A stretch of DNA of 64,000 nt, taken from the IMG/VR virus record IMGVR_UViG_3300031693_000204, one strand, 5' to 3'. A program made the position numbers and the translations under genes. Source of the stretch: an uncultured virus (IMG/VR IMGVR_UViG_3300031693_000204) (Duplodnaviria > Heunggongvirae > Uroviricota > Caudoviricetes). The notes under the pieces are model-generated. The model saw nothing but the letters and a program-made list of their open reading frames with translations, was not told where the DNA came from and ran no database searches. Every line of letters starts with the position of its first letter. Positions within the stretch are counted from its first letter, which is position 1. Of the stretch, positions 1 through 64,000 are shown in pieces.

Positions 1-292
1 TATTCTTAAAGAATTTGAAGATGATTATTTTGATTGGGTTTATCTTGATGCTTGTCATTGGTATGAAGAAGTGAAGAGAGACCTTATTATGCTGTTGCGA
101 AAAGTGAAGCCTCAAGGATGGATATGTGGTCATGACTATCAAATAGAGCCGGGACATCAAGGCTCAGGTGTCATGAGGGCTGTTAATGAAATAATCAATG
201 ACGGATCTGCAAAAATGGTTTATATTGATCGTGAAAGGTGGGTAAGTTACGGACTGAAAAAATCCAATTACCCTATTATAAGATATGTTTAA
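1..292 (+). CDS. 3' part of class I SAM methyltransferase (Methyltransf_24-like), truncated by window edge
   Basis: Open frame from window start reads FDWVYLDACHWYEEVKRDL...VKPQGWICGHDY, typical Methyltransf_24 motifs. Confidence 0.65.
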   Translation, partial: ILKEFEDDYFDWVYLDACHWYEEVKRDLIMLLRKVKPQGWICGHDYQIEPGHQGSGVMRAVNEIINDGSAKMVYIDRERWVSYGLKKSNYPIIRYV

Positions 293-1364
293 GATAGAAT
301 CCAATTTTGAAAGAGACATAGATTATCAAGATTCCTTTTGTAGCCTCCCATTCAATAAGTTAATTCTTAATAGTGATGGCAATGTCTCTATGTGTTGTCA
401 CCAACAAACACAGTTGGGGAGCTTGAGAGAAAACACCATTCTTGAAATTTGGGACAATCATTTAGCTAAAGAAATTCGTGAAGAGACGAAAAAAGGCAAC
501 TTGCATTGCGTGTGCTCTGAATCAAATAGTTGTCCTTATATCTTCAGAGACAAAATTGTTGGGCCAGTGGCCATCTGTAAAAATAATGCTTACCCTTCAT
601 ATCTTGAAATTTGCCTGCCAGATAAGCACTGTAATATCGGTGGAGAAATCCCAACCGCCAGCAATCCAGCTTGCATAATGTGCAAGAGGAACTTTCAGAC
701 TCCTAATCAAGAAGACTTGACAGAGATGTTATGCGAGAAGGCAAGACCCATAATGCCATTCTTGAAGTTTTTGTGTGTACTCGGAATAGCAGAACCGTTT
801 TGGAAGGATGCTGTTTTCAAAGTCTATGAGAAGGTGGAGTTTCATAGATACAGGCACCACATTCAATTCACCACGAATACAAATGGCACATGCTTGAATG
901 AGAGGATCGCCAAAAGGTTCTTTGATGAAACAACCTACTCTAATCTCTCTTGGTCTCTCGACTCTGCAACTCCAGAAACGCATATCAAAATCAGAAGACT
1001 CGATGCTTTTGATCTTGTGATCAAAAATTTGAAGAGATGGCTTGAGATGAGAGAGGATTATGGCGGCAAAGAATGTCATCATGTTTCAATCTACAACAAC
1101 ATTAACATCATTAACATTCATGAGATGACTCAAATGGTAGAGATGGCAGTTGACATAGGAGTCGATTCAATGGTGATGCTCCCCACATATGAGCAAGATG
1201 GGATCGTTCAGTTGGGAGAAATGGTTTTGTGTGACAAAAATGTTGGAATGTTTACAGAGGCTTCTGAAAATGCCATGGCACGAGCGGATGAACTGGGCAT
1301 GAATTTGTTATATCAAAATCGTTTTGATAAAGTTCCGAAAAATCAGTTGATTCAAATAACTTGA
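285..1364 (+). CDS. Radical SAM / SPASM-domain protein
   Basis: N-terminal CSLPF...DGNVSMCC SPASM-like motif, CN...CIMC cluster motif, TNTNG and SLDS radical SAM motifs. Confidence 0.75.
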   Translation: MFKIESNFERDIDYQDSFCSLPFNKLILNSDGNVSMCCHQQTQLGSLRENTILEIWDNHLAKEIREETKKGNLHCVCSESNSCPYIFRDKIVGPVAICKNNAYPSYLEICLPDKHCNIGGEIPTASNPACIMCKRNFQTPNQEDLTEMLCEKARPIMPFLKFLCVLGIAEPFWKDAVFKVYEKVEFHRYRHHIQFTTNTNGTCLNERIAKRFFDETTYSNLSWSLDSATPETHIKIRRLDAFDLVIKNLKRWLEMREDYGGKECHHVSIYNNINIINIHEMTQMVEMAVDIGVDSMVMLPTYEQDGIVQLGEMVLCDKNVGMFTEASENAMARADELGMNLLYQNRFDKVPKNQLIQIT

Positions 1365-1367
1365 TTA

Positions 1368-1396
1368 TTGACGAACGGTTTTAGGTTTGCTAAAAT
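1368..1396 (+). promoter_or_regulatory. sigma70-like promoter
   Basis: TTGACG-N17-TAAAAT upstream of AGGAG RBS and ATG 1440. Confidence 0.6.
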
Positions 1397-1439
1397 CGAG
1401 CCGGGCCTAGATTGTTCGTCATTTTTGAAGGAGAACACA

Positions 1440-2054
1440 ATGGAGTTTGACGAGAAAGAACAAAAGAAAATTCATCGAGCAGTCAAATTTGTTACCAAAG
1501 CACACGATGGGCAGTTTAGAAAAGAAAGTTTTCTGCCATATATTGTTCACCCGATGGCTGTATTGTCGATGATTGCAGAGTGGGAGATTCAAGATCCCAC
1601 AACAAGACTTGCCGCTCTTTCACATGACGTGATCGAAGATTGTGATGTCACACAAGAGCAACTGGCAAAAGTGATTGGAGTAAAGGCGTCGGAAGTTGTC
1701 AGAGAATTGTCATTCTTTCCTAACTCTCTCTCCGAGATTCCTGCAAATATTCAGAAGCAGGACTACATGCGATCCTTTAGAGAGAGCAGCGTGGATGCTT
1801 TGGTCGTTAAAGTGGCCGACCGATGCTGCAACACTTATGATTTTGCCGTCGCTGGAAACAAATACGCCAAAAAGTATTGGCGTAAAGCAAGTGATTTGTT
1901 TAGCGCCATGAGTTCTCGCCGAGATGAGATCGTGACACATTTTGGTGGGCCAGAGAAAATTGATGGCCGAAAGAACCCTCAACGTGAGTTGGGAGAAGTC
2001 ATCTTCACCAAAATGAGATACACCAGAACTTGCATCGACGGCATGGTCCAATAA
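1440..2054 (+). CDS. HD-domain (p)ppGpp hydrolase, small alarmone hydrolase/Mesh1-like
   Basis: AHDGQFRK, PYIVHP, HDVIED, VKVADR..N motifs of the RelA/SpoT HD domain. Confidence 0.8.
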   Translation: MEFDEKEQKKIHRAVKFVTKAHDGQFRKESFLPYIVHPMAVLSMIAEWEIQDPTTRLAALSHDVIEDCDVTQEQLAKVIGVKASEVVRELSFFPNSLSEIPANIQKQDYMRSFRESSVDALVVKVADRCCNTYDFAVAGNKYAKKYWRKASDLFSAMSSRRDEIVTHFGGPEKIDGRKNPQRELGEVIFTKMRYTRTCIDGMVQ

Positions 2055-2071
2055 ATTTTTGGACAAAAACA

Positions 2072-2100
2072 TTGACGGCATGATCAATGTTTTTTAAGAT
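2072..2100 (+). promoter_or_regulatory. sigma70-like promoter upstream of tRNA
   Basis: TTGACG-N17-TAAGAT. Confidence 0.5.
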
Positions 2101-2251
2101 GGAGTTGGCGTGCATCGTTTTGGATTAGGTGAGTTCGATTTGGATAAGATTCCTATATGGTCGGATTCGGAAGTCGCTGGAAACCATGATGAGTTTTGAC
2201 CCGGCTGACAGATGTTGAAGAACTTTATAAGACTAAATGGAAGGAAATTTT

Positions 2252-2568
2252 GGGCCGGTAGCTCAGTTGGTTAGAGCAGTAAACTTAATGTGAAGAGACC
2301 TAAACAATCAAGGTTGCATGGTTTCTTCGTTTGGGTTGCCATTACTTTCAGAGATGAGGGTTTTGGTAGAATTCGTCAAAGTCGGGGAAGGCTAAGTCAC
2401 AGTGATATGCTAATCCCGAGCCAAGCCTCGTAAGAGGAAGGTGTAGAGACTGTACGGCGAACACGTAAAGTGAAGAGACAGTCCAGACCACAAACTCGAA
2501 AGGGGCGGTTAAAGCCGTAGTTGGTACGCATAATTTATTGGTCGCAGGTTCGAGTCCTGCCCGGCCTA
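2252..2568 (+). tRNA. tRNA(CAU), Ile2 or elongator Met, interrupted by a group I intron (exons 2252-2285 and 2529-2568)
   Basis: Joined exons give acceptor GGGCCGG/CCGGCCT-A, D-arm GCTC/GAGC, anticodon arm GTAAA-CT-CAT-AA-TTTAT, T-arm GCAGG-TTCGAGT-CCTGC. Confidence 0.85.
2286..2528 (+). ncRNA. Group I self-splicing intron (243 nt, no ORF)
   Basis: Inserted after U33, ends in G; core-like elements AAGTCGGGGAA (P), AATCCCGAGCC (Q), GTAGAGACTGTACGG (R), AAGAGACAGTCC (S). Confidence 0.85.
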
Positions 2569-2719
2569 CTTTAAGGAGAAACTCATGTGGCATTTGTCAG
2601 ACGCAATTCAGATGATGCTTTGAAAGAAGCTGATCGGGTCAAGGAACAGAGAAAGAAGACGACAACGACTGAGGACAAAAAGAAGTAACAGGAATTAACC
2701 ATGGAAGGAAATAAGCGAG

Positions 2720-2911
2720 ATGGATCTCGAACCAAAGACACAAGCCCGTATTGTAAAACTTTTCGAACACAAAATTTGTTCTTCATGTGGAAACCAAGCA
2801 GAGAGGTATGTTGAAGGCAAGACATTTTGTCAGAGGTGTTTTTTGGTCAATAGGATTAGAGACCAAGATGTTTTTGTTCCAAAAGTGTTTCATGATCCAA
2901 AAGTGTTGTAG
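2720..2911 (+). CDS. Small Zn-finger protein
   Basis: CSSC...CQRC pairs. Confidence 0.45.
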   Translation: MDLEPKTQARIVKLFEHKICSSCGNQAERYVEGKTFCQRCFLVNRIRDQDVFVPKVFHDPKVL

Positions 2912-3027
2912 CTGTCCCGCCTTGTTACTAACATTCACTTAGTCCCGCCCCAATCCCCCTATCTCTCATCCTCGGCCTAACTAACGAATTCTGTCAGTAA
3001 TTCGTAGGCTTTTTAGTATCCATCTTA

Positions 3028-3056
3028 TTGACAATTTATGGATAAGTTTGTAGGAT
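3028..3056 (+). promoter_or_regulatory. sigma70-like promoter
   Basis: TTGACA-N17-TAGGAT. Confidence 0.55.
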
Positions 3057-3652
3057 ATGAAATGAGTGAGGCGTGGAATTTTGAACCAAGAATGAGTCTT
3101 TTGTCAGTATTAACAGAAAATTCTCAAGCTTATCAAAAGAAAGTGAAAAACATGAACTATCCATACAACATAAATAAAGAGAACACTGCGAACGCCATTG
3201 GACAGGCAATTCGTCATGCTAAACGTGTTGTGGTTAGGGATCACATAAAAGCGGATCGTATGGAGCGAGTGAATCAGTTTGTCGTTTCATTGAGAACCAA
3301 GTTGTTAAGTAATGTCGATAAAATTACTTATGCTTCTGACCTTGTAGGCGATATTTGTGATAAAGTATTGTGGCATGATATTGGCGAACTTGGTCCTAGT
3401 GCGTCCAGAAGTCATTATCGAGTCTTTCAGGCTACTCACAGCAAGATGTCAATTACAGAAATTCAAAGGTTGTTGGACATGGCAAAGAGAATGTCTCATC
3501 AAGCGGATGCTCAATCAGAAGAGATCCTCGGAGACTTGGAGGAGCTTGAACGAGGATTGCATGGTTTGCAGGTGTTAAACGATGACGCCGACCGCATCAA
3601 TGCGGAAGGAGAAAAACTTGTGGAAGACTTGTGTATAGTATTCAGTGAATAG
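3038..3652 (+). CDS. Hypothetical protein (true start probably downstream)
   Basis: 204 aa ORF in gene-dense + strand context. Confidence 0.55.
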   Translation: MDKFVGYEMSEAWNFEPRMSLLSVLTENSQAYQKKVKNMNYPYNINKENTANAIGQAIRHAKRVVVRDHIKADRMERVNQFVVSLRTKLLSNVDKITYASDLVGDICDKVLWHDIGELGPSASRSHYRVFQATHSKMSITEIQRLLDMAKRMSHQADAQSEEILGDLEELERGLHGLQVLNDDADRINAEGEKLVEDLCIVFSE

Positions 3653-3666
3653 TTACTTCAGGGAGG

Positions 3667-3990
3667 ATGTCTCAAATGGCAGACGCTTCGAGAAATGAGG
3701 GGCGGCTCGACAAAATGTTCGAACCGCATGAACAAAAGCTTGATGTTCTTAAAGAGGCTTTGAAAGAAGTCTCTGAGGAGAGAGCCGGAAAGCGAAAGGA
3801 TGCAGCTAAAGAACTCATCCGTAAGGCTCTTGACTTGAAGGAGCAGAAGGATAAAGCCAAATCAGAGTTTCTTTCCAAAGACAGAAAATGGGAAAAGGAG
3901 CTTGGCAAGGTCATGGGTCGCTTGGAGAACATGGCTCAAGGTAAACCACTTAACGACGGCGTAGAGGACGACGACGAATCAGAAGAGTGA
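3667..3990 (+). CDS. Hypothetical coiled-coil protein
   Basis: GGGAGG RBS, charged helical sequence. Confidence 0.65.
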   Translation: MSQMADASRNEGRLDKMFEPHEQKLDVLKEALKEVSEERAGKRKDAAKELIRKALDLKEQKDKAKSEFLSKDRKWEKELGKVMGRLENMAQGKPLNDGVEDDDESEE

Positions 3991-4006
3991 GTGATGTAGT
4001 GATCCG

Positions 4007-4038
4007 AAAATAGCCCAGCAAAGTGCTGGGCTATTTTT
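4007..4038. terminator. Intrinsic terminator, possibly bidirectional
   Basis: AAAATAGCCCAGCA-aag-TGCTGGGCTATTTTT. Confidence 0.75.
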
Positions 4039-4050
4039 GTATATACTTGT

Positions 4051-4782
4051 ATGAAAAAGAAAGCCTTGCTGATATTGTGTGTTGTTGCTGTTGCTTCATT
4101 TGTCTTGTATGGATTCTTCAAGCCTTATCCACATCCTGTTGCATATGAGATCAAGGACTTTAAGTTCTTAGAGCAGCCAGACCAAATCACATGTGGTCCT
4201 ACCAGTGCCGCCATGCTTCTTTCAAGCTATGGAAAAGATGTGTCATTGGACGATGTGAAGTCTAAGACCAAAACTCAATGGTTCAAATGGGATGGAGAGT
4301 CAATTGGAATGACCTCTCCCGATATGATCGCTGTAGCTCTGAGTCATTTTGGAGTTAAGTCTAAGATGAGAAGAGGTGATCTTGATCAGATAAAGCATTA
4401 TGTGAGTCTTGGCAGGCCACCTGTTGTCCTCGTGAGAAGCGGAACTGTGTATTGGCATTATGTTGTGGTCATTGGATATAATGAAACGGAGATCATTGTT
4501 GCAGACCCCGGCTCTGGCAAAAGAGAGGTAATGCCAGTTGATCATTTCCTTGGATCATGGTCATTCAAGACTGATATGAATGGTAAAGACATGACCATTA
4601 TATGTGACACATGTAATGGGACTGGACGATGGATGGACTTTGATTTAGGCCCATTAAGCAGGTGTGAGGTTTGTGATGGTTCGGGCCGCAGTCCAGACAT
4701 GCTAGTTTTTCTTCTGAGGGTGGGAGAAGTTTATCCAAACACTATGATCGTGCCGAGCATAAATACTTCTAATCACTTGTAA
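4051..4782 (+). CDS. Peptidase C39-like protein with N-terminal anchor and CxxCxGxG Zn motif
   Basis: QPDQITCGPTS (catalytic Cys), HYVVVIGY, ADP; CDTCNGTG/CEVCDGSG. Confidence 0.75.
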   Translation: MKKKALLILCVVAVASFVLYGFFKPYPHPVAYEIKDFKFLEQPDQITCGPTSAAMLLSSYGKDVSLDDVKSKTKTQWFKWDGESIGMTSPDMIAVALSHFGVKSKMRRGDLDQIKHYVSLGRPPVVLVRSGTVYWHYVVVIGYNETEIIVADPGSGKREVMPVDHFLGSWSFKTDMNGKDMTIICDTCNGTGRWMDFDLGPLSRCEVCDGSGRSPDMLVFLLRVGEVYPNTMIVPSINTSNHL

Positions 4783-4796
4783 CACTGGAGGTGTTT

Positions 4797-5087
4797 ATGT
4801 TTTATATTTTAGGTTGGGTTATTTTTGGTTTGGTTGTTGGCTTAATTTCCAAATTTTTGCATCCGGGTGAAGACCCTGTAGGATTTCTTCCAACAGTTGG
4901 TATCGGAATAGCTGGATCTTTTGTTGGTGGCGCAGTACAATGGCTTATAAACTTTGGAAGTGGCGGATTTGGTAATGCTGGCTGGCTTTTTAGCATAGTT
5001 GGTGGCGTTGTATTTTGCTGGATTTATCGCAAATACCGTCTTAACAGATTCTTCAAAGCCCAAGGTAGAATGCCTACTAAGAAGTAA
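4797..5087 (+). CDS. GlsB/YeaQ/YmgE family membrane protein
   Basis: LGWVIFGLVVGLISKFLHPG...GIAGSFVGG. Confidence 0.8.
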   Translation: MFYILGWVIFGLVVGLISKFLHPGEDPVGFLPTVGIGIAGSFVGGAVQWLINFGSGGFGNAGWLFSIVGGVVFCWIYRKYRLNRFFKAQGRMPTKK

Positions 5088-5144
5088 TCTGCTATCAATC
5101 ATTACATAAAGAAAGGAGTCAATAAAAACAAAGGAGGGATTCTG

Positions 5145-5615
5145 ATGAAACTTAAAGATACGATAATTTACCCAAAGGAAGGAACAGTAATTTGTCTTCA
5201 TGTGTTTGTTCCATCAATGAAACACAGGATTAGATTCCCAGAGAGTCTGCTTCCAACGGTGTGTGTAAGATATTCCAGCAGTAATTTTGATGGAATGAAG
5301 GTTTATGAAAAGGTGGAGATGTTAGGTCAGTCTTCTCTTGAGATGTTAGACGCTCCGTTGTCTGGTACAAGTGGCATGGCACAAGTTGTTATGTTGACAA
5401 GCGACCCAATAAAAGTGTGGAGTTATTTGGAAAACCCACCACATATTGACACAACTACATCGGATAGTCTAAAACATGTCTTGCAAGAAGTTCTTGCTCG
5501 GTATGATGTTAGTCAAGCTAACCAGAGCAGACGCATCATGTTTGATAGAAAAGCCGCCATCGATAGAACCAAAAACAAAACTATCGAAAGGCCACTGAAA
5601 GCGAAAAGAAAGTAA
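5145..5615 (+). CDS. Hypothetical protein
   Basis: GGAGG RBS, 156 aa ORF. Confidence 0.55.
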   Translation: MKLKDTIIYPKEGTVICLHVFVPSMKHRIRFPESLLPTVCVRYSSSNFDGMKVYEKVEMLGQSSLEMLDAPLSGTSGMAQVVMLTSDPIKVWSYLENPPHIDTTTSDSLKHVLQEVLARYDVSQANQSRRIMFDRKAAIDRTKNKTIERPLKAKRK

Positions 5616-5619
5616 TGTT

Positions 5620-6282
5620 ATGGATCGCATCAAATACCCACGAACAATGAATCTTCCGTGGAGCGGGAGTGACTCATCTGATGATGTTTGGTGGAAAGAC
5701 ACAAATCTGTTCCAAGGCAAAGAAGTGGTTGTCACGGAGAAGATGGACGGCGAATGTACATCCATTTATCCTGACTCCCATATTCATGCTCGCTCTATTG
5801 ACACTCGACATCATCCTTCACGTTCTCATGTGAAGGCGTTGGCCGCAGAGATTTCTTATAAGATGAATCCCAATCATCGTATCTGCGGAGAAAATGTCAC
5901 AGCTTTTCACTCCATCTATTACACGGAGCTTCCATCCTATTTTCTTGCATTTGGTCTTTACGATAGTGACATGTGCCTGTCGTGGGATGAGTTTGAAGAT
6001 GTTTGCGATGTTTTGGGTGTAAAAACTGTTCCTGTCATTTACCGTGGAATGTGGGACGAACAAAAGATCAAAGATATGTGGACTGGCGAGAGTGCCTTTC
6101 CTGTTTTTGATTCACCTTCTGGTCTTACTTGTAACGGAGAAGGATACGTTGTCAGAAATGTCGAGGCTTTCCCGCACGCTGAGTTTCGCAATAACTGTGC
6201 GAAATACGTCCGTCCTCACCACGTTCAAACTTCTCAGAATTGGTTGACGAAGCCAATGGTGCCAAATCTTCTCAAATCTTGA
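5620..6282 (+). CDS. RNA ligase family nucleotidyltransferase
   Basis: KYPRT.NLPWS, TEKMDGE (motif I KxDG), EGYVVR, AKYVR. Confidence 0.8.
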   Translation: MDRIKYPRTMNLPWSGSDSSDDVWWKDTNLFQGKEVVVTEKMDGECTSIYPDSHIHARSIDTRHHPSRSHVKALAAEISYKMNPNHRICGENVTAFHSIYYTELPSYFLAFGLYDSDMCLSWDEFEDVCDVLGVKTVPVIYRGMWDEQKIKDMWTGESAFPVFDSPSGLTCNGEGYVVRNVEAFPHAEFRNNCAKYVRPHHVQTSQNWLTKPMVPNLLKS

Positions 6283-6291
6283 GTCCTCAAC

Positions 6292-6320
6292 TTTACAACA
6301 CAAAATTTGTAACGTAGAAT
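6292..6320 (+). promoter_or_regulatory. sigma70-like promoter
   Basis: TTTACA-N17-TAGAAT; same design as 8943 and 12173. Confidence 0.6.
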
Positions 6321-6359
6321 GGATTGAGTAAATCATGGATGAACTCATAAGGAGATGAC

Positions 6360-7106
6360 ATGGACATGTTACGAATTGAAGCTGGTGAAATTATAGTTGA
6401 GAAATTCCCAGCAAGAGCAGGCGGCGAATTGGCTTTATATCTGATGGAAGAAACAGATTGGGTGCCGGGAACGCCAACTGAAATAAACTTGAAAGAAATC
6501 GATACAGGAATTCTGATATCTTCTTTCTTCTCCACATTTATGAAGTGGTTGCACAAAGAAGACCCGATGCTGAATCTAGCTCAGGCAGCGGCTACTGAGA
6601 TAAAGTGGATCACAAAATTTCCCTTCCAACAAGAAAACATTCAGAGATGGCTTGAGTCATTTGCAGGAATTCAAATGACGGAAGAAAGAAAATCCCGGCC
6701 CAGACTCCAGTGCGGATCTTGGATTTCTGGCCATCGGTACTGCGATCAGCGTGGCGACACCATTACGATGCCAGTGGAATACACTGATGTCAGCAAGTTG
6801 AGGGAGATGTATCCCGAGAAGCCTTATGACTTGGCACGTCTCGGCTACCCTGATACTAATGGGATAGTTGAAGTGATTTCATATCCTTCGCCGCCAAGTA
6901 AAGATGACATGGAAGAGTGGGCACGTCTTTCTTCCACTCGAAATGAAATTCCCTTCCCTCAAGCGACAATTCTTGTTCGCACAACTCCGTGTGATCCAAC
7001 AACTGTCAGAGAAGTTCCTTGTTTTCTTGTAGATCGTGTTCCTCATGAAGATGACAATGGACTTGTGACTTCACAGTCTGTTGATATTTTACGAGAGCAA
7101 CCCTAA
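6360..7106 (+). CDS. Hypothetical protein
   Basis: AGGAG RBS, 248 aa ORF. Confidence 0.6.
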   Translation: MDMLRIEAGEIIVEKFPARAGGELALYLMEETDWVPGTPTEINLKEIDTGILISSFFSTFMKWLHKEDPMLNLAQAAATEIKWITKFPFQQENIQRWLESFAGIQMTEERKSRPRLQCGSWISGHRYCDQRGDTITMPVEYTDVSKLREMYPEKPYDLARLGYPDTNGIVEVISYPSPPSKDDMEEWARLSSTRNEIPFPQATILVRTTPCDPTTVREVPCFLVDRVPHEDDNGLVTSQSVDILREQP

Positions 7107-7184
7107 AGTTTCACAAAACTTTCATCGAACATAAGAGAGCTAACCGGACACCGGGAAGCATAACAAACATACTAAGGAGCTACC

Positions 7185-8921
7185 ATGTCAGTGAAACTTA
7201 CGAAGAGTACGCTTCCTAGCGGCCATAGCCGTGAGGATTTTGAAGGCACAGGGCCAGTTGTCACCAAAAACACAGAATGGGGTGACGGATGTTTGTGTGA
7301 CCTCGGATGTTTCAAAGCAGATGAAGGAACGGACTCAAACAAATACTACCACCTTGCCGTGGTCAAGTCGAAGATCAATGGTAAGTGGTTTTCGTACTAT
7401 GAATGGGGTCGAACTAAGCCCGATGGTCGTCCTTCAAGTCCTCAGTTCCAGTTCTTTGATTGCTCAAGCAAGGAAGATGCTCAAGCTACTTGCCAGAAGC
7501 AGTTCAAGGGCAAGAATATCAGTCGTGGAACTTGGGAAGAGGTTGCTGGCAAACAGCGATTCGTTCCTAAGACCAAGAAGGATGGAAGCACTGCCGATCT
7601 TTATGTTGTGCGTGCTTTGGCAACTCGTCTTGTTGGCTTGCCTTGTTGTGAGACAATAGCTAACTCTGATGCTCAAGGATCATCATCGACGGCGACGGCG
7701 AAACCTGCCAAGAAAGCCAAAAAGAAAACCAAGATCAATATTGATCGTCAAACTCGTAGTCTGTTTAATGATCTACTTGGCGGCGTCCAGACATACACTC
7801 AGAGCTTCCTTGGCTCAAAGGGTGGACCTATCACGTTGCCATCGCAAAGTGCGATTGATGATTCCAGAGACATTTTGAATGATGCTCTGAGTCGTGTCGG
7901 TACAATTGAATCTGGAATGAAGAAAAGTTCTACCGATCAACTCATTGCCGCTCAGGTCAAAGACGGCGACTTGATGAAGCTCACCAAACTCATGTATGGT
8001 GTGATTCCCAAGGCGACAAGGAATCCTGAACCAGAAGATTATATCCTCAATCGAGGTAACATTCTTACATGGCAGAATGACGTGGATGTGTTGGAGCAAG
8101 CTCTTCATGGTGCTGATATGAGCACAGATGAGGAAGACGACGACACAACAAATCCGCTTCAAGGAATTCCTGCGGAAATCAATTACATCCCGCCATCTGA
8201 TCCACTTTACGAATGGTTGGTTGGCGGCATGAACGGAAGTCAGCATACTGGCTGGTGGCCGAATGCAAGTCGATTCCGCTCTGGAACTGGAAGCAGCAAG
8301 TTGAAGATTCATGGATTGTGGTCTGTGGATCGTGCTGGTGACAGAGCCAGATTCAGAACGGCTCAAGAAAAGGTGTTGGGCGAAATGCCTGCAAAGTGGA
8401 ACAACGAGCGTCCAATTTTTGCAAAGGAGAAGAGTCGGCCTGATTTGAACGCCAATGAAAAGAAGTTGTTCCACAACACGAATACATCTTTGATGTTCCA
8501 TGGAACACGATCTGTCAACGTGCCGGGTATCTGTCGGGAGAATCTTCGTTTCCCACAAGAACTTACTGGCGTTGTCATCAATGGTGCGATGTTTGGGCCG
8601 GGTTGTTACTTTGCAGATGACTGGTCCAAGTCTGCTGGCTATTGCTCCAATCCGAATCCTCGAAGCCGAAGCTACTACGGTGGCGGCGGTGAGGTTCAGA
8701 AGCGTCACGCTTTCATGTTTGGGTTTGATGTCTGCTTAGGCAACCCACATGTCGCTGATGGCTCTAAGGGTTATCGTGGATCGCCAACAGGAACACATTG
8801 TGTGTTCGGCAAGCACGGCAAAACTAAGAGTTGGGGAAGCAGCACGCTTGCTAACAACGAGTGGATCATCTACGTTAAAGGTCATTGCGAAATGCGATAC
8901 CTTGCTGAAATCGAGTGGTAA
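7185..8921 (+). CDS. PARP-like ADP-ribosyltransferase with WGR domain
   Basis: NKYYHL...EWGR (WGR domain); MFHGTR, GAMFGPGCYFAD, KSAGY, NEWIIY (H-Y-E triad). Confidence 0.85.
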   Translation: MSVKLTKSTLPSGHSREDFEGTGPVVTKNTEWGDGCLCDLGCFKADEGTDSNKYYHLAVVKSKINGKWFSYYEWGRTKPDGRPSSPQFQFFDCSSKEDAQATCQKQFKGKNISRGTWEEVAGKQRFVPKTKKDGSTADLYVVRALATRLVGLPCCETIANSDAQGSSSTATAKPAKKAKKKTKINIDRQTRSLFNDLLGGVQTYTQSFLGSKGGPITLPSQSAIDDSRDILNDALSRVGTIESGMKKSSTDQLIAAQVKDGDLMKLTKLMYGVIPKATRNPEPEDYILNRGNILTWQNDVDVLEQALHGADMSTDEEDDDTTNPLQGIPAEINYIPPSDPLYEWLVGGMNGSQHTGWWPNASRFRSGTGSSKLKIHGLWSVDRAGDRARFRTAQEKVLGEMPAKWNNERPIFAKEKSRPDLNANEKKLFHNTNTSLMFHGTRSVNVPGICRENLRFPQELTGVVINGAMFGPGCYFADDWSKSAGYCSNPNPRSRSYYGGGGEVQKRHAFMFGFDVCLGNPHVADGSKGYRGSPTGTHCVFGKHGKTKSWGSSTLANNEWIIYVKGHCEMRYLAEIEW

Positions 8922-8942
8922 AATATGTCATACGTCTTCAAC

Positions 8943-8971
8943 TTTACGTTGCTTCAAAAAAAACGTAGAAT
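8943..8971 (+). promoter_or_regulatory. sigma70-like promoter
   Basis: TTTACG-N17-TAGAAT. Confidence 0.55.
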
Positions 8972-9033
8972 GAGTTAAGAGTTGGAAAGCATTTGGCGAT
9001 AACAGAGTAAACCTCAAACCAAGGAGAAGACCC

Positions 9034-9777
9034 ATGTGTCAAGATCAACAAATTTTGGACGCTCTTGAAGAGACCGTCAAAACTTTCCTCGATGAAGGAA
9101 CAATGTTCACCGGATATGATGTCACGCTTGCGACTCGTGAACGGCTCGGAATTAAGCTTCGACATCACTCAGTCAACAGCGATATTCACGATATCCGTGC
9201 GTTGACAGATGCCGTTGAGTTCGGCTACACCAATCCTGCCGGAAATGATCAGGACTGGGGCAGATGTCAGCAAGACATGCCCGGTGGTGGAGGAAAATGG
9301 GCGTTCGTGTATCACCCAATGAATCTCGATCCCAACAGCTTCATTCCTCGTGGTGCCACCAAGCCACAGGCTCAACAGGCTCAGGCTACTCAACAGCCTG
9401 CCTCGACGCCAACGGCTTCCATCACTCAACAGCCTTCGGACTCTGGCGGCAAAAACGACGATGATTCGTTCAGTCCTGACTACCGATTCCGATTGTTCAT
9501 TCCGACTCGCTTCTTGAAAGAAGCTGGGATGAGTGCTGGCGATACTGTTTATGTTGTTCCTGATGCTGGCAGCAACACGGTGCTGTTGGCCAAGGACACA
9601 GATCAGTTGCAGACTGGTGGATTGAAAGTGACAACTCAGACCGTTGAAAGAAATGGCGATTTGCGACTTTCTTCAAAAACGCTGAAAGCCAGCGGACTTG
9701 CCGACGATCAAAAGTTTATGATTGAAAAATCGGATCAATCAGGAACTCCTGTTGTAAAGATTGCAGTTTCAAGCTAG
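9034..9777 (+). CDS. Hypothetical protein with AbrB/SpoVT-like C-terminal repeats
   Basis: RLFIPTRFLKEAGMSAGDTV and GDLRLSSKTLKASGL resemble AbrB swapped hairpins. Confidence 0.5.
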   Translation: MCQDQQILDALEETVKTFLDEGTMFTGYDVTLATRERLGIKLRHHSVNSDIHDIRALTDAVEFGYTNPAGNDQDWGRCQQDMPGGGGKWAFVYHPMNLDPNSFIPRGATKPQAQQAQATQQPASTPTASITQQPSDSGGKNDDDSFSPDYRFRLFIPTRFLKEAGMSAGDTVYVVPDAGSNTVLLAKDTDQLQTGGLKVTTQTVERNGDLRLSSKTLKASGLADDQKFMIEKSDQSGTPVVKIAVSS

Positions 9778-9827
9778 AATGTGATGATATAAGACTTAAT
9801 CACAGTTTAGCTTAAAGGAAGCCACGG

Positions 9828-11579
9828 ATGGCAGATCAAGATAACACAAACCCTGAAGAACAAATCGAACGTGAAGTTCAAAGGCGGCTCGGCACTCAGA
9901 TGCGAAGGCATCATGCCGAGACCGCTGAACTTCGTGACATCGTTAAAGATTGTCAGAACAAACTTGTTCAACAGCACAGTGTAATTAAAGGACTGACTGC
10001 CGAACCGCTTACCTTCGGTAATCTCATTAAGGTCCATAACGAGCCCGATCCCAGCCTCTTCAAATCTAATGATCAGGTGCTGGTGACAGATGATGAATCT
10101 GAGCATCATCACAAGGGCGGCAGAATCATCAGTGGATTGGATGGAAGTCCAGTTGTTGATGAAGATGGAACTGTGCTTGTCAAATTGAATGATGAGCAAG
10201 AGGTCCGTTTCGCCATTGGCGTCAATGATCGCCCCCAAGTGAGCTTGTCTAAGAAAGAAGATGGCACCTTTGCCGTTGTTCAAATAGACGGCAAAAACTG
10301 GGAAGTTAAAGGTCTTCCCGATGTAGGTCTTGTTGTCGGCGACAATGTTAAAGTCATTGACAAGACAAAGGCTGTAGTTGGCAAAGGCTATGATCTTACA
10401 GCAGGGCCAATTTGTAAGGTCGCCGCAATTACAGAAAAAGGGATTGAAGTTTGGAACAAAGGTGAGAAGTATCTTGTCTACAATCCTAAAGAATTCGAAC
10501 TTGAAGAAAATGATCGAGTTGCTTGCGATCCCAACATGTTCTGTATTCGTGAGAAGCTAGAACGTGATTCACGGGAACGATATCAAGTCAAAGGTGATAT
10601 CAATGTTTCATGGGATGACGTTGGTGGACTTGAAGACGCAAAGAATGAACTTAAAGATGCTCTTGAGCTTCCTTTCCAAGAGACAGAGTTGTTTGAACAT
10701 TACGATGTCGATCCATTAAGAGGAATCCTATTGTATGGTCCTCCGGGATGTGGCAAAACATTACTTGCTCGTATTGCCGCATGGTCGATGGGCAATGTAC
10801 ATGGAAAGGATATAAGAGAAAGTGGATACATCTTCGTTAAAGGACCAGAAATCCTCAGTAAGTGGGTTGGTAACACTGAAGCCGAAATCAGAGAGCTATT
10901 TGAACGTGGCAGACGGCACTATCGTCAACACGGGTATAAGGGCATATTGGCAATTGATGAGGCAGATGCAGTATTGCCACAACGTGGAACTCGTCGCTCT
11001 AGCGATGTATCTGACACCATCGTACCAATGTTTCTGGGAGAAATGGACGGCATAGATTCTGTTCAAACAGAAGAGAATCCAATTGTCATCTTAATGACAA
11101 ACAGGGCAGATATTCTTGATCCGGCTGTGACAAGAGCAGGAAGAATATCAAAACACATTAAGGTGGAGCGGCCAGACGAAATGTGTGCAATTGACATTCT
11201 TGAGATTCACACAAAAGGCGTTCCATTTCAAGATGAAGAAAACAAGATGGCAACATTGGCTATTGCCTCATCTGATCTTTTCTCAAAGGGAAGATTGTTG
11301 TATCGTGTAAACAATGAACATGATTTTACTTTAGGTGATGCTGCGAACGGAGCAATGTTGGAGGCTTTGTCAGAGTCGGCCAAGATGATTGCTCTTCATC
11401 GTGACATCTCTAATGGAACTAAGACTGGTGTTGTAGTTGAAGATTTCCGTAGTGCTATTGTGAAACTTCAAAGACAACAAAAAGGAATCAACCATGCTTT
11501 TGATTTGCAGGACTTTGCCGAGAAACATGGAATTCAAGCCAAGGACATGCAAGTAGATCGTTGCTTTGGAGCATCTTAG
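9828..11579 (+). CDS. AAA+ ATPase, proteasome-associated ARC/Mpa-like
   Basis: N-terminal coiled coil and OB-like region, LELPF, GILLYGPPGCGKT, VKGPEILSKWVG, IDEAD, MTNRADILDPAVTRAGR. Confidence 0.8.
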   Translation: MADQDNTNPEEQIEREVQRRLGTQMRRHHAETAELRDIVKDCQNKLVQQHSVIKGLTAEPLTFGNLIKVHNEPDPSLFKSNDQVLVTDDESEHHHKGGRIISGLDGSPVVDEDGTVLVKLNDEQEVRFAIGVNDRPQVSLSKKEDGTFAVVQIDGKNWEVKGLPDVGLVVGDNVKVIDKTKAVVGKGYDLTAGPICKVAAITEKGIEVWNKGEKYLVYNPKEFELEENDRVACDPNMFCIREKLERDSRERYQVKGDINVSWDDVGGLEDAKNELKDALELPFQETELFEHYDVDPLRGILLYGPPGCGKTLLARIAAWSMGNVHGKDIRESGYIFVKGPEILSKWVGNTEAEIRELFERGRRHYRQHGYKGILAIDEADAVLPQRGTRRSSDVSDTIVPMFLGEMDGIDSVQTEENPIVILMTNRADILDPAVTRAGRISKHIKVERPDEMCAIDILEIHTKGVPFQDEENKMATLAIASSDLFSKGRLLYRVNNEHDFTLGDAANGAMLEALSESAKMIALHRDISNGTKTGVVVEDFRSAIVKLQRQQKGINHAFDLQDFAEKHGIQAKDMQVDRCFGAS

Positions 11580-11629
11580 TACAAATTTTGTGTTCGCATG
11601 AGGTGAACTCTAACTTACAAGGAAGTATA

Positions 11630-12157
11630 ATGTCTGAATTAAAATCAAGTTTTACCCGTGACGATCTTGAAACTCTCATTGAATCTATGGATTTCTGGGA
11701 GTCTATGGGAAATCAAGAATTCCACTTGATGAACATGATCAAAAACGCTCCTATGCCTCCAGATGATCATGAGGCGTTTGATTCTATGAATCAGATTAAG
11801 GAGCATTTCCGAAATCGTGAGAGAGATATTGAAGCCACAAGGCAGACACGGCAAGAGAAGGCCGTGTTCCTGAAGGCTAAACTGATGCTCGTTAGAAGAG
11901 ACTTGAGTATCGATCAGTTGTTTGACATGGCAACAGAAGTAACTCCAGAAGTTCAATCTGCACCAGTTGAGAGGGTTGCACCAGCAGAAGCAGTTGTGGA
12001 AAGTGCAGAAGCAGTTGAAATCAGCGAACTGCCGGTGGTTTCTAAAGTGGAGTCAAATTTGGATAGCAGCTTAGAACAAGCTGAATTTTTCATCAAAGAC
12101 CTTGGTGTGTGGGATCATTATCAAAAATTCCTCGCAGATAAAGCCGCAGAAAAATAA
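11630..12157 (+). CDS. Hypothetical protein
   Basis: AGGA RBS, coding-like ORF. Confidence 0.6.
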   Translation: MSELKSSFTRDDLETLIESMDFWESMGNQEFHLMNMIKNAPMPPDDHEAFDSMNQIKEHFRNRERDIEATRQTRQEKAVFLKAKLMLVRRDLSIDQLFDMATEVTPEVQSAPVERVAPAEAVVESAEAVEISELPVVSKVESNLDSSLEQAEFFIKDLGVWDHYQKFLADKAAEK

Positions 12158-12172
12158 ATTTTGGGTCTTTGC

Positions 12173-12201
12173 TTTACAACCAAAAGTTTCTCACGTATAA
12201 T
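12173..12201 (+). promoter_or_regulatory. sigma70-like promoter
   Basis: TTTACA-N17-TATAAT. Confidence 0.65.
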
Positions 12202-12252
12202 TGGGCATCGAAGGAAACCCAAGGGAAACTCAAATTTTTTGGAGAAAAGCAA

Positions 12253-13143
12253 ATGGCCACGAAGACAGTAGATCGGTTGAAGCGAGCGAAAAAAGTTTCG
12301 GGCAAAAAAGAAGCCAAGGGGAAGAAAGAACTACGAGTTGTGGTTCTTGATTCTTCTCACGAAGAACAAGTTCGCAAAATTTGTACTCTCGGTTACTTGA
12401 CCGATCACATCAAGTCGCCGTTGGACCAAAACAAGAAGGCCGTCCAACAGATTTTCTTCGAGATGTGGACGAAGGAAATGTTTGATGGCAAGTCCAAGCC
12501 AGACAACTTCCGAATCATGTTGCCCAAGTTGGATGGCACCGGCAAGCCTATCACTGGGCTGGACGATGTGAAATGCACATTCCAACTCAAGTTCCGTACC
12601 GCTGGTATTGCCAAGAAGGTGCCGAAGGAAGAGGACTTGCCGGAAGACATGACTTTGCAAGAAGTCTTGATGCAAACCTTGGAATCTGATGCAGTCGGTC
12701 TTTCCGACGAAGATGCCAAGAACTTTGTCGATCAAGAGATTGAAGTCGCTGACAAGTTTGTGTTGGCGGAATCTCTTGATGCTATGCTTGATGCCGCCGA
12801 AGACAGTTTGATGTACGGCATCGGCGACAAGCTTATCACCTATCTCCAAGCCCGAACCGCTGCCAAGAGCGGCAAGGTTCAGCTTCCTGCCTTCACCGAA
12901 GAAGAAGAAGCAGCGGCTTTGGTCACAGAACAAGTGGTTTCCTTGAAAGAGGGAATGCTTGATCGAATCTTCACTTACGCTTCAACTCTGGAACAGTTGC
13001 GCAAGCTGCTTCTCTACTGTGGTGTCACCCTGCAAATTGCAGACTTCGACTTCGGAATGTCGGATGAACCCGCAGCTATGGCTAAGCGTCTTGAAGATGT
13101 CATCTACCAGTACGTTCTAGGGGAAGATGACGACGAAGAGTAA
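12253..13143 (+). CDS. Hypothetical protein
   Basis: GGAG RBS, long ORF, acidic tail. Confidence 0.7.
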   Translation: MATKTVDRLKRAKKVSGKKEAKGKKELRVVVLDSSHEEQVRKICTLGYLTDHIKSPLDQNKKAVQQIFFEMWTKEMFDGKSKPDNFRIMLPKLDGTGKPITGLDDVKCTFQLKFRTAGIAKKVPKEEDLPEDMTLQEVLMQTLESDAVGLSDEDAKNFVDQEIEVADKFVLAESLDAMLDAAEDSLMYGIGDKLITYLQARTAAKSGKVQLPAFTEEEEAAALVTEQVVSLKEGMLDRIFTYASTLEQLRKLLLYCGVTLQIADFDFGMSDEPAAMAKRLEDVIYQYVLGEDDDEE

Positions 13144-13205
13144 CCGATGCAAAAATTGCATTACGGTTTGACTGATCCTTAAACGCTAACTGAGTGAGAA
13201 CCCCA

Positions 13206-13817
13206 ATGAAGAATGAAGAAGATTTTTCGAGAGCCGCATGGATGAGAGCCGCTGTTCTCCGCAATCCGAATATTGATTTGGAAGGATTGCAGAAAGAGTA
13301 TGACAAAGACAAGTCCAATCCCAAAGACAAACGACCGGATGTAGTTCAGGTCATTTATCAGGCTCGCACAGAGTTGTGCAAGCGATGGGGTGTGGCCAGC
13401 ATGGAAGAGTTCCCTCGAAATAAAGAGGGAAAGATCAACACGGCTGGAATGATTCGTTTGCTTCTGGACCAAAAGGGAATCGAATCTGTCTACAAGAAGG
13501 CACTTGCTTTCTTCGAGAAAGACGGACTGACGATGACCTCTGGGGTCTACTCGAATCAGAAGTCGGTCTACACAAAGAAGCAGACGGATGCTCCTTTGGA
13601 ATCGTCCTCTGACTCGCCGGATGTCAATCAGAACAACGGTCCTCGTGCTGGAAAGCCACGGCGACAGTACAAGAAGCGTGCGGTGAAGCCGACAACTGAT
13701 GGAGTCGATTTCTCGGCACTGCTTGTCTTGAAGAACTGTGTGACCAAGCTGGGCGGATACGACAATGCTCGCCAAGCACTGAAAACTTTGGAGCAACTCC
13801 AAGAGCTTCAAAACTAA
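13206..13817 (+). CDS. Hypothetical basic protein, possibly DNA-binding
   Basis: Long ORF with K/R-rich segment. Confidence 0.6.
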   Translation: MKNEEDFSRAAWMRAAVLRNPNIDLEGLQKEYDKDKSNPKDKRPDVVQVIYQARTELCKRWGVASMEEFPRNKEGKINTAGMIRLLLDQKGIESVYKKALAFFEKDGLTMTSGVYSNQKSVYTKKQTDAPLESSSDSPDVNQNNGPRAGKPRRQYKKRAVKPTTDGVDFSALLVLKNCVTKLGGYDNARQALKTLEQLQELQN

Positions 13818-13908
13818 GACAGCCCAATTCCCTTGGGTTTGCCGTTGTGGGTCAGAAATGGCCCATAACGGCATTTTATGTAATTCACATCAAAACAGGA
13901 GGTGCCTT

Positions 13909-14547
13909 GTGACTGACATTAAGGTTATTGAAACAACACGTGTTGCCGGGTCAAAACATTTGACGTTGTGGCAAAAAATTGTTTCAAGAAATGGAAATAA
14001 GTTTCCGTATTTTATGGCATGTCGTGGAGAGCAACCACCTCCACCACATGCAGAGAAGAAGCCAGACGCCGTTGTGATCGTAGCGTTCTGGGATCATGGT
14101 GGAGAGCGAAGGCTTATCATCACCAGTGAATACCGAATCCCCGTTGGCACAAGAGAAATGGGATTCCCCGCTGGATTGATCGATGACAAGGATTACGAAG
14201 ACGGCGACGGATATGAAGACGCTGCTCGTAAGGCCGCTATCCGTGAGCTAAAAGAAGAGACTGGATTTGACTTTACTCCGATTGAAGTCAGCCCCAACAA
14301 TCTCTATTCTTCTCCCGGCATGACCAACGAGTCTGTTGTGTTCGTGTTTGGGATAGCCACCGAAAGCAAAAATGCTCCAGCCCCAGAAGAGTTGGAAGAC
14401 ATTGAAGTCACATCTGTTTCACATGGCGAACTACAAAATTTGTTGAGCTTGCCAGAAGATGAGCGTGACTTTGCTTTTGGAAAAACCTCATATCCTTTCA
14501 TGTGGTCGTTCTGTTACGCCGGATTTCCCCAGCACATTAAGGTGTGA
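13909..14547 (+). CDS. Nudix hydrolase, ADP-ribose pyrophosphatase-like
   Basis: EYRIPVG, FPAGLID...AAIRELKEETG Nudix box, YSSPGMTNE; GGAGG RBS before GTG. Confidence 0.85.
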   Translation: MTDIKVIETTRVAGSKHLTLWQKIVSRNGNKFPYFMACRGEQPPPPHAEKKPDAVVIVAFWDHGGERRLIITSEYRIPVGTREMGFPAGLIDDKDYEDGDGYEDAARKAAIRELKEETGFDFTPIEVSPNNLYSSPGMTNESVVFVFGIATESKNAPAPEELEDIEVTSVSHGELQNLLSLPEDERDFAFGKTSYPFMWSFCYAGFPQHIKV

Positions 14548-14548
14548 A

Positions 14549-15565
14549 ATGGAATACCATCACTATCAAACAATGCTTGACGAATTTGTTAAAGAGGACA
14601 AATCTCGTCGTAAGCTGCATCCAATGAAATTGTTTGAGCAAGAGATGGAAAACTTAAAGGCGTACTCTTTTCGGGAGGAAACTACCCGAACGAAAAGGAT
14701 ACTGCGTCTTAGTTGTGAATATGGATGGCAAACTGAAGGTCGTCCATATTACAACATTCATCCTCAGATGGTTCGTGCCTTAATGAAAACGAATCTCGAT
14801 AAAATACCAGCAAGTATGATCGAGATTCCTGATTTTCGTGGTTTGTGTTTTCGGTTTGCTGAGCCGGTGCCAACTCGTGTGGTAGATAACACTGGATTCC
14901 ATGCGGTTTCCGATGAGACATTGACTGATCTTCCAATTTGCGCAAGGTCTGTGTTGTTCTCCAAATTCTCTTCTGAGGAATCAGACTCATTTATAATTTC
15001 AATTGACGAAGGATTTCGAGTTGAAGGAAAAGGATGCACTAGGATGTTGGCCAATGTGTATGTTTTAGAAGTGAAAAATGAAGAAACAATACCAGAAGCA
15101 CTGAGCAGATTGATTGGTGATTCTGAAAGCACCCAGTCGTTAATGATGCGACTTCAAAGAGAACAACTTGAGAATTTGTTTCGAGTCATAATAGCAACTG
15201 GGTTCTTGGCAAACACGCCGGAAGATAATTTGGTAACACAAGATATTCTTTCAAAGGATTTGCCAAAGTACACTGAGGCAATCAAAAACAATGATGTAGA
15301 TTCCATCAAGGTGATTGAGGATCGTGCCAGAAGACGAAAAGGATTAGGATGGAATGTCGGCACGTCTGAGATGATTCTTGGAGAAGTGGGGCGACTCAGT
15401 GATTCAAGAGGTGGCACTGGTGATGGCAATGAGCTATCATACTCTCACCTTAGAGGTGGTCATCCTCATGTTGTGAGGTATGGGCCGGGAAAAACGAAAG
15501 CAAAACTCAAATGGTTCAGGCCGACACGGGTTAGGCCAGACCTTCCATTCAAAGAGTCAACATGA
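14549..15565 (+). CDS. Hypothetical phage protein
   Basis: Long ORF, C-terminal HLRGGHPH...YGPGK...W motif. Confidence 0.65.
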   Translation: MEYHHYQTMLDEFVKEDKSRRKLHPMKLFEQEMENLKAYSFREETTRTKRILRLSCEYGWQTEGRPYYNIHPQMVRALMKTNLDKIPASMIEIPDFRGLCFRFAEPVPTRVVDNTGFHAVSDETLTDLPICARSVLFSKFSSEESDSFIISIDEGFRVEGKGCTRMLANVYVLEVKNEETIPEALSRLIGDSESTQSLMMRLQREQLENLFRVIIATGFLANTPEDNLVTQDILSKDLPKYTEAIKNNDVDSIKVIEDRARRRKGLGWNVGTSEMILGEVGRLSDSRGGTGDGNELSYSHLRGGHPHVVRYGPGKTKAKLKWFRPTRVRPDLPFKEST

Positions 15566-15577
15566 ATCAGTGAACAA

Positions 15578-15652
15578 GGGGGCGTAAGCTTAGCTGGCCT
15601 AAAGCTATAGACTCTAAATCTGTGATCGTGGGTTCGAATCCCACCGCCCCTG
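15578..15652 (+). tRNA. Amber suppressor tRNA (anticodon CUA)
   Basis: Acceptor GGGGGCG/CGCCCCT-G, anticodon arm ATAGA-CT-CTA-AA-TCTGT, T-arm GTGGG-TTCGAAT-CCCAC. Confidence 0.8.
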
Positions 15653-15756
15653 CTTAAAATGACTCTTTCTTGCTCTAATATCTAGCATCCCGCCTTTACA
15701 TAAATCTGGGCTTCCCATGACTGAGTATTCCAAATTTTTTTTGTCCAAAAGTTCTG

Positions 15757-15793
15757 GATATTGGTTGTACAACCAATATCAAAACTGTACAAT
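15757..15793 (+). promoter_or_regulatory. 24-bp perfect palindrome overlapping a sigma70-like promoter
   Basis: GATATTGGTTGT|ACAACCAATATC (15757-15780); TTGTAC-N17-TACAAT (15765-15793). Confidence 0.65.
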
Positions 15794-15837
15794 GACGTTG
15801 AAGTTACTACACAACCCTCAATAGGAGAATCCTAGAA

Positions 15838-16233
15838 ATGGCCAAGAACACGAGGAATGTTGAAGCGGCGGAAACTGCAAACCGTAACGGATGGAAGATT
15901 GGCAAACCGCCAAAACTTCGTGTTGTTCCTGCTGCTCCAAAGGAGCGTGAGAGTGCTCCCAAGTGGTCGAAGTCAGAACGGCAATACTTCACCGATCTTC
16001 ACAGGATCGTGGACGAGGTTTATTCTCTGGCCGCTGACAAGTACGGTTGGACGTGGAGTCAATTGGCCGTCAATGCTGAACTCTGTTACTCAACAGTCGG
16101 CAAGCTGGGCGACCGAGAAACACGCTGGCCTCGATTCAGCACCGTCTACAAACTTTGCAAATCTGTTGGCATCGATCTTGTTATGGCGCAACCGAAGCAA
16201 ACCAAAAAACCAGCCGCACTCAAAGTCGGCTGA
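15838..16233 (+). CDS. XRE/Cro-like HTH protein
   Basis: WTWSQLAVNAELCYSTVGKL...PRFSTVYKLCKSVG. Confidence 0.7.
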   Translation: MAKNTRNVEAAETANRNGWKIGKPPKLRVVPAAPKERESAPKWSKSERQYFTDLHRIVDEVYSLAADKYGWTWSQLAVNAELCYSTVGKLGDRETRWPRFSTVYKLCKSVGIDLVMAQPKQTKKPAALKVG

Positions 16234-16279
16234 TTGTGAGAGACAGAGAGAGGAGAGAATTTACAAGAACGGATAGTCT

Positions 16280-16540
16280 GTGGATGGAAATGTTTTAATT
16301 ATGTATCGAATCGAAGTGGGCACGTCTGGCTTCAATGTTTATGATGAGCGAGAAGTTCTGGTTAAGACCGGGAATCTTAAGGAAGTAGAAGATTTTCTTG
16401 ATCATCAAGAGAACATGGACAGACTAAGAAAAAAGAAAGAAGACAAACAGAAGAAGAAAAGGGACAGGGAAAAGGGACGTGATCCCAAAAAGCCGTTCTT
16501 GGGGTTATTTCGCCGCAAGAGTTATTTGATGTCAGCTTGA
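16280..16540 (+). CDS. Hypothetical protein
   Basis: 86 aa ORF. Confidence 0.45.
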   Translation: MDGNVLIMYRIEVGTSGFNVYDEREVLVKTGNLKEVEDFLDHQENMDRLRKKKEDKQKKKRDREKGRDPKKPFLGLFRRKSYLMSA

Positions 16541-16551
16541 AGGAAATAGTG

Positions 16552-16710
16552 ATGAAGGAACGCACACAAGAAGAAATCAATCAACAGACTGACAAAGCCG
16601 CTGAAACTGAGGATAATTCAAAATATCCCGGCATGTCATACGAAGCTGGTGTTCGTGCGGCACTGGATTGGGTGACAGGTCAATCTGAAGAACAGCCAAT
16701 GGAAGAATAG
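16552..16710 (+). CDS. Small hypothetical protein (not in ORF track)
   Basis: MKERTQEEIN...KYPGMSYEAGVRAALDWVTG...EE*, AGGA RBS. Confidence 0.55.
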   Translation: MKERTQEEINQQTDKAAETEDNSKYPGMSYEAGVRAALDWVTGQSEEQPMEE

Positions 16711-16720
16711 GAAAATTCAA

Positions 16721-17017
16721 ATGGAGTTGACTAATTGTACTGCAATTTTATTGGGGGTTTTAGGCACCCCGATAGTCATTGGTCTTTATGTTTTCGCACT
16801 CACTGGTGGTGGACGACTTAAATTGTCTGAACTCAGACAGAGGGTTGTCATGTCGTTTATAACGATTGCCTTTGTTGCCATTATTGGCACCGGAGGCTCT
16901 CAAGTGAAGTTGAAGGACTGCGGCGAAGAGGATTCCATAACTCGTGCGCTCGACAAGATGGATGTCGATCCGAAGATGCTCGCTGTAATTTCTCAATGTG
17001 ATTGTTGTGGAGAATGA
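16721..17017 (+). CDS. Small membrane protein
   Basis: Two hydrophobic segments. Confidence 0.55.
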   Translation: MELTNCTAILLGVLGTPIVIGLYVFALTGGGRLKLSELRQRVVMSFITIAFVAIIGTGGSQVKLKDCGEEDSITRALDKMDVDPKMLAVISQCDCCGE

Positions 17018-17352
17018 GTAGTTTTAGCTTATCTTCCATTTCTGTACCAAAAAAAGTTTCGTCCTGCAAAGGAAGATTCTTTAGATGTGTAATCAACAAC
17101 TACCTTGGCAGTGATGGAGGATACACTGAGCAAGTAAGGATGAAGCCTCTTAAAAGAATGTCTTGCAAGGGGTGTGAGGATTGCGATCACATTGATGTTG
17201 GGGCGCAAGAGTGTATGGACAACGATTGCCCCTTGGTTATTGAGAATCCAGTTCATGGAGGCACTTACCGTTTGGATATAGGGAATATGCAAACGGATTG
17301 GGAAACTGGATATGTCGATGAGTGGGACTACATTTTTACGAAACAGGATTGA
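17014..17352 (+). CDS. Hypothetical Cys-rich protein
   Basis: SCKGCEDC, DWETGYVDEWD; ATGA overlap with previous gene. Confidence 0.55.
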   Translation: MSSFSLSSISVPKKVSSCKGRFFRCVINNYLGSDGGYTEQVRMKPLKRMSCKGCEDCDHIDVGAQECMDNDCPLVIENPVHGGTYRLDIGNMQTDWETGYVDEWDYIFTKQD

Positions 17353-17377
17353 CTTTTGGCACGGCGGTTGCTACTAT
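17349..17377 (+). promoter_or_regulatory. sigma70-like promoter
   Basis: TTGACT-N17-TACTAT upstream of the PTH2-like gene. Confidence 0.55.
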
Positions 17378-17429
17378 ACTCATACAGAAGACGTTTAACT
17401 GTCATTTTGACACCTTTAGGAGAAGAACG

Positions 17430-17801
17430 ATGCCACACACGTAGAACTGCAACAAAAATTATGTCTACATCTTTGTAAGGGAAGACCTTACAACTCCCCA
17501 ACAGGCAGTGCAAACAGCGCACGCCGCATGGGAATCCGCCATAACATTCAATGGTGGAGACTTGCCAGACCATCCACATCTTGTGCTTCTGGCAGCTAAG
17601 AACGAATCCAAGCTCCATCGTGTGACAAAACACCTTGTTGAGCACGGAATCAAATTCGTTCACTTCTATGAGTCCGATCTGGACGACCAGCTTACGGCCA
17701 TTGCTACGCAACCCATCGCAGAGAATAGCGATCTCCGTGCGTACCTTCGTAAGTACCAATGCCTTAAAGACAGGCAGGAACCAGTCTATCAGTGTGGATA
17801 G
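17430..17801 (+). CDS. Peptidyl-tRNA hydrolase PTH2-like protein with in-frame TAG at codon 5 (17442-17444)
   Basis: AGGAGA RBS 6 nt before ATG; MPHT*NCNKNYVYIFVREDLTTPQQAVQTAHAA...ESDLDDQLTAIATQP resembles PTH2 motifs. Confidence 0.7.
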
Positions 17802-19981
17802 TATTTGGTCGAGCGACCTGTTCCGCTGGTGATGGAATCAATGGCGTGGCGGTATTCTTCCTCAGATTGTTTCAATCTACGAATCAAGCTTTGAATTTCA
17901 AACCGCTTGTCGGGTGGACCGCCAAAACTCATAACGGAGTGTGTGGGATTTGCTGCTAGTTGTTTCTCGGCTTGAGCAAGTTGAGCTATGGTCCTTTGCA
18001 GTTCGGTATTCAATTGATCTACGAACTCTCCTCCTTGTGCGCCCAAGCCTCCGACTGCTCCCCCCCAACTGTTGTATCCGCTTTGGTTGGCAAAGTCGAA
18101 TCCTTGCTCTCCTCGATTGGTCAGATGGTTGCGGAAGAACTCAATAGCCGCAGGAGAGTCTGTGTGCGTCATGGACAACACATGAGCAACTTGACTGAGT
18201 ATTCTTTCTTCTAGTTCTCCGTCTTTCCATGTCTTCCCAGTGGGGCCGACACCAGCATACTTAACATTCATCGCTTGGGTCAAAGGTTGGGGCTGTAAGG
18301 CTTTTGCCAATCCCACCATCTTCTTGACGAGCGGATCAGGTATTGGCTGGAAAATTTCAAGCTCTTCTAACATGTTGTTGTAAAGATTCAGAATGTCATA
18401 ATCGCTTCCACCATGAGGCGATACCCCTTTGTGATCAGGCTTCATCAAAGGTGATGGGTAATCGAAGTTCGCCATGAAGTTTTGGTAGACCTGCTTTCGC
18501 ATGATCGCTTGTCTCTCAGGAGGCAGCTTTCCGTAAATGTCTTTTCTCTCATAGTTTGAGAAACCTCCCAAGTCTTCATCTGTGGCAAGATCTGGATGGT
18601 TCTTAACCAATGTTTTCATGTTGCCATCGCCAGAGGAAAACGAAAATCTATTGAGAGTCTTTGCCAGATCATAGAGTCGCTTTGCGGACTCCTCGTCAAG
18701 TGGATTGTCTTTGTCTACAGCAAGAAGCTTTCCAAGAGCGGCTTGACCGTGTGTCTCTGATCCACCTTGCTCCCACTCCTCGATCCATTTCCACAGATCA
18801 TCCATTCCTTCTGGCGTCACCAACTCTTCATCACCAAAGGTGTCTGACTCTTGGTTGCCTTGCATTGAGTAGAAGCCGGGGTTGATCTTTCCCTGTTTGC
18901 TCTCTACCCACCTCTTGACGAAATCTACAAACCCCGGAACCTCCCAGCCATATACTGAATCTTCTACCATGGCTACCGAATTGTTGGTATTTTCTTTAGA
19001 GGTAAACCGGCGAATCAAAACACGGCTCTTTGGGTTCTTAAGATCTTTGTCGTCAGGGTCGGTAAGATATGCAATGAAGCCGCCGTCTCTCACTTCGCAA
19101 TAGATTTCATTGTCTTTGTTTCCCAGTCTCATACATGATTCCCAAGAGCGATTCGTTGTCATGTATTCAAGATCTTCTGGCTTCTTGGAAATCACCACCA
19201 TGTAAGTTTTCTTCTGGCCACCTCTGCTGCCGACACGAGTGGGAGACATTTCAAACCATTGTATGTCTTCTTCAAGGTATTTGCTGTGTTGGCTTTGTTT
19301 GGCTTCGTAGTTCCTCTGTGAAATTTCCCCATTGGAGAACTGTTGATCTAGTTCTGCCTGATCATGTTTAGCAATTGCTTTAAGAATTAGGCTGATTCTG
19401 AAGAGGTTTCTTTCTCCCTCCGTCATGCCAAACTTATTGGCAACACTTTTCTCAATCTTTTCTGGGGGCAGGCCCTTGGATTGCAAATGGGCTCTGAGCT
19501 TTTCTGGTGTGTCTAGTGCATCGACAGTGATACTCTTTGGCGCAGCGAGTCCTTTGACATAATCAACGACCTCGTATCCATCTTCGCTTTCTGGGAATTT
19601 TCCGCCGCCCTTGAACTCTTCCACTCTGGATATAACGCTTTGATCATTCTTTTTGATATCATTATCTCCTTCAAACTCCTCGCCCTCTGTGGCAGAGGTT
19701 TCAAAAGGAAGGTAGATGCGGTCTCCTTCAGGAAACCAGCGATCAAAAGCAAAAGTTCTCTCTCCATAAGCCCGATCCCGAGTCATTTCTTGATCTTCGT
19801 CTTCATAGTCGTCATATTCATCATCCCACTCATCCTCATCGTACTCATCGCCTTCGAGCCAGTGACGGAATCTGATTGTCGTGTGATGTGGTTGTGATTC
19901 GAAATATGGTTCACAAATCACGGCCCTTGGGGGCAAGGGCTGCGAAAAGTCCACATTTTCTAAGAAGTCCCGGAATCTCAT
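17789..19981 (-). CDS. Large hypothetical phage protein
   Basis: About 730 aa ORF starting MRFRDFLEN, with an acidic tract. Confidence 0.75.
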   Translation of the reverse strand: MRFRDFLENVDFSQPLPPRAVICEPYFESQPHHTTIRFRHWLEGDEYDEDEWDDEYDDYEDEDQEMTRDRAYGERTFAFDRWFPEGDRIYLPFETSATEGEEFEGDNDIKKNDQSVISRVEEFKGGGKFPESEDGYEVVDYVKGLAAPKSITVDALDTPEKLRAHLQSKGLPPEKIEKSVANKFGMTEGERNLFRISLILKAIAKHDQAELDQQFSNGEISQRNYEAKQSQHSKYLEEDIQWFEMSPTRVGSRGGQKKTYMVVISKKPEDLEYMTTNRSWESCMRLGNKDNEIYCEVRDGGFIAYLTDPDDKDLKNPKSRVLIRRFTSKENTNNSVAMVEDSVYGWEVPGFVDFVKRWVESKQGKINPGFYSMQGNQESDTFGDEELVTPEGMDDLWKWIEEWEQGGSETHGQAALGKLLAVDKDNPLDEESAKRLYDLAKTLNRFSFSSGDGNMKTLVKNHPDLATDEDLGGFSNYERKDIYGKLPPERQAIMRKQVYQNFMANFDYPSPLMKPDHKGVSPHGGSDYDILNLYNNMLEELEIFQPIPDPLVKKMVGLAKALQPQPLTQAMNVKYAGVGPTGKTWKDGELEERILSQVAHVLSMTHTDSPAAIEFFRNHLTNRGEQGFDFANQSGYNSWGGAVGGLGAQGGEFVDQLNTELQRTIAQLAQAEKQLAANPTHSVMSFGGPPDKRFEIQSLIRRLKQSEEEYRHAIDSITSGTGRSTKYYPH

Positions 19982-20435
19982 GTGATTATTTATCACTTGG
20001 AAGTCGGAAACCAATAGTTCTTAATTTCTTGGAGAGATTCTTTATCCAAAGAAACACCGTGCATGTCGGCAATCAAACTGTCATGCGTGCAAGCTGGGCA
20101 CAGCGCAGTCTCATCGTCATCGGTTTAAAAACATAATGATGAATCAAGAAAAAAACTGGTTGAAGAGTGATGATCGTCGTATGGGAGAATTGCTAGGATA
20201 TAACAAAAAAGACATTGAAACATATCTTATGAACAATAGCAGAAAAGATGGCCAATAATTTTAGAAGGAGAAATGATGGAGGGTGTTGGACTGTTCTTCT
20301 TACAGGTCCAGAGAAACGTGTCTGGGGCTTCTGGGTCAATGGTAAGTTTCGTAAGAGGAACAAATACTTTTACGAACACGGCCATCACCACCCTTGCGAT
20401 CCTAGTAAGGATAAGATTCGCAAATAATCTCGCTA

Positions 20436-20627
20436 CTATAGTAGGGCTATTGTTGTGTCAAGTTTGATGAAACAGTAGTCTTCTTCTTTGATTGAAGACA
20501 TACTTGACTGTACTTTAACGATTTTTCCATCTTTTAATACCACAGAACAAGGGCATCCCCACGGTGTAAACGCCTTTCTCCAATGTTCTTCTTGTTGTTT
20601 CATTAACTTACTGTTCCATATAGATCC
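20436..20627 (-). CDS. Small hypothetical protein (start uncertain)
   Basis: Short coding-like ORF. Confidence 0.3.
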   Translation of the reverse strand, partial: GSIWNSKLMKQQEEHWRKAFTPWGCPCSVVLKDGKIVKVQSSMSSIKEEDYCFIKLDTTIALL

Positions 20628-20689
20628 ACTTTCAGCTACACTAGCTATTGAAAGGATGCACATTTTGTGCGGAAAGGATACATAAGGAA

Positions 20690-21358
20690 ATGACTCAATT
20701 TAAGATAATAACCACTCTTACGTGGAAGTTCGATAAGGACTCCACTCCAGAAGAGTGCCTTGCTTATGCTAAAGAACAAATAAACTCAATTCTTGATTCA
20801 GAACCGGCTGGTGAAGACTTTGATGGATTCACTGTTCAGGTTGATTTGGCTCGGATGAAAGATCGCAAGCGTCTTAATCATCTTGGCGAGTTCAGTCTGG
20901 AAGACGTTCTGCCACACCTCACAGAAGAGGAATCCAAGAAGGAATATGTTGTTGATGGCAATTCTCATTTAGTTCGTATGAACAGCGACCGTTATTTTGT
21001 GTTCAAAAATAACAATAATTGTGTTTCATGTGGACTCGAAGGGAACAAGATGATTTTGGATATCAATCCCGGAGATCAATCTCCTCATTTTAATCTATAT
21101 GCCGAGGAGAATGACCGTCTGGTGTTGATGACCAAGGACCATATCTTAGCCAAAAGCAAAGGTGGCACGGATGAGTTGGTTAATTACCAAACAATGTGTT
21201 CAACATGTAATAACCTTAAAGGTGCTTATGATTTGGAGTTGAATGATGTTAAAGAACTCCGAAGATTACATGATAATAAGGATAAGGTGCCAAGAAAAGA
21301 ATTGCGAAACCTTATAAATAGGATAAGAGAAGAAATGTCTAATGGAAAGGAGAAATAG
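20690..21358 (+). CDS. HNH-domain protein
   Basis: CVSCG; MTKDHILAKSKGGTDELVNYQTMCSTCNNLKG. Confidence 0.75.
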   Translation: MTQFKIITTLTWKFDKDSTPEECLAYAKEQINSILDSEPAGEDFDGFTVQVDLARMKDRKRLNHLGEFSLEDVLPHLTEEESKKEYVVDGNSHLVRMNSDRYFVFKNNNNCVSCGLEGNKMILDINPGDQSPHFNLYAEENDRLVLMTKDHILAKSKGGTDELVNYQTMCSTCNNLKGAYDLELNDVKELRRLHDNKDKVPRKELRNLINRIREEMSNGKEK

Positions 21359-21359
21359 A

Positions 21360-21905
21360 ATGGACAATCAAGCATATATTCGTGATAAAGTTAAGAATCT
21401 GAAAAGAAACAGAGTTGTTGCAGCACAATCTGTTCTTCCTAAGAAGCCTGTTGAGAAGAGAGCATTCGTGACTACTTTTCTTGGATGCTGCATATTACTA
21501 ATGACATTTGCCACTTTAGCAGGAATGTTTATGAAGAACGGAAACGTGTTTGCGTCTTCAAATAATCATAGAGTTGTTAAAGCCCCAGTCCATAATGATC
21601 CGGTTGTCAACCATCCGCCAGTTGTGCAATCCGAATCACACATGTCTCAATCAGATGGGAATGCCTTATCTGGAAGAGTTGAGTCTATGGAGTCTAAATT
21701 GACTTTGTGGACGCACAGACAATGGATGATGGGATTGGCACTTAATGAAAATGCCAACATCTCTCGTCGCATTGACAGGCAATACCACGGAAATGTTGAC
21801 AGTGGATTCATTACATTTGATAGCAGATGGCAAATGAGCAAGATACCGGAGACGATGAAAGTCACTCCAGATGAGAAAGAACTCATTCGCAATGGGCCTA
21901 AATGA
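21360..21905 (+). CDS. Hypothetical single-pass membrane protein
   Basis: AGGAG RBS, hydrophobic helix. Confidence 0.6.
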   Translation: MDNQAYIRDKVKNLKRNRVVAAQSVLPKKPVEKRAFVTTFLGCCILLMTFATLAGMFMKNGNVFASSNNHRVVKAPVHNDPVVNHPPVVQSESHMSQSDGNALSGRVESMESKLTLWTHRQWMMGLALNENANISRRIDRQYHGNVDSGFITFDSRWQMSKIPETMKVTPDEKELIRNGPK

Positions 21906-22668
21906 ATTTAGGAGAGGCGTCAGGCTTCCAGCCAACATCATTAAATGTCAGAAAGTCTTTCATAACGGTGCTTAGGAGAGATGCAGTTGCCAATGCTCTT
22001 ACTGACACTTTTCTGTGAGAGTACGGTATCTCTAACTGCATAGAGTCCGCCCACGGATCAAGTTCGTGCTTTCTGAAGTATTGATTCATGTTGTTGGTAG
22101 ACCGGCCAGCGTACTTGCCGCCGCCACGTCCTTCAAAGGCATCTCCATCGCCAGAGTATTTTCTGTATAGATCAATAAAGAGATTCTTTCGCCACAGTTC
22201 GCTGCTGAAAGAGTCTTTTTTTGATCCTAGTCCGTATCCTACAATTACTCCAACCTCTTCTGTTGCCACTTTATGAATAGCATTGCCTGCTCCATGTACA
22301 TATAAAATGACGCATTTTGAAGAGGTGGCATCGGGCAGATTCCATCCCCAGCCGTGATTGTTGATTGCACGAGGAGTATTGTTTGAGCTTAAACTCTTTT
22401 TGATTTGATTTTTGAATGTTATGATGGGCTTTAGAAACTCTTCATAAACAACGTCTTCTTTTGCGTGATCCACTCTGTTGCAATTAGCTTTGTCATTATT
22501 GACATCTACATCGTCTGAGCGGTCGAAGCCTCTATTTATTACAGCGTAACAGCCTAATTGTTTTGCCATTTCTTCAGCGATGATGTCAGTATTAAAATCA
22601 TCGCAACCGTGTGGAGCTACCAAGATGATAGGCTTTCTGCCAATTACTAATGTTACTCGTTCTTTCAT
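21898..22668 (-). CDS. Hypothetical protein, possible Zn-amidohydrolase fold
   Basis: ILVAPHG, YVHG, MQLEI motifs. Confidence 0.55.
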   Translation of the reverse strand: MKERVTLVIGRKPIILVAPHGCDDFNTDIIAEEMAKQLGCYAVINRGFDRSDDVDVNNDKANCNRVDHAKEDVVYEEFLKPIITFKNQIKKSLSSNNTPRAINNHGWGWNLPDATSSKCVILYVHGAGNAIHKVATEEVGVIVGYGLGSKKDSFSSELWRKNLFIDLYRKYSGDGDAFEGRGGGKYAGRSTNNMNQYFRKHELDPWADSMQLEIPYSHRKVSVRALATASLLSTVMKDFLTFNDVGWKPDASPKFI

Positions 22669-22719
22669 AGGAACATCCTCGTTTTTTGTGATTTATAGGT
22701 TCTGAATGGGACATGACAT

Positions 22720-22766
22720 TCATCTCTGTTAAGACCAACAAAGTGAAGTGCATTTCCTTTAACTAA
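22720..22766. repeat. 47-bp direct repeat, copy 1 (orphan 3' end of the 23434-24150 gene)
   Basis: TCATCTCTGTTAAGACCAACAAAGTGAAGTGCATTTCCTTTAACTAA, identical at 23489-23535. Confidence 0.9.
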
Positions 22767-22980
22767 AGTTATATAGAATTTTTCTGTAAATTGCAATCCA
22801 AAATTGTAATGACATACTATATACATGTATGGACAATAAAAAAGAACAAAGCAATTCCCAATTACAGATTCGCATACCTTTTTCTCTTCTAAAAAGGTTG
22901 AAGGGAGTGTGCAATCAAAAGTATCGTAGTGTATCAAGTGTGGTTAAAGAGTTGATCCTCAAATTTGTGGAGGAAAACGA

Positions 22981-23439
22981 ATGAGACCATCTAAGAAATA
23001 TGAGTTCAAAGGACAAAGCAAGACTGTTATTGAGTGGTCTGAAGAAACGGGTATTCCCAAATACAGTTTATGGTATCGGTTACGACAAGGGTGGTCGATA
23101 GAGAAGGCGATATCATCCGAAGGCATTAACCACCGAAGTAATTGGAAAGGTGGTAAGATAATAGACAGTAACGGATACATTTTGATGTATGTAAGTGAAT
23201 CCGATCCTTTGTTTTCTATGACTCATGGCAAAGGATCATATGCTTTGGAACACAGGATTAAAATAGCCCGTCACCTCGGAAGGTTGTTGTTGGAATCGGA
23301 GACTGTGCATCATATCAACGGCGATAGATCGGATAATTGTTTAAGCAATTTGCAATTAAGAATAGGTCGTCATGGTAAAGGGCAAGCGTATTGTTGTGCG
23401 GAGTGTGGTTCATCCAATCTTCGGCCCATTGAATTATAG
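22981..23439 (+). CDS. HNH homing endonuclease (HNH_3-like)
   Basis: NWKGG, ALEHR, ETVHHINGDRSDNCLSNL; GGAGG RBS. Confidence 0.85.
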   Translation: MRPSKKYEFKGQSKTVIEWSEETGIPKYSLWYRLRQGWSIEKAISSEGINHRSNWKGGKIIDSNGYILMYVSESDPLFSMTHGKGSYALEHRIKIARHLGRLLLESETVHHINGDRSDNCLSNLQLRIGRHGKGQAYCCAECGSSNLRPIEL

Positions 23440-24150
23440 GTAAATTTTCTGTAGTTTGCTCCTGAATAATCGATATGGTTTATGAAACTCATCTCTGTTA
23501 AGACCAACAAAGTGAAGTGCATTTCCTTTAACTAACTCAGTTTCACAGTTAATTACAGAAGTATTTGGGATTATGATGTATCGGGGGTAATTTAGAAGAG
23601 CAAAAGCCACCAATCCTTGTTCGTCAAATGTAATACTGGCGGCATGTTTCCCTTTAGCATTCTCTTCCCATTGTTGTCGAACTAAGAAGTTGATGTATTT
23701 ATGCAGGTTGAACCCCGGAGGCATACCAAATATGCCACTGTTGATAAAAAAACCTGTAGGAACGTGTTTATCAAATTTGCCGTAATTACGTGATAATCCT
23801 TGCAGCAGTAGAGTGCAATCCCCTTCAAAGAACTTGTCAATTTCCTCAACTCTGTTTTCAAACACAATATCGTTGTCTATTTGTATCTCATGCTGATCTG
23901 GAGCAAGTCGGGGCGGATAGAGCTTCCAAGATACTCCTTTAGGGGCAATGTGATCATCGAGATATTGAGATTGATCGTGGAAGGACACCGGGAAGGAACT
24001 TTCGATATCAGATAGGTTTTCTGCTGGGCAATTGTGGCACAGCACAATTTTTGCATCGTAGAATGTCAAAAAGGATTCGATGGACATGCCAAGGCACTCG
24101 TACCCGAGCTTATTTGTTTGTCCGATTGTCCACCTTGCTACGTTTTCCAT
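23434..24150 (-). CDS. Glycosyltransferase-like protein (GT-A)
   Basis: WKLY, QIDND (DxD), INSGIF, DEQG, HFVG motifs. Confidence 0.55.
   Translation of the reverse strand: MENVARWTIGQTNKLGYECLGMSIESFLTFYDAKIVLCHNCPAENLSDIESSFPVSFHDQSQYLDDHIAPKGVSWKLYPPRLAPDQHEIQIDNDIVFENRVEEIDKFFEGDCTLLLQGLSRNYGKFDKHVPTGFFINSGIFGMPPGFNLHKYINFLVRQQWEENAKGKHAASITFDEQGLVAFALLNYPRYIIIPNTSVINCETELVKGNALHFVGLNRDEFHKPYRLFRSKLQKIYL
23489..23535. repeat. 47-bp direct repeat, copy 2
   Basis: Identical to 22720-22766; encodes LVKGNALHFVGLNRDE on the minus strand. Confidence 0.9.
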
Positions 24151-24569
24151 GATTGATTATTCACTCCACTCGCCTAGATACATAATAGCAATATCGCTGG
24201 AGGAAAATTTTGACATCAGATCATTTGAAAATAGATTTACGAGGTTCGAGCAGGGACGATTTGCTCACCTTGTCCAAAATGATCATGTCAATTTCGAAAA
24301 TTATTTCGGCTCAGGGATGCAAGGTTCAAATTGTCGTAAAACCTACCGCACCAACAGTTTCCTCTAACGACTGCGTTCCCATCTCGATCTCCAAGTGATC
24401 AAAAAATGCAAAATTTGCATTTCCCTCCTTACATTTGTGTCACGCTCAACGTACAATTCGGCACTGACACAACTTTCAGACCAAAAATTTCTTGCTGTCA
24501 CTCTTGACTTGGCCGACTTCAAATCATAACCTGAAAGTGTTCTTCTAATCGGACACCGGGAAGCGAACC

Positions 24570-24881
24570 ATGACAAACACAGACCCCCAAGAAAACACAG
24601 ACCCCCAAGATAAAGCTGATCTTGAAGCACTCAAAGTAATGTCAACTCGTCATGGGTTGTACGGCGTACTCAAGATGCTGTTTGAAGACTCAAAAGACAG
24701 TTGTGCAAAATTTGCAGAAGCGGGTAACATGGAAGCTGTTATTCATGGCGACTCATTGATGCTGATGCTGTGTCTACAACGAATGCAGTCTTGTGGATAT
24801 TCTCCCGGTGGAGCGATAATGAGACAATTGGATTCATTTGAACCACCAGAATGCCACAAAGATAATACATCGGAGTCCTAA
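24570..24881 (+). CDS. Hypothetical protein with 18-bp tandem repeat (24575-24610)
   Basis: ORF bounded by motif copies; NTDPQE/NTDPQD. Confidence 0.55.
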   Translation: MTNTDPQENTDPQDKADLEALKVMSTRHGLYGVLKMLFEDSKDSCAKFAEAGNMEAVIHGDSLMLMLCLQRMQSCGYSPGGAIMRQLDSFEPPECHKDNTSES

Positions 24882-24935
24882 CCGGACACCGGGAAGAGAA
24901 ACATAAACCGCCAACCAACCCACCTACGAGCCGAC

Positions 24936-25127
24936 ATGAACGAACAAGAAGTCATTGCCCTGATGGAAACAAGTCAGTCCGAAGAAGAATGGAATGCCAA
25001 CTGCGATAAGGTGAAAGCTGCCTGTGGTGGTGGTTATCCCGGATTTTGGTTTGCTGCTATCAATATGTCAGGACTGATGGCAAAGATTGTCGCTCGTTGG
25101 GGCGGTGACGATCAAATTAAAATATAA
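24936..25127 (+). CDS. Small hypothetical protein
   Basis: ORF between motif copies. Confidence 0.6.
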   Translation: MNEQEVIALMETSQSEEEWNANCDKVKAACGGGYPGFWFAAINMSGLMAKIVARWGGDDQIKI

Positions 25128-25266
25128 ACATTGCCCTAACCGGACACCGGGAAGTCAAATGTCGAGCAGGTTGGACTTGCTCATTTCAAACTTTGCTTGG
25201 ATGCACGATAATGACGCAGTTAATTCCTGTGTCGAACCACCCCAATTTTCCTGAAGGAGAATCGAG

Positions 25267-26505
25267 ATGACTGACGCTACCACGACGAAGGATGACGCTG
25301 CCACTACGGAAGCCCCGGAATCCCCGGAATCATCCAAGCCAGAAGCAAAGAAGCCAGCAGCGGCCAAGAAGAAGATAGCCGCCGCCAAAAAGCCTGAACT
25401 CAAGGTGGCCAAAGAAGGTGAAATCCTTCGAGTGCCGATTGGCTCGATTGCTTATGACAATCCCCGGAAAGAACCGGCGGCGTTGTACGAAGAGGGCTTT
25501 GTCCTCATCGGCGATCCGAAAAACGTCTCATTCGAGATGGATGAAGAGTCGCAGGATTGGGTTTTGGAACGTGATGGTTCTGAACCACAAACGGTCGAAG
25601 ACCCGTTCGATGAAAAGAACTTCGTTTCGTTGTCTCACATGGCGATCAACGAAGACATTGAGCAGGCTCGTCGATACGTCGATCTGATTGAGACATTCGA
25701 GTCCGTCAATCGCAAGGAATTTCCGAATGCTCCGCAGAGCATTGTCGAACTTGCTGGCGACATCCGTTTGTTTGGTCAGATGTACCCGATTCTCGTTCGG
25801 AAGAACGGCAAGACCGGATTCACTGGCATCGACGGTGGCCGACGAATGGCTGCGATCCTTTATCTGCACGCCAAGAGTCGGGTTCTGAAAGCCGACAAAG
25901 AAACTGATCCGATCTTCGGTGAAAAGACTCCGGCAATTCGTGCCGCAGATGTTCTGATCACCGAACAGGACTGCAAAGCAAGCGAAGTCAAGTTGCGATC
26001 ACTGGTTGCCAACTTGTCCCGCAAGGAATTCACGGCTCTCCAAGAGGGTCGGGTTTACCACGACATGTTGCAGGAAATCAATCCTGATACTGACAAGAAG
26101 TTCACAAGCAAAGATGCCGCTGCTTATCTCAAAGTCAATCCCGGTACTTTCCGAAATCGTGAAGCCCTGTGGCGTGAGCCGACCTTCAATGATGATGGAA
26201 AGCAAATCAAGGGTTTGAGCGATAAGCAACGACAAAAACTTGCTGACGGCGAAATGCTACTCACTGCTGCCAGCCGTAAGGCTCTCGGTGAACAGCACTA
26301 CTCCGAGACTGGCAAGCCCAGCACGAAGCGGAACAAAGGTGTTCCGTTGTCGAAGATGCAGCAACTCTTCGATGAAACTGCCGAAAGTAATGGCGAACGT
26401 CGTCAGGCAATTGCTGATTGCCAAGGAATCGAACTGAAGCAAGCCGAAAAGGAATCTGAGGCTCGTATCGAAGCTGTAGAAGCCGCTGAGCTTGCTGCTG
26501 CTTAA
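25267..26505 (+). CDS. ParB/Spo0J-like protein
   Basis: MYPILVR...IDGGRRMAA, ANLSRKEFTALQEG, HTH-like DAAAYLKVNPGTFRNR. Confidence 0.75.
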   Translation: MTDATTTKDDAATTEAPESPESSKPEAKKPAAAKKKIAAAKKPELKVAKEGEILRVPIGSIAYDNPRKEPAALYEEGFVLIGDPKNVSFEMDEESQDWVLERDGSEPQTVEDPFDEKNFVSLSHMAINEDIEQARRYVDLIETFESVNRKEFPNAPQSIVELAGDIRLFGQMYPILVRKNGKTGFTGIDGGRRMAAILYLHAKSRVLKADKETDPIFGEKTPAIRAADVLITEQDCKASEVKLRSLVANLSRKEFTALQEGRVYHDMLQEINPDTDKKFTSKDAAAYLKVNPGTFRNREALWREPTFNDDGKQIKGLSDKQRQKLADGEMLLTAASRKALGEQHYSETGKPSTKRNKGVPLSKMQQLFDETAESNGERRQAIADCQGIELKQAEKESEARIEAVEAAELAAA

Positions 26506-26530
26506 TGGAGAACCCCTCTCCCCCGCAGAG

Positions 26531-26567
26531 AGCCATCATCAGCACTTGCTGATGATGGCTTTTTTTT
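26531..26567 (+). terminator. Intrinsic terminator directly followed by motif
   Basis: AGCCATCATCAGC-actt-GCTGATGATGGCT plus T-run. Confidence 0.85.
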
Positions 26568-26592
26568 GTAACCGGACACCGGGAAGTAAAAC

Positions 26593-26982
26593 ATGAAGAT
26601 TACATCAGATACAATAGAGACACTTGTTGAAGAGTGGTCAGATCCGGGTGATTACCCAAGCAACGCTGGCGGTGGTCCGCTTCCGAGCTACAGCTACTTG
26701 GCTGGTTTGGATGGTGAGTTGGAAATTGAACTCAACTGGGCAGAGTACAAATCTATGCTCCAGTGGGATAACGTCGGTGAGTGGCTAAGAGAAGAAGTTG
26801 ATTACGGCTTGCCAGATGGGATACTTTCTGCTGTTTGGGAGTATGAAATGTCTGGCGGAAAGATTCAGTGGCCTTGGTTCTGGATTCGCAGTAATGTCAT
26901 CCTCAAAATATGTGCCTTTGATGCAGAGGGTGATCCAGATTATCAGATTGATGAGCCGTATTTTGACGATGATTGCATCTAA
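26593..26982 (+). CDS. Hypothetical protein
   Basis: ORF bounded by motif copies. Confidence 0.6.
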   Translation: MKITSDTIETLVEEWSDPGDYPSNAGGGPLPSYSYLAGLDGELEIELNWAEYKSMLQWDNVGEWLREEVDYGLPDGILSAVWEYEMSGGKIQWPWFWIRSNVILKICAFDAEGDPDYQIDEPYFDDDCI

Positions 26983-27040
26983 CCGGACACCGGGAAGAGA
27001 ATCGACCCAAACAACACAAAATTTGTAAAGGAATGTCGCC

Positions 27041-27952
27041 GTGGACTATGGAGCTATTCAACCGATTGATTTGAAAGACGGAGAAAAAGAAAAACTCGAA
27101 TCTTTCATGGCGAAAGCGTTCGTTACTCTTTCGGCGGAAGCCAAAGAAAGGTATGGTTTCCCACACGTACTTCGTTTGCGAAATGACTACAAACTGGGTC
27201 GGTGCAATTTGCGTCGATCTCCAGATGCCAAAGGTGTGATGGAACGACTTTCTTTGATTGAAGAGAGAGTTTTGGCCGGATACATTAAGGTAGGACATGC
27301 GTTGTTCACAGCGTTTGCTACAAACGGTTCAGAGAGACGGCCCGGAGTCACTGAGTGTGATTTCATTCAAGAGGGCGCACATGCTGTTTTTGATGCCATG
27401 TACACATACAATGGCGAAAATCGCTTTTCCACATACGTTTATTACTGTGTGAAAAATCGTTTGATTAACTTCTCTCGAAAAGAAGAGAAATCAGATGGCG
27501 GTGAGGTGTCTTTCAAGGTCAAGAAGATTCGTGCCAAGGTACGAGAACTGATGCAGGACTACAAAATAGACCTGCAAACAGCGATTGAAAGAGTGCAATC
27601 GGAAGATCATTTGGATGAACTTGTGATTGCAAATCTGAAATCATCATTCTCTCGTCGCCGGTCGGAGTTCAATTCCGAGTCTTACTCCACTCGACACAAC
27701 GAAGAGATGGAGTTGATGCTTGACGTGATTGAGTCAACTGAACTTGAGCCGCTTGAGAGAATCATCATTGAAGGAAAACTTCGTGATGGAAGAAGTTTCA
27801 TCGAGACCTATCGGAACGGTCCAGATGGAGTTAATCCCAATACTGGTAAACCCTTTACTCGTGCTTGGTTGGGACAAGTCTATCTGAAGGCGTGTGAAAA
27901 ACTGCAAGCCGTGTATAATGGTGAGAGCGTTAGCCAAACTGAAGCTGCGTAA
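27041..27952 (+). CDS. Sigma-70 family RNA polymerase sigma factor
   Basis: Region 2-like DFIQEGAHAVFDAMYTYNGENRFSTYVYYCVKNRL; region 4-like FTRAWLGQVYLKACEKLQ. Confidence 0.75.
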   Translation: MDYGAIQPIDLKDGEKEKLESFMAKAFVTLSAEAKERYGFPHVLRLRNDYKLGRCNLRRSPDAKGVMERLSLIEERVLAGYIKVGHALFTAFATNGSERRPGVTECDFIQEGAHAVFDAMYTYNGENRFSTYVYYCVKNRLINFSRKEEKSDGGEVSFKVKKIRAKVRELMQDYKIDLQTAIERVQSEDHLDELVIANLKSSFSRRRSEFNSESYSTRHNEEMELMLDVIESTELEPLERIIIEGKLRDGRSFIETYRNGPDGVNPNTGKPFTRAWLGQVYLKACEKLQAVYNGESVSQTEAA

Positions 27953-27989
27953 TCGGACACCGGGAAGATAAGCAGAAAGGGAGGACTTA

Positions 27990-29186
27990 ATGTCAAATCC
28001 ACAACAACTGATGAGAGCATTTTGGGACAGTACAGCCGATAGAAGGTATCCAAAATTGCCGACTTGCCCAACTGAAGGGGAGATAAGATCGGCGTTGTCT
28101 GAAAACAATCAAACATGCCCCCTCAATAAAATCATCATTGGAGATGAAAATCAAGGGAACATGCGAACTTTGAGAAGGTTCGCTTTCACGGCATGTAAGA
28201 GAATTAACCATTCTGCTCGTGGTTGTAACTTTGGTATATTTGCTCAATCGGGACAAGGCAAAACATTTGTTGTAAAGCAGTTTGCTGAAACGATTGGCAT
28301 TCCATTCGTCTTGATACAATCTGCCTCTTTGTCAGATACATGGCAGTTGTTCAAAGAGATTTGTGATGCTTGCGAAAAAGCGGGAACGCCTATCGTAGAT
28401 TGCAAAACAGACAAGAGCGATTACTCATTGCCTCCAGTGATTGTATTCTTCGATGAGTCCCATCAAATTCCTCGTAAGATGATGAAGGGTGGATTGTTGA
28501 ATGCGATGGAAGCCGATGATGGATATATGCTGGCCAAGCCTCCGGGCATGAACACGGACAGTATTGTCATCGACTGCAAAGAGGTTTGCTGGATCGCCGC
28601 AACAACAGAAAAAGGAATGTTGTTTGATGCTTTTGCAAACAGGCTTGGCACTCTTATTGAGTGGCAGAACGCTGGCATTGATCAAGTTACGGAAATTGTG
28701 AAACAAAAAATGGATTGGCGGGAAGAACACAATTATCTTCCCTTCTCCATGCCAGTTGAATCGTGTAAAATAGTTGCTCGTTACTGTCGTGTTCCTCGTG
28801 AGGCTGTTAGCTTTGCGGAGAAGGTCATTCAGCAGAGAGATATGATGCCGTCAGATGAATGGACGGAAGCTGCTGAAAAGGTGGCCAAGGACATTGGACT
28901 TGATGAGTGGGGATTCACAAAGAAGCAGATTGCGATACTTAAAGCAGTTGGTCAAAGACCAATCGCTCTGAAAGGTTTGCCGACCGTGGCACGTTGCCGC
29001 ATTGAGCAAATTGAAAAGTATGAACTGCCGAAATTGATTGGATACCACGATGGAGGTCCATTCTTGGTGCCTGTGTCTGGAAGAGGCATGTGTATTACTG
29101 AGGCTGGCTTGAAGCAATTGGAGAAGCGGGATATTGCCCACAAGGGTAATCGTGTAACCGCTGAATACTTTGAAAACAGGAGATAG
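27990..29186 (+). CDS. RuvB-like AAA+ ATPase
   Basis: SGQGKT, FFDESH, AATTEKGMLFDAFANRLG, RVPREA, GLDEWG, C-terminal winged-helix-like GRGMCITEAG. Confidence 0.7.
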   Translation: MSNPQQLMRAFWDSTADRRYPKLPTCPTEGEIRSALSENNQTCPLNKIIIGDENQGNMRTLRRFAFTACKRINHSARGCNFGIFAQSGQGKTFVVKQFAETIGIPFVLIQSASLSDTWQLFKEICDACEKAGTPIVDCKTDKSDYSLPPVIVFFDESHQIPRKMMKGGLLNAMEADDGYMLAKPPGMNTDSIVIDCKEVCWIAATTEKGMLFDAFANRLGTLIEWQNAGIDQVTEIVKQKMDWREEHNYLPFSMPVESCKIVARYCRVPREAVSFAEKVIQQRDMMPSDEWTEAAEKVAKDIGLDEWGFTKKQIAILKAVGQRPIALKGLPTVARCRIEQIEKYELPKLIGYHDGGPFLVPVSGRGMCITEAGLKQLEKRDIAHKGNRVTAEYFENRR

Positions 29187-29190
29187 TGAA

Positions 29191-29907
29191 ATGGATCTTC
29201 CTCGAATTAGTCCTTCTCGTCTTCAAAGAACAGTCGCAGACTGCGAGTATCCTGATGTGCCAGAGTCTTTCGAGTCTTTGTGTGAAAGCATGTCAGAAAC
29301 AAAATGGGCAAAGAATCTTAAACTTTCAGCCGATGTTGTTGGTCGTCTGATTGTTGCTCATGGAACAACTACAAAAGTTGAAATACCCGAAACAGTGGCC
29401 GAAGAGCCTGCTGCTCCAACCATTGAAAAAACAAAGTCTGCTGGAAAGGGCAAGAAGTATTGCCCCGGATGCGATGAGATCGTTGGCGCACGTTCGGCAG
29501 TGTGCAAGCATTGCGGACATGAGTTCCGTAAAGCTGCTGCCGCTGCTCCGAAGCCCGATCCAGTTGTTGACCCAGCGGAAGAGGAAGAGGCAATCGTGGA
29601 TTCGGTCTGCGAAACTCTGCTATCCGGTGAAGTAAAGCATCGTGCTTCTGGCATTGGTGTTCAGAGAGTCCATACACCGGCTGGAAAATGTCCCAGCAAA
29701 CTCCAAGGCACAAGTCTGGAAGAGGTTCGTGATTGGGGAGAGAGGGTCAGAGACACAGCCGGATCATCCAGAGTTTACACATATCATGCTCTCAAGTATT
29801 GGATAAGAGATTTTTATGATATGTGTGAATCGTGGAACAATCCAGATTGTGACTACAACATTGCTGTCCGTCACTTGACGGAAGTATATTCGCATGAGGT
29901 GCAATAA
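29191..29907 (+). CDS. Zn-ribbon hypothetical protein
   Basis: GKKYCPGC...CKHCGHEF. Confidence 0.6.
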   Translation: MDLPRISPSRLQRTVADCEYPDVPESFESLCESMSETKWAKNLKLSADVVGRLIVAHGTTTKVEIPETVAEEPAAPTIEKTKSAGKGKKYCPGCDEIVGARSAVCKHCGHEFRKAAAAAPKPDPVVDPAEEEEAIVDSVCETLLSGEVKHRASGIGVQRVHTPAGKCPSKLQGTSLEEVRDWGERVRDTAGSSRVYTYHALKYWIRDFYDMCESWNNPDCDYNIAVRHLTEVYSHEVQ

Positions 29908-31007
29908 TGAAAAGAAGTGAGATACACAAAAATGTAACAGATATGATGATCGCTTCTATTAACCAAGGAACACCACCTTGGCGAAAAACTTGGTCATTAA
30001 CATCAAGGCCAGATGTGATCGTTGAGTCTCCCAATGTGGGAAGCCCTTGCAACTTTCATAGTGGCCGCTGTTACAGCGGAATCAATCCGCTACTGTTGAT
30101 GCTCGCTTCTCAACATTATGGGTATGACTCAAGGCAGTGGGGAACAGACAAAGCATGGATGAATCATCTGGGTGCCAAAACAGATGGTCACGCCACAAGC
30201 ATCATACTATTTGCCTTCGTTCCGAAGAGAGACAAGGCAGGTAAGGTTGAAACCAACAAAGCGGGAGAGAAGATTACGTTCCCGTTGATGCGTGAGTTCC
30301 CGTTGTTCAATGCTGCTCAAGTCAAGCCTCCCATCGTGGAAGAGCTTCTGGACGGCAGATGTGGCAAGAAGACGGTGAGCGTGGTCAAGTCTCTGCTGAA
30401 AGGCACTGAGGCAAGAAGATCAAAGTCAACCGTGGAAGAGCTTCGGAAGATTGCCGGAAAGTACGCAAGAGAGTATGACGTATCAAACTTGACACGTCTT
30501 GAAATTGCGCAGGTGATCCATCGGGCTGTTGAAGAAAGAATTCACAAGTATCTGATTGTTGAGATCATTGAGTCTGAGCCTGACTTTGCACTGGCAGAAG
30601 AATTCATTAAAACCACTGGTGCAAAAATTGTGTATGGCCCAGACCCAAAGTATAAGTATCGAGGCGACATGATTCAAATGCCGTCGAAGAGAAACTTTGA
30701 TTCGCTGGCCGACTACTACGAAAGCATCTTCCATGAACTTTGTCATTGGGGAGAGGTAAGAGTCGGTCGGAAGAATAATGACTACAACTTCGGTGAGCTT
30801 GTCGCCGAGATTGGCGCATGTTTCTTAATGATGGAAATCGGAGTTCCTATGCACGCTGGCATGATGGAGCAACGGAAGGCATACGTTAAAAGCTGGCTGC
30901 GAGGAATGGAAAGCGATCATCGTTTCATATTTGATGCGAGTAAACAAGCCAGTAAGGTAGTAGACTTTCTACTGTCTATCAGTAACAACAACGTCAAAGT
31001 GGCATAA
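29907..31007 (+). CDS. ArdC-like ssDNA-binding / zincin antirestriction protein
   Basis: GTPPWRKTW, YSGIN, HELCHW, ELVAEIGA, YVKSWL. Confidence 0.8.
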   Translation: MKRSEIHKNVTDMMIASINQGTPPWRKTWSLTSRPDVIVESPNVGSPCNFHSGRCYSGINPLLLMLASQHYGYDSRQWGTDKAWMNHLGAKTDGHATSIILFAFVPKRDKAGKVETNKAGEKITFPLMREFPLFNAAQVKPPIVEELLDGRCGKKTVSVVKSLLKGTEARRSKSTVEELRKIAGKYAREYDVSNLTRLEIAQVIHRAVEERIHKYLIVEIIESEPDFALAEEFIKTTGAKIVYGPDPKYKYRGDMIQMPSKRNFDSLADYYESIFHELCHWGEVRVGRKNNDYNFGELVAEIGACFLMMEIGVPMHAGMMEQRKAYVKSWLRGMESDHRFIFDASKQASKVVDFLLSISNNNVKVA

Positions 31008-31018
31008 GGAAAATAGCA

Positions 31019-31429
31019 ATGAGCAAGAAATTTCTTACATTACAACCGGAGGGAACATCAGATCGTCCACGTTTCTCTATCATGGATGATGAAGGGAATC
31101 ATCTTGATGAAAGAAATGATTCGTGGGGAGATCGAGACAAGGCAACTTTGTATGCCAACGCCGCCGATGGTTGTCGGAAGATACAAAACATTCTCTTAGA
31201 TAAGTTTGGCAACTTGCCGAACCGGAGATTCGTTGTTCCGCTCTTCGTTGATCTTTATTGCGAAGATGAAGTGACAGAGAAGCAGGTTGCTGACTGGTTG
31301 CATCAAGTCACAAGGATTGCAACTGATGTTGATCGACATGGTTTAGGGCCGGTTGCCGAAAGTCTCGGTCTGCTCAATATTGATTGGAATTTACTGAGGG
31401 AGATGGACAATGCAAAACATAGTAGCTAG
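31019..31429 (+). CDS. Hypothetical protein
   Basis: 136 aa ORF with RBS. Confidence 0.6.
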   Translation: MSKKFLTLQPEGTSDRPRFSIMDDEGNHLDERNDSWGDRDKATLYANAADGCRKIQNILLDKFGNLPNRRFVVPLFVDLYCEDEVTEKQVADWLHQVTRIATDVDRHGLGPVAESLGLLNIDWNLLREMDNAKHSS

Positions 31430-32117
31430 ACTGTTCTTGGTCTCTCCATTATGGGTGATGTATTTCTTTCACCAAACACACAATGGCCCAGCGCATGAAG
31501 AGATGAATTTCTCCACTCTGCTCATGTTATCTGGCGGCATGTTCGCACTTTTGGCATGGAAGGACTACGGAAGAGCGCCACGATCATCAATATCTGTCAT
31601 CATAAGAAACATGGCAATGATATTTTGTGTGCTGTGCTCCTTTTTTATGTTGTTTGGATTTCCGTGGAGTATGTGGTACATGATGTCCCATGCTTTTACA
31701 TGGTTCTTTGTCTCAGTGCAAAAGATACTAAGCGTTATTGCGAGCAATACGATCTATCCCATGATGCAATCAAACTACAAGGAAGTATTAAAGACAGGAT
31801 GGCATCCGTATTGGGACACAACTGTCTTTAATTTTGACAGTGAACTCATTAACGATGGTGGGTTTGAAGAGCCGGTTACAAATTTTGTTCCGCCTGACGA
31901 TTGGAAGTTTCAGTGTCCCAGTTGTGGTGCTAGACAACAAACCAACTTTGGGGTGTGCTGGAATTGCAACTATGGTGCAGACGGTGATGATACGGCTTAT
32001 CAAGAAAGGTGGGGTCATCTTGATCCAAATCCTCCAAGGCCGTATAATGCTCCCACGGATGATCCGCCGCCACCAACTTCATCGGGAGAGTACATCCCGA
32101 TAGAACCTCGAAGATAA
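31410..32117 (+). CDS. Membrane protein with C-terminal Zn ribbon
   Basis: Several hydrophobic segments; CPSCG...CWNC. Confidence 0.6.
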   Translation: MQNIVARLFLVSPLWVMYFFHQTHNGPAHEEMNFSTLLMLSGGMFALLAWKDYGRAPRSSISVIIRNMAMIFCVLCSFFMLFGFPWSMWYMMSHAFTWFFVSVQKILSVIASNTIYPMMQSNYKEVLKTGWHPYWDTTVFNFDSELINDGGFEEPVTNFVPPDDWKFQCPSCGARQQTNFGVCWNCNYGADGDDTAYQERWGHLDPNPPRPYNAPTDDPPPPTSSGEYIPIEPRR

Positions 32118-32298
32118 AGGAGTAGACCATGTTAGATTGAAGTATTTTGTATTTGTTGCTTGGCATTGTGATCGGCACTCTTTTGACAGCAAAGTCTGCA
32201 AAGGAAGTGTTGTCGAATTTACCAGAGGCCGTTGTATGCAGTTGGTTTCAATAGTTTCTTACATGATGTAAGAAAATACAAAAAAGAGAAGCAATGGA

Positions 32299-33417
32299 AT
32301 GCTCGAAGTACAAAAATACCTGATATCAGGCAAGACGCTAGATGATCTTACAGATGATCTAGCAATAAAAGCATGTCATCACCCAGACCTACCACTGGTT
32401 ATCTTAAACTATAACCAGATTGAAAGTAGCCCCAAAACTCATCCTATCGTCAGAGAATGTCGTGCCTTGACTCTCGACACACGGGATTGGTCCATAGTTG
32501 CGAGAAGTATGGAGAGGTTCTTTAATTGGGGAGAAGTAGCAGATGAGATGCCAGACTTTGATTTCTCGGATTTCATTATCCAGAGTAAAGAAGATGGTTC
32601 TCTTGTCTTAGTTTATCATTTCGATGGCGAGTGGCATATCAACACTCGTGGGTCATTCGCAAAAGATACCATGCAGTTCCAAGATTTCACTTGGACTGAG
32701 GGAATTTTGCGTGCGCTCAATGTCGATAAGCTAAGCAGTCTCGAAAACCATCTTGACAAGAACGTCACATACATCTGTGAGTTCTGCTCTACATGGAATA
32801 AGATAGTTCGCACTTACTCTGATCCAATCGTCTACTTGCTTACAGCATTTGAGGGCAAGCGTGAATTGACGTGGGATGAGTTGGACGCTATCCAGAATGG
32901 AATTATGTCTGCCCCAGACATAATTTCCTTTAAGAGCATTGAAGAAATTCAAGAGTTCATTAAAGAACAAGAGGAAAATGATCCGACATTTGAAGGTGTA
33001 GTTATCAGGGATCGTGCTGGGCGACGATGGAAAGTCAAGAGTGCAACATATCTTGGACTACATCGCTTGCGTGGTGAGGGCGACAATGTTTGGAATCCAA
33101 AGCATCTTATCCCTTTCATCCTGACCGGAGAAGACGATGAGTTGCTGACTTATTTCCCAGAGGTTCGAGGCACGTTCTACGAATACAAATGTTGTGTTCT
33201 GAATGCTTACGCCGACTTGGTTGAACTGTGGGGAGACAACTGGTCAATCGAAGATCAAAAAGAATTCGCTCTAGCGATCAAGGATGAAAGTCCCTTTGCT
33301 GGAATACTGTTCAACATACGAAAGATACATGGCGAACACCAGAAATCCAAGCACTTGAAAGAGGCGTGGCGTGAGTCGCCAGATGCGATATTCAAAACAC
33401 TTTTCAAAAAGAAATGA
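32299..33417 (+). CDS. T4 Rnl1-like RNA ligase
   Basis: ECRAL, RFFNWGE, KEDGSL, TRGSF, EGVVI, KVKS..Y. Confidence 0.8.
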   Translation: MLEVQKYLISGKTLDDLTDDLAIKACHHPDLPLVILNYNQIESSPKTHPIVRECRALTLDTRDWSIVARSMERFFNWGEVADEMPDFDFSDFIIQSKEDGSLVLVYHFDGEWHINTRGSFAKDTMQFQDFTWTEGILRALNVDKLSSLENHLDKNVTYICEFCSTWNKIVRTYSDPIVYLLTAFEGKRELTWDELDAIQNGIMSAPDIISFKSIEEIQEFIKEQEENDPTFEGVVIRDRAGRRWKVKSATYLGLHRLRGEGDNVWNPKHLIPFILTGEDDELLTYFPEVRGTFYEYKCCVLNAYADLVELWGDNWSIEDQKEFALAIKDESPFAGILFNIRKIHGEHQKSKHLKEAWRESPDAIFKTLFKKK

Positions 33418-33589
33418 GATAAACCCGGACGAATCCTGATCAGCCCGGTTAGTAGAGGGTGTAAGAACGAAAGACACTCAACACTAACCGGAGGACAGTC
33501 CAATCAGTACCGAAAACATCATCGCTCAATCGTTTGTATTTTCAGACCTAAACTATCCAGAAGTCTTCTACTATGGTGACATTCGCCAC

Positions 33590-34249
33590 ATGCGAGGGTT
33601 GTTAATCGAAGGCGGCTTTCCCCAGCGGTGTTACGTTGGGGAATGGGTTGATGGTCTGTGGCAAGATCATTACGCCGACAAGAGGCCGGGAGACACCATC
33701 GAAGTTACGATCAAGATGGGCGAAGAGACGCATAAAGAAAATTGGGATGTTCTTAAAGCTCCCGATCATTGGGCCGATCTTTGCGAACAAGAGTCTGAGG
33801 ACAATGAGTCTGATTGCTTTGACACAAGCATGGACACGTTTGACGTTTACATGCTTGAGCCGGGTGATTGTATATTTGATGCAGTCGAGATTGAGGATGA
33901 AAAATATCCCCTAATGAAATGGGGGATTGTGAAGTTGCACAGCAGAGATGCCGATCTGTTGTATATGGTGCCGTTATTGGAAAGTGATCCATACGGCAAC
34001 ATTACTGATCCAGATCATCCGTATCTTAAAGATAATTTATGGTATGGCGTCTTCATTGAAGACACCGAAGCCCAAGATCATCTTATGGCCTACACTGGTC
34101 ACGGAGTGTGGATTCACAGAACAGACTTGCTGGGTATAGACAGAGATACTTGTCGCAGTCAAATTGTAGAGCCGTGTAGAAAGTCTTTGTCGGATATGGT
34201 CAGTGGAATCATATCGGACACCGGGAAGGGAAGCAGGAGGAAACCATGA
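33590..34249 (+). CDS. Hypothetical acidic protein (may start at ATC 33503)
   Basis: Frame open upstream to a GGAGGA RBS. Confidence 0.6.
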   Translation: MRGLLIEGGFPQRCYVGEWVDGLWQDHYADKRPGDTIEVTIKMGEETHKENWDVLKAPDHWADLCEQESEDNESDCFDTSMDTFDVYMLEPGDCIFDAVEIEDEKYPLMKWGIVKLHSRDADLLYMVPLLESDPYGNITDPDHPYLKDNLWYGVFIEDTEAQDHLMAYTGHGVWIHRTDLLGIDRDTCRSQIVEPCRKSLSDMVSGIISDTGKGSRRKP

Positions 34250-34755
34250 AATTCAAAGATTTACCAAGATTCACAAGCGAAGGCAGTTATCGGGTGAACC
34301 AGTCATGGGATCACCTCGAAAACTGGATTGAGCGACATCTGGAAATGGGACTTGATATTGATCCTGATTTCCAACGTGGTCACGTTTGGACCGAAGATCA
34401 GCAAAGAGCATTTGTTGAATTCGGACTTCAAGGTGGACAGGGAAGCAATGAGCTTCGCTACAACTGCGTTGGTTGGATGGGAGATTTCCGAGGACCGTTT
34501 GTCTTGGTGGATGGAAAGCAGCGGCTCGAAGCGGTTCGCAAGTTTCTGAAAGATGAATTGACTGTCTTTGACGGTATTGTCTTCAGTGAATTTGAAGGTC
34601 GATTACCTCATTACGCCGAGTTTGTTGTTATGGTAAACAATCTCTCAACAAGAACGGAAGTTCTCAAGTGGTATCTTGAGATCAACACTGGTGGTGTTGT
34701 TCATACTAAAGAGGAATTGGACAAAGTTCGTAATCTTTTGAAAGAAGAAAACTGA
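34246..34755 (+). CDS. DUF262 family protein
   Basis: PDFQRGHVW, VDGKQRL, EINTGG. Confidence 0.8.
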   Translation: MKFKDLPRFTSEGSYRVNQSWDHLENWIERHLEMGLDIDPDFQRGHVWTEDQQRAFVEFGLQGGQGSNELRYNCVGWMGDFRGPFVLVDGKQRLEAVRKFLKDELTVFDGIVFSEFEGRLPHYAEFVVMVNNLSTRTEVLKWYLEINTGGVVHTKEELDKVRNLLKEEN

Positions 34756-34756
34756 T

Positions 34757-35028
34757 ATGGCAGCAGAACAACGAGTTTCAGAGCGAGTCCTTGAAATTCT
34801 TAAAGGGATGACATCAAGCACGTCAAACATGCGTGGTCGTTCTTAAAGCCGGGTGGCCGACTTGTTTCTGTATGCTCCATGTCTCATACATTCCGGGACA
34901 ACAAAGCCAGCGTGGAATTCAGAGAATGGTTGGCAGAAGTTGGTGCAGTGCAGCATGATCTTGTAGAAGGAACATTCAAATCATCCGGCACAATGGTCAG
35001 CACTTGCCTGATTTCAGCGACAAAGTAA
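34757..35028 (+). pseudogene. Internally deleted DNA methyltransferase remnant
   Basis: MAAEQRVSERVLEILK joined out of frame to DIKHVKHAWSFLKPGGRLVS...FREWL...GTFKSSGTMV. Confidence 0.6.
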
Positions 35029-35231
35029 CCGGACACCGGGAAATATACTGTAACTTTTGGTCAAAAAGTTTGCATTGCAACAGAAATTTCTGTTGTAAAG
35101 CACAAATCAGGGTTGCAGATCATAATCTGGTCTGTAATACTGGTTGACAACGATTTGAATGTTTTGCTGTAAAGCAAAAAGAGGGGAACACGAAGTGGCC
35201 CTCTCTCCACAACCCTTGAATGGAGTCAAAA

Positions 35232-35486
35232 ATGTCTGATCTGAAACGTCTGGTGCTTTCTCGTAAGAAAGACCAAAGAATCCGAATCGGAAACATGTGG
35301 GTCACTCCCATTGCGGTTCGAGGCGACAAAGTTCGTCTTCTGTTTGAAGCAGACGCAGGAGTGAAAATTCTAAGAGAAGAATGCTTGTCACCCGAGGAAC
35401 AATACGACTGTGTTGTTCTTGGAAAAGAGCCACAACCAGAACCGGCACCTCTAGCGTCGGCAATGGAAACTCGAAAAACTGCATGA
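35232..35486 (+). CDS. csrA: Carbon storage regulator CsrA-like RNA-binding protein
   Basis: LVLSRKKDQRIRIG...VRGDKVRLLFEA...VKILREE. Confidence 0.8.
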   Translation: MSDLKRLVLSRKKDQRIRIGNMWVTPIAVRGDKVRLLFEADAGVKILREECLSPEEQYDCVVLGKEPQPEPAPLASAMETRKTA

Positions 35487-35589
35487 TCTGTCTTGTAATA
35501 CAACTTTTGTATTCACCCTTAATCGGGCAGGGTAGATCATTCGTTAATTCTGCCCTGCCTCTCACCTATTGGTAATGTTGAGATGGTAA

Positions 35590-35829
35590 ATGAACGAAAA
35601 GCAACTGGAGCAGGCAGTATTTGGAGCGTTGGACGGAACTGGATATTTTCGACACTTGCTTTCCAGCGGAAAAGTAACCGTTGAAGCTAAGCTCTCAAAA
35701 GAGGAAGAAGTAATTACATTGCGTGGGGAAGTACGCAGCTTTCACCTAAAATCAGTTGCCCAGACAGCGGCACGGATAAATGGGTGTAGAGTGGAAAACC
35801 TAATCAATGTAACAGGATACGGTCAGTAG
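35590..35829 (+). CDS. BON-domain protein
   Basis: VITLRGEVRSFHLKSVAQTAA...VENLINV. Confidence 0.65.
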   Translation: MNEKQLEQAVFGALDGTGYFRHLLSSGKVTVEAKLSKEEEVITLRGEVRSFHLKSVAQTAARINGCRVENLINVTGYGQ

Positions 35830-36021
35830 CTTACAGAAACTAAGATATTTCTGTTATTCTGTGGTTACTACTTTACTTTGCTTTATGATCAACGTATGAT
35901 TGTGTTGTAAAGCAAAAAGACTCGCAACCCAAAACGTCTCTAACCGGACACCGGGAAGAGGGTCAACAACGCTTCGGCAGTGTAGCCGAGGCATCCTTAA
36001 CCGCAGTGGAGGAATTGAACA

Positions 36022-36660
36022 ATGGCGAAGCAAGCATCCGAGTTGACGTTGGTGATCCGAGGTCTCTGTGTCGAGACAAGTGGTGCCATTACCCATGCCC
36101 AAGCCCGACCCCGTTTGAAAGCGGCTGGCCTCAAGATCGTTCGTGATCCGGGTCGGCAGTCGAAGGAGTTGGCACAGTGGTCCGAGTACGATGTGGACTA
36201 CAATGATCCCGAGTCGCTCCAAAGCACGGCAGATGCGTGTCGGTTCGACGAAGAGACGATGAAGTCCGTCGTCAAAGAGCATAAGGCTCGCCTTGTGTTC
36301 CACAAGGAACGCAACAACTTCGACGTGACGAAGAATATCTGGAAGAAGAATGCGGCCAGTGGAAAGCCCAGCGAAAGTCGCAAGCCGGTTGCTGCCGAAA
36401 TTCCGAATAGCCGGGCTGTTGCTGCTTCTGCCACACCGGCACCAGCACGTCCTCGTGGACCGGGGCGTCCGAAGAAAGTGGCTGCTCCTTCGGTGTTGAC
36501 CACCGGAGCAGAGTTGGAAGCTCTTGCGTTCTGCGAAGCGAATGGTGGATTGTCGAATGTCGAAACATTGCTTTCTGATGCTCGTCAATCTGTTACCGAT
36601 CTCGAAACCGTCGTCGAGACCGTCGAAGCACTTACGAAGCGAGTTACGGCTGCTGCGTAA
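36022..36660 (+). CDS. Hypothetical protein with AT-hook-like motif
   Basis: GGAGG RBS; RPRGPGRPKK. Confidence 0.7.
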   Translation: MAKQASELTLVIRGLCVETSGAITHAQARPRLKAAGLKIVRDPGRQSKELAQWSEYDVDYNDPESLQSTADACRFDEETMKSVVKEHKARLVFHKERNNFDVTKNIWKKNAASGKPSESRKPVAAEIPNSRAVAASATPAPARPRGPGRPKKVAAPSVLTTGAELEALAFCEANGGLSNVETLLSDARQSVTDLETVVETVEALTKRVTAAA

Positions 36661-36670
36661 GCGAAACCTT

Positions 36671-36785
36671 AACAGCACAGAGGAAACGAACCCCGTTCCT
36701 CTGTGCTGTTTTTTGATTCATTGAATTGTGTCCGCTGCGGGATACGGAGAGCGGCGGCGGGGCATTTGATCTGCCGTCGCTTTTT
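36671..36785 (+). terminator. Two tandem intrinsic terminators (36671-36714, 36750-36785)
   Basis: AACAGCACAGAGGAA/TTCCTCTGTGCTGTT plus T-run; GCGGCGGCGG/CTGCCGTCGC plus T-run. Confidence 0.7.
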
Positions 36786-36812
36786 AAGGAACAGGACACC
36801 GGGAAACAGAAT

Positions 36813-37445
36813 ATGAACAAAGAACACCCTCGATACATTACTGTTGGCTGGAGCAATTTTGCTCTTGGTCGTCATAAGCCCGGAAGCGGTTTTTCTTACA
36901 GCGAACTTAACTTTGGTGGCAAACAGGTTGAAGATGAAGTTTGCTCTTTGGTTATGGAGAACTGGAAGAACGTAGTTCCCGGCGATGGAGAAACGGACTT
37001 GAATCGTAAGATTCTTGTTCCTGTTCCAACAAAAGGATTCTTCTGCGCTCCTCGTGCAAAAATTGTATTGGGAATGCCAATTCAGGCAGAAATCGTTGCA
37101 CGACAGGAAGGCGAAGACCCATTCGTTGATACGTTTGTGTATCCAGATGACGCCATCAAGTATGATGCTCTGATTACCAAGCAAGCAAAAACCGTAAACA
37201 TTGTCTGTTACAGTGCGGAAGCACTTACAGAAAATGATGGTGAGCGATCAACAGATTGCGATTGGGAAATCGTTTGTGTTCTTTGTGAGGATGGAGATAA
37301 ATCTCCAATGCCGCCATTAACGATGGCTCGAAACATGCTGGAAAAGCCGGGTGGAACGCTAAGTGAATACACCGGCAAAGAGTTTGCCGATGCAGTTTGG
37401 CATTATGGAACTCAAAAAACTCTCAAGGTAAAGGCCAGACCATGA
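36813..37445 (+). CDS. Hypothetical protein
   Basis: PMPPLTMARNML..PGGT; coding-like ORF after motif. Confidence 0.65.
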   Translation: MNKEHPRYITVGWSNFALGRHKPGSGFSYSELNFGGKQVEDEVCSLVMENWKNVVPGDGETDLNRKILVPVPTKGFFCAPRAKIVLGMPIQAEIVARQEGEDPFVDTFVYPDDAIKYDALITKQAKTVNIVCYSAEALTENDGERSTDCDWEIVCVLCEDGDKSPMPPLTMARNMLEKPGGTLSEYTGKEFADAVWHYGTQKTLKVKARP

Positions 37446-38050
37446 AATATGTTGAAGGCGATCTGTTCGAGGGAATGAAGGGAATGAAGGCAATCGAAGA
37501 TGGCACTATTGTCATTGCTCATGTCTGTAATGATCAAGGGAAAATGGGGGCAGGTTTCGTCATCCCGCTACAGAAAACTTTCCCAGATGCCAAGACAGCA
37601 TACACTGAATGGCATCGTGGTCAAACCGATAAAGAGATTCGAGCAAGTGTTTGCCCGGTCTCAAGTACCGGGCCATGTGAGTTAGGGCAAACACAATTTG
37701 TTCAAGTACAGGGCAAGACAGAGGAGTCTCCTCGAATTCTCGTTGCCAACATGGTTGCCCAAACTTTGGGTGGCGACCGACCGTTGTATTACAATGAGCT
37801 TGTCCACTGCATGGAGCAAGTAGGATTAAGGGCAAATGGCCTAGCTAAACTCAATATAATCTGCCCGATGTTCGGCGGTGCTCTTGCTGGCGGCAAGTGG
37901 GAGTTTGTGTCTGAGTTGATTAAAGACTGTTGGGTTTCTTTGGCAGCGGAAGTGACAGTCTATTACCTGCCTCAGTTCGTCAAGGCCGAAGACTGGAAAG
38001 TGATGGGATTACCGACTCCAGCGGTGCGAACGCAAGGAGAAACAAAATGA
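37442..38050 (+). CDS. Macro domain protein (Poa1/TARG1-like)
   Basis: KYVEGDLF, IAHVCND.GKMGAGF, PMFGGALAGGKW. Confidence 0.8.
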   Translation: MKYVEGDLFEGMKGMKAIEDGTIVIAHVCNDQGKMGAGFVIPLQKTFPDAKTAYTEWHRGQTDKEIRASVCPVSSTGPCELGQTQFVQVQGKTEESPRILVANMVAQTLGGDRPLYYNELVHCMEQVGLRANGLAKLNIICPMFGGALAGGKWEFVSELIKDCWVSLAAEVTVYYLPQFVKAEDWKVMGLPTPAVRTQGETK

Positions 38051-38376
38051 CTCATGTTGTGTGTAATGTTTTTCTTGACTTTACAGATAGATGTGAACAA
38101 GAAGGGTTGTGCCATGAAATGTCGTTGCCAACAGTCCCGCAGATCGGTTGGCAGATTGACAACACATTGGATGACAAAGATTTCTGCTTCTGGAAATTCA
38201 AAGTCCAAAAAATGGAACTTTCGCCAATAAGCATAACTGTTTATGCTACTCTTAATGAAGATGACAGTACCGGTCCCGGAGACATGAGAGATTTGAGTGA
38301 ACTTGGTGTGCGAGAGTTGATGAGGCGGGTGGATCTCTTTGTGAATAGTGCCAAAGAAGAAGGTTGGTCCTCATAG
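38047..38376 (+). CDS. Hypothetical protein
   Basis: AGGAG RBS; stop overlaps motif. Confidence 0.55.
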   Translation: MTHVVCNVFLDFTDRCEQEGLCHEMSLPTVPQIGWQIDNTLDDKDFCFWKFKVQKMELSPISITVYATLNEDDSTGPGDMRDLSELGVRELMRRVDLFVNSAKEEGWSS

Positions 38377-38416
38377 GACACCGGGAATCAGTTCGTCAAC
38401 CACAAAGGAGAACAAA

Positions 38417-39598
38417 ATGTCTGGCGAACTGTATCACATACCGGCAATCAACTTTGCTCGTCTCGAAAAAGAGATCGAGCGTCTCAACAAACGTGCGGCC
38501 AAACTGGAAACTGAACCAGTTGTGTTGCAGGTACATGCGGAAGAGCATGTTACACGAACAGATGAATTCTGGGACACTGAATACGAAGAGATTTATTTCG
38601 TATGCTCAGTTGAAGGTCCGGCACCTCAGATCAAAGGCTACACTCTCATTGCATCCATCGCTCCTGTTGAGGGCAGTGATAATAATGAGAATCTGGTAAG
38701 GGAAGTTCCCGGTCAGAAGTGTCCGAAGCAATTTCGCACGACAGATATGTCTTGCGATCATTGCCAAGTCAATGTGAAGCGAAAATCTGTCTTCTTATTG
38801 AAGAATGAATTCGGTGAGTATCGACAGGTGGGACGCAATTGCTTACAGGACTATCTTGGAGGGGCAAATCCAGAAGCCTTATTGAGCCGAGCAGAATACA
38901 TGTTCGCTTTTGCCAAGATCGCTCGTGATGCAGAAGAACGAGAGTGGGGCAAGAGCGTTGAGAGATGTGTTCCAATCAACCAGTTTGTGATTACATGCCA
39001 AGCTGTAATACAAAAATTGGGTTGGATTCCAAGAGCGAAAGTCGCTCCCGGAGAGTTGTCAACATCAGACATCGCTTGGTCCATTTGCACCGACCCCAGA
39101 GCGAATAGAGACTTCGCTCGTGAAAAAGAGTTGAAGGTCACTCCCGAATCTCATGCACTTGCGGAGGACGCAGTTAAGTGGGCATCTGAAATAAAAGATG
39201 CGGACAGCAATTATCTGCATGACTTAGGAGTGTGTTGCCGACAACAATATGTTACAAAGGACAGAGCCGGTTATGTTGGTTCGGTGCTGCAAGCACATCA
39301 GAACAGCCTCAATCAACAAGTCGATGAGTCGAACAGTTCTCACTTCGGAGTCGAAGGACAAAAATCTGTACTTGAGTTGACGGTAACGGGAATCAGAAAC
39401 CTTGAAGCAGGTAAATTTGGACCACAAAAGCTGATCCAGTTCCTTGACCAGAGCGGCAACGTGTTCAACTGGTTCACGGGAAGTTCGCCCAAGTGGGTTC
39501 AGATCGGCGGAACGGTCACGGTGAATGCCACCATCAAGAAGCATGATGAATACAAGGGAGTAAAGCAGACGATCTTGAAACTGGTCAAACCGATCTAA
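38417..39598 (+). CDS. Hypothetical phage protein with Zn motif and C-terminal OB-like fold
   Basis: CDHC...QVGRNC; ATIKKHDEYKGVKQT. Confidence 0.7.
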   Translation: MSGELYHIPAINFARLEKEIERLNKRAAKLETEPVVLQVHAEEHVTRTDEFWDTEYEEIYFVCSVEGPAPQIKGYTLIASIAPVEGSDNNENLVREVPGQKCPKQFRTTDMSCDHCQVNVKRKSVFLLKNEFGEYRQVGRNCLQDYLGGANPEALLSRAEYMFAFAKIARDAEEREWGKSVERCVPINQFVITCQAVIQKLGWIPRAKVAPGELSTSDIAWSICTDPRANRDFAREKELKVTPESHALAEDAVKWASEIKDADSNYLHDLGVCCRQQYVTKDRAGYVGSVLQAHQNSLNQQVDESNSSHFGVEGQKSVLELTVTGIRNLEAGKFGPQKLIQFLDQSGNVFNWFTGSSPKWVQIGGTVTVNATIKKHDEYKGVKQTILKLVKPI

Positions 39599-39651
39599 TC
39601 GGACACCGGGAAGAGATGCAGACAAACAACCACATTCAAAAGGAGAGAATC

Positions 39652-39876
39652 ATGTCCGAAGAAAAAATTTTGCCGGTCCAGCCAGTGGAGCTTCTGTCGG
39701 TAACACCGGGAAGACTCGCTGAAGATGGCATCAAGGTCGTGGCGGTTACAATTCGTCCAGACCCATCAAACAGCCCTCGTAATCGCACCTTTGCTTTCTC
39801 GAAAGAGCAAGCAGAGCGATTGCGAGATGACCTCAACACTGTGTTGAATGCTGATAACGTCACATGGCGTGACTAA
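39652..39876 (+). CDS. Small hypothetical protein
   Basis: AGGAG RBS. Confidence 0.55.
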   Translation: MSEEKILPVQPVELLSVTPGRLAEDGIKVVAVTIRPDPSNSPRNRTFAFSKEQAERLRDDLNTVLNADNVTWRD

Positions 39877-39905
39877 TAAACCCTAGATTCCAAGGAAGGG
39901 ATTCT

Positions 39906-40115
39906 ATGACTGAAGAAAGAGTGACTGTAGAAATTTTGATTTCTGGTAAAGATCGGAAGATTTCCGTTACCGGAACAGACAGAGACATTTTCGCAGTGGT
40001 GCGAGGATTAAAAGAGGATCATCACGAACCGACGATCCGCTATCACGATGAAGAAATGGGCGAGCCTACTTGTTGGCAACCCACATCAATTGAACCAGAA
40101 AGGAAAGCGGCATGA
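39906..40115 (+). CDS. Small hypothetical protein
   Basis: 69 aa ORF ending ERKAA. Confidence 0.5.
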   Translation: MTEERVTVEILISGKDRKISVTGTDRDIFAVVRGLKEDHHEPTIRYHDEEMGEPTCWQPTSIEPERKAA

Positions 40116-40331
40116 AACGGAAAGCATTTACGCTAATTGAACTGTTGGTCTGTGGCCATTGTTGTCATTGTGGCGGTAATGATATTCGGAGGCATCAAAG
40201 GCTGCGGATCAACAGGCCCAGATGGGAAAGGGTTTTATGATTCGGATAACACTGCTGTTTTCCGATGCGTCAAGACCTACACCGTACAGGATTCAGAGAG
40301 CAGTTCAAGCAAGCGAGTCGATCTGAAATAA
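40112..40331 (+). pseudogene. Frameshifted prepilin-type N-terminal cleavage/methylation protein
   Basis: MKRKAFTLIELLV, then a frame change to VAIVVIVAVMIFGGIKGCG. Confidence 0.6.
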
Positions 40332-40606
40332 TGACCGTCTATTTCGTCACGAGGCCACTGGGGCCACCTGTAATCAATCTAATGAAGGAGCGAAAATGCC
40401 TATTACCAACCTAGAGGCTCGGACTATCAAGGATATTGTCAACTCTTACCTTACAGAAGAAGACGCTAAAGAGATGTTTGATGAATTGATTAAAGATGTT
40501 GCTGATATTACTGATAACGATTCAGTAAAACAATCCCTTCTGATGTTGGGTGAGTTGTATCACTCTTACTAACCTGCTCTACATTTAACAACCACAGGAG
40601 AGAAAC

Positions 40607-40873
40607 ATGAAAACTTCAATCGTATACGCCACTGTAAAGTGCGTCGTTAGTCACGAAGACGATCAAGATCCCGAAGACGTGTTGTGCGAAGCTGACTACA
40701 GCATCGTCATCGAGCCAGACGAAGGCAAGCAAACTCCAAAAATTGTGTCAACGGAAATGACCGAAACGGAAAACAAGGGCGAGTGTCATCCGACAGAACA
40801 TTATCTGCTCGAAGAACAACGCCGGGATGAAAAGAACGGATTGCATCCGCAACACGCTGATCCTGCCAACTAA
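40607..40873 (+). CDS. Hypothetical protein
   Basis: AGGAG RBS; stop abuts motif. Confidence 0.6.
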   Translation: MKTSIVYATVKCVVSHEDDQDPEDVLCEADYSIVIEPDEGKQTPKIVSTEMTETENKGECHPTEHYLLEEQRRDEKNGLHPQHADPAN

Positions 40874-40922
40874 TCGGACACCGGGAAGACCAGCGTAACA
40901 ACAACCACACGGAGAACAACAC

Positions 40923-41177
40923 ATGAGTCTTGCATGGGAAGTCACAAACGAAGATGTCGGCAATGTGTTGGACTCTCACGGCGTGGAGTTCAAGACGTAT
41001 GGAGAGATCGAGGAGTTGCTCGACGACACAATTGATACAGACGCCATCGAAAAGGGCGTTCTCACTTACACAGACATGGACGATCAAACGGCATCCATGC
41101 TTTCAGACATCGAAGATCATTTGATGAAAGCCGATGTGATCCCGAAGGGCGAAAAGAAATTTTCCAACCCAGAATAG
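40923..41177 (+). CDS. Hypothetical acidic protein
   Basis: GGAG RBS after motif. Confidence 0.6.
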   Translation: MSLAWEVTNEDVGNVLDSHGVEFKTYGEIEELLDDTIDTDAIEKGVLTYTDMDDQTASMLSDIEDHLMKADVIPKGEKKFSNPE

Positions 41178-41186
41178 GAAAATAAC

Positions 41187-41777
41187 ATGATGTTCCAAGA
41201 CGAAAATGTCAAGTATGAAGAGTTGGGAAAAGATCGGCGTTACCGATATTTCAACTTCGGAATGCTGCACGGAAAGGGTCTGGGCCGTATTTTCAACTTC
41301 ATGCGATACAACATTGCATTTCTGGCTCGCCATTCTGACTTGGAGCTTCTTCGTGAAGCGGCTCAGGATTATCGAGACTGGATGCAACGACCATACAGCA
41401 TTCTGTTGTGCAAATATGATTGGGCTGGGAAAACCAAGGCCAGTTGGTACGATGAGATTTGCCATTCGGATCAGAGTTTCGACCCAATCACTTCGGTCGG
41501 CGACTTGTATGATCTGAATTCAGACAACACTTCGTTGAAGCCAGCTTCTCCGTTGAAGTCGAAGACAGAAGCGACAGCAAAAGGCACGCTGCGGTGGATA
41601 CTGCAAGCGATGTACGACAATCAGGCAATGCCATATCAGGAAACAGATGCCTGTAAGATGGAACATGCCATGTCGCTTGCGGCACAAGGAATTAACGATC
41701 CCATCGAAGTTGTACTGGCTAATTACAAAATTTCCAAGACAGAATGGACTTGGCATCCGGTGCCGAAACAGGTATGA
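41187..41777 (+). CDS. Hypothetical protein
   Basis: 196 aa ORF. Confidence 0.6.
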   Translation: MMFQDENVKYEELGKDRRYRYFNFGMLHGKGLGRIFNFMRYNIAFLARHSDLELLREAAQDYRDWMQRPYSILLCKYDWAGKTKASWYDEICHSDQSFDPITSVGDLYDLNSDNTSLKPASPLKSKTEATAKGTLRWILQAMYDNQAMPYQETDACKMEHAMSLAAQGINDPIEVVLANYKISKTEWTWHPVPKQV

Positions 41778-41787
41778 TTCCCGGTGC

Positions 41788-41904
41788 GCCCGGTGCAGTA
41801 AGATTGACAGGACTTCTCAAAAAAGTGGGCCTCTTGCCCCTCTCCAGAATCCTGTCCTCGTGTTGTCCAACACGGGTACGTGGTTGTTGCTTACTGCATC
41901 GGGC
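41788..41904. ncRNA. Candidate structured RNA
   Basis: 15-bp closing stem GCCCGGTGCAGTAAG/CTTACTGCATCGGGC enclosing GACAGGA/TCCTGTC, GGGC/GCCC and CGTGTTG/CAACACG stems. Confidence 0.45.
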
Positions 41905-41937
41905 CATCTTTTTATACCGGACACCGGGAAGAGAAAC

Positions 41938-42240
41938 ATGACAAAAACAAAACCACCAATCGTAATTCGTTATCTCGAAAACTTCATCGTTGTGAGAAAC
42001 GAATCGACTACCGTTTCCATTACAAACGGCTTTGGCACACGTTCGCCGGGTCAAGATGAAATGGGATACGGTCGCAAGATAACAACGGACATGATGGTCC
42101 AGATGAAAGACACTAAAAAGAAATATCGTGTGTATTGCACATGTTTTTCCAACAGTGGCTCCTTGTGGATCACGATGAAAAAGCAGACGTGGCATTTAGG
42201 AACTGTATTTCAGGAAGAAGTACAAGAACAATTTTTGTAA
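41938..42240 (+). CDS. Hypothetical protein
   Basis: ORF after motif; GYGRKITT...YRVYCTCFSNSGSLW. Confidence 0.6.
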   Translation: MTKTKPPIVIRYLENFIVVRNESTTVSITNGFGTRSPGQDEMGYGRKITTDMMVQMKDTKKKYRVYCTCFSNSGSLWITMKKQTWHLGTVFQEEVQEQFL

Positions 42241-42249
42241 AGGAAGACA

Positions 42250-42573
42250 ATGAGCATTCCAGAAGAGATAGCGGTAGAGAAAGAAACAATCGCCTTCCTA
42301 CAAAGGAAGATTGCCATTTCCGTAACAATAATGTTGGGAGCAGGCGTGTTTTTGTTCTTGGGGGGCATGGTCAACCAATGGTTCTTTGTGCTATCATCAA
42401 TTTGCGCATTCATCCATTTGGCAACGGCTCGCCATTGGTCTGAATCATCGGAATCAATAAAGCACGCCAGAGGAAGATTGGCTATCCTCGAATATGAACA
42501 AAGGATGCCAGAAGAGGCAAGACAACCACTTGAAATGATTGAGAAGTCCAAGAATTGGACACCGGGAAGCTGA
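42250..42573 (+). CDS. Small membrane protein
   Basis: Two hydrophobic segments; motif inside its 3' end. Confidence 0.55.
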   Translation: MSIPEEIAVEKETIAFLQRKIAISVTIMLGAGVFLFLGGMVNQWFFVLSSICAFIHLATARHWSESSESIKHARGRLAILEYEQRMPEEARQPLEMIEKSKNWTPGS

Positions 42574-42607
42574 TTGTAAGTAACAACAACCACATTTGGA
42601 GAAGTAA

Positions 42608-42796
42608 ATGCCGAAGAAATTTGATCTGGATTGTCTTGAAAAATTTGTCGTCAAGACAAGGTATGTCGGCGTAGAAGCCGACACAAAAGAAGAGGCAGAA
42701 GCCTTGGTTAAGGCTGGCAAAGTTGGCTACGACCAAAAAGAAATTCAAGAGGGTGATGAAGAGTTCATTGAAGTTATCGGCGTCGAGGAATCGTAA
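42608..42796 (+). CDS. Small hypothetical protein
   Basis: VEADTKEEAE; bounded by motif copies. Confidence 0.6.
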   Translation: MPKKFDLDCLEKFVVKTRYVGVEADTKEEAEALVKAGKVGYDQKEIQEGDEEFIEVIGVEES

Positions 42797-42852
42797 CCGG
42801 ACACCGGGAAAGCAGGTGTAACAACCAACCATGTTTTAACGAAAGCGAACGA

Positions 42853-44043
42853 ATGGCAACCAAAAAAATTGTAGTCGAAAGGCGTGTGAAGAAAACACTG
42901 AAACCGGCAACTGTCAAAGAGCAGTTGCAGAAGTGTGCTTCGCAATCAGTCAAATCAGGTCGTGGCAGCGGTTGGACTTTTGAAATTCCAGCCCGAATCG
43001 TTGCTCCCAAAAAAGATGAAATCAGCGGTGAGTTGGTTTACTCTTGCATCGTGAAATTTACCACGACGACCAAAAGACAATCCGTGCAAGACAAGTGGCC
43101 GTCAATCTGCCAGCGTTTTGCAGAGTCGGCTTGTGCCGGTCCTTTTCGGTCTTCGCCGTGGAAAGTAATTGTTCCAAGCGGATTCACTGCTGTTGCAGCG
43201 GCGGCTACTGTAGCCCATGAAAAGGCTGAGACCACCAAAGCAAAAGCCGAAGAACCAAAAGAACTTGGTACGGTCAATTTGAAACCGGGCAACAACTTCA
43301 ATCACATCTATGGTCGTCGAGCGCAAATCAATCGCATCCTAGCTGCGTTGCGGCTTGCTCAACGAACGGATTGGAGAAAACGAACACACTCTGTTCTCGA
43401 TGGAGAGCCGGGTTGCGGCAAGACAGAGATCATGCTGTCTGCATCCAAGATGCTCGGTGAAGAGGGTAAAGCATGGCAGTGGTTTGATGCCACGTCCATG
43501 ACTAAAGCTGGTGCATTGGAACAGCTTATCGAAGCATCCGTTGTTCCGCCAGTGCTGTTCATAGAAGAAATCGAGAAGTGTGACGAACAAGCCTTGCGTT
43601 GGCTTCTCGGAGTGATGGATGTTCGTGGCATGATTCGACGTACCAACTATCGAGTTGGGAATCAAGCGAAGAACGTCCGCATGGTCGTGATCGCTACTGC
43701 GAATGATGTGAAGTTGCTCAAGACGATGATGTCTGGTGCTCTTTACAGTCGCTTTGCGAACAAGATTTACTGCCCTCGTCCTGATCGCAATATCATGGAA
43801 AAGGTTCTCATGCGAGAGATCGAGGACATTGGTGGTAAGGAAGAATGGGTTCAAAAGACGCTGGAGTTTGGTTTCGATAAGTGGGGGATGACTGATCCCC
43901 GTGACCTTATCACAATCTGCTCTTGCGGTGGTGATGACTTGCTGGATGGTAAATTCCAGAAAGATTACGAAGCTACTATGCACCCGATTGAACGCAAGGA
44001 ACGTGAAGCAGAAGTCAATAAGAGAAAGATGAAAGAAGAGTAA
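42853..44043 (+). CDS. AAA+ ATPase (RuvB-like core)
   Basis: GEPGCGKT, LFIEEIEK, IATAND, ALYSRF. Confidence 0.75.
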   Translation: MATKKIVVERRVKKTLKPATVKEQLQKCASQSVKSGRGSGWTFEIPARIVAPKKDEISGELVYSCIVKFTTTTKRQSVQDKWPSICQRFAESACAGPFRSSPWKVIVPSGFTAVAAAATVAHEKAETTKAKAEEPKELGTVNLKPGNNFNHIYGRRAQINRILAALRLAQRTDWRKRTHSVLDGEPGCGKTEIMLSASKMLGEEGKAWQWFDATSMTKAGALEQLIEASVVPPVLFIEEIEKCDEQALRWLLGVMDVRGMIRRTNYRVGNQAKNVRMVVIATANDVKLLKTMMSGALYSRFANKIYCPRPDRNIMEKVLMREIEDIGGKEEWVQKTLEFGFDKWGMTDPRDLITICSCGGDDLLDGKFQKDYEATMHPIERKEREAEVNKRKMKEE

Positions 44044-44060
44044 GGGTTGGTTGCCCGTTT

Positions 44061-44100
44061 AGCACGGTGTGAGTGTCGTTCCTCACACCGTGCTGTTTTT
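44061..44100 (+). terminator. Intrinsic terminator directly followed by motif
   Basis: AGCACGGTGTGAG/CTCACACCGTGCT plus T-run. Confidence 0.8.
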
Positions 44101-44191
44101 AATCGGACACCGGGAAGACAAACATAAGAGAAGCTGTTAGAGTGTAGCAAGTGCGCAGAAGCAAAAACAAAATCTTCTAAGGAATAGTCAA

Positions 44192-45259
44192 ATGGCAACG
44201 GCAACAAGGACGAAGAAGCGTAGTACATCGAAAGATGTAAATTTTTGTGGAATCCTAATTCCCAAGGGAACGCCTTTCCCCCATCAAGGTAAGCCGACTG
44301 CGCCGCCGAAGTCGGAAAAGGGCGGGGTGTTTGTCACATTGGCAGAAGTCTTGAATTGGTTTATGCAAGACCCAAAATGCGCCAGCATCGTTCAACCGTA
44401 TTACGCCAACCGTGGCGTTGTGTCCGATAGTAAGTTTGGCTTCAATTCCAATACAACAAAGTCTTGTGAGGAAGACGGTTACAATCGAGACTATAACAGC
44501 AAGCTGGGTGTTGCTATGTACGACGGCGTGCTTACCATGACTGGATGGCATTCAAGAGGTCGTGGATTTGTTCAGCGATTTCTGAATGGCAAAATGACGA
44601 AGCGTGATTTGGAATCAAGAGTTCCAGTCGTATATCACGCAGACTTCTTATCTGCATACGTTGGGGAAGGTGCAAAGGGAATTTCTCATACATCCAAGAT
44701 GCAGACGTGTAATCCAGATTTTGCTTACGGGCATTGTCTGGAACATCTGAAAACCATTCTTGGGAATGTTTCATCTGAAAAGATGCTTCACACACGGTTC
44801 TCGACTTCTCTCAAGGCACTCTTTTACACGATGCACAAAGAGACTGAAGGCGAAGATCAAGATTGGACAGACTGGGCCAAAATTTACACACAACGTGGTG
44901 CGGCGGGTAAAAACTTCGATGATGAATTGGCAGGCGTCTTGAATATAACCGACGAGCAGTACGGAAAACTGGCATCGGCTGTTGAATTCTGGTACTCGTT
45001 AGCCAACGAGCTAGATAAGCACTCCAAGATAAAAGCAATCAGGGCGATTTGTCGTTCTGGAGGGTTCTTCGGATATGTGGTCGTCGATCAATACGGAGAA
45101 CGGAATCAGCTTTTCAAAACTCATTCTACCACCGTCCGAAACATAGTTGCTGCGGTGAGTGAAGTGGAGGCAACAGTCCCATATCTCCAACGTGGCAAGC
45201 ACTACGAAATCCGTAATGGAGTGACATCTTTGGATAAAATTGTAAGGCGAAGGAAATAA
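44192..45259 (+). CDS. Hypothetical protein
   Basis: 355 aa ORF with AGGA RBS. Confidence 0.7.
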   Translation: MATATRTKKRSTSKDVNFCGILIPKGTPFPHQGKPTAPPKSEKGGVFVTLAEVLNWFMQDPKCASIVQPYYANRGVVSDSKFGFNSNTTKSCEEDGYNRDYNSKLGVAMYDGVLTMTGWHSRGRGFVQRFLNGKMTKRDLESRVPVVYHADFLSAYVGEGAKGISHTSKMQTCNPDFAYGHCLEHLKTILGNVSSEKMLHTRFSTSLKALFYTMHKETEGEDQDWTDWAKIYTQRGAAGKNFDDELAGVLNITDEQYGKLASAVEFWYSLANELDKHSKIKAIRAICRSGGFFGYVVVDQYGERNQLFKTHSTTVRNIVAAVSEVEATVPYLQRGKHYEIRNGVTSLDKIVRRRK

Positions 45260-45280
45260 CAGCGCACGGTGAGTGTTGTA

Positions 45281-45322
45281 AAGCACGGCGTGAGTGGTCG
45301 CTCCTCACGCCGTGCTTTTTTT
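45281..45322 (+). terminator. Intrinsic terminator (similar to 44061) followed by motif
   Basis: AAGCACGGCGTGAG/CTCACGCCGTGCTT plus T-run. Confidence 0.8.
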
Positions 45323-45378
45323 GTAATCGGACACCGGGAAGAGAAGTGTAACAACCACATACAATTTTGGAGAGAACG

Positions 45379-46872
45379 ATGGCTGCTCGCTTTTGCAACA
45401 TTACAGAGTCGGAAATGGACGCCTTTATGAAAGAGCGTAATTTCCGTCGCATGACAATCCCCGGCACTATTGAGTTGGTGTACGGCAAGATCGTGAACAT
45501 CGGCGAGAAGCGACTTTCGCTCAGAGTGTACTCAGCGATCAATCCGACCGGAGAGTCACGGGCAAAGGGCAAGGATGCGATCCGAGTCCAATTGTACTAC
45601 ATGTACAACGAAAAGCCATGTCCTATTGGAAAATCTCAGAAGTGTCTTCGTGTTGAGAATTGGAAAGCGAATCTTTCCAAGGCCATCGACAAGCACGCCG
45701 AGAACTTTGAAATCTGCCCCCGCTGTGGTCATCCGATGGTCGAGCGTGAAAATACTCGGACCAAAGAGAAGTTCTGGGGATGTGTAACATACCGGCAAAC
45801 CAAATGCAACGGCAAGCCGGTTGTTGCGTCCAACAACGAGAACACTCGCTCTGTTGTTGCTGCGTCAAAGCCTACTTCCCGGAGTCCGTATCGGATTCCA
45901 GATGACATCATTACCAGTTACCAGAAAGAAGTTGAAAGACTATTCTTGGAAACTGAGAATCACATTATGATTGGTGCGCTGGCGGGAAGTGGCAAGACTG
46001 CGGAATGCACTCACTTGTCATCCAACCGAGTTGCGAATCAACTGTGGCAATACATCGTGTTCGCTAAAAAGAACGCCATCGAGGGACGAAGTAAATTCCC
46101 CCGTGGGATTCCAGTTCAGACGCAACATGCGTTCGATTCCAAATGGATTCGTAAATGCCTTCCGGCTATGCCGAGAGACATGACCGGCAACAAAAGTTAT
46201 CGCTTGATGAATGATGTGTACCCTCACATGAGCAACGATAACCGGAAACGAATCCGTCGAGCCGTGACCAAACTGGTTGGCTTTGCGAAGTCATACGCTT
46301 GCCGTCCCGGTGATCTTGAAGCGATTGCCGCAACGATGACGAAGTACGATTTCGAGTTGGAGTCTCAAGGCGAGTACGATACCGTGGTCGAAGTGACCAG
46401 CGAAGTTCTGGAAAAGTCGTTGCCGCAAAACTGTGGTCACGAATACAACTTCGATGATCTACTTTGGTGGCCTGTTGTGCTGGACCTTGAAGTGCCGAAG
46501 CTGCACACTGTTCTAGCAGACGAATGCCAAGACTTCAACTGGTGTCAGCATGATCGGCTCAAGAGATTGGCCGATGCAGGTGCAAGGATCGTTGCTGTTG
46601 GCGACAGGAATCAAGCGGTGTTCCGATTCCGAGGTGCTGACAATGATTCCTTTGATCGGATCAAAGAGATTCTGGGATCAACGGAACGTGGATGTGTTGA
46701 AGCAGAGTTGCCGGAAAACTTCCGCTGCGGAAGTGAACACATCGAGTACGTTCGACAGCACACTTGCGTAAAGAACATCGTTGCTCATAAAGGTGCGGCT
46801 AAGGGAAAGGTCATCACCGACATGGGATACGAAGAAATCATGGACATGGTTGTGGAGGAACTTAAAGCGTAA
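45379..46872 (+). CDS. UvrD/Rep-like SF1 helicase, N-terminal part, with topoisomerase-type Zn finger
   Basis: CPRCG...FWGC..Y..C; ALAGSGKT; DECQD; VGDRNQAVFRFRGA; LPENFRC. Confidence 0.8.
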   Translation: MAARFCNITESEMDAFMKERNFRRMTIPGTIELVYGKIVNIGEKRLSLRVYSAINPTGESRAKGKDAIRVQLYYMYNEKPCPIGKSQKCLRVENWKANLSKAIDKHAENFEICPRCGHPMVERENTRTKEKFWGCVTYRQTKCNGKPVVASNNENTRSVVAASKPTSRSPYRIPDDIITSYQKEVERLFLETENHIMIGALAGSGKTAECTHLSSNRVANQLWQYIVFAKKNAIEGRSKFPRGIPVQTQHAFDSKWIRKCLPAMPRDMTGNKSYRLMNDVYPHMSNDNRKRIRRAVTKLVGFAKSYACRPGDLEAIAATMTKYDFELESQGEYDTVVEVTSEVLEKSLPQNCGHEYNFDDLLWWPVVLDLEVPKLHTVLADECQDFNWCQHDRLKRLADAGARIVAVGDRNQAVFRFRGADNDSFDRIKEILGSTERGCVEAELPENFRCGSEHIEYVRQHTCVKNIVAHKGAAKGKVITDMGYEEIMDMVVEELKA

Positions 46873-46915
46873 CCGGACACCGGGAATGCGAGTATAACAA
46901 CCACAACTGGAGGTA

Positions 46916-47512
46916 ATGATGAAAACAGCAATCCTGTGTAGGACTAATGCACCACTTGTGAAGTGTGCGTTCTCGCTGGTCAAGCGTGGCTGCAAAGTCC
47001 GCTTGGCCGGTCGTGATGTGGCGAAGAAGTTGGAAAGTCTGATTGGCGATGTGCTGGACTCACTCACCAATTGCCCTATTGCCGAGTTCTTGAATCTGCT
47101 TGATGCACTAATCGAAAATTTGCATCACCGCTTTCGAGAGCGTGAGGATATGGAAGCATTCGTTTCTGAACAATGCGACCTTGCAGAATGTCTGCGAACA
47201 ATGGCAAACAATTGCGACGACGCCAAGTGTTTGTACCAGACGATCAACACCTATTTTGTTAGCTCCGATGATGTTGACAATCTTGGTGATGATGTTGTTG
47301 TACTGGCAAGTGGGCATCGTTCAAAGGGTCTTCAGTGGCCCAGAGTTATCGTTATTCGGCCAGACCTTTGCCCACATCCGGGTGCGCAAAGAGAAGAGGA
47401 CTTGGCTCAAGAGGAACATCTTTGGTATGTTATGCTGACTCGTGTTGAGGGTCAAGACAAAGATGGTCGAGACGGCGAGTTGATTATCTGTGCCGATGGG
47501 AATCCAGCATAG
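46916..47512 (+). CDS. UvrD/Rep-like SF1 helicase, C-terminal part
   Basis: AILCRTNAPL, SGHRSKGLQW, EEHLWYVMLTR; own GGAGG RBS. Confidence 0.8.
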   Translation: MMKTAILCRTNAPLVKCAFSLVKRGCKVRLAGRDVAKKLESLIGDVLDSLTNCPIAEFLNLLDALIENLHHRFREREDMEAFVSEQCDLAECLRTMANNCDDAKCLYQTINTYFVSSDDVDNLGDDVVVLASGHRSKGLQWPRVIVIRPDLCPHPGAQREEDLAQEEHLWYVMLTRVEGQDKDGRDGELIICADGNPA

Positions 47513-47688
47513 GACACCGGGAAATGGGTTGTAAACACAACTACAAAGTTGACCAGTATGGTCCTTCGCCAAAGTCTGGCAAGGACGTTCCGCAACTTCG
47601 CAAGTGCGAGAAGTGCGGGAAGCGACAATACAAGGTCTGGAAATTCAACCCGGCAACCAATCAATATCAGAATCATTGGAGATCGTAA

Positions 47689-48579
47689 ATGTTTGACGTG
47701 AATCAACCTTTCAGTCGAGACCAACTTATCCTCGTGTCCAAGCTGGCGATGATCGCCGCTGTGGATCGGATCGAATCAGGAATGCCGACCAGTTGCGATT
47801 GGGAGTCACGTCTTACCATCGCTGGCAGTGAGAAGTCAGCAATGACGCTCACAAGCCACGACGAAGGATGTTTGGCGACAGCGGGAATGAATCTCGCTTG
47901 CATCTATGCACAATTGACCGATAATGGAATTCATCTCAAAGTCACCGCTGACTTCACAGCGCAAGACATTGAGAAATCTGGCGACGGTCTTGGAGTCGGT
48001 GACGCACTTGAAGTCAGTGGCTTTGAAAAAGCTGTTCGGGAATGGGTGGAACTGGCTTGCCGTGATAAAGGCGATACTGTCAAGGCAAGAATAGCACAAC
48101 TTGGCACTGGCGGATGGCAAATTCATCAAGCATACATGAACTATCCGAACTGTGAAGAACTTGCGACAAAGTTTGTCGATGCCATGTTCGACGATTACAT
48201 CAAAGTGGCAGAGTCCAAATACTCTGACATGGGTATTGAGTTGGGTGATGGCGGATATATTGCTTTCCCCGATAGCGATGGCGACATTCGACGATACGAC
48301 AGTCAAGGCCACTGTGAAGACATCAAAAACCCCGGCGATGATGGTTATGAAGAGTGGCGTGATCTGTTCGCAGATGATGCACTCTACTATCAACCAGAGG
48401 GTGCTGGTGATGAAGGGTCAGACATCAAATCCTATCAGGTTTACCGGCACTTGACAAATGCACGAGCGGCACATCCCAACGATGACATTCTCTCGTTCAA
48501 CGATGCCGACATTCAACAGCCGAAGTTTCTTGACTTGTCGAATCCCGAATACGGTGATCCGAGTAACATCCCCGAATAG
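47689..48579 (+). CDS. Hypothetical protein
   Basis: GGAG RBS; stop overlaps motif. Confidence 0.65.
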   Translation: MFDVNQPFSRDQLILVSKLAMIAAVDRIESGMPTSCDWESRLTIAGSEKSAMTLTSHDEGCLATAGMNLACIYAQLTDNGIHLKVTADFTAQDIEKSGDGLGVGDALEVSGFEKAVREWVELACRDKGDTVKARIAQLGTGGWQIHQAYMNYPNCEELATKFVDAMFDDYIKVAESKYSDMGIELGDGGYIAFPDSDGDIRRYDSQGHCEDIKNPGDDGYEEWRDLFADDALYYQPEGAGDEGSDIKSYQVYRHLTNARAAHPNDDILSFNDADIQQPKFLDLSNPEYGDPSNIPE

Positions 48580-48630
48580 GACACCGGGAAGTCAGGTGTA
48601 ACAAACACAAAATTTGTAAAGGACAACCAC

Positions 48631-49029
48631 ATGAAAAGTTTGCTGAGTAAAATTGCCGGTCGTTTGTCTGGCATGAACGAAGAAGATTTGACTACTGCCG
48701 AAGGTCAGATTGTCAAGCTGTTGGTCAAGGCTGGATACTTGGAGCGTGTTGATCAAGGCGATTATATCGACTACGACTGCGCAGGCTTCGATGGCGATCC
48801 AGAACCAGTCATCGAATCACAGTTCGTCCAAAAAGTGACTGTGGTTGATCCAGATACCCGACTTGACGTTGAAGTTGAGATTCGTAAAATGGCAACCGGC
48901 CCAATGATTGGGCTGGATGGAAGTTTCCTTGACCAGTTGGGACCAAAGGAATGTCCAAGTCGAAGGGGAATGGATAATCCGAGAAGCCCGTATGACAATT
49001 CAATCATTAACGTACCGGATGACGAATAA
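48631..49029 (+). CDS. Hypothetical protein
   Basis: AGGA RBS after motif. Confidence 0.6.
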   Translation: MKSLLSKIAGRLSGMNEEDLTTAEGQIVKLLVKAGYLERVDQGDYIDYDCAGFDGDPEPVIESQFVQKVTVVDPDTRLDVEVEIRKMATGPMIGLDGSFLDQLGPKECPSRRGMDNPRSPYDNSIINVPDDE

Positions 49030-49409
49030 TGACAATTCGAGTAATGAGAAAGTCTCTTCAAAAGACCCCTGAACGACCAGACCATTGTACTCGTCGAAGG
49101 ATGAAGCCATTCATCGACGATTGCGAGTGTGAATACTGCAAAGCTATCAACGAATCGTGGTCTAAGCCAGCAACAATCGAAGCTGGTTACGGTTGCATCC
49201 CGATAGGAACAGCAGTTGGGTTTCTCGATCACTGGGCGGCGAAAGAAGCCAAGAGAGACACGCTCACTGTCAAGAGCGGCAACCATTCCGACTGGGACTA
49301 TAAGAATCCCAGCGACGGCAACAAACGATACTGGGATCGTACACTATTCCGTGGCGATGAACCAGTGGCGTTATACTTCTTAACATTCATTGAGGACGAA
49401 GACGAATGA
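49029..49409 (+). CDS. Hypothetical protein
   Basis: TAATG coupling to previous gene. Confidence 0.5.
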   Translation: MTIRVMRKSLQKTPERPDHCTRRRMKPFIDDCECEYCKAINESWSKPATIEAGYGCIPIGTAVGFLDHWAAKEAKRDTLTVKSGNHSDWDYKNPSDGNKRYWDRTLFRGDEPVALYFLTFIEDEDE

Positions 49410-49663
49410 CAAATCTAATTATGATAGCAAGAGGGACGGCACTAACATCATACGATGTCGTGTTGAGAACATGATTCAGGAAAGAATGTGTCTCGCCGAC
49501 GACATGAGCGAAGACAGAATGAAGTACGAAATCCGTCTGGTGCTTCACGAACAGGGATACTTAAAGACAAAACCGAAAGAGCCAGTGAAAGAATAGGACA
49601 CCGGGAAGTGAGTTATAAGAAACAACACTTCTTCTTAAACAACCACACAGGAGAGAGTCTAAC

Positions 49664-49978
49664 ATGCAGAGCATTCAAGATTGCCCGACTCGCACTTATC
49701 CTGCCGGTCGTCCGATTGCACCTTACCGACATGGCGAAGAGATCACCAGTCTCAGTCAAATCAAGACAGGTGATGTCATCATCATGGTCTCGCATCAGTT
49801 CGAGGCCGAGAACCTTATCAAAGTGACAAGCCGTGAGCGTAACACGCAAGGGTTTGATTACAAGTACATGTCACCCGAAGGTAAAGTCGCTAGTGTGGTG
49901 AGCGATATGTTCTGCTGGGACTTTGATTTTGAGGAAGGTCCAGCGTCACACAAGACACTCTACCGAGGAAAGAAATGA
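49664..49978 (+). CDS. Hypothetical protein
   Basis: AGGAG RBS after motif. Confidence 0.55.
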   Translation: MQSIQDCPTRTYPAGRPIAPYRHGEEITSLSQIKTGDVIIMVSHQFEAENLIKVTSRERNTQGFDYKYMSPEGKVASVVSDMFCWDFDFEEGPASHKTLYRGKK

Positions 49979-50287
49979 CAACCACCAAAAAAACACATGA
50001 GGAAATGGAATCCGAGATGGAAGAAATCTTCCGTCCAATGGATCGAGCGTCCAACCAATACAGAAGAGGTGCGCTGGGATGATTCGGACAAGGACAGGCT
50101 ATGCAAGCCGATGCCTACAACGCCGCTCCCGAATGGCTACAAAAGTGGGATGACAAGCACCGCTGGTTGATCTGCTTCACGCAAGGCTGGTCTGGACTTA
50201 TCACATTGGCATCGGCGTTTAACTGGTCAAAAGAAACTCTGCTGGCCGATCTGGTTTACTACGAATCATTGCACAGGACACCGGGAA

Positions 50288-50560
50288 GTGAGTCATAACC
50301 TAACGCCGTTTCAATTGTCGATGCCGAAAGCAGTGCAGAAGCAAGCCTACGAACGCTTGCCGATGACGTGCGATAAGGTAAGGGCAATACTCGATGAAGC
50401 CAAGGCACAGTTGATGGCAGACCTCGAAATTGATCCGGCTGAAGATGCAACTGTAGATGCAGCAATCAGCTTCGCTTTTTGTCGCATACGGGATGAGGTA
50501 ACTCAACCCTTTCGGGATGAGCAGATGGAACTGTTAAACAATTTTTGTAGAGAGACCTAA
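50288..50560 (+). CDS. Hypothetical protein
   Basis: GTG start overlapping the motif end. Confidence 0.5.
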   Translation: MSHNLTPFQLSMPKAVQKQAYERLPMTCDKVRAILDEAKAQLMADLEIDPAEDATVDAAISFAFCRIRDEVTQPFRDEQMELLNNFCRET

Positions 50561-50746
50561 ATGGAAATTGAATTCATCATCGTGAACTACGTTTGGTTTT
50601 TGGCGATTGCAACCGCACTTCTGGTTGCGGCACTCAAGTCAAAGACCACTCAGAAGAGAGTCTTCTTTTGGCTTAGCTCCGTTGCCAGCGGATCGGCTGG
50701 ATTCATTGGCATGGTTTACTACTACGCATTCTTGGGACATCTGTAA
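50561..50746 (+). CDS. Small membrane protein
   Basis: Two hydrophobic segments; stop abuts motif. Confidence 0.5.
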   Translation: MEIEFIIVNYVWFLAIATALLVAALKSKTTQKRVFFWLSSVASGSAGFIGMVYYYAFLGHL

Positions 50747-50840
50747 TCGGACACCGGGAACGTGTACGTTAGGAAATGTTAATTGGTTTTCTTGTTGATG
50801 ATGCCGATGGAGCATCACGAAGGACGAAAAGGAAAGCAAA

Positions 50841-51149
50841 ATGAAAGACACACTCATACTCGATGACAAGGGCGATAATCCCGGAGCATCACAACTTTTG
50901 CACATCGAAGGCGACAACGACCATCTGGCAATTCGACCAGAGGGTTACGGGGAAGCCAGTGCCGCCACGGGGCATGGATTTCCTGTTCTCTTCGAGAAGT
51001 ACAACGGAAAACTTCGATTGATTGTCTGGGGAGACATTAACCAGCAAGACCCAACACATATCATCTGTCTCGATGGCGCACAAGATAGTCGTCTAGGCAA
51101 GGAAACATTCTCGAATGGAATGACCAGAGAATTTGGACCAACTGAGTAA
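50841..51149 (+). CDS. Hypothetical phage protein
   Basis: IRPEGYG...LRLIVWGDINQQDPTHII. Confidence 0.65.
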   Translation: MKDTLILDDKGDNPGASQLLHIEGDNDHLAIRPEGYGEASAATGHGFPVLFEKYNGKLRLIVWGDINQQDPTHIICLDGAQDSRLGKETFSNGMTREFGPTE

Positions 51150-51167
51150 GGACGTGGTTGTCCCCGC

Positions 51168-51211
51168 AAGAACCGGCATTCCGTTCGTCTCCACGGGATG
51201 CCGGTTTCTTT
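51168..51211 (+). terminator. Hairpin/terminator followed by motif
   Basis: AACCGGCATTCCGT/ACGGGATGCCGGTT plus T-rich tail. Confidence 0.65.
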
Positions 51212-51268
51212 AATTGGACACCGGGAAGAGAGATAGAAGCAACCACATAGAACAGACAGGAGAAAAGC

Positions 51269-52453
51269 ATGTGTCAACCACGAACAGACGTAGATTTTCT
51301 GCCACCAACCAACTTTGATAAGTTGGTCCGAGAGGGGCAACTACTGCCGTTGAATGAGTACGATCATATCATCTGCTCTTTCAGTGGGGGCAAGGATTCC
51401 ATCGGACTCACAATACAAATTTTGGAAATGGCAATCGAGCAAGGTGTTCCCGAAGACCGAATCGAGTTGTGGCACCAAAACATTGATGGTGATCCCGCCG
51501 ACAACGGTGAAGCCTTCATGGATTGGCCGGTAACTCACGCTTACGCAAGTGCGGTAGCAAAAGCACTTGATCTGAAATTGAGATTCCAATGGAAAGACGG
51601 TGGATTCGAGGGCGAGTTGCTCCGAGAAAACGTATCGACTGCGGGAGTCTACTTTGAAGATCAGTTCGGCAAAACGCAATTCGCTCCACCACAAGCACCC
51701 TCAAGGAACTGCGCTTGTAAAAGACACACATTCCCGAAAGCCGAATGGGACACCGGGATACGTCGTTGGAGAGTGGCTGATGAAAGTCATCTGATTTGCC
51801 CAGTGTGCGACAAGGTTCGCAAGGGAATCGACAGTCGGCTCAAGTGGCCTGCCAAAGCAGCGAGTCTAACCACCCGCTGGTGCAGTGCCTACTTAAAGAT
51901 TGATGTTGCAAAGCGAGCGATCAACAATGATCCCCGATTTGACAATGCGAAAGTTTTGATCCTCACAGGAGAACGTCGAGAAGAAAGCACAGCACGATCC
52001 AAGTACGATGAAGTTGTGAAACATGGTAGCACGACAAAGAAGCGTCGAGTGGACCAGTGGCGAAGTGTTATTGATTGGTCTGAGAACGATGTGTGGGAAG
52101 CAATGGAACGGTGGCGATTGAGGCCGCACCCTGCTTATTCTGTTGGCTTTGGGAGAGTCAGTTGTATGGCTTGCATCTTCGGAGACAAGCACCAGTGGGC
52201 AAGCGTCCGAGAACTTTCCCCTAACATGTTCAATAACATAGTACAATTAGAAACCAAGCTCAACCACACCATCGACAGCAAGAAGACAGTGCTGGACATG
52301 GCGGATGCTGGAACTGCCTACCCGGAGTGCAAATCGGAAGTAGCAGAACAAGCAATGTCGCTGAACTATAACGTAAGCGATGTGTTCGTACCAGATGATG
52401 AAGAGTGGAAGTTACCGAGTGGTGCCTTCCGAAAGTGTGGTGGTCCCATATAG
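51269..52453 (+). CDS. PAPS reductase family (PP-loop) protein
   Basis: SFSGGKDS, RWCSAYLK, GERREES..R, HPAY..GFGRVSCMAC. Confidence 0.8.
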   Translation: MCQPRTDVDFLPPTNFDKLVREGQLLPLNEYDHIICSFSGGKDSIGLTIQILEMAIEQGVPEDRIELWHQNIDGDPADNGEAFMDWPVTHAYASAVAKALDLKLRFQWKDGGFEGELLRENVSTAGVYFEDQFGKTQFAPPQAPSRNCACKRHTFPKAEWDTGIRRWRVADESHLICPVCDKVRKGIDSRLKWPAKAASLTTRWCSAYLKIDVAKRAINNDPRFDNAKVLILTGERREESTARSKYDEVVKHGSTTKKRRVDQWRSVIDWSENDVWEAMERWRLRPHPAYSVGFGRVSCMACIFGDKHQWASVRELSPNMFNNIVQLETKLNHTIDSKKTVLDMADAGTAYPECKSEVAEQAMSLNYNVSDVFVPDDEEWKLPSGAFRKCGGPI

Positions 52454-53026
52454 GACACCGGAAAGACCAGTACGAACGATGTCTAACCATTCCAGAAACT
52501 CCGAATCCAACATATCATTTTTCATTCGGTTTACTGTAATGTGTACCCAACGAAGATTGCCCAGTTCATTCCCGCCTCCTCTGGATGTGGGAATGATATG
52601 GTCAAGGGAGGCATCGCCAGTACCCAATTCTATTGACTTGCCAGTAACGGCACAACAACCATTTTGAGATTCATAGAGTTCAGATAACTCTGTCCAGCGA
52701 CTTCTATCTTGTAAACCTTTGGTGGCAATGTTTTTGATTACGCACTTCTTACACAAAGATCGGGAATTGTGTTTAGCACCACCACAAGACTGACACTTGC
52801 CTTGCTCTTTCAGTCGAGCCTTGACTTTTCGACAACATTTGAGGCAACGTGTCTTGCCGTCAGAAGTCTTACCGCAGTCGCAGCATTTGCCTGATGATTT
52901 ACGGTCTGACTCCCATTTCCTTTTTCGCTCTAAGCATTTTGAACATCGGGAGTAGAACTTGCCGGTTTTGGCGTTGATTTCATCACGCTCATTTTTACAC
53001 GAGTGGCATTTTTGTTTTTCATTCAT
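52412..53026 (-). CDS. HNH endonuclease with Cys-rich N-terminus, antisense to the array
   Basis: Multiple CxxC; CAVTG...SLDHIIPTSRGGGNELGNLRWVHITVNRMK. Confidence 0.8.
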   Translation of the reverse strand: MNEKQKCHSCKNERDEINAKTGKFYSRCSKCLERKRKWESDRKSSGKCCDCGKTSDGKTRCLKCCRKVKARLKEQGKCQSCGGAKHNSRSLCKKCVIKNIATKGLQDRSRWTELSELYESQNGCCAVTGKSIELGTGDASLDHIIPTSRGGGNELGNLRWVHITVNRMKNDMLDSEFLEWLDIVRTGLSGVLYGTTTLSEGTTR

Positions 53027-53126
53027 ACCCTATCTAGTATTTAGGGTGAGGAAATTATAAAATAAAATTTGGACTAATCGGACACCGGGAAGGGAAGAGT
53101 AACGACAACCACATTTGGAGAGAGAC

Positions 53127-53894
53127 ATGACGAAGCGACAACCTTTACCAACCGAAATTCGTGAACGGGAAACCCCTGTTGATTTCACTGAAACTTTCAA
53201 GTGGCAGAAGTCAGTCACTTTTACTACTGAAAGTTTCGTGAAGTGGATGGAGCAAAATCTCCCTTCCATCAAGGGCATGACTCCCGGAATGCAAAATGGG
53301 ATCAAGGTCGGCGACAAACTCTTCTACTTGAAGTCGCTGCCGATCTGGTACTACACGTCGCACTTCGGATTCTCATTCATGCCAGTTTTGGGAACAATTC
53401 CGGCCCGTAGTGGATTGGAAATCTACAAAGGTAGGACTGCCGGTTACGCATACTTTGATCAACAAGTCAACATCCCTGTACTTGTCAACAATGACAGAGA
53501 ACCGTGGATGTCGCTGACCCCGAATGAAATTCTTACTCTCCGTGGATCGGTTCGCCGAACGAAGGGCAACGTGGGAATGGCCGGTCTTGGTCTTGGCTGG
53601 GTTGCAAGGAAAGTCTTGGAACGGTCCAAGGTCAAGCACTTGACGATCCACGAAATCGACCAGAGCGTTATCGACCAGTTTGGAAAATCTCTGATTGAAG
53701 ACTTTGGTGATCGAGTCAAGATCGTTCACGGCAACGCTTACGAGGCCGACTGGTCATCCTATGATGTGTCTCTGTGGGACATTTGGAAAGACTACGGTGG
53801 TGCATCTTGGGACAGCAAGTACAAAAAGATTCGTGACTCATTGCACAGAGATAACAAAATTTGTATTGGTTGGGGAGAAGGTGTTGGCGCATAG
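53127..53894 (+). CDS. SAM-dependent methyltransferase-like protein (spermidine synthase-like)
   Basis: WMSLTPNE, AGLGLG, IHEIDQSVI, WDIW. Confidence 0.65.
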   Translation: MTKRQPLPTEIRERETPVDFTETFKWQKSVTFTTESFVKWMEQNLPSIKGMTPGMQNGIKVGDKLFYLKSLPIWYYTSHFGFSFMPVLGTIPARSGLEIYKGRTAGYAYFDQQVNIPVLVNNDREPWMSLTPNEILTLRGSVRRTKGNVGMAGLGLGWVARKVLERSKVKHLTIHEIDQSVIDQFGKSLIEDFGDRVKIVHGNAYEADWSSYDVSLWDIWKDYGGASWDSKYKKIRDSLHRDNKICIGWGEGVGA

Positions 53895-53940
53895 GACACC
53901 GGGAAGAGAGTCGTAACAACCACAATTAGGAGAGACGACA

Positions 53941-54420
53941 ATGCACTGGTCAATTGAAAACGCCAACTTTGCGAACGATCCTCGTGTTCGGGCTGCTCAA
54001 CGTGGAGCATGGTTCAAGTCTGTGGACAAGAGCCGGATGCGTGCGGTAGTTTCCTTGCGATGGGAAGATGATGAAGGCGAAGAGTTTGAGAAGGATGTTG
54101 AAGTCCCGATCAAGTTCGAGGTTTGCCAGACTTGTAACGGCAAAGGCACTCACGTCAATCCTTCCATCGACAGCAACGGAATCACGGCGGAAGAGTTTGC
54201 CGAAGACCCGGATTTCCGGGAAGAGTATTTTTCTGGTCGGTTCGATCAGACTTGCAACGAATGTCACGGCGAACGGGTTGTACCCGAAATCGACGAACAA
54301 TGTGTCAATGAAGAAACTCGCAAACTGCTCGATCAGGTGATGGCACAGATTGAGTCTGACCGACAGTTTGAGGCAGAATGTCACGCCGAACACATGGCAG
54401 AAATAAGGATGGGAGCATGA
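53941..54420 (+). CDS. Protein with CxxCxGxG Zn motifs
   Basis: CQTCNGKG...CNECHG. Confidence 0.65.
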   Translation: MHWSIENANFANDPRVRAAQRGAWFKSVDKSRMRAVVSLRWEDDEGEEFEKDVEVPIKFEVCQTCNGKGTHVNPSIDSNGITAEEFAEDPDFREEYFSGRFDQTCNECHGERVVPEIDEQCVNEETRKLLDQVMAQIESDRQFEAECHAEHMAEIRMGA

Positions 54421-54692
54421 TGAAAGCAATGATCGGATTCCAAAGGACAAGTATGATATACATGTCAAACAACGGGACTTGTCTTTGTGACGAACACGTC
54501 CGCTCTGGTGGAGCGTACTTGGAAGCGGAAGTCAGGCAACCCAACAATACCGTGTCAAGTAGGACAACACAAGATGGAGTGGATATCATTAAGACTCCGC
54601 TCGATGAATGGTTGTGCCTCACGCCGGAAATTGCCAAGCAAGAAAACGTCGAATGTGACGTGTGTAACCAATAGGACACCGGGAAGAACATT

Positions 54693-54884
54693 ATGGAAAA
54701 CAAACTAGGCATTACCCACACACCTGTTGATAATGGTGGCGTGAAAGAAAATCAATGGGTAATCAAACTCCCTGAGAATTGCGAAGTGGATATTTACGAA
54801 GAGTCTGGGACAATAACAATACAAGGTGGCGAACTGGACCTGAGAATTGCGAAGTGGATATTTGCGAAGAGTCTGGGACAATAA
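54693..54884 (+). CDS. Small ORF truncated by tandem duplication
   Basis: Frame shifts at the 68-bp duplication. Confidence 0.45.
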   Translation: MENKLGITHTPVDNGGVKENQWVIKLPENCEVDIYEESGTITIQGGELDLRIAKWIFAKSLGQ

Positions 54885-54906
54885 CAATACAAGGTGGCGA
54901 ACTGGA
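54771..54906 (+). repeat. 68-bp tandem duplication (54771-54838, 54839-54906), one mismatch
   Basis: CCTGAGAATTGCGAAGTGGATATTT(A/G)CGAAGAGTCTGGGACAATAACAATACAAGGTGGCGAACTGGA twice. Confidence 0.9.
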
Positions 54907-54922
54907 CACCGGGAAGAACATT

Positions 54923-55366
54923 ATGGAAAATACACGAATGAGTTCAATGAGCGAAGAACAACTGGCACGATTTGGTCAGTATATCGTTGACTTGTTTGGC
55001 CTTGTGTCTTTGGATGGCGTGGTTAGCCACGAAGTCATCGAGCCAATGGTCAACAACGGTTGGTCGCTGGGGCAAGAGAATCCGAAGACCTTAGTTGGTC
55101 TGGGTCGAATCATCGTGCGGCTTCTCAGCAATGCCGTGGAAGCCGACGATCAGATTTTGGGATATGTCCGATTGGATACTCCCAACAACCATGTAGCAAA
55201 AGACTTGCTGCTGCAAGCAATTGTCGAGCTTAAAGCTCGCCGTGAACCAGCGGAAGAGTATGTTGAGAAGCGGTACGAAGGACACACTGACAAGTTCCGT
55301 GCCGATAAACTGGTCCAGATTCAAGAGAAGTTGAGACTTCTTGAGGATGCTGGTATCGAAGTATAG
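54923..55366 (+). CDS. Hypothetical protein
   Basis: Bounded by motif copies. Confidence 0.6.
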   Translation: MENTRMSSMSEEQLARFGQYIVDLFGLVSLDGVVSHEVIEPMVNNGWSLGQENPKTLVGLGRIIVRLLSNAVEADDQILGYVRLDTPNNHVAKDLLLQAIVELKARREPAEEYVEKRYEGHTDKFRADKLVQIQEKLRLLEDAGIEV

Positions 55367-55584
55367 GACACCGGGAAAAAGGATATGAGAAATGAAAGTT
55401 TTATCTTCAACAAAACCGGAGCATCTTGAAGAAGATTTGCCGGAACTGGAAAGAGTCAATAAAGAACTAATGACTTCGGACAAACATCCAACTTGGAGTT
55501 GGTTTGGCGGAATGATCACGATCAAAGATCGTGAGTATCAAGTCGCACCAGATCCAACAGACGCAGAATAGGACACCGGGAACA

Positions 55585-55827
55585 ATGGCACAAGCACACG
55601 TTTGGCACGAAGATGTCACAGACGAGGACTGGATGGAAGGTCACGGCGAGTCTGGTTTCTTCTGGGATGATGCCGAAGATCATGGCGGATTCGACCGGAA
55701 TACACCGTGCGGACCTTTCGAGAAAAGAGAACAAGCCGTCCAAGACGCAACCAAGTGTTTCGGACAAGAGCCAACAATCATCGAAGGTAAACCGGAACGA
55801 TACGAAGATCATTTCGACCACAAATAA
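55585..55827 (+). CDS. Small hypothetical protein
   Basis: GFFWDD...CGPFEKREQA; ATG right after motif. Confidence 0.55.
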   Translation: MAQAHVWHEDVTDEDWMEGHGESGFFWDDAEDHGGFDRNTPCGPFEKREQAVQDATKCFGQEPTIIEGKPERYEDHFDHK

Positions 55828-55836
55828 GGACAACCA

Positions 55837-56238
55837 ATGAATTTGAATTTCCCAGACAACTTGACGGAAGATGAACAAAAAGAATTCACTTCCGTCAACC
55901 TCATTGCTCACAACGTCCTGCGAAATGCAGACCCAGACACGCATCATCCGTGCTGGCTTTGTATGAGCGACGAAGCAAAGCAGGAATCCCGTGAAATGGC
56001 AGCAACGTGGTACAATTTACACAAGCGACCTTTGATGCCAGTTGCGGCTGGCACAGAAGACGAAATTTTTCGCTTTGAGAGAGTCCTGTTGCCAATTGCC
56101 GGTCCCATGATTCAGCAATGGATTATGGCAGAGGCAGAATTCAAACGATTGCGAGTGGAAGAGAATAACCCACGAACATTCTTCGCACCAGCATATGCGT
56201 GTCCGTGCGAAGCATGTGAGCGGGGGGATCGTTTCTGA
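55837..56238 (+). CDS. Hypothetical protein
   Basis: AGGA RBS. Confidence 0.55.
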   Translation: MNLNFPDNLTEDEQKEFTSVNLIAHNVLRNADPDTHHPCWLCMSDEAKQESREMAATWYNLHKRPLMPVAAGTEDEIFRFERVLLPIAGPMIQQWIMAEAEFKRLRVEENNPRTFFAPAYACPCEACERGDRF

Positions 56239-56386
56239 TGCCTGACGTGCTACCTGTAAATGGCAAAGTCTACTGGGAAGAACGTGGTCTCAAGCCCGTC
56301 CTGTACAACAACAGCACAGAAAAGTACGAGGACGTAGGACACCGGGAAACAGGGCAACGAAACACAATTTTTGTATTGGAGACACG

Positions 56387-56956
56387 ATGAAGTTGATTAC
56401 AAAAGAACACAGTTGGTTGACGGATGATGATGCCGGGATTCATTTCTCCCGTCAACAACGACCGTTTTCTCTGGAAGTCAAGACCGTTCCGCCAGCAACC
56501 ATCACTGCTGTTCGTAATCAGTCTTGCTTGATTAAACCGCCGACTTTGGAGATCCCAATCTCCGAGTTGGAGTTGTTGATTGCCACTAAGTGTGAGCCTC
56601 GTGGCGGGAACACGAAGTGGAACAGCAACACCATCTGCGGTGCCTACCACTGGAAAAAGATGGGCAAACCCGGTCTGGTGATTTACCAAGTGAACGGCAC
56701 TGGCAATCACTTCATGTTCATGGACCAATTGGAATTGTTTGATTCCTTCACCGAAATCTCAAAGGTGGCAAGCCCAATCGTTGTTTGGGACTTGATTCAG
56801 TCTTGGTTCAACGCATACGAGCGTGGCAGCACTCACTCGCATAATGCAACGAAGACAGAATACACTCAAGCGTTTGTTGATGGAAGACTCAAGAAAAGGA
56901 AACACCGAGGTCTCCAGACCTATAAGGTTTGGATCGAAGAACGAAAAGTTGCGTAA
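56387..56956 (+). CDS. Hypothetical protein
   Basis: GGAG RBS; bounded by motif copies. Confidence 0.65.
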   Translation: MKLITKEHSWLTDDDAGIHFSRQQRPFSLEVKTVPPATITAVRNQSCLIKPPTLEIPISELELLIATKCEPRGGNTKWNSNTICGAYHWKKMGKPGLVIYQVNGTGNHFMFMDQLELFDSFTEISKVASPIVVWDLIQSWFNAYERGSTHSHNATKTEYTQAFVDGRLKKRKHRGLQTYKVWIEERKVA

Positions 56957-57073
56957 CCGACTGGACACCGGGAAGCGATGTGTAAGAGAAACTTTCAGTT
57001 TGTGTATAATTGAAAGTGTGAGAACGTCAGGTAAAACTGACGTGCTTCTTTTTCATTAACATTGGAGAACAAC

Positions 57074-57610
57074 ATGTCTAACGTGAAGCGACTTACGGTT
57101 GAAGGAAAGTTGCCGTTCAATTGCACGGAGAACTATGAACTGCGCCAGTTGCTCGGGCAACTTAATGCTCCGCTGATGGGGATTCGCATCACTTGGGTTG
57201 GTTCTGCCGAACACATTCCAAACGAAGAAACTGGTGGATCAACAGCGATTGTGTATTTCACCATCCACGGAACAGAAGCGGTGAGCTACAAATGGATCGA
57301 CCACTTGCTGGCGGTAATCGTCAATGCTGGCGGCGAAATCATGCTTGCTGAATCTGCCGAAACAGACGAAGGTGCAAACACACTCAAAATAGCTATTCCA
57401 GAAAAGTCGAAAACCAAAGGGCAAGAGTTTGTTTGCCCGGTCGTCTTCAATGTGGAAGACAACGACAAACCATTCGAGTCACACCAACTACGGACATGGT
57501 TGGAAGAGGCAGTTTTTGTTGACCTGCGAACCGAAGATGGAAACTTTGATGCTGGCGAAGACACAACAGTCAGCATGGGACTCGATCTTCAACGACTTGA
57601 CCCCCGGTAA
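57074..57610 (+). CDS. Hypothetical protein
   Basis: GGAG RBS; bounded by motif copies. Confidence 0.6.
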   Translation: MSNVKRLTVEGKLPFNCTENYELRQLLGQLNAPLMGIRITWVGSAEHIPNEETGGSTAIVYFTIHGTEAVSYKWIDHLLAVIVNAGGEIMLAESAETDEGANTLKIAIPEKSKTKGQEFVCPVVFNVEDNDKPFESHQLRTWLEEAVFVDLRTEDGNFDAGEDTTVSMGLDLQRLDPR

Positions 57611-57655
57611 TCGGACACCGGGAAGAGAGTTGTAACAACCACAACGGAGAAAACA

Positions 57656-58090
57656 ATGGACCACATGATGAAATCAGTGACGCTAAATGTCAAGTCTCGA
57701 ATTACGCCTTTGGTAAAATACGAAGTCAAGAGACTTCTTGCTGTTCAACACATCGTCGTCAATGGCGGCGGCGGAATGGGCGGAAGTCGTGAACACTTCT
57801 ACGGTACAGTCACCAAAAGAGGCAAAGCTGAATCATGGGACACTGACTTTTGGGATGTCAAACTGACGGTCACGAATCGAAAGATTCGTCTCAACCCTGA
57901 ATACATGGGAAGAGTTGAAGAAGTCGCTTTGTGGGAAGAGAAGATCACTCACAAGAACGGAAACTTTACAAGTCCTTTGGTGAATCACTTCATTGCTCAT
58001 GTTGACACGGAATTGAAAGCAGTGTCAGGACAAAGCCACGAAGACAGTCCCGAAAAGATATTCGGGTTTCTGACAGGATGCAACTTCTAA
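57656..58090 (+). CDS. Hypothetical protein
   Basis: GGAG RBS; bounded by motif copies. Confidence 0.6.
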   Translation: MDHMMKSVTLNVKSRITPLVKYEVKRLLAVQHIVVNGGGGMGGSREHFYGTVTKRGKAESWDTDFWDVKLTVTNRKIRLNPEYMGRVEEVALWEEKITHKNGNFTSPLVNHFIAHVDTELKAVSGQSHEDSPEKIFGFLTGCNF

Positions 58091-58147
58091 ACGGACACCG
58101 GGAAGAAGGGTAACGAAGTCAACCCAAAATTTGCATTGGAGACAAAG

Positions 58148-58459
58148 ATGCCAGCGAAAATGGAACAACCTTGGAACGAACGACGGGAAGCATTGTTTGG
58201 AGACCTGATCCAACTCACATTGGACTTGGATCGTGGCAATGTTCCTCACGTTTCCAGCGACATGAACCACATCTACGTTCACTTTGAAGACGAAGATGGA
58301 AAAGACATTGGGCATCTGGCTTATGCTAGTGCATTGCACGGTCTTTACAATGATGTTTGGATGTGGGCAGATAGCTCAACCGAATGTGACGACAACGGCG
58401 AGCCAGTTGATGATCTGGACATTAAACAAGCGGTTTGCCTTTCACTCAGAACCCACTAA
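58148..58459 (+). CDS. Hypothetical protein
   Basis: GGAG RBS after motif. Confidence 0.55.
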   Translation: MPAKMEQPWNERREALFGDLIQLTLDLDRGNVPHVSSDMNHIYVHFEDEDGKDIGHLAYASALHGLYNDVWMWADSSTECDDNGEPVDDLDIKQAVCLSLRTH

Positions 58460-58469
58460 AGGATATGAC

Positions 58470-58931
58470 ATGAATACTCACTTGGGAGTCAACTGGCACG
58501 AAGACCAACGGAAACACAACTCATTCTCAATTCGCATCGGCGGATCGAATGACTTTGTGAGCAAGATCGACCCGGAAGACAAACGAAGCTGTCCTCCCGG
58601 AAGCGTGGACTTGGTTGATGGAAGAAATTATCCAGACGTGATGAAGTTTGGAACACTGGACGAAGCACTGGAAGCTGCCGATCTGGTCTTCTCAATTGAA
58701 GGTTTCCACAACAGCATCGAGTCTGAGCTAGTACCGGACACCGGGAATCCAATTACTGTCGAGCACTTGGAAGTTTACTTCTGCCCTGAGTGGCAAAGTC
58801 GAGACGGTAACGGTTTTTGTGTAGACAACAGCAATGACTCAACTGGTCATCGCTTCCCCGACAATTTCAGTTGCGGAGCGTTCATCTGCTCGGAACTGGA
58901 ACGATTAAAGAAAGAAGCGAAAGCAGCATGA
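58470..58931 (+). CDS. Hypothetical protein with internal motif copy
   Basis: Motif at 58736 read as PDTGN. Confidence 0.6.
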   Translation: MNTHLGVNWHEDQRKHNSFSIRIGGSNDFVSKIDPEDKRSCPPGSVDLVDGRNYPDVMKFGTLDEALEAADLVFSIEGFHNSIESELVPDTGNPITVEHLEVYFCPEWQSRDGNGFCVDNSNDSTGHRFPDNFSCGAFICSELERLKKEAKAA

Positions 58932-59311
58932 TCTTAGCAGAAGCCGGATACGAAAAAGAAACGCACGACACGGGAGTCGCCAAAATCAAGGCGATGAAAC
59001 CCAACATCGAGCAAGCAATCCGGGAACTGGTTAAGTTGTACCACTCCCTTTACGAAGTGGACGCATACAACATTAACTGCGGAATGTGTGAAGATTTTTC
59101 CGCTGATGTGATTGCGATACTTGCTGACGGCAAAGAGTCAGAAGAACTTTGTGCCGTCTGGCATGACAATATGACAGATTGCACTCAAGCAGAAGAAAAT
59201 CACTGGGCGCACAACTTCGTAATATACGAAGGTCGCTTTTACGATTCACAATCACCCGAAGGGGTTGATGACTGGCGAAACATTCCAGCGTTTGCCAACA
59301 ACCCTGTATAG
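58928..59311 (+). CDS. Hypothetical protein
   Basis: INCGMCEDF...H...FYDSQSPEGV. Confidence 0.6.
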   Translation: MILAEAGYEKETHDTGVAKIKAMKPNIEQAIRELVKLYHSLYEVDAYNINCGMCEDFSADVIAILADGKESEELCAVWHDNMTDCTQAEENHWAHNFVIYEGRFYDSQSPEGVDDWRNIPAFANNPV

Positions 59312-59329
59312 GACACCGGGAAGGAAGAT

Positions 59330-59707
59330 ATGAAAGGTCAATGTTTCCCATACGCCGTGCAACAAGCAATGCAATTCGGCATGGCTGAATCAGAATCAGA
59401 CTTCGCCGTGGTTCATGGTGTTGTGCATACTCCATGTGCTATTCCAGCACATCGTTATGTTCACGCTTGGATCGAATGGCATGGCGCAGTCCACGACTGG
59501 CAGACGATGAAAGCCGGTCATGGCGGCAAGTACGAGAAGAAAGGATACCCAAAGGTCATTTTCTATGCTCTTTACAAACCAGAGAGAATCAAGACCTACA
59601 CCGCTGCGGAAGCAATGGCTGAATGTCTAAAGAGTAATCACGAAGGACCGTGGACGGATGATTTCGATGATGTTATCATGGAGCAACTGGACCGGCAACC
59701 AGCATAG
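59330..59707 (+). CDS. Hypothetical protein (Cys-His-Asp, transglutaminase-like)
   Basis: GQCF, VVHG, HAWIE, HD. Confidence 0.55.
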   Translation: MKGQCFPYAVQQAMQFGMAESESDFAVVHGVVHTPCAIPAHRYVHAWIEWHGAVHDWQTMKAGHGGKYEKKGYPKVIFYALYKPERIKTYTAAEAMAECLKSNHEGPWTDDFDDVIMEQLDRQPA

Positions 59708-59739
59708 GACACCGGGAAGAGAGTCGAAAGGAAAACATA

Positions 59740-59961
59740 ATGGTGAAACAAAAACACACTGTCGATTTCTTTGACTCAATGACGATGAAGAACCGGACTG
59801 AAAAATGTGTCGTATTGAGTATGTCTCTTAGCGACAACGAAGATGTTGAAGATATGGCAACTTGTCAGATCGAAAGACCAATCCGCAAACGTATTCGAGT
59901 ACCGATTACTTGTCTGGTCTGTTTGCATACTGGACAACGATTGCCATTTCCAGTCGAGTAG
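59740..59961 (+). CDS. Small hypothetical protein
   Basis: Bounded by motif copies. Confidence 0.5.
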   Translation: MVKQKHTVDFFDSMTMKNRTEKCVVLSMSLSDNEDVEDMATCQIERPIRKRIRVPITCLVCLHTGQRLPFPVE

Positions 59962-60010
59962 GACACCGGGAAGAGAACTGTAAGAAACAACCACATTCAG
60001 GAGACAAAGC

Positions 60011-60766
60011 ATGTTCGGTTACAAGATGGAAATTGAGAATCGCCAACGATACTGGGGCGCACGAGCTATCTTCAAGGGATACTCGGACAACTACAACATC
60101 GACCTCTTGTGGGATCGTCAATCCGTGGACGGGATGAGCGATCCGGCAACTCCCGAAGATGAAGCATTCGTGCTTTGGATTAACGAGCGAGCATTGCCTT
60201 GGCTGCGAGAAAAGGTCAAGGAACTTGCCCTGTCAACCAACGAAGCACAGGACATTGTGTTGCAAGAGTTCAACTACGAACTGCGAGCCAACACCAATGC
60301 AAGCTGCGGATACCTCTACATCGGTGTTGCAGAACACCCGGTCGAGGAACTTGAGCCGATCAAAAACACCGCTTCCGGTAAGGACGAACGAGTCTTTCAA
60401 GTCGCTGGTAAGAAATTCATCTGGGGAGTTGACCACAATCCTCCGCTGCCCGGTACTCATGGTGATATTCCATGCAACCAGCGTGGCACCGGAAAGGTTG
60501 TCGGATACTTCGACGAACCTTACAAAGAAGGACACAATCTGCTCTGCCTCATGGTCGAGTACGATGAACCGGCTGATTGGCTGGTCTCCCAGACGATGGA
60601 TGATCGTATCAAGAAAGACGTGAAAGCCTTTCGTCTGGAAGCTAAGCGTGGAACTGATCCAGAACACGGAATTCCTTCGCCAAAAGCATTGAAGGAATGG
60701 AAAAAGAACTTCAAGCTCGGACCTTGTATCGTCTGGGATGGTGACTTCAAGGTCAAGGCCGCATAA
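60011..60766 (+). CDS. Hypothetical protein
   Basis: AGGAG RBS; bounded by motif copies. Confidence 0.65.
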   Translation: MFGYKMEIENRQRYWGARAIFKGYSDNYNIDLLWDRQSVDGMSDPATPEDEAFVLWINERALPWLREKVKELALSTNEAQDIVLQEFNYELRANTNASCGYLYIGVAEHPVEELEPIKNTASGKDERVFQVAGKKFIWGVDHNPPLPGTHGDIPCNQRGTGKVVGYFDEPYKEGHNLLCLMVEYDEPADWLVSQTMDDRIKKDVKAFRLEAKRGTDPEHGIPSPKALKEWKKNFKLGPCIVWDGDFKVKAA

Positions 60767-60819
60767 CCGGACACCGGGAAGAGAGTCGTACAAAACACAA
60801 AATTTGTAAAGGACAAGAC

Positions 60820-61275
60820 ATGACAACAGACACACTACTTCCAATCTTTCACACTGTTAATGCTCCCATCACGGTCTCCGAAGGACGAATGCGGGACTTG
60901 CTTTGCTCCGCTATCGAGGGAGGCAGTGCGTATTGGGCATGTAACATGCAACACGAACTTGCCGAAGGTCTGGTCATCGGCGACTTCACCAAAGGCGGCA
61001 AGGAAGCACTCAAGGTCGAGGAATACTTTCCTTCGCACCAACTGATCCCATTCGTTGAGGGTTGTACTCTTCTGATCGAAGACACCGAAGAGGAAGACGA
61101 AGATGGAAAGCCAGTTGTGTACCGATTGGATCGAGCCGCAATGCAACGTGGACTTGATCTGATGGCAACGCAAATGCCGAAACACTTCACCGACTTCATC
61201 GACGAAAACGATGATGCAATCACTGCCGATGTTTGGTTTCAACTATCCTGCATGGGCGAAGTTGTCTACGGATAG
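60820..61275 (+). CDS. Hypothetical phage protein
   Basis: AIEGGSAYWA...DAITADVWFQ...GEVVYG. Confidence 0.7.
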   Translation: MTTDTLLPIFHTVNAPITVSEGRMRDLLCSAIEGGSAYWACNMQHELAEGLVIGDFTKGGKEALKVEEYFPSHQLIPFVEGCTLLIEDTEEEDEDGKPVVYRLDRAAMQRGLDLMATQMPKHFTDFIDENDDAITADVWFQLSCMGEVVYG

Positions 61276-61321
61276 GACACCGGGAAGAGAGTCGTAACAA
61301 CCACATTCAGGAGAAAACGAA

Positions 61322-61735
61322 ATGCCGAAGCAAGAGATTCGAGTAACACGACCACTTTACAGCACCGACCCGGATCGAACCGCTCGGCAAGGTGAGTACA
61401 TCTACGGCGATGAAGAGGCAACATTCCAAACCATGCTATTGCGTGCCTTGGATAAGTTTCCCGGCGAACCTTTGGATGTTGAATCCGAAGATCAGTACAT
61501 GGGACGCTTCATGGCGAAGCATCATGGTACACCCGATCAAATGATCATCAAGTTGCCACTGGATGAACCGGGAGTCAGTAAGGACACTGCCGGTTACGCA
61601 CTCGATGTGTTCACAAGCTATTGTAACACAAAAGAAACCTCGCTCGGAGTCGATCTTGCCTTGGCAAGACTTGCCAAAGCACTTGGACGACGACTGGACT
61701 ACGAGCAAGTGGAACTGCTGGAAAGGAATGGATAA
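61322..61735 (+). CDS. Hypothetical protein
   Basis: AGGAG RBS after motif. Confidence 0.6.
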   Translation: MPKQEIRVTRPLYSTDPDRTARQGEYIYGDEEATFQTMLLRALDKFPGEPLDVESEDQYMGRFMAKHHGTPDQMIIKLPLDEPGVSKDTAGYALDVFTSYCNTKETSLGVDLALARLAKALGRRLDYEQVELLERNG

Positions 61736-61891
61736 TGGCGGAACAGGACACCGGGAAGATGGATGAGAGAACAGTCCGAAGACTGATCGGAGAAATTGAT
61801 GGTTTTCATGGGAATCAGTTGAAGCACCGAACTGAACAGCACATTGCTCAGGAAGTTCGAGTTATTCAACGATTCCTAAAGGAAGAAAAAG

Positions 61892-62146
61892 ATGAGCGAT
61901 CCAAGAGTTGATGCAATCCGAAGCGATGCAAAAGTTGGACGGGGAACTTGCACGTCAATTGACGAAGCAATGACCGACGATGAATTGATTGAAGCACTTG
62001 ACGAAGCAGGAGTGAAAACACCTGCCAAAGCGGTCAAGTGGGCAATCGACGACGAAGGATTGAGAATCGAGAACGCAACCAACCACCGCTGGGGAAGCGA
62101 CGATGATCCTGAACTGAAACGCTTACGGGAATGGAACGAAGAGTAA
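61892..62146 (+). CDS. Small hypothetical protein
   Basis: AGGA RBS; stop abuts motif. Confidence 0.6.
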   Translation: MSDPRVDAIRSDAKVGRGTCTSIDEAMTDDELIEALDEAGVKTPAKAVKWAIDDEGLRIENATNHRWGSDDDPELKRLREWNEE

Positions 62147-62194
62147 CCGGACACCGGGAAGAGAAGCGTAACAACCACATAAACGGAGAGACAA

Positions 62195-62671
62195 ATGAGC
62201 AATCGCATTACTGCCTACACCGATGCACCAACTGATTATGATTATCGTTGGATGCGTACCGAAATTGAAAACTACGCACTCTACGACGGCAAGAAGTCGA
62301 TCCGAATGTGTAGCAATGATGATAGCTGGCATTGCGATTCTCAAATCCAGCGATACGGTTCAGGAATGCACCTTGGACTTACGCAAGCGAGTTTCGACGA
62401 TTATGTCACGAGTGGGCTGATTGTGCTCACGCCAGACCTGCAAATCGTTCATCACCGGGCAGTCATTAACCTGCCAGATGATTACGATTATGACAGTGAC
62501 GGAACTTTCTTCAAGGCATACGAATACTACGCTTGCGGTGAAGGTAAAGCCGAAAACGTGAAGGTCGAAAGTGGTGCCTTTGGTGGAGGATCGAAGGAAA
62601 TCAGCATCTATGTTGTCGGCGACAAGCCGCTGTTCGACAAGATCGTTGCAGAACTTAAAGAAGCCGCATAG
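62195..62671 (+). CDS. Hypothetical protein
   Basis: Bounded by motif copies. Confidence 0.6.
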   Translation: MSNRITAYTDAPTDYDYRWMRTEIENYALYDGKKSIRMCSNDDSWHCDSQIQRYGSGMHLGLTQASFDDYVTSGLIVLTPDLQIVHHRAVINLPDDYDYDSDGTFFKAYEYYACGEGKAENVKVESGAFGGGSKEISIYVVGDKPLFDKIVAELKEAA

Positions 62672-62718
62672 GACACCGGGAAGGGCAGTAACGAAACAAC
62701 CACATTAAGGAGTTAAAA

Positions 62719-63231
62719 ATGAATTTGCTGCTCGCCGAAAAATTGTGCAAACACTTGATGAAAGAGTGGGACATTGACCCAAAGTGGGAGTTTTGCTGGT
62801 CAAATGGCAAACGCCAACTTGGTTGCGTGAAACAAACAAAGCCAGAGTTTGTTGAAATACAGCGTGCCGCTGGTAAGAAAGTTATCAGCAAGCTCTGCCT
62901 TTCTCGTCATCTGGTGAGGAACAATCCCGAAGATGAAGTGAGAGATACCATCCTGCATGAAATCGCTCACATCAAGGCCGGTCACGAAGCTGGTCATGGT
63001 CCGCTTTGGAAACAATGGGCCAGAAAAGTTGGTGCAAGGCCGGTTCGGTGTGCAACGCAAGTTCTCATGGTGCAAGCCAAGTACATTGTTGTTTGTACCG
63101 TGTGTGATTCAGTGACTCGGAAAGCACACAAGAGAGTTAAGTTGGCAAGACGATACTGCCGAAAGTGTGGAGTCTCTTCTTCTGGCAAGCTCGAACTACG
63201 ACACAACCCCGAAGCTGGTCAAGTCAAGTAG
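62719..63231 (+). CDS. SprT-like zinc metalloprotease
   Basis: DTILHEIAH, HGPLWK, CTVC...CRKC. Confidence 0.8.
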   Translation: MNLLLAEKLCKHLMKEWDIDPKWEFCWSNGKRQLGCVKQTKPEFVEIQRAAGKKVISKLCLSRHLVRNNPEDEVRDTILHEIAHIKAGHEAGHGPLWKQWARKVGARPVRCATQVLMVQAKYIVVCTVCDSVTRKAHKRVKLARRYCRKCGVSSSGKLELRHNPEAGQVK

Positions 63232-63265
63232 GACACCGGGAAGACAACCGAAAGGACAAAAAACT

Positions 63266-63523
63266 ATGAGCGAAACTAAAACATTACCCGAACTACAACA
63301 GCGTCTTATGGATGCTGAACTCGGACTCGTCGAAGATGATTTCGGCTATCACGCTACCGATCTGTACGTTGTGGCAAAGCCCGGCGTTCGAGAGTGGTTG
63401 AAAGCCAACTACGAATTCTTTTCCAACATCACCGGATTCAGAAGCCAAGAGGGTTCTGACTGGAATGGTGCTGGCAAGTTCTGCTTTGATATCCCTTTCG
63501 CTGGCAATTGGGAAAGGAGATAA
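63266..63523 (+). CDS. Small hypothetical protein
   Basis: HATDLYV...FDIPFA; bounded by motif copies. Confidence 0.6.
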   Translation: MSETKTLPELQQRLMDAELGLVEDDFGYHATDLYVVAKPGVREWLKANYEFFSNITGFRSQEGSDWNGAGKFCFDIPFAGNWERR

Positions 63524-63587
63524 CCGGACACCGGGAAGTGACCTGTAAGAGAAACGAACCTTTTTCAACCACACTGGAGACAAAGAA

Positions 63588-63932
63588 ATGACGAAGAACA
63601 AAACCGGCAATACGATCAATCAGATGCTCAGCAAGGCACGCACCCGCTTTCAGTGGTTGCAAAAATTGCAAAAGAATGTTTCACCCTTGCTCAACAAGTT
63701 GTCAGACTTTGAACTGGCACGCAATGTCTACGATCCGCCAAAGGTCGCCAACACGTTGACACTCACCTACTGTGGTGAAGAGACACCAGAAGCAGTGCTG
63801 AAAGCACGAAGTCGCTTCGAGAAGGTATTCGGCACGATCAACGATGACAATACCGTCGTTGTCAAGTGTGGTCGAATCACCATGACGATTACCGTGGTCA
63901 CTCCGACCGTTACCTTGAAAAAGGCCGCATAG
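63588..63932 (+). CDS. Hypothetical protein
   Basis: GGAG RBS; bounded by motif copies. Confidence 0.6.
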   Translation: MTKNKTGNTINQMLSKARTRFQWLQKLQKNVSPLLNKLSDFELARNVYDPPKVANTLTLTYCGEETPEAVLKARSRFEKVFGTINDDNTVVVKCGRITMTITVVTPTVTLKKAA

Positions 63933-64000
63933 GACACCGGGAACAATGGCATGGAAGCCACTAAGCCCAATCGGAGAAAAGAAAATGATACTGCAAAAAG

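Follow-up and report, generated by a model that had tools for sequence, protein, structure and literature searches.

An uncultured marine huge phage (IMG/VR IMGVR_UViG_3300031693_000204) carries the short sequence GGACACCGGGAA in a single orientation ahead of its small genes, and each copy is probably a phage-specific promoter joined to a 5' leader, read by the host RNA polymerase together with a phage sigma factor. This reading is favoured by the position and polarity of the copies, their adjacency to terminators, a conserved pyrimidine-purine step, purifying selection, and a sigma-headed architecture in two other huge phages. The original prediction had listed four functions for the repeat, namely a recombination site for gene shuffling, a phage-specific promoter, an RNA-processing site and a strand-specific DNA signal; the promoter is the best supported of these.

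Extent and polarity of the array

A scan of both strands of the window (the whole 64,000-nt stretch of DNA that was analysed), allowing at most one mismatch to GGACACCGGGAA, yields 52 matches, 51 on the + strand and one on the - strand (45876, with one mismatch), against a chance expectation of 0.25 and a maximum of 2 in 100 shuffles; the roughly 50 polar repeats that had been predicted are thereby borne out. The + strand matches comprise 49 exact copies and two with one mismatch, and 49 of the 51 fall within the predicted range of 24546-63944. Successive 10-kb intervals of the array hold 7, 10, 12 and 20 copies, and the 20 of the last interval amount to the anticipated one copy every 500 bp at the right-hand end.

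The window's first 24 kb is nearly motif-free, with 2 copies. One of them (7146-7157) precedes a PARP-like gene (7185-8918) in a canonical context, with a TAACCG flank, cATAAC at +17, an SD and ATG at +38; the other (23983-23994) matches the core exactly but lacks the canonical flanks (no AYMG, no YRT) and is possibly decayed. The window's part of the array, 24551-63943 on the + strand, consists of 49 copies that each head 1-3 small co-oriented genes. Besides those taken up below, they lie at 24884-24895, 25142-25153, 34216-34227, 35946-35957, 39601-39612, 40876-40887, 42557-42568, 42799-42810, 48579-48590, 49596-49607, 50749-50760, 53080-53091, 53894-53905, 56963-56974, 57613-57624, 58736-58747, 59707-59718, 59961-59972, 60769-60780, 61275-61286, 61746-61757, 62149-62160, 62671-62682, 63526-63537 and, last in the window, 63932-63943. 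An array of about 50 copies had been proposed; the copies are real, but the whole array is larger, since overlapping contigs raise the count to 121, all in one orientation, across 63.7 kb; loci L148 and L173 carry the array about 24 kb past the end of the window. Copies are likewise confined to one strand in each of 67 motif-bearing metagenome loci.

The copies are intergenic and oriented as the next gene, except for a one-mismatch variant (..GGGAT, 51748-51759) inside a PAPS-reductase-like ORF, which is probably not functional; the other one-mismatch variant (..GGAAA, 52453-52464) is fused to a TAG stop. The ORF upstream of copy 50276-50287 continues through its core, and copy 46875-46886 separates the two parts of a split UvrD-like helicase gene (45367-46869, 46916-47509). 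The genes are unrelated, as predicted: among 132 array ORFs of at least 50 aa, one paralogous pair is found (E<=1e-5), and a Pfam search of the extension assigns no family to 61 of 63 ORFs. Three canonical copies also occur in a Gimesia MAG, within an integrated chromosomal island, and contigs from RNA libraries span the motif, two metatranscriptome runs giving short, low-depth contigs only.

Anatomy of the element

With offsets counted throughout from the G of GACACC, the full element reads tAAYMG-GACACCGGGAA-G, a 5-nt spacer, YGTAAC, an A/C-rich leader, an SD and ATG. Across the 51 aligned window copies, the stretch from -6 to +11 has a high information content, the profile rising at -4 and dropping after +11 (where G stands in 38/51 and A in 7/51), no conservation is seen upstream of -7, and a second fixed block follows at Y+17 (50/51), R+18 (49/51), T+19 (33/51) and A+21 (39/51). 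The 12-13-nt core originally described is thus a real repeat, but the conserved element is longer, extending from -6 to +11 plus the YRT block. In a pooled set of 249 non-redundant motif instances, YRTAA stands exactly at +17 in 149.

Fusion to the upstream stop codon is confirmed, with TAA at -6..-4 in 22/49 window copies, TAG at -3..-1 in 17/49 and other arrangements in 10/49; the two stop positions share one frame relative to the motif, and this fixed-frame fusion recurs in 154 of the 249 pooled instances. The flank consensus AAYCG is kept even where it is not a stop (e.g., AGAACCG, ACAACCG). The distance to the next start is variable, as had been claimed, yet not continuous: the pooled instances are bimodal, with a sharp peak at +18 and a broad one at +44..+55. 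An SD-led start lies downstream in 205/249, and most genes are served by an SD of their own located another 25-35 nt downstream. Starts exactly at +18 are found at copies 24551-24562 (the array's first), 26574-26585 (kept in variant L174), 36794-36805, 41919-41930, 54674-54685, 54904-54915 (its leader the same as that of 54674) and 59311-59322, and in such copies GGGAA sits 7 nt before the ATG. A 69-bp tandem duplication (54771-54839 / 54839-54907) lies near copy 54674. ATGs that open an ORF at +11..+14 occur in 13/249 instances, one of them clearly a real start (copy 55571-55582, ATG at +13, the alternative frame having a stop in variant L155); at copy 47512-47523 the ATG is directly at +11, and copy 55366-55377 has an SD at +13 for an ATG at +25, a misfit with a start at +18.

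The element is under strong purifying selection. At orthologous positions spanned by alignments of <98.5% identity, the core is intact in 117/120 cases (82 distinct), compared with 564/1320 (43%) for control 12-mers in the same alignments. Transcription terminators adjoin several copies: the two strongest intrinsic terminators between 44 and 64 kb, both on the + strand, end 9 nt before copy 44105-44116 (44060-44095, a 14-bp stem and T-run) and 8 nt before copy 51216-51227 (51170-51207, a 15-bp stem), while a hairpin with T8 and one with T7 stand just before copies 26574 and 45329-45340, respectively. In the pooled set, terminators precede 8/249 copies, as against 16/2000 random positions. Genes behind a terminator need a new promoter; no enrichment of sigma-70-type promoters is seen there (26 found, 20.0 +/- 4.7 in shuffles). 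A conserved RNA fold was not found: every position of the alifold consensus is unpaired, and folding is weaker in the leader than in coding controls (-7.4 vs -9.8 kcal/mol), which speaks against the RNA-processing function originally offered; an Rfam scan of the window returned one tRNA and no family at the motif.

Under the promoter reading, the recognition element would be the invariant block tAAYMG-GACACCGGGAA-G, and transcription would most likely start at the conserved purine +18, with the pyrimidine +17 before it. The block would then lie at about -24 to -7 from the start, resembling a promoter of the extended -10 type that lacks a -35 element. Most messages would begin with an unstructured A/C-rich leader bearing its own SD, whereas an ATG exactly at +18 would give a leaderless message. 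Upstream genes have their stops within the block's permissive 5' flank (TAA at -6, TAG at -3), so that genes and the presumed promoters are packed without spacers.

A candidate sigma factor and related huge phages

The fifth ORF of the array (27041-27949, + strand) encodes a divergent sigma-70-family factor of 303 aa; copy 26985-26996 lies immediately 5' of it, and copy 27955-27966 heads the 6.2-kb operon that follows (AAA ATPase, Zn-ribbon protein, ArdC-like protein, RNA ligase). In a profile comparison the protein aligns with RpoD regions 2 to 4.2 (E 8e-6), and it matches the sigma family phrog_351 (1.4e-7); its score against TIGR02937 is 37.7 bits, under the cut-off of 42.9. The motif would most likely be read by the host RNA polymerase core with a phage-encoded sigma-70-family factor, for which this protein at the head of the array is one candidate; if it is the reader, its gene would be auto-activated. 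Alternatively, a different phage sigma may read the motif, the 27041-27949 gene (perhaps for a next-stage sigma) then belonging to the motif's regulon. Promoters of phage sigma factors can consist of a single 9-12-nt block, found also upstream of the sigma gene itself, according to the portion of PMC4331800 that treats them.

Homologues of this sigma, 35% identical, are present in two IMG/VR huge-phage records, G002 and G003, and in both the sigma gene heads a strictly polar array (25 and about 98 copies, respectively) of a related motif, GATACCAACTAG. In G002 (177 kb), ATACCAACTA occurs 24 times on the + strand and never on the - strand, the 25 array-type copies span 125,827 to 176,117, and the sigma gene occupies 127,406-128,260. 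In G003, ATACCAACTA occurs 98 times on + and never on - (398.8 of 458.8 kb examined), 98 of the 108 + strand ATACCAAC sites fall between 265,395 and 358,794, and the sigma gene lies at 266,969-267,823. The motifs of the phages have GAYACC-N4-A-R in common and differ in their 3' halves, which suggests that the motif co-varies with the sigma. In each of the three phages a Y-R step follows the end of the block by 6 and 7 nt (G003, Y 76/98 and R 87/98; G002, Y 17/28 and R 23/28). The G003 motif, too, contains stop codons, with TGA or TAA at -2 in 48/98 copies and TAG at +8 in 14/98. Hairpins with a T-tail, by the criteria applied, accompany 17 of the 98 G003 copies, 16 of the 17 being strong terminators; each has a 5' arm that starts within the motif and ends at +17..+24. 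Only transcripts starting at or after Y-R would escape termination.

The proposed link to sigma rests only on two independent sigma/motif pairs together with synteny. Two and three sigma genes are present in the relatives, more than one candidate reader in each. A search of them for RNA polymerase modules gave no match to beta (PF00562) or beta-prime (PF00623), the controls being detected in 14/14 genomes. A single-protein query found no sigma homologue in the Gimesia MAG with its three canonical copies. Other observations weigh against the promoter as proposed. The ATGs at +11..+14, the SD at +13 and, in G002, SDs starting from +11 and from +15-16 would all precede a +18 start and need read-through or a start at the block end; and GGGAAG, which would be the -10 part, is rich in G and does not resemble known -10 elements.

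Competing readings and known systems

A start at the block end would follow naturally if the motif were the promoter of a phage RNA polymerase, either single-subunit (T7/Syn5-type) or of another, unknown kind, with the 15-bp block AYMGGACACCGGGAA abutting a start at the G of +11; this is a rather unlikely alternative. The Syn5 promoter, given in part of PMC3950665 as 15 bp followed by G(+1), matches the consensus at 12/16 positions in its natural register (P about 2.5e-4 against the motif weight matrix), unlike T7's own promoter, whose match is not significant. The 15-16-nt extent of the profile is the same, invariance up to the block end suits a T7-type promoter better, the base at +11 is mostly G, the early ATGs would be leaderless or nearly so, and the SD at +13 and those of G002 at +11 and +15 would fall inside the message. 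However, no PF00940 protein was found among the 101 window ORFs scanned, nor in G002 or G003 (one of them 91% complete) in a search without a positive control. The fixed Y-R-T-A-A at +17..+21 is left unexplained, and block-end transcripts of G003 would contain the whole hairpin and T-run and self-terminate. Moreover, T7-type promoters have an A/T-rich melting segment just before +1, as described in part in PMC13029058, and the element has none.

It is improbable that the motif is a phage regulator site rather than a promoter, that is, an asymmetric site for a repressor, similar to a stoperator, or a site for an activator, oriented with transcription in every gene gap. Such a site would account for the strong selection, for the presence of the motif in the Gimesia island, and for a 13-nt asymmetric sequence oriented with transcription in short gaps that overlap stop codons; the stoperators of cluster A mycobacteriophages are similar asymmetric, oriented sites in short gaps, as far as PMC6550527 covers them. 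It would leave the array without promoters, although the genes behind terminators must be transcribed, and neither the fixed Y-R nor the conserved leader is expected of a roadblock. Stoperator phages carry several-fold fewer sites than the 121 copies seen here, and searches of the window against Pfam, PHROGs and NCBIfam found no repressor-like gene.

Still less probable is a signal acting at the RNA level, either a linear recognition site at which an endoribonuclease would cleave polycistronic RNA behind each stop, or a site for termination-reinitiation or ribosome standby. The fixed frame of the stops and the RNA-library contigs across the motif agree with it, and GGGAA could act as a weak SD for the +18 starts; yet the motif has no conserved or unusually stable structure, the flank persists where it is not a stop, copies directly behind intrinsic terminators have no upstream RNA arriving, and most genes possess an SD of their own downstream.

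A dedicated site-specific recombination site, as in an integron-like cassette system, is very doubtful, even though the element does mark places where cassettes are gained and lost. Breakpoints of cassette indels between strain variants fall in the core: 13 of 51 alignment ends lie within 10 nt of it, as against 2.4% at random. Intergenic position alone inflates this enrichment. Breakpoints occur at copies 35031-35042 (L129, L175), 36794 (L175), 38376-38387 (L175) and 56337-56348 (L155), an additional complete cassette (about 600 bp) sits at the core of 63231-63242 in L120 and L133, and an insertion of about 160 bp at that of 58093-58104 in L134 and L155, both flanking alignments overlapping in the core at these two copies. 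Unrelated ORFan genes and a serine recombinase beside mini-arrays of 2-4 copies in L162, L180 and L188 would also suit such a system. However, a manual count from the breakpoint list places only about 6 of roughly 20 distinct sites at the core, the variants are collinear, with indels and no reshuffling of gene order, and no recombinase was found among the window ORFs scanned, nor any inverted-repeat or attC-like structure in the element. The apparent joints in DNA runs are cross-matches between repeat copies (21-30 nt on the shorter side), and the conserved leader and SD indicate expression. The recombination option is thus supported only in a secondary sense, as homology at which cassettes are gained or lost: some 15-35 nt repeated 121 times in one orientation lets the block serve as short homology. 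The indels look like homologous exchange at a repeated promoter, similar to that described for the PeSLs of T4-type phages.

A strand-specific DNA signal apart from expression (nick, priming, Chi/KOPS-like polar or packaging) is the least likely reading. Despite absolute strand polarity over 64 kb, the copies are confined to gene gaps in a fixed stop register followed by leader, SD and ATG; they are nearly missing from the first 24 kb, and three sit in a bacterial chromosomal island. Signals of polar replication or recombination would also be expected to occur inside genes.

With the phage-specific promoter as the preferred reading, the description of the repeat as an undescribed system goes too far. 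Phages are known to place arrays of their own promoters in front of small early or accessory genes, and the present array would be of that kind; its sigma/motif pair and its very large scale, with one signal before more than 100 unrelated small genes, are new.

The repeated element and its array

A scan of the window with GGACACCGGGAA, allowing at most one mismatch, returned 52 matches, of which 51 lie on the + strand (49 exact) and one, mismatched, on the - strand, against a chance expectation of 0.25 and a shuffle maximum of 2; the strand polarity claimed in the original prediction for about 50 copies is borne out by these counts. Forty-nine copies fall inside the range first assigned to the array, and two further copies stand upstream, at 7146 and 23983. 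Across that range the density climbs from 7 to 20 copies per 10 kb, as had been predicted, and the proposed fusion to upstream stop codons is equally evident, with TAA at -6 to -4 in 22 of 49 copies and TAG at -3 to -1 in 17 (offsets are counted from the G of GACACC). The intervening genes, described at the outset as small and unrelated, include a single paralogous pair among 132 array ORFs of at least 50 aa.

Information is high from -6 to +11 in the 51 core-anchored copies, reading t-A-A-Y-M-G, GACACCGGGAA and G, with no conservation 5' of -7 among the aligned copies. A variable, purine-rich 5-mer separates this block from a second fixed block, YGTAAC, in which Y is found at +17 in 50 of 51 copies, R at +18 in 49, T at +19 in 33 and A at +21 in 39; an A/C-rich stretch (AACAACCACA-like) follows at a position that floats by a few bases, and then a Shine-Dalgarno sequence (SD) and the start codon. 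The copies always occupy a gene gap in the orientation of the next gene, ahead of a leader, an SD and an ATG; the distance from element to start codon is bimodal and wide (+11 to more than +100), and most genes have a separate SD. Both stop positions, -6 and -3, share one common frame, and an ORF-closing stop stands at one or the other in 154 of the 249 pooled, non-redundant instances. Because the AAYCG flank consensus is kept even where no stop is formed (AGAACCG, ACAACCG), the stop codons are taken to be fitted into a tolerant edge of the element; their fusion compacts the genome and does not act as a signal in translation.

In 20 of the 249 elements, the leader takes a variant form, ACACAAAATTTG(G/T)..GGAG (window 27017, 48608, 58125 and 60798, and extension loci); the element that precedes the sigma gene is one of them. 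This variant could serve as a translation enhancer or as a regulator site for a subset of cassettes; CAAAATTTG is found in the window 11 times on the + strand and 4 times on the - strand. The string ACAAAATTTGT was considered as an operator palindrome and set aside, since it is more likely the leader/SD variant ACACAAAATTTGGAGA (20 of 249 instances). No conserved RNA fold was found, the leader being less structured than coding sequence, and tRNA is the only Rfam family in the window. A literature search returned no description of the motif, and the papers listed as containing the string GACACCGGGAA are, judging by title and abstract, on unrelated subjects.

The window matches a stretch of a 106,117-bp contig exactly; a second contig shares window 40331-64000 without difference and adds 15.8 kb, and a third, which overlaps the second, adds another 10.5 kb. 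With overlaps counted once, the whole array comprises 121 copies in 63.7 kb (core, at most one mismatch), none of them reversed, at a median spacing of 406 nt, and reaches from window 24,551 to about 24 kb beyond the window end. Of the extension ORFs, 61 of 63 are without a Pfam family; in the strain variant L143, the array stops and is followed by opposite-strand genes. The metagenome scan gave 90 stretches representing 67 loci, with the copies in a single orientation at every locus, and the runs containing the stretch are labeled marine or seawater metagenomes. In IMG/VR, an array-type motif was not found: the 18-mer had 0 matches and the 14-mer at least 119 single-copy stretches, with one chance-like match each among the matches listed (80 of at least 119), which points to the absence of this phage from that collection. 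A single-protein locus search of IMG/VR with the window sigma or AAA protein gave no match, and blastn with 8-kb and 7.9-kb queries revealed no deposited-phage relative other than a weak 171-bp match to an unannotated 595-kb record.

In alignments of reference and variant below 98.5% identity, the core survives unchanged at 117 of the 120 positions spanned (82 of them distinct), against 564 of 1320 for random 12-mers in the same alignments, which argues that the copies are individually maintained and are not merely recent duplicates. Internal alignment ends fall within 10 nt of a core in 13 of 51 cases, against 2.4% for random positions, a comparison to be read with the facts that the 51 ends are not independent, that they represent about 6 distinct core sites of roughly 20, and that intergenic location alone favors breaks. 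For instance, the variants L120 and L133 carry a complete extra cassette, about 600 bp long, at core 63231, where the flanking alignments both overlap in the core, and an insertion of about 160 bp lies at 58093 in L134 and L155; the variant contigs otherwise stay collinear. Homologous exchange at a repeated promoter would give such a pattern of cassette turnover, and exchange of this type, based on PeSL, has been proposed for T4-type phages in passages of PMC4122927. Apparent joints in the DNA runs X9 and X10 were rejected as evidence of excision, being cross-matches between repeat copies.

Two local arrangements are recorded separately. A 69-bp tandem duplication (98.5% identical) at window 54771-54907 lies beside copies 54674 and 54904, which are alike in their leader and in an ATG at +18, and may reflect recent cassette duplication or slippage. 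A UvrD-like helicase is split on the + strand into an N-terminal ORF (45367-46869, 501 aa) and a C-terminal-domain ORF (46916-47509, 198 aa), and a full promoter element with its leader, copy 46875, stands between the two halves.

The sigma gene and its huge-phage relatives

A copy lies directly upstream of the array's fifth ORF, which encodes a divergent sigma factor of 303 aa (27041-27949), whose family profile aligns to RpoD regions 2-4.2 (E 8e-6) and which matches the phage sigma PHROG phrog_351 while scoring just below the Pfam and NCBIfam cut-offs. The family is small: 11 clusters were found, whose non-trivial members show 35-55% identity, and homologues at 39-55% identity lie on contigs of up to 664 kb. 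Two huge-phage records came from a scan of IMG/VR by alignment, referred to as G002 and G003, with sigma homologues 35% identical to that of the window; G002 was examined whole (177 kb), and G003 over 398.8 of its 458.8 kb, starting after the first 60 kb.

Both relatives possess a polar array of their own. The motif reads tAAYMG-GACACCGGGAA-G in this phage, (G/A)ATACCAACTA(G/A) in G002 and T(G/A)ATACCAACTAG in G003, and the block sequences of the sigma/motif pairs are GACACCGGGAAG and GATACCAACTAG; GAYACC-N4-A-R is common to all three, and the 3' half in the two relatives differs from that in this phage. The string ATACCAACTA occurs 24 times on the + strand and 0 times on the - strand of G002, and 98 and 0 times, respectively, in G003. 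The G002 array has 25 copies at 125,827-176,117, and that of G003 holds 98 of the 108 + strand ATACCAAC sites, at 265,395-358,794, with a copy density that increases distally. In each of them, the sigma gene (127,406-128,260 in G002; 266,969-267,823 in G003) heads the array, and a copy lies about 1.6 kb 5' of it. The three phages are alike in a Y-R step at +6/+7 from the block end (Y in 17 of 28 and R in 23 of 28 in G002; Y in 76 of 98 and R in 87 of 98 in G003), and embedded stops recur in the G003 motif, 48 of its 98 copies carrying TGA or TAA at -2 and 14 carrying TAG at +8.

Motif and sigma co-occur and co-vary in these three phages, which represent just two independent sigma/motif pairs; judged from the genomes compared, a sigma-headed polar motif array appears to be conserved across a huge-phage group, with a motif that changes with its sigma. 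This conservation and co-variation favor a host polymerase redirected by a phage sigma; passages of PMC4331800 describe earlier cases of phage-sigma promoters that are single blocks, and of such promoters 5' of the sigma gene itself. The sigma at the array head could equally be a regulon member serving the next temporal class, and G002 and G003 carry 2 and 3 sigma genes, respectively. Beta and beta-prime polymerase modules were not found in G002 or G003, in a search whose controls were positive in 14 of 14 genomes. As a separate observation, a 97-aa protein consisting of the RNA polymerase alpha C-terminal domain alone (PF03118, 66 bits) is encoded just past the array end in the variant L143, at 15060-15350 on the - strand, and may give the phage a further hold over host polymerase.

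Among the window ORFs scanned, there are no structural phage genes and many of accessory or take-over type, encoding a radical SAM protein, an HD phosphohydrolase, two RNA ligases, AAA ATPases, a NUDIX protein, HNH endonucleases, and ParB-like, GmrSD-N, PAPS-reductase-like and SprT-like proteins, together with three that are motif-led or lie in a motif-led operon: a CsrA-like RNA-binding regulator (35220-35483), an ArdC-like anti-restriction protein with a zincin peptidase domain (29907-31004) and a PARP-like ADP-ribosyltransferase with a WGR domain (7185-8918). From this accessory gene content and the huge-phage relatives of the sigma, we read the window as part of a phage of at least 126 kb, the sigma protein being recorded on a contig of up to 125.8 kb. 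The largest unexplained protein of the window, a 741-aa ORF at 17792-20014 on the - strand, was tried as a hidden polymerase and discarded: it matches no Pfam or PHROG family, its Atlas model is weak (pLDDT 0.56), and a relative in PDB was not found. A tRNA with the anticodon CUA, an amber suppressor, lies at 15578-15653 on the + strand (ARAGORN 'tRNA-Pyl'; Rfam tRNA, 55 bits), and 17 of the 49 window copies have TAG as their fused stop. Recoding of TAG in the window was rejected, for treating TAG as sense lifts the coding fraction merely from 0.91 to 0.94 and from 0.87 to 0.89; the targets of this tRNA may lie elsewhere in the genome.

Promoter reading and proposed transcription start

The two strongest terminators between 44 and 64 kb end 8-9 nt 5' of copies 44105 and 51216, and a hairpin with a T-run also stands directly 5' of copies 26574 and 45329; under strict criteria, 8 of 249 copies follow a terminator, against 16 of 2000 random positions. 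Promoters of the sigma-70 type number 26 in the same stretch, against 20.0 +/- 4.7 in shuffles, which is chance level. Because genes behind terminators need a promoter and sigma-70-type sites occur at chance level, the element itself is read as a promoter. The best reading of the sequence is a phage-specific promoter placed before small early or accessory genes, with PeSL-like modular and recombination-prone behavior. The metatranscriptomes X23 and X24 (10% and 6% of sampled words, respectively) gave 17 and 8 short contigs of depth 2-7 within 44-64 kb, with no pile-ups of ends. In the motif-poor first 24 kb, a different signal recurs by eye (uncounted), namely an A/T-rich TTTGYA stretch followed by CGTAGAATG or GCTAGAATG, at window ~6301-6325 and 5' of the ORFs at 9034, 9828 and 24080; it resembles an extended -10 promoter of the sigma-70 type and may mark a host-polymerase-dependent class.

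A start at +18 with a sigma-type reader is the favored interpretation, as suggested by several features of the pooled instances and by the Y-R spacing common to the three phages. An ATG peak is seen at +18 (16 of 249 instances, 12 opening ORFs of at least 40 codons), with none at +15, +17, +19, +20 or +22 and few from +21 to +28, a sharpness that is partly forced by the Y-R-T constraint; coding conservation starts at this ATG in variant pairs, and messages beginning there would have no leader. Apart from the block itself, the interval +14 to +18 contains no SD start, and SDs are frequent only from +19. A sigma-70 geometry, with YGTAAC as the -10 and a start near +29, was ruled out, as many SDs begin at +19 to +28. 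In G003, 17 of 98 copies answer to the hairpin-plus-T-tail criteria, 16 of them strong terminators (-20 to -37 kcal/mol, T-rich tail), for instance at 338768, 342534 and 350202-357079; the 5' arm starts within the motif, takes in its last bases (AACTAG...CTAGTT) and ends at +17 to +24. Transcripts started at the Y-R would lack the 5' arm and read on, and transcripts arriving from upstream would terminate. Motif and hairpin together look like an interleaved terminator-promoter arrangement.

The main rival is a promoter for a single-subunit polymerase of the Syn5 type, with its start at the block end, +11. The Syn5 genome contains only a few copies of its promoter. The Syn5 promoter, which also comes from a marine setting and consists of a 15-bp block followed by G as printed in PMC3950665, is identical to the consensus of the element at 12 of 16 positions in register (P ~2.5e-4), and the contiguous extent of the block, -4 to +11, abuts the proposed start; the element differs in its extra fixed YGTAAC block at +17. 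An ORF-opening ATG at +11 to +14 in 13 of 249 instances (one clearly genuine), an SD at +13 in one cassette, and G002 SDs that begin at +11 and +15-16 speak for the same start. Since the genes of the dense array could be translated from read-through messages, these SD and ATG positions do not settle +11 against +18. Against a Syn5-type reader, the polymerase family PF00940 was found neither among the 101 window ORFs scanned nor in G002 or G003, the latter search being without a positive control. The sigma-type reader with a start at +18 is preferred to this rival.

The remaining explanations fare less well. A binding site for a stoperator-like regulator would account for the asymmetry and orientation of the copies: the stoperators of cluster A mycobacteriophages, at which an immunity repressor binds and stops elongation, are asymmetric 13-bp sites in gene gaps, mostly in one orientation to transcription and of genome-specific sequence, according to passages of PMC6550527. 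Ordinary promoters coexist with stoperators, whereas here each site is succeeded by a fixed start-like Y-R and a leader, and promoters of another kind are not apparent, so that such a regulator site would leave the array without promoters; moreover, the Pfam, PHROG and NCBIfam scans made show no repressor-like family. Of the options first proposed, the phage-specific promoter has gained, and RNA processing and a dedicated recombination site have lost: a signal acting at the RNA level has no fold and cannot explain the copies behind terminators, and a recombination site would come with neither an attC-like structure nor a recombinase in the window. A pure DNA signal leaves the register with stops and starts unexplained.

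The Gimesia island and known systems

Canonical copies with the extended context occur elsewhere at three loci, with 4 in L162, 2 in L180 and 3 in L188, a Gimesia sp. MAG. These loci have in common one homologous island (L188 ~8391-14305, L162 5688-11636, L180 6317-11591) consisting of an ArdC-like gene, two unknown genes, motif-led cassettes and a serine recombinase, and flanked by ordinary planctomycete genes or, in L162, by a mer operon. A scan of GTDB gave three matching stretches, and only the Gimesia MAG is real; the matches in an Oscillospiraceae MAG and an uncultured-bacterium MAG are single and chance-like, and four other exact cores in the Gimesia MAG are without extended context. 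Identity is 47% between one island cassette protein and an array protein, and 64% between the product of window 31419-32015 and a 202-aa protein encoded at another place on the Gimesia contig. Taken from sequence likeness, this suggests a planctomycete host of Gimesia type.

In the Gimesia MAG, a single query found no homologue of the window sigma, and PF00940 was not found in a search without a positive control. The 12 island proteins scanned contain no defense-system family, and in an NCBIfam scan (7 island and 6 window proteins, and 1 from L143), the serine recombinase is the only island protein named. A 315-aa protein of L162 was dismissed as a sigma relative, being unrelated to the sigma profile (probability 0.2%). 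The island could be what is left of a phage, or an element that a phage transcription factor turns on. A further proposal, which we hold to be improbable, is that the sigma-specific promoter also serves as the junction in a platform for gene capture that needs no integrase, a design common to a huge-phage clade, in which any gene gaining the block could be swapped in and out of a 60-90-kb ORFan array by short-homology recombination and island genes would stay silent until a phage sigma or polymerase arrives. If this were true, the Gimesia island would be an infection-triggered defense island, or a satellite listening for the phage transcription signal. In any event, the same element in the island raises the questions of whether host elements eavesdrop on the phage signal and how it is read without the phage.

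The value of these findings lies in a concrete pairing of a divergent sigma family with an unusually long, invariant and G/C-rich recognition block, for which the related pair in two AT-rich huge phages provides a natural specificity swap and, possibly, an orthogonal expression part. At the same time, more than 100 unrelated ORFan genes would each form an independent cassette under one temporal signal, with genes and promoters fused at the stop codon and cassette turnover visible among co-occurring strains, in an uncultured marine huge phage that the evidence suggests is tied to planctomycetes of the Gimesia type.

Among known systems, the integron array is likewise long and one-directional, with small unrelated genes and a recurring attC site after the stop codon. 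The element differs from attC in having no imperfect palindrome or inverted repeat, a near-invariant sequence, and expression signals in each cassette; neither an IntI integrase nor attI was found, and no integrase is present among the window ORFs scanned. The start-associated sequence of cluster K mycobacteriophages is a conserved 13-nt motif before genes, immediately at the ribosome-binding site, whereas here there is no fixed short start distance and the SD is separate. A T7-type RNase III processing hairpin is ruled out, as there is no conserved stable stem-loop.

The PeSL of T4-type phages come closer. In passages of PMC4122927, they are sigma-70-type -35/-10 promoters with a stem-loop just upstream, forming a repeated promoter-leader-SD unit before small ORFan genes in hyperplastic regions; they lie at insertion, deletion and replacement borders between close relatives and are proposed to supply homology for recombination. 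Plastic, ORFan-rich regions and indel borders at the repeat are found here as well. The element is nevertheless no PeSL: it lacks sigma-70 hexamers and, in most copies, a stem-loop (present in 8 of 249 by the criteria used, though a few are striking). Its block also varies far less, and it forms a much larger array that runs on without interruption.

Single-block promoters read by phage sigma factors are comparable in architecture, and the late promoters of T4 are read by gp55. These promoters resemble the element in being short, contiguous, phage-specific blocks without a -35, over-represented, co-oriented and intergenic, and in belonging to phages that encode a sigma-70-family factor with a copy 5' of its gene. 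The sigma-read block of phiEco32 is TAATGTATA and that of phage 7-11 is tgTGATGTtata in passages of PMC4331800; phage 7-11 has about ten copies, against 121 here. The present element is longer (13-18 nt) and G/C-rich, has stop codons built into its flank, goes with a different sigma family and precedes small ORFan genes, whereas phage-sigma promoters elsewhere serve middle or late structural genes; its own promoter activity is predicted. Arrays of phage-specific promoters ahead of small genes are a familiar design. The novelty lies in the pair of sigma family and motif, which is conserved and co-varies across huge phages, in the scale (121 and ~98 copies), in the stop-codon fusion and in the island copies.
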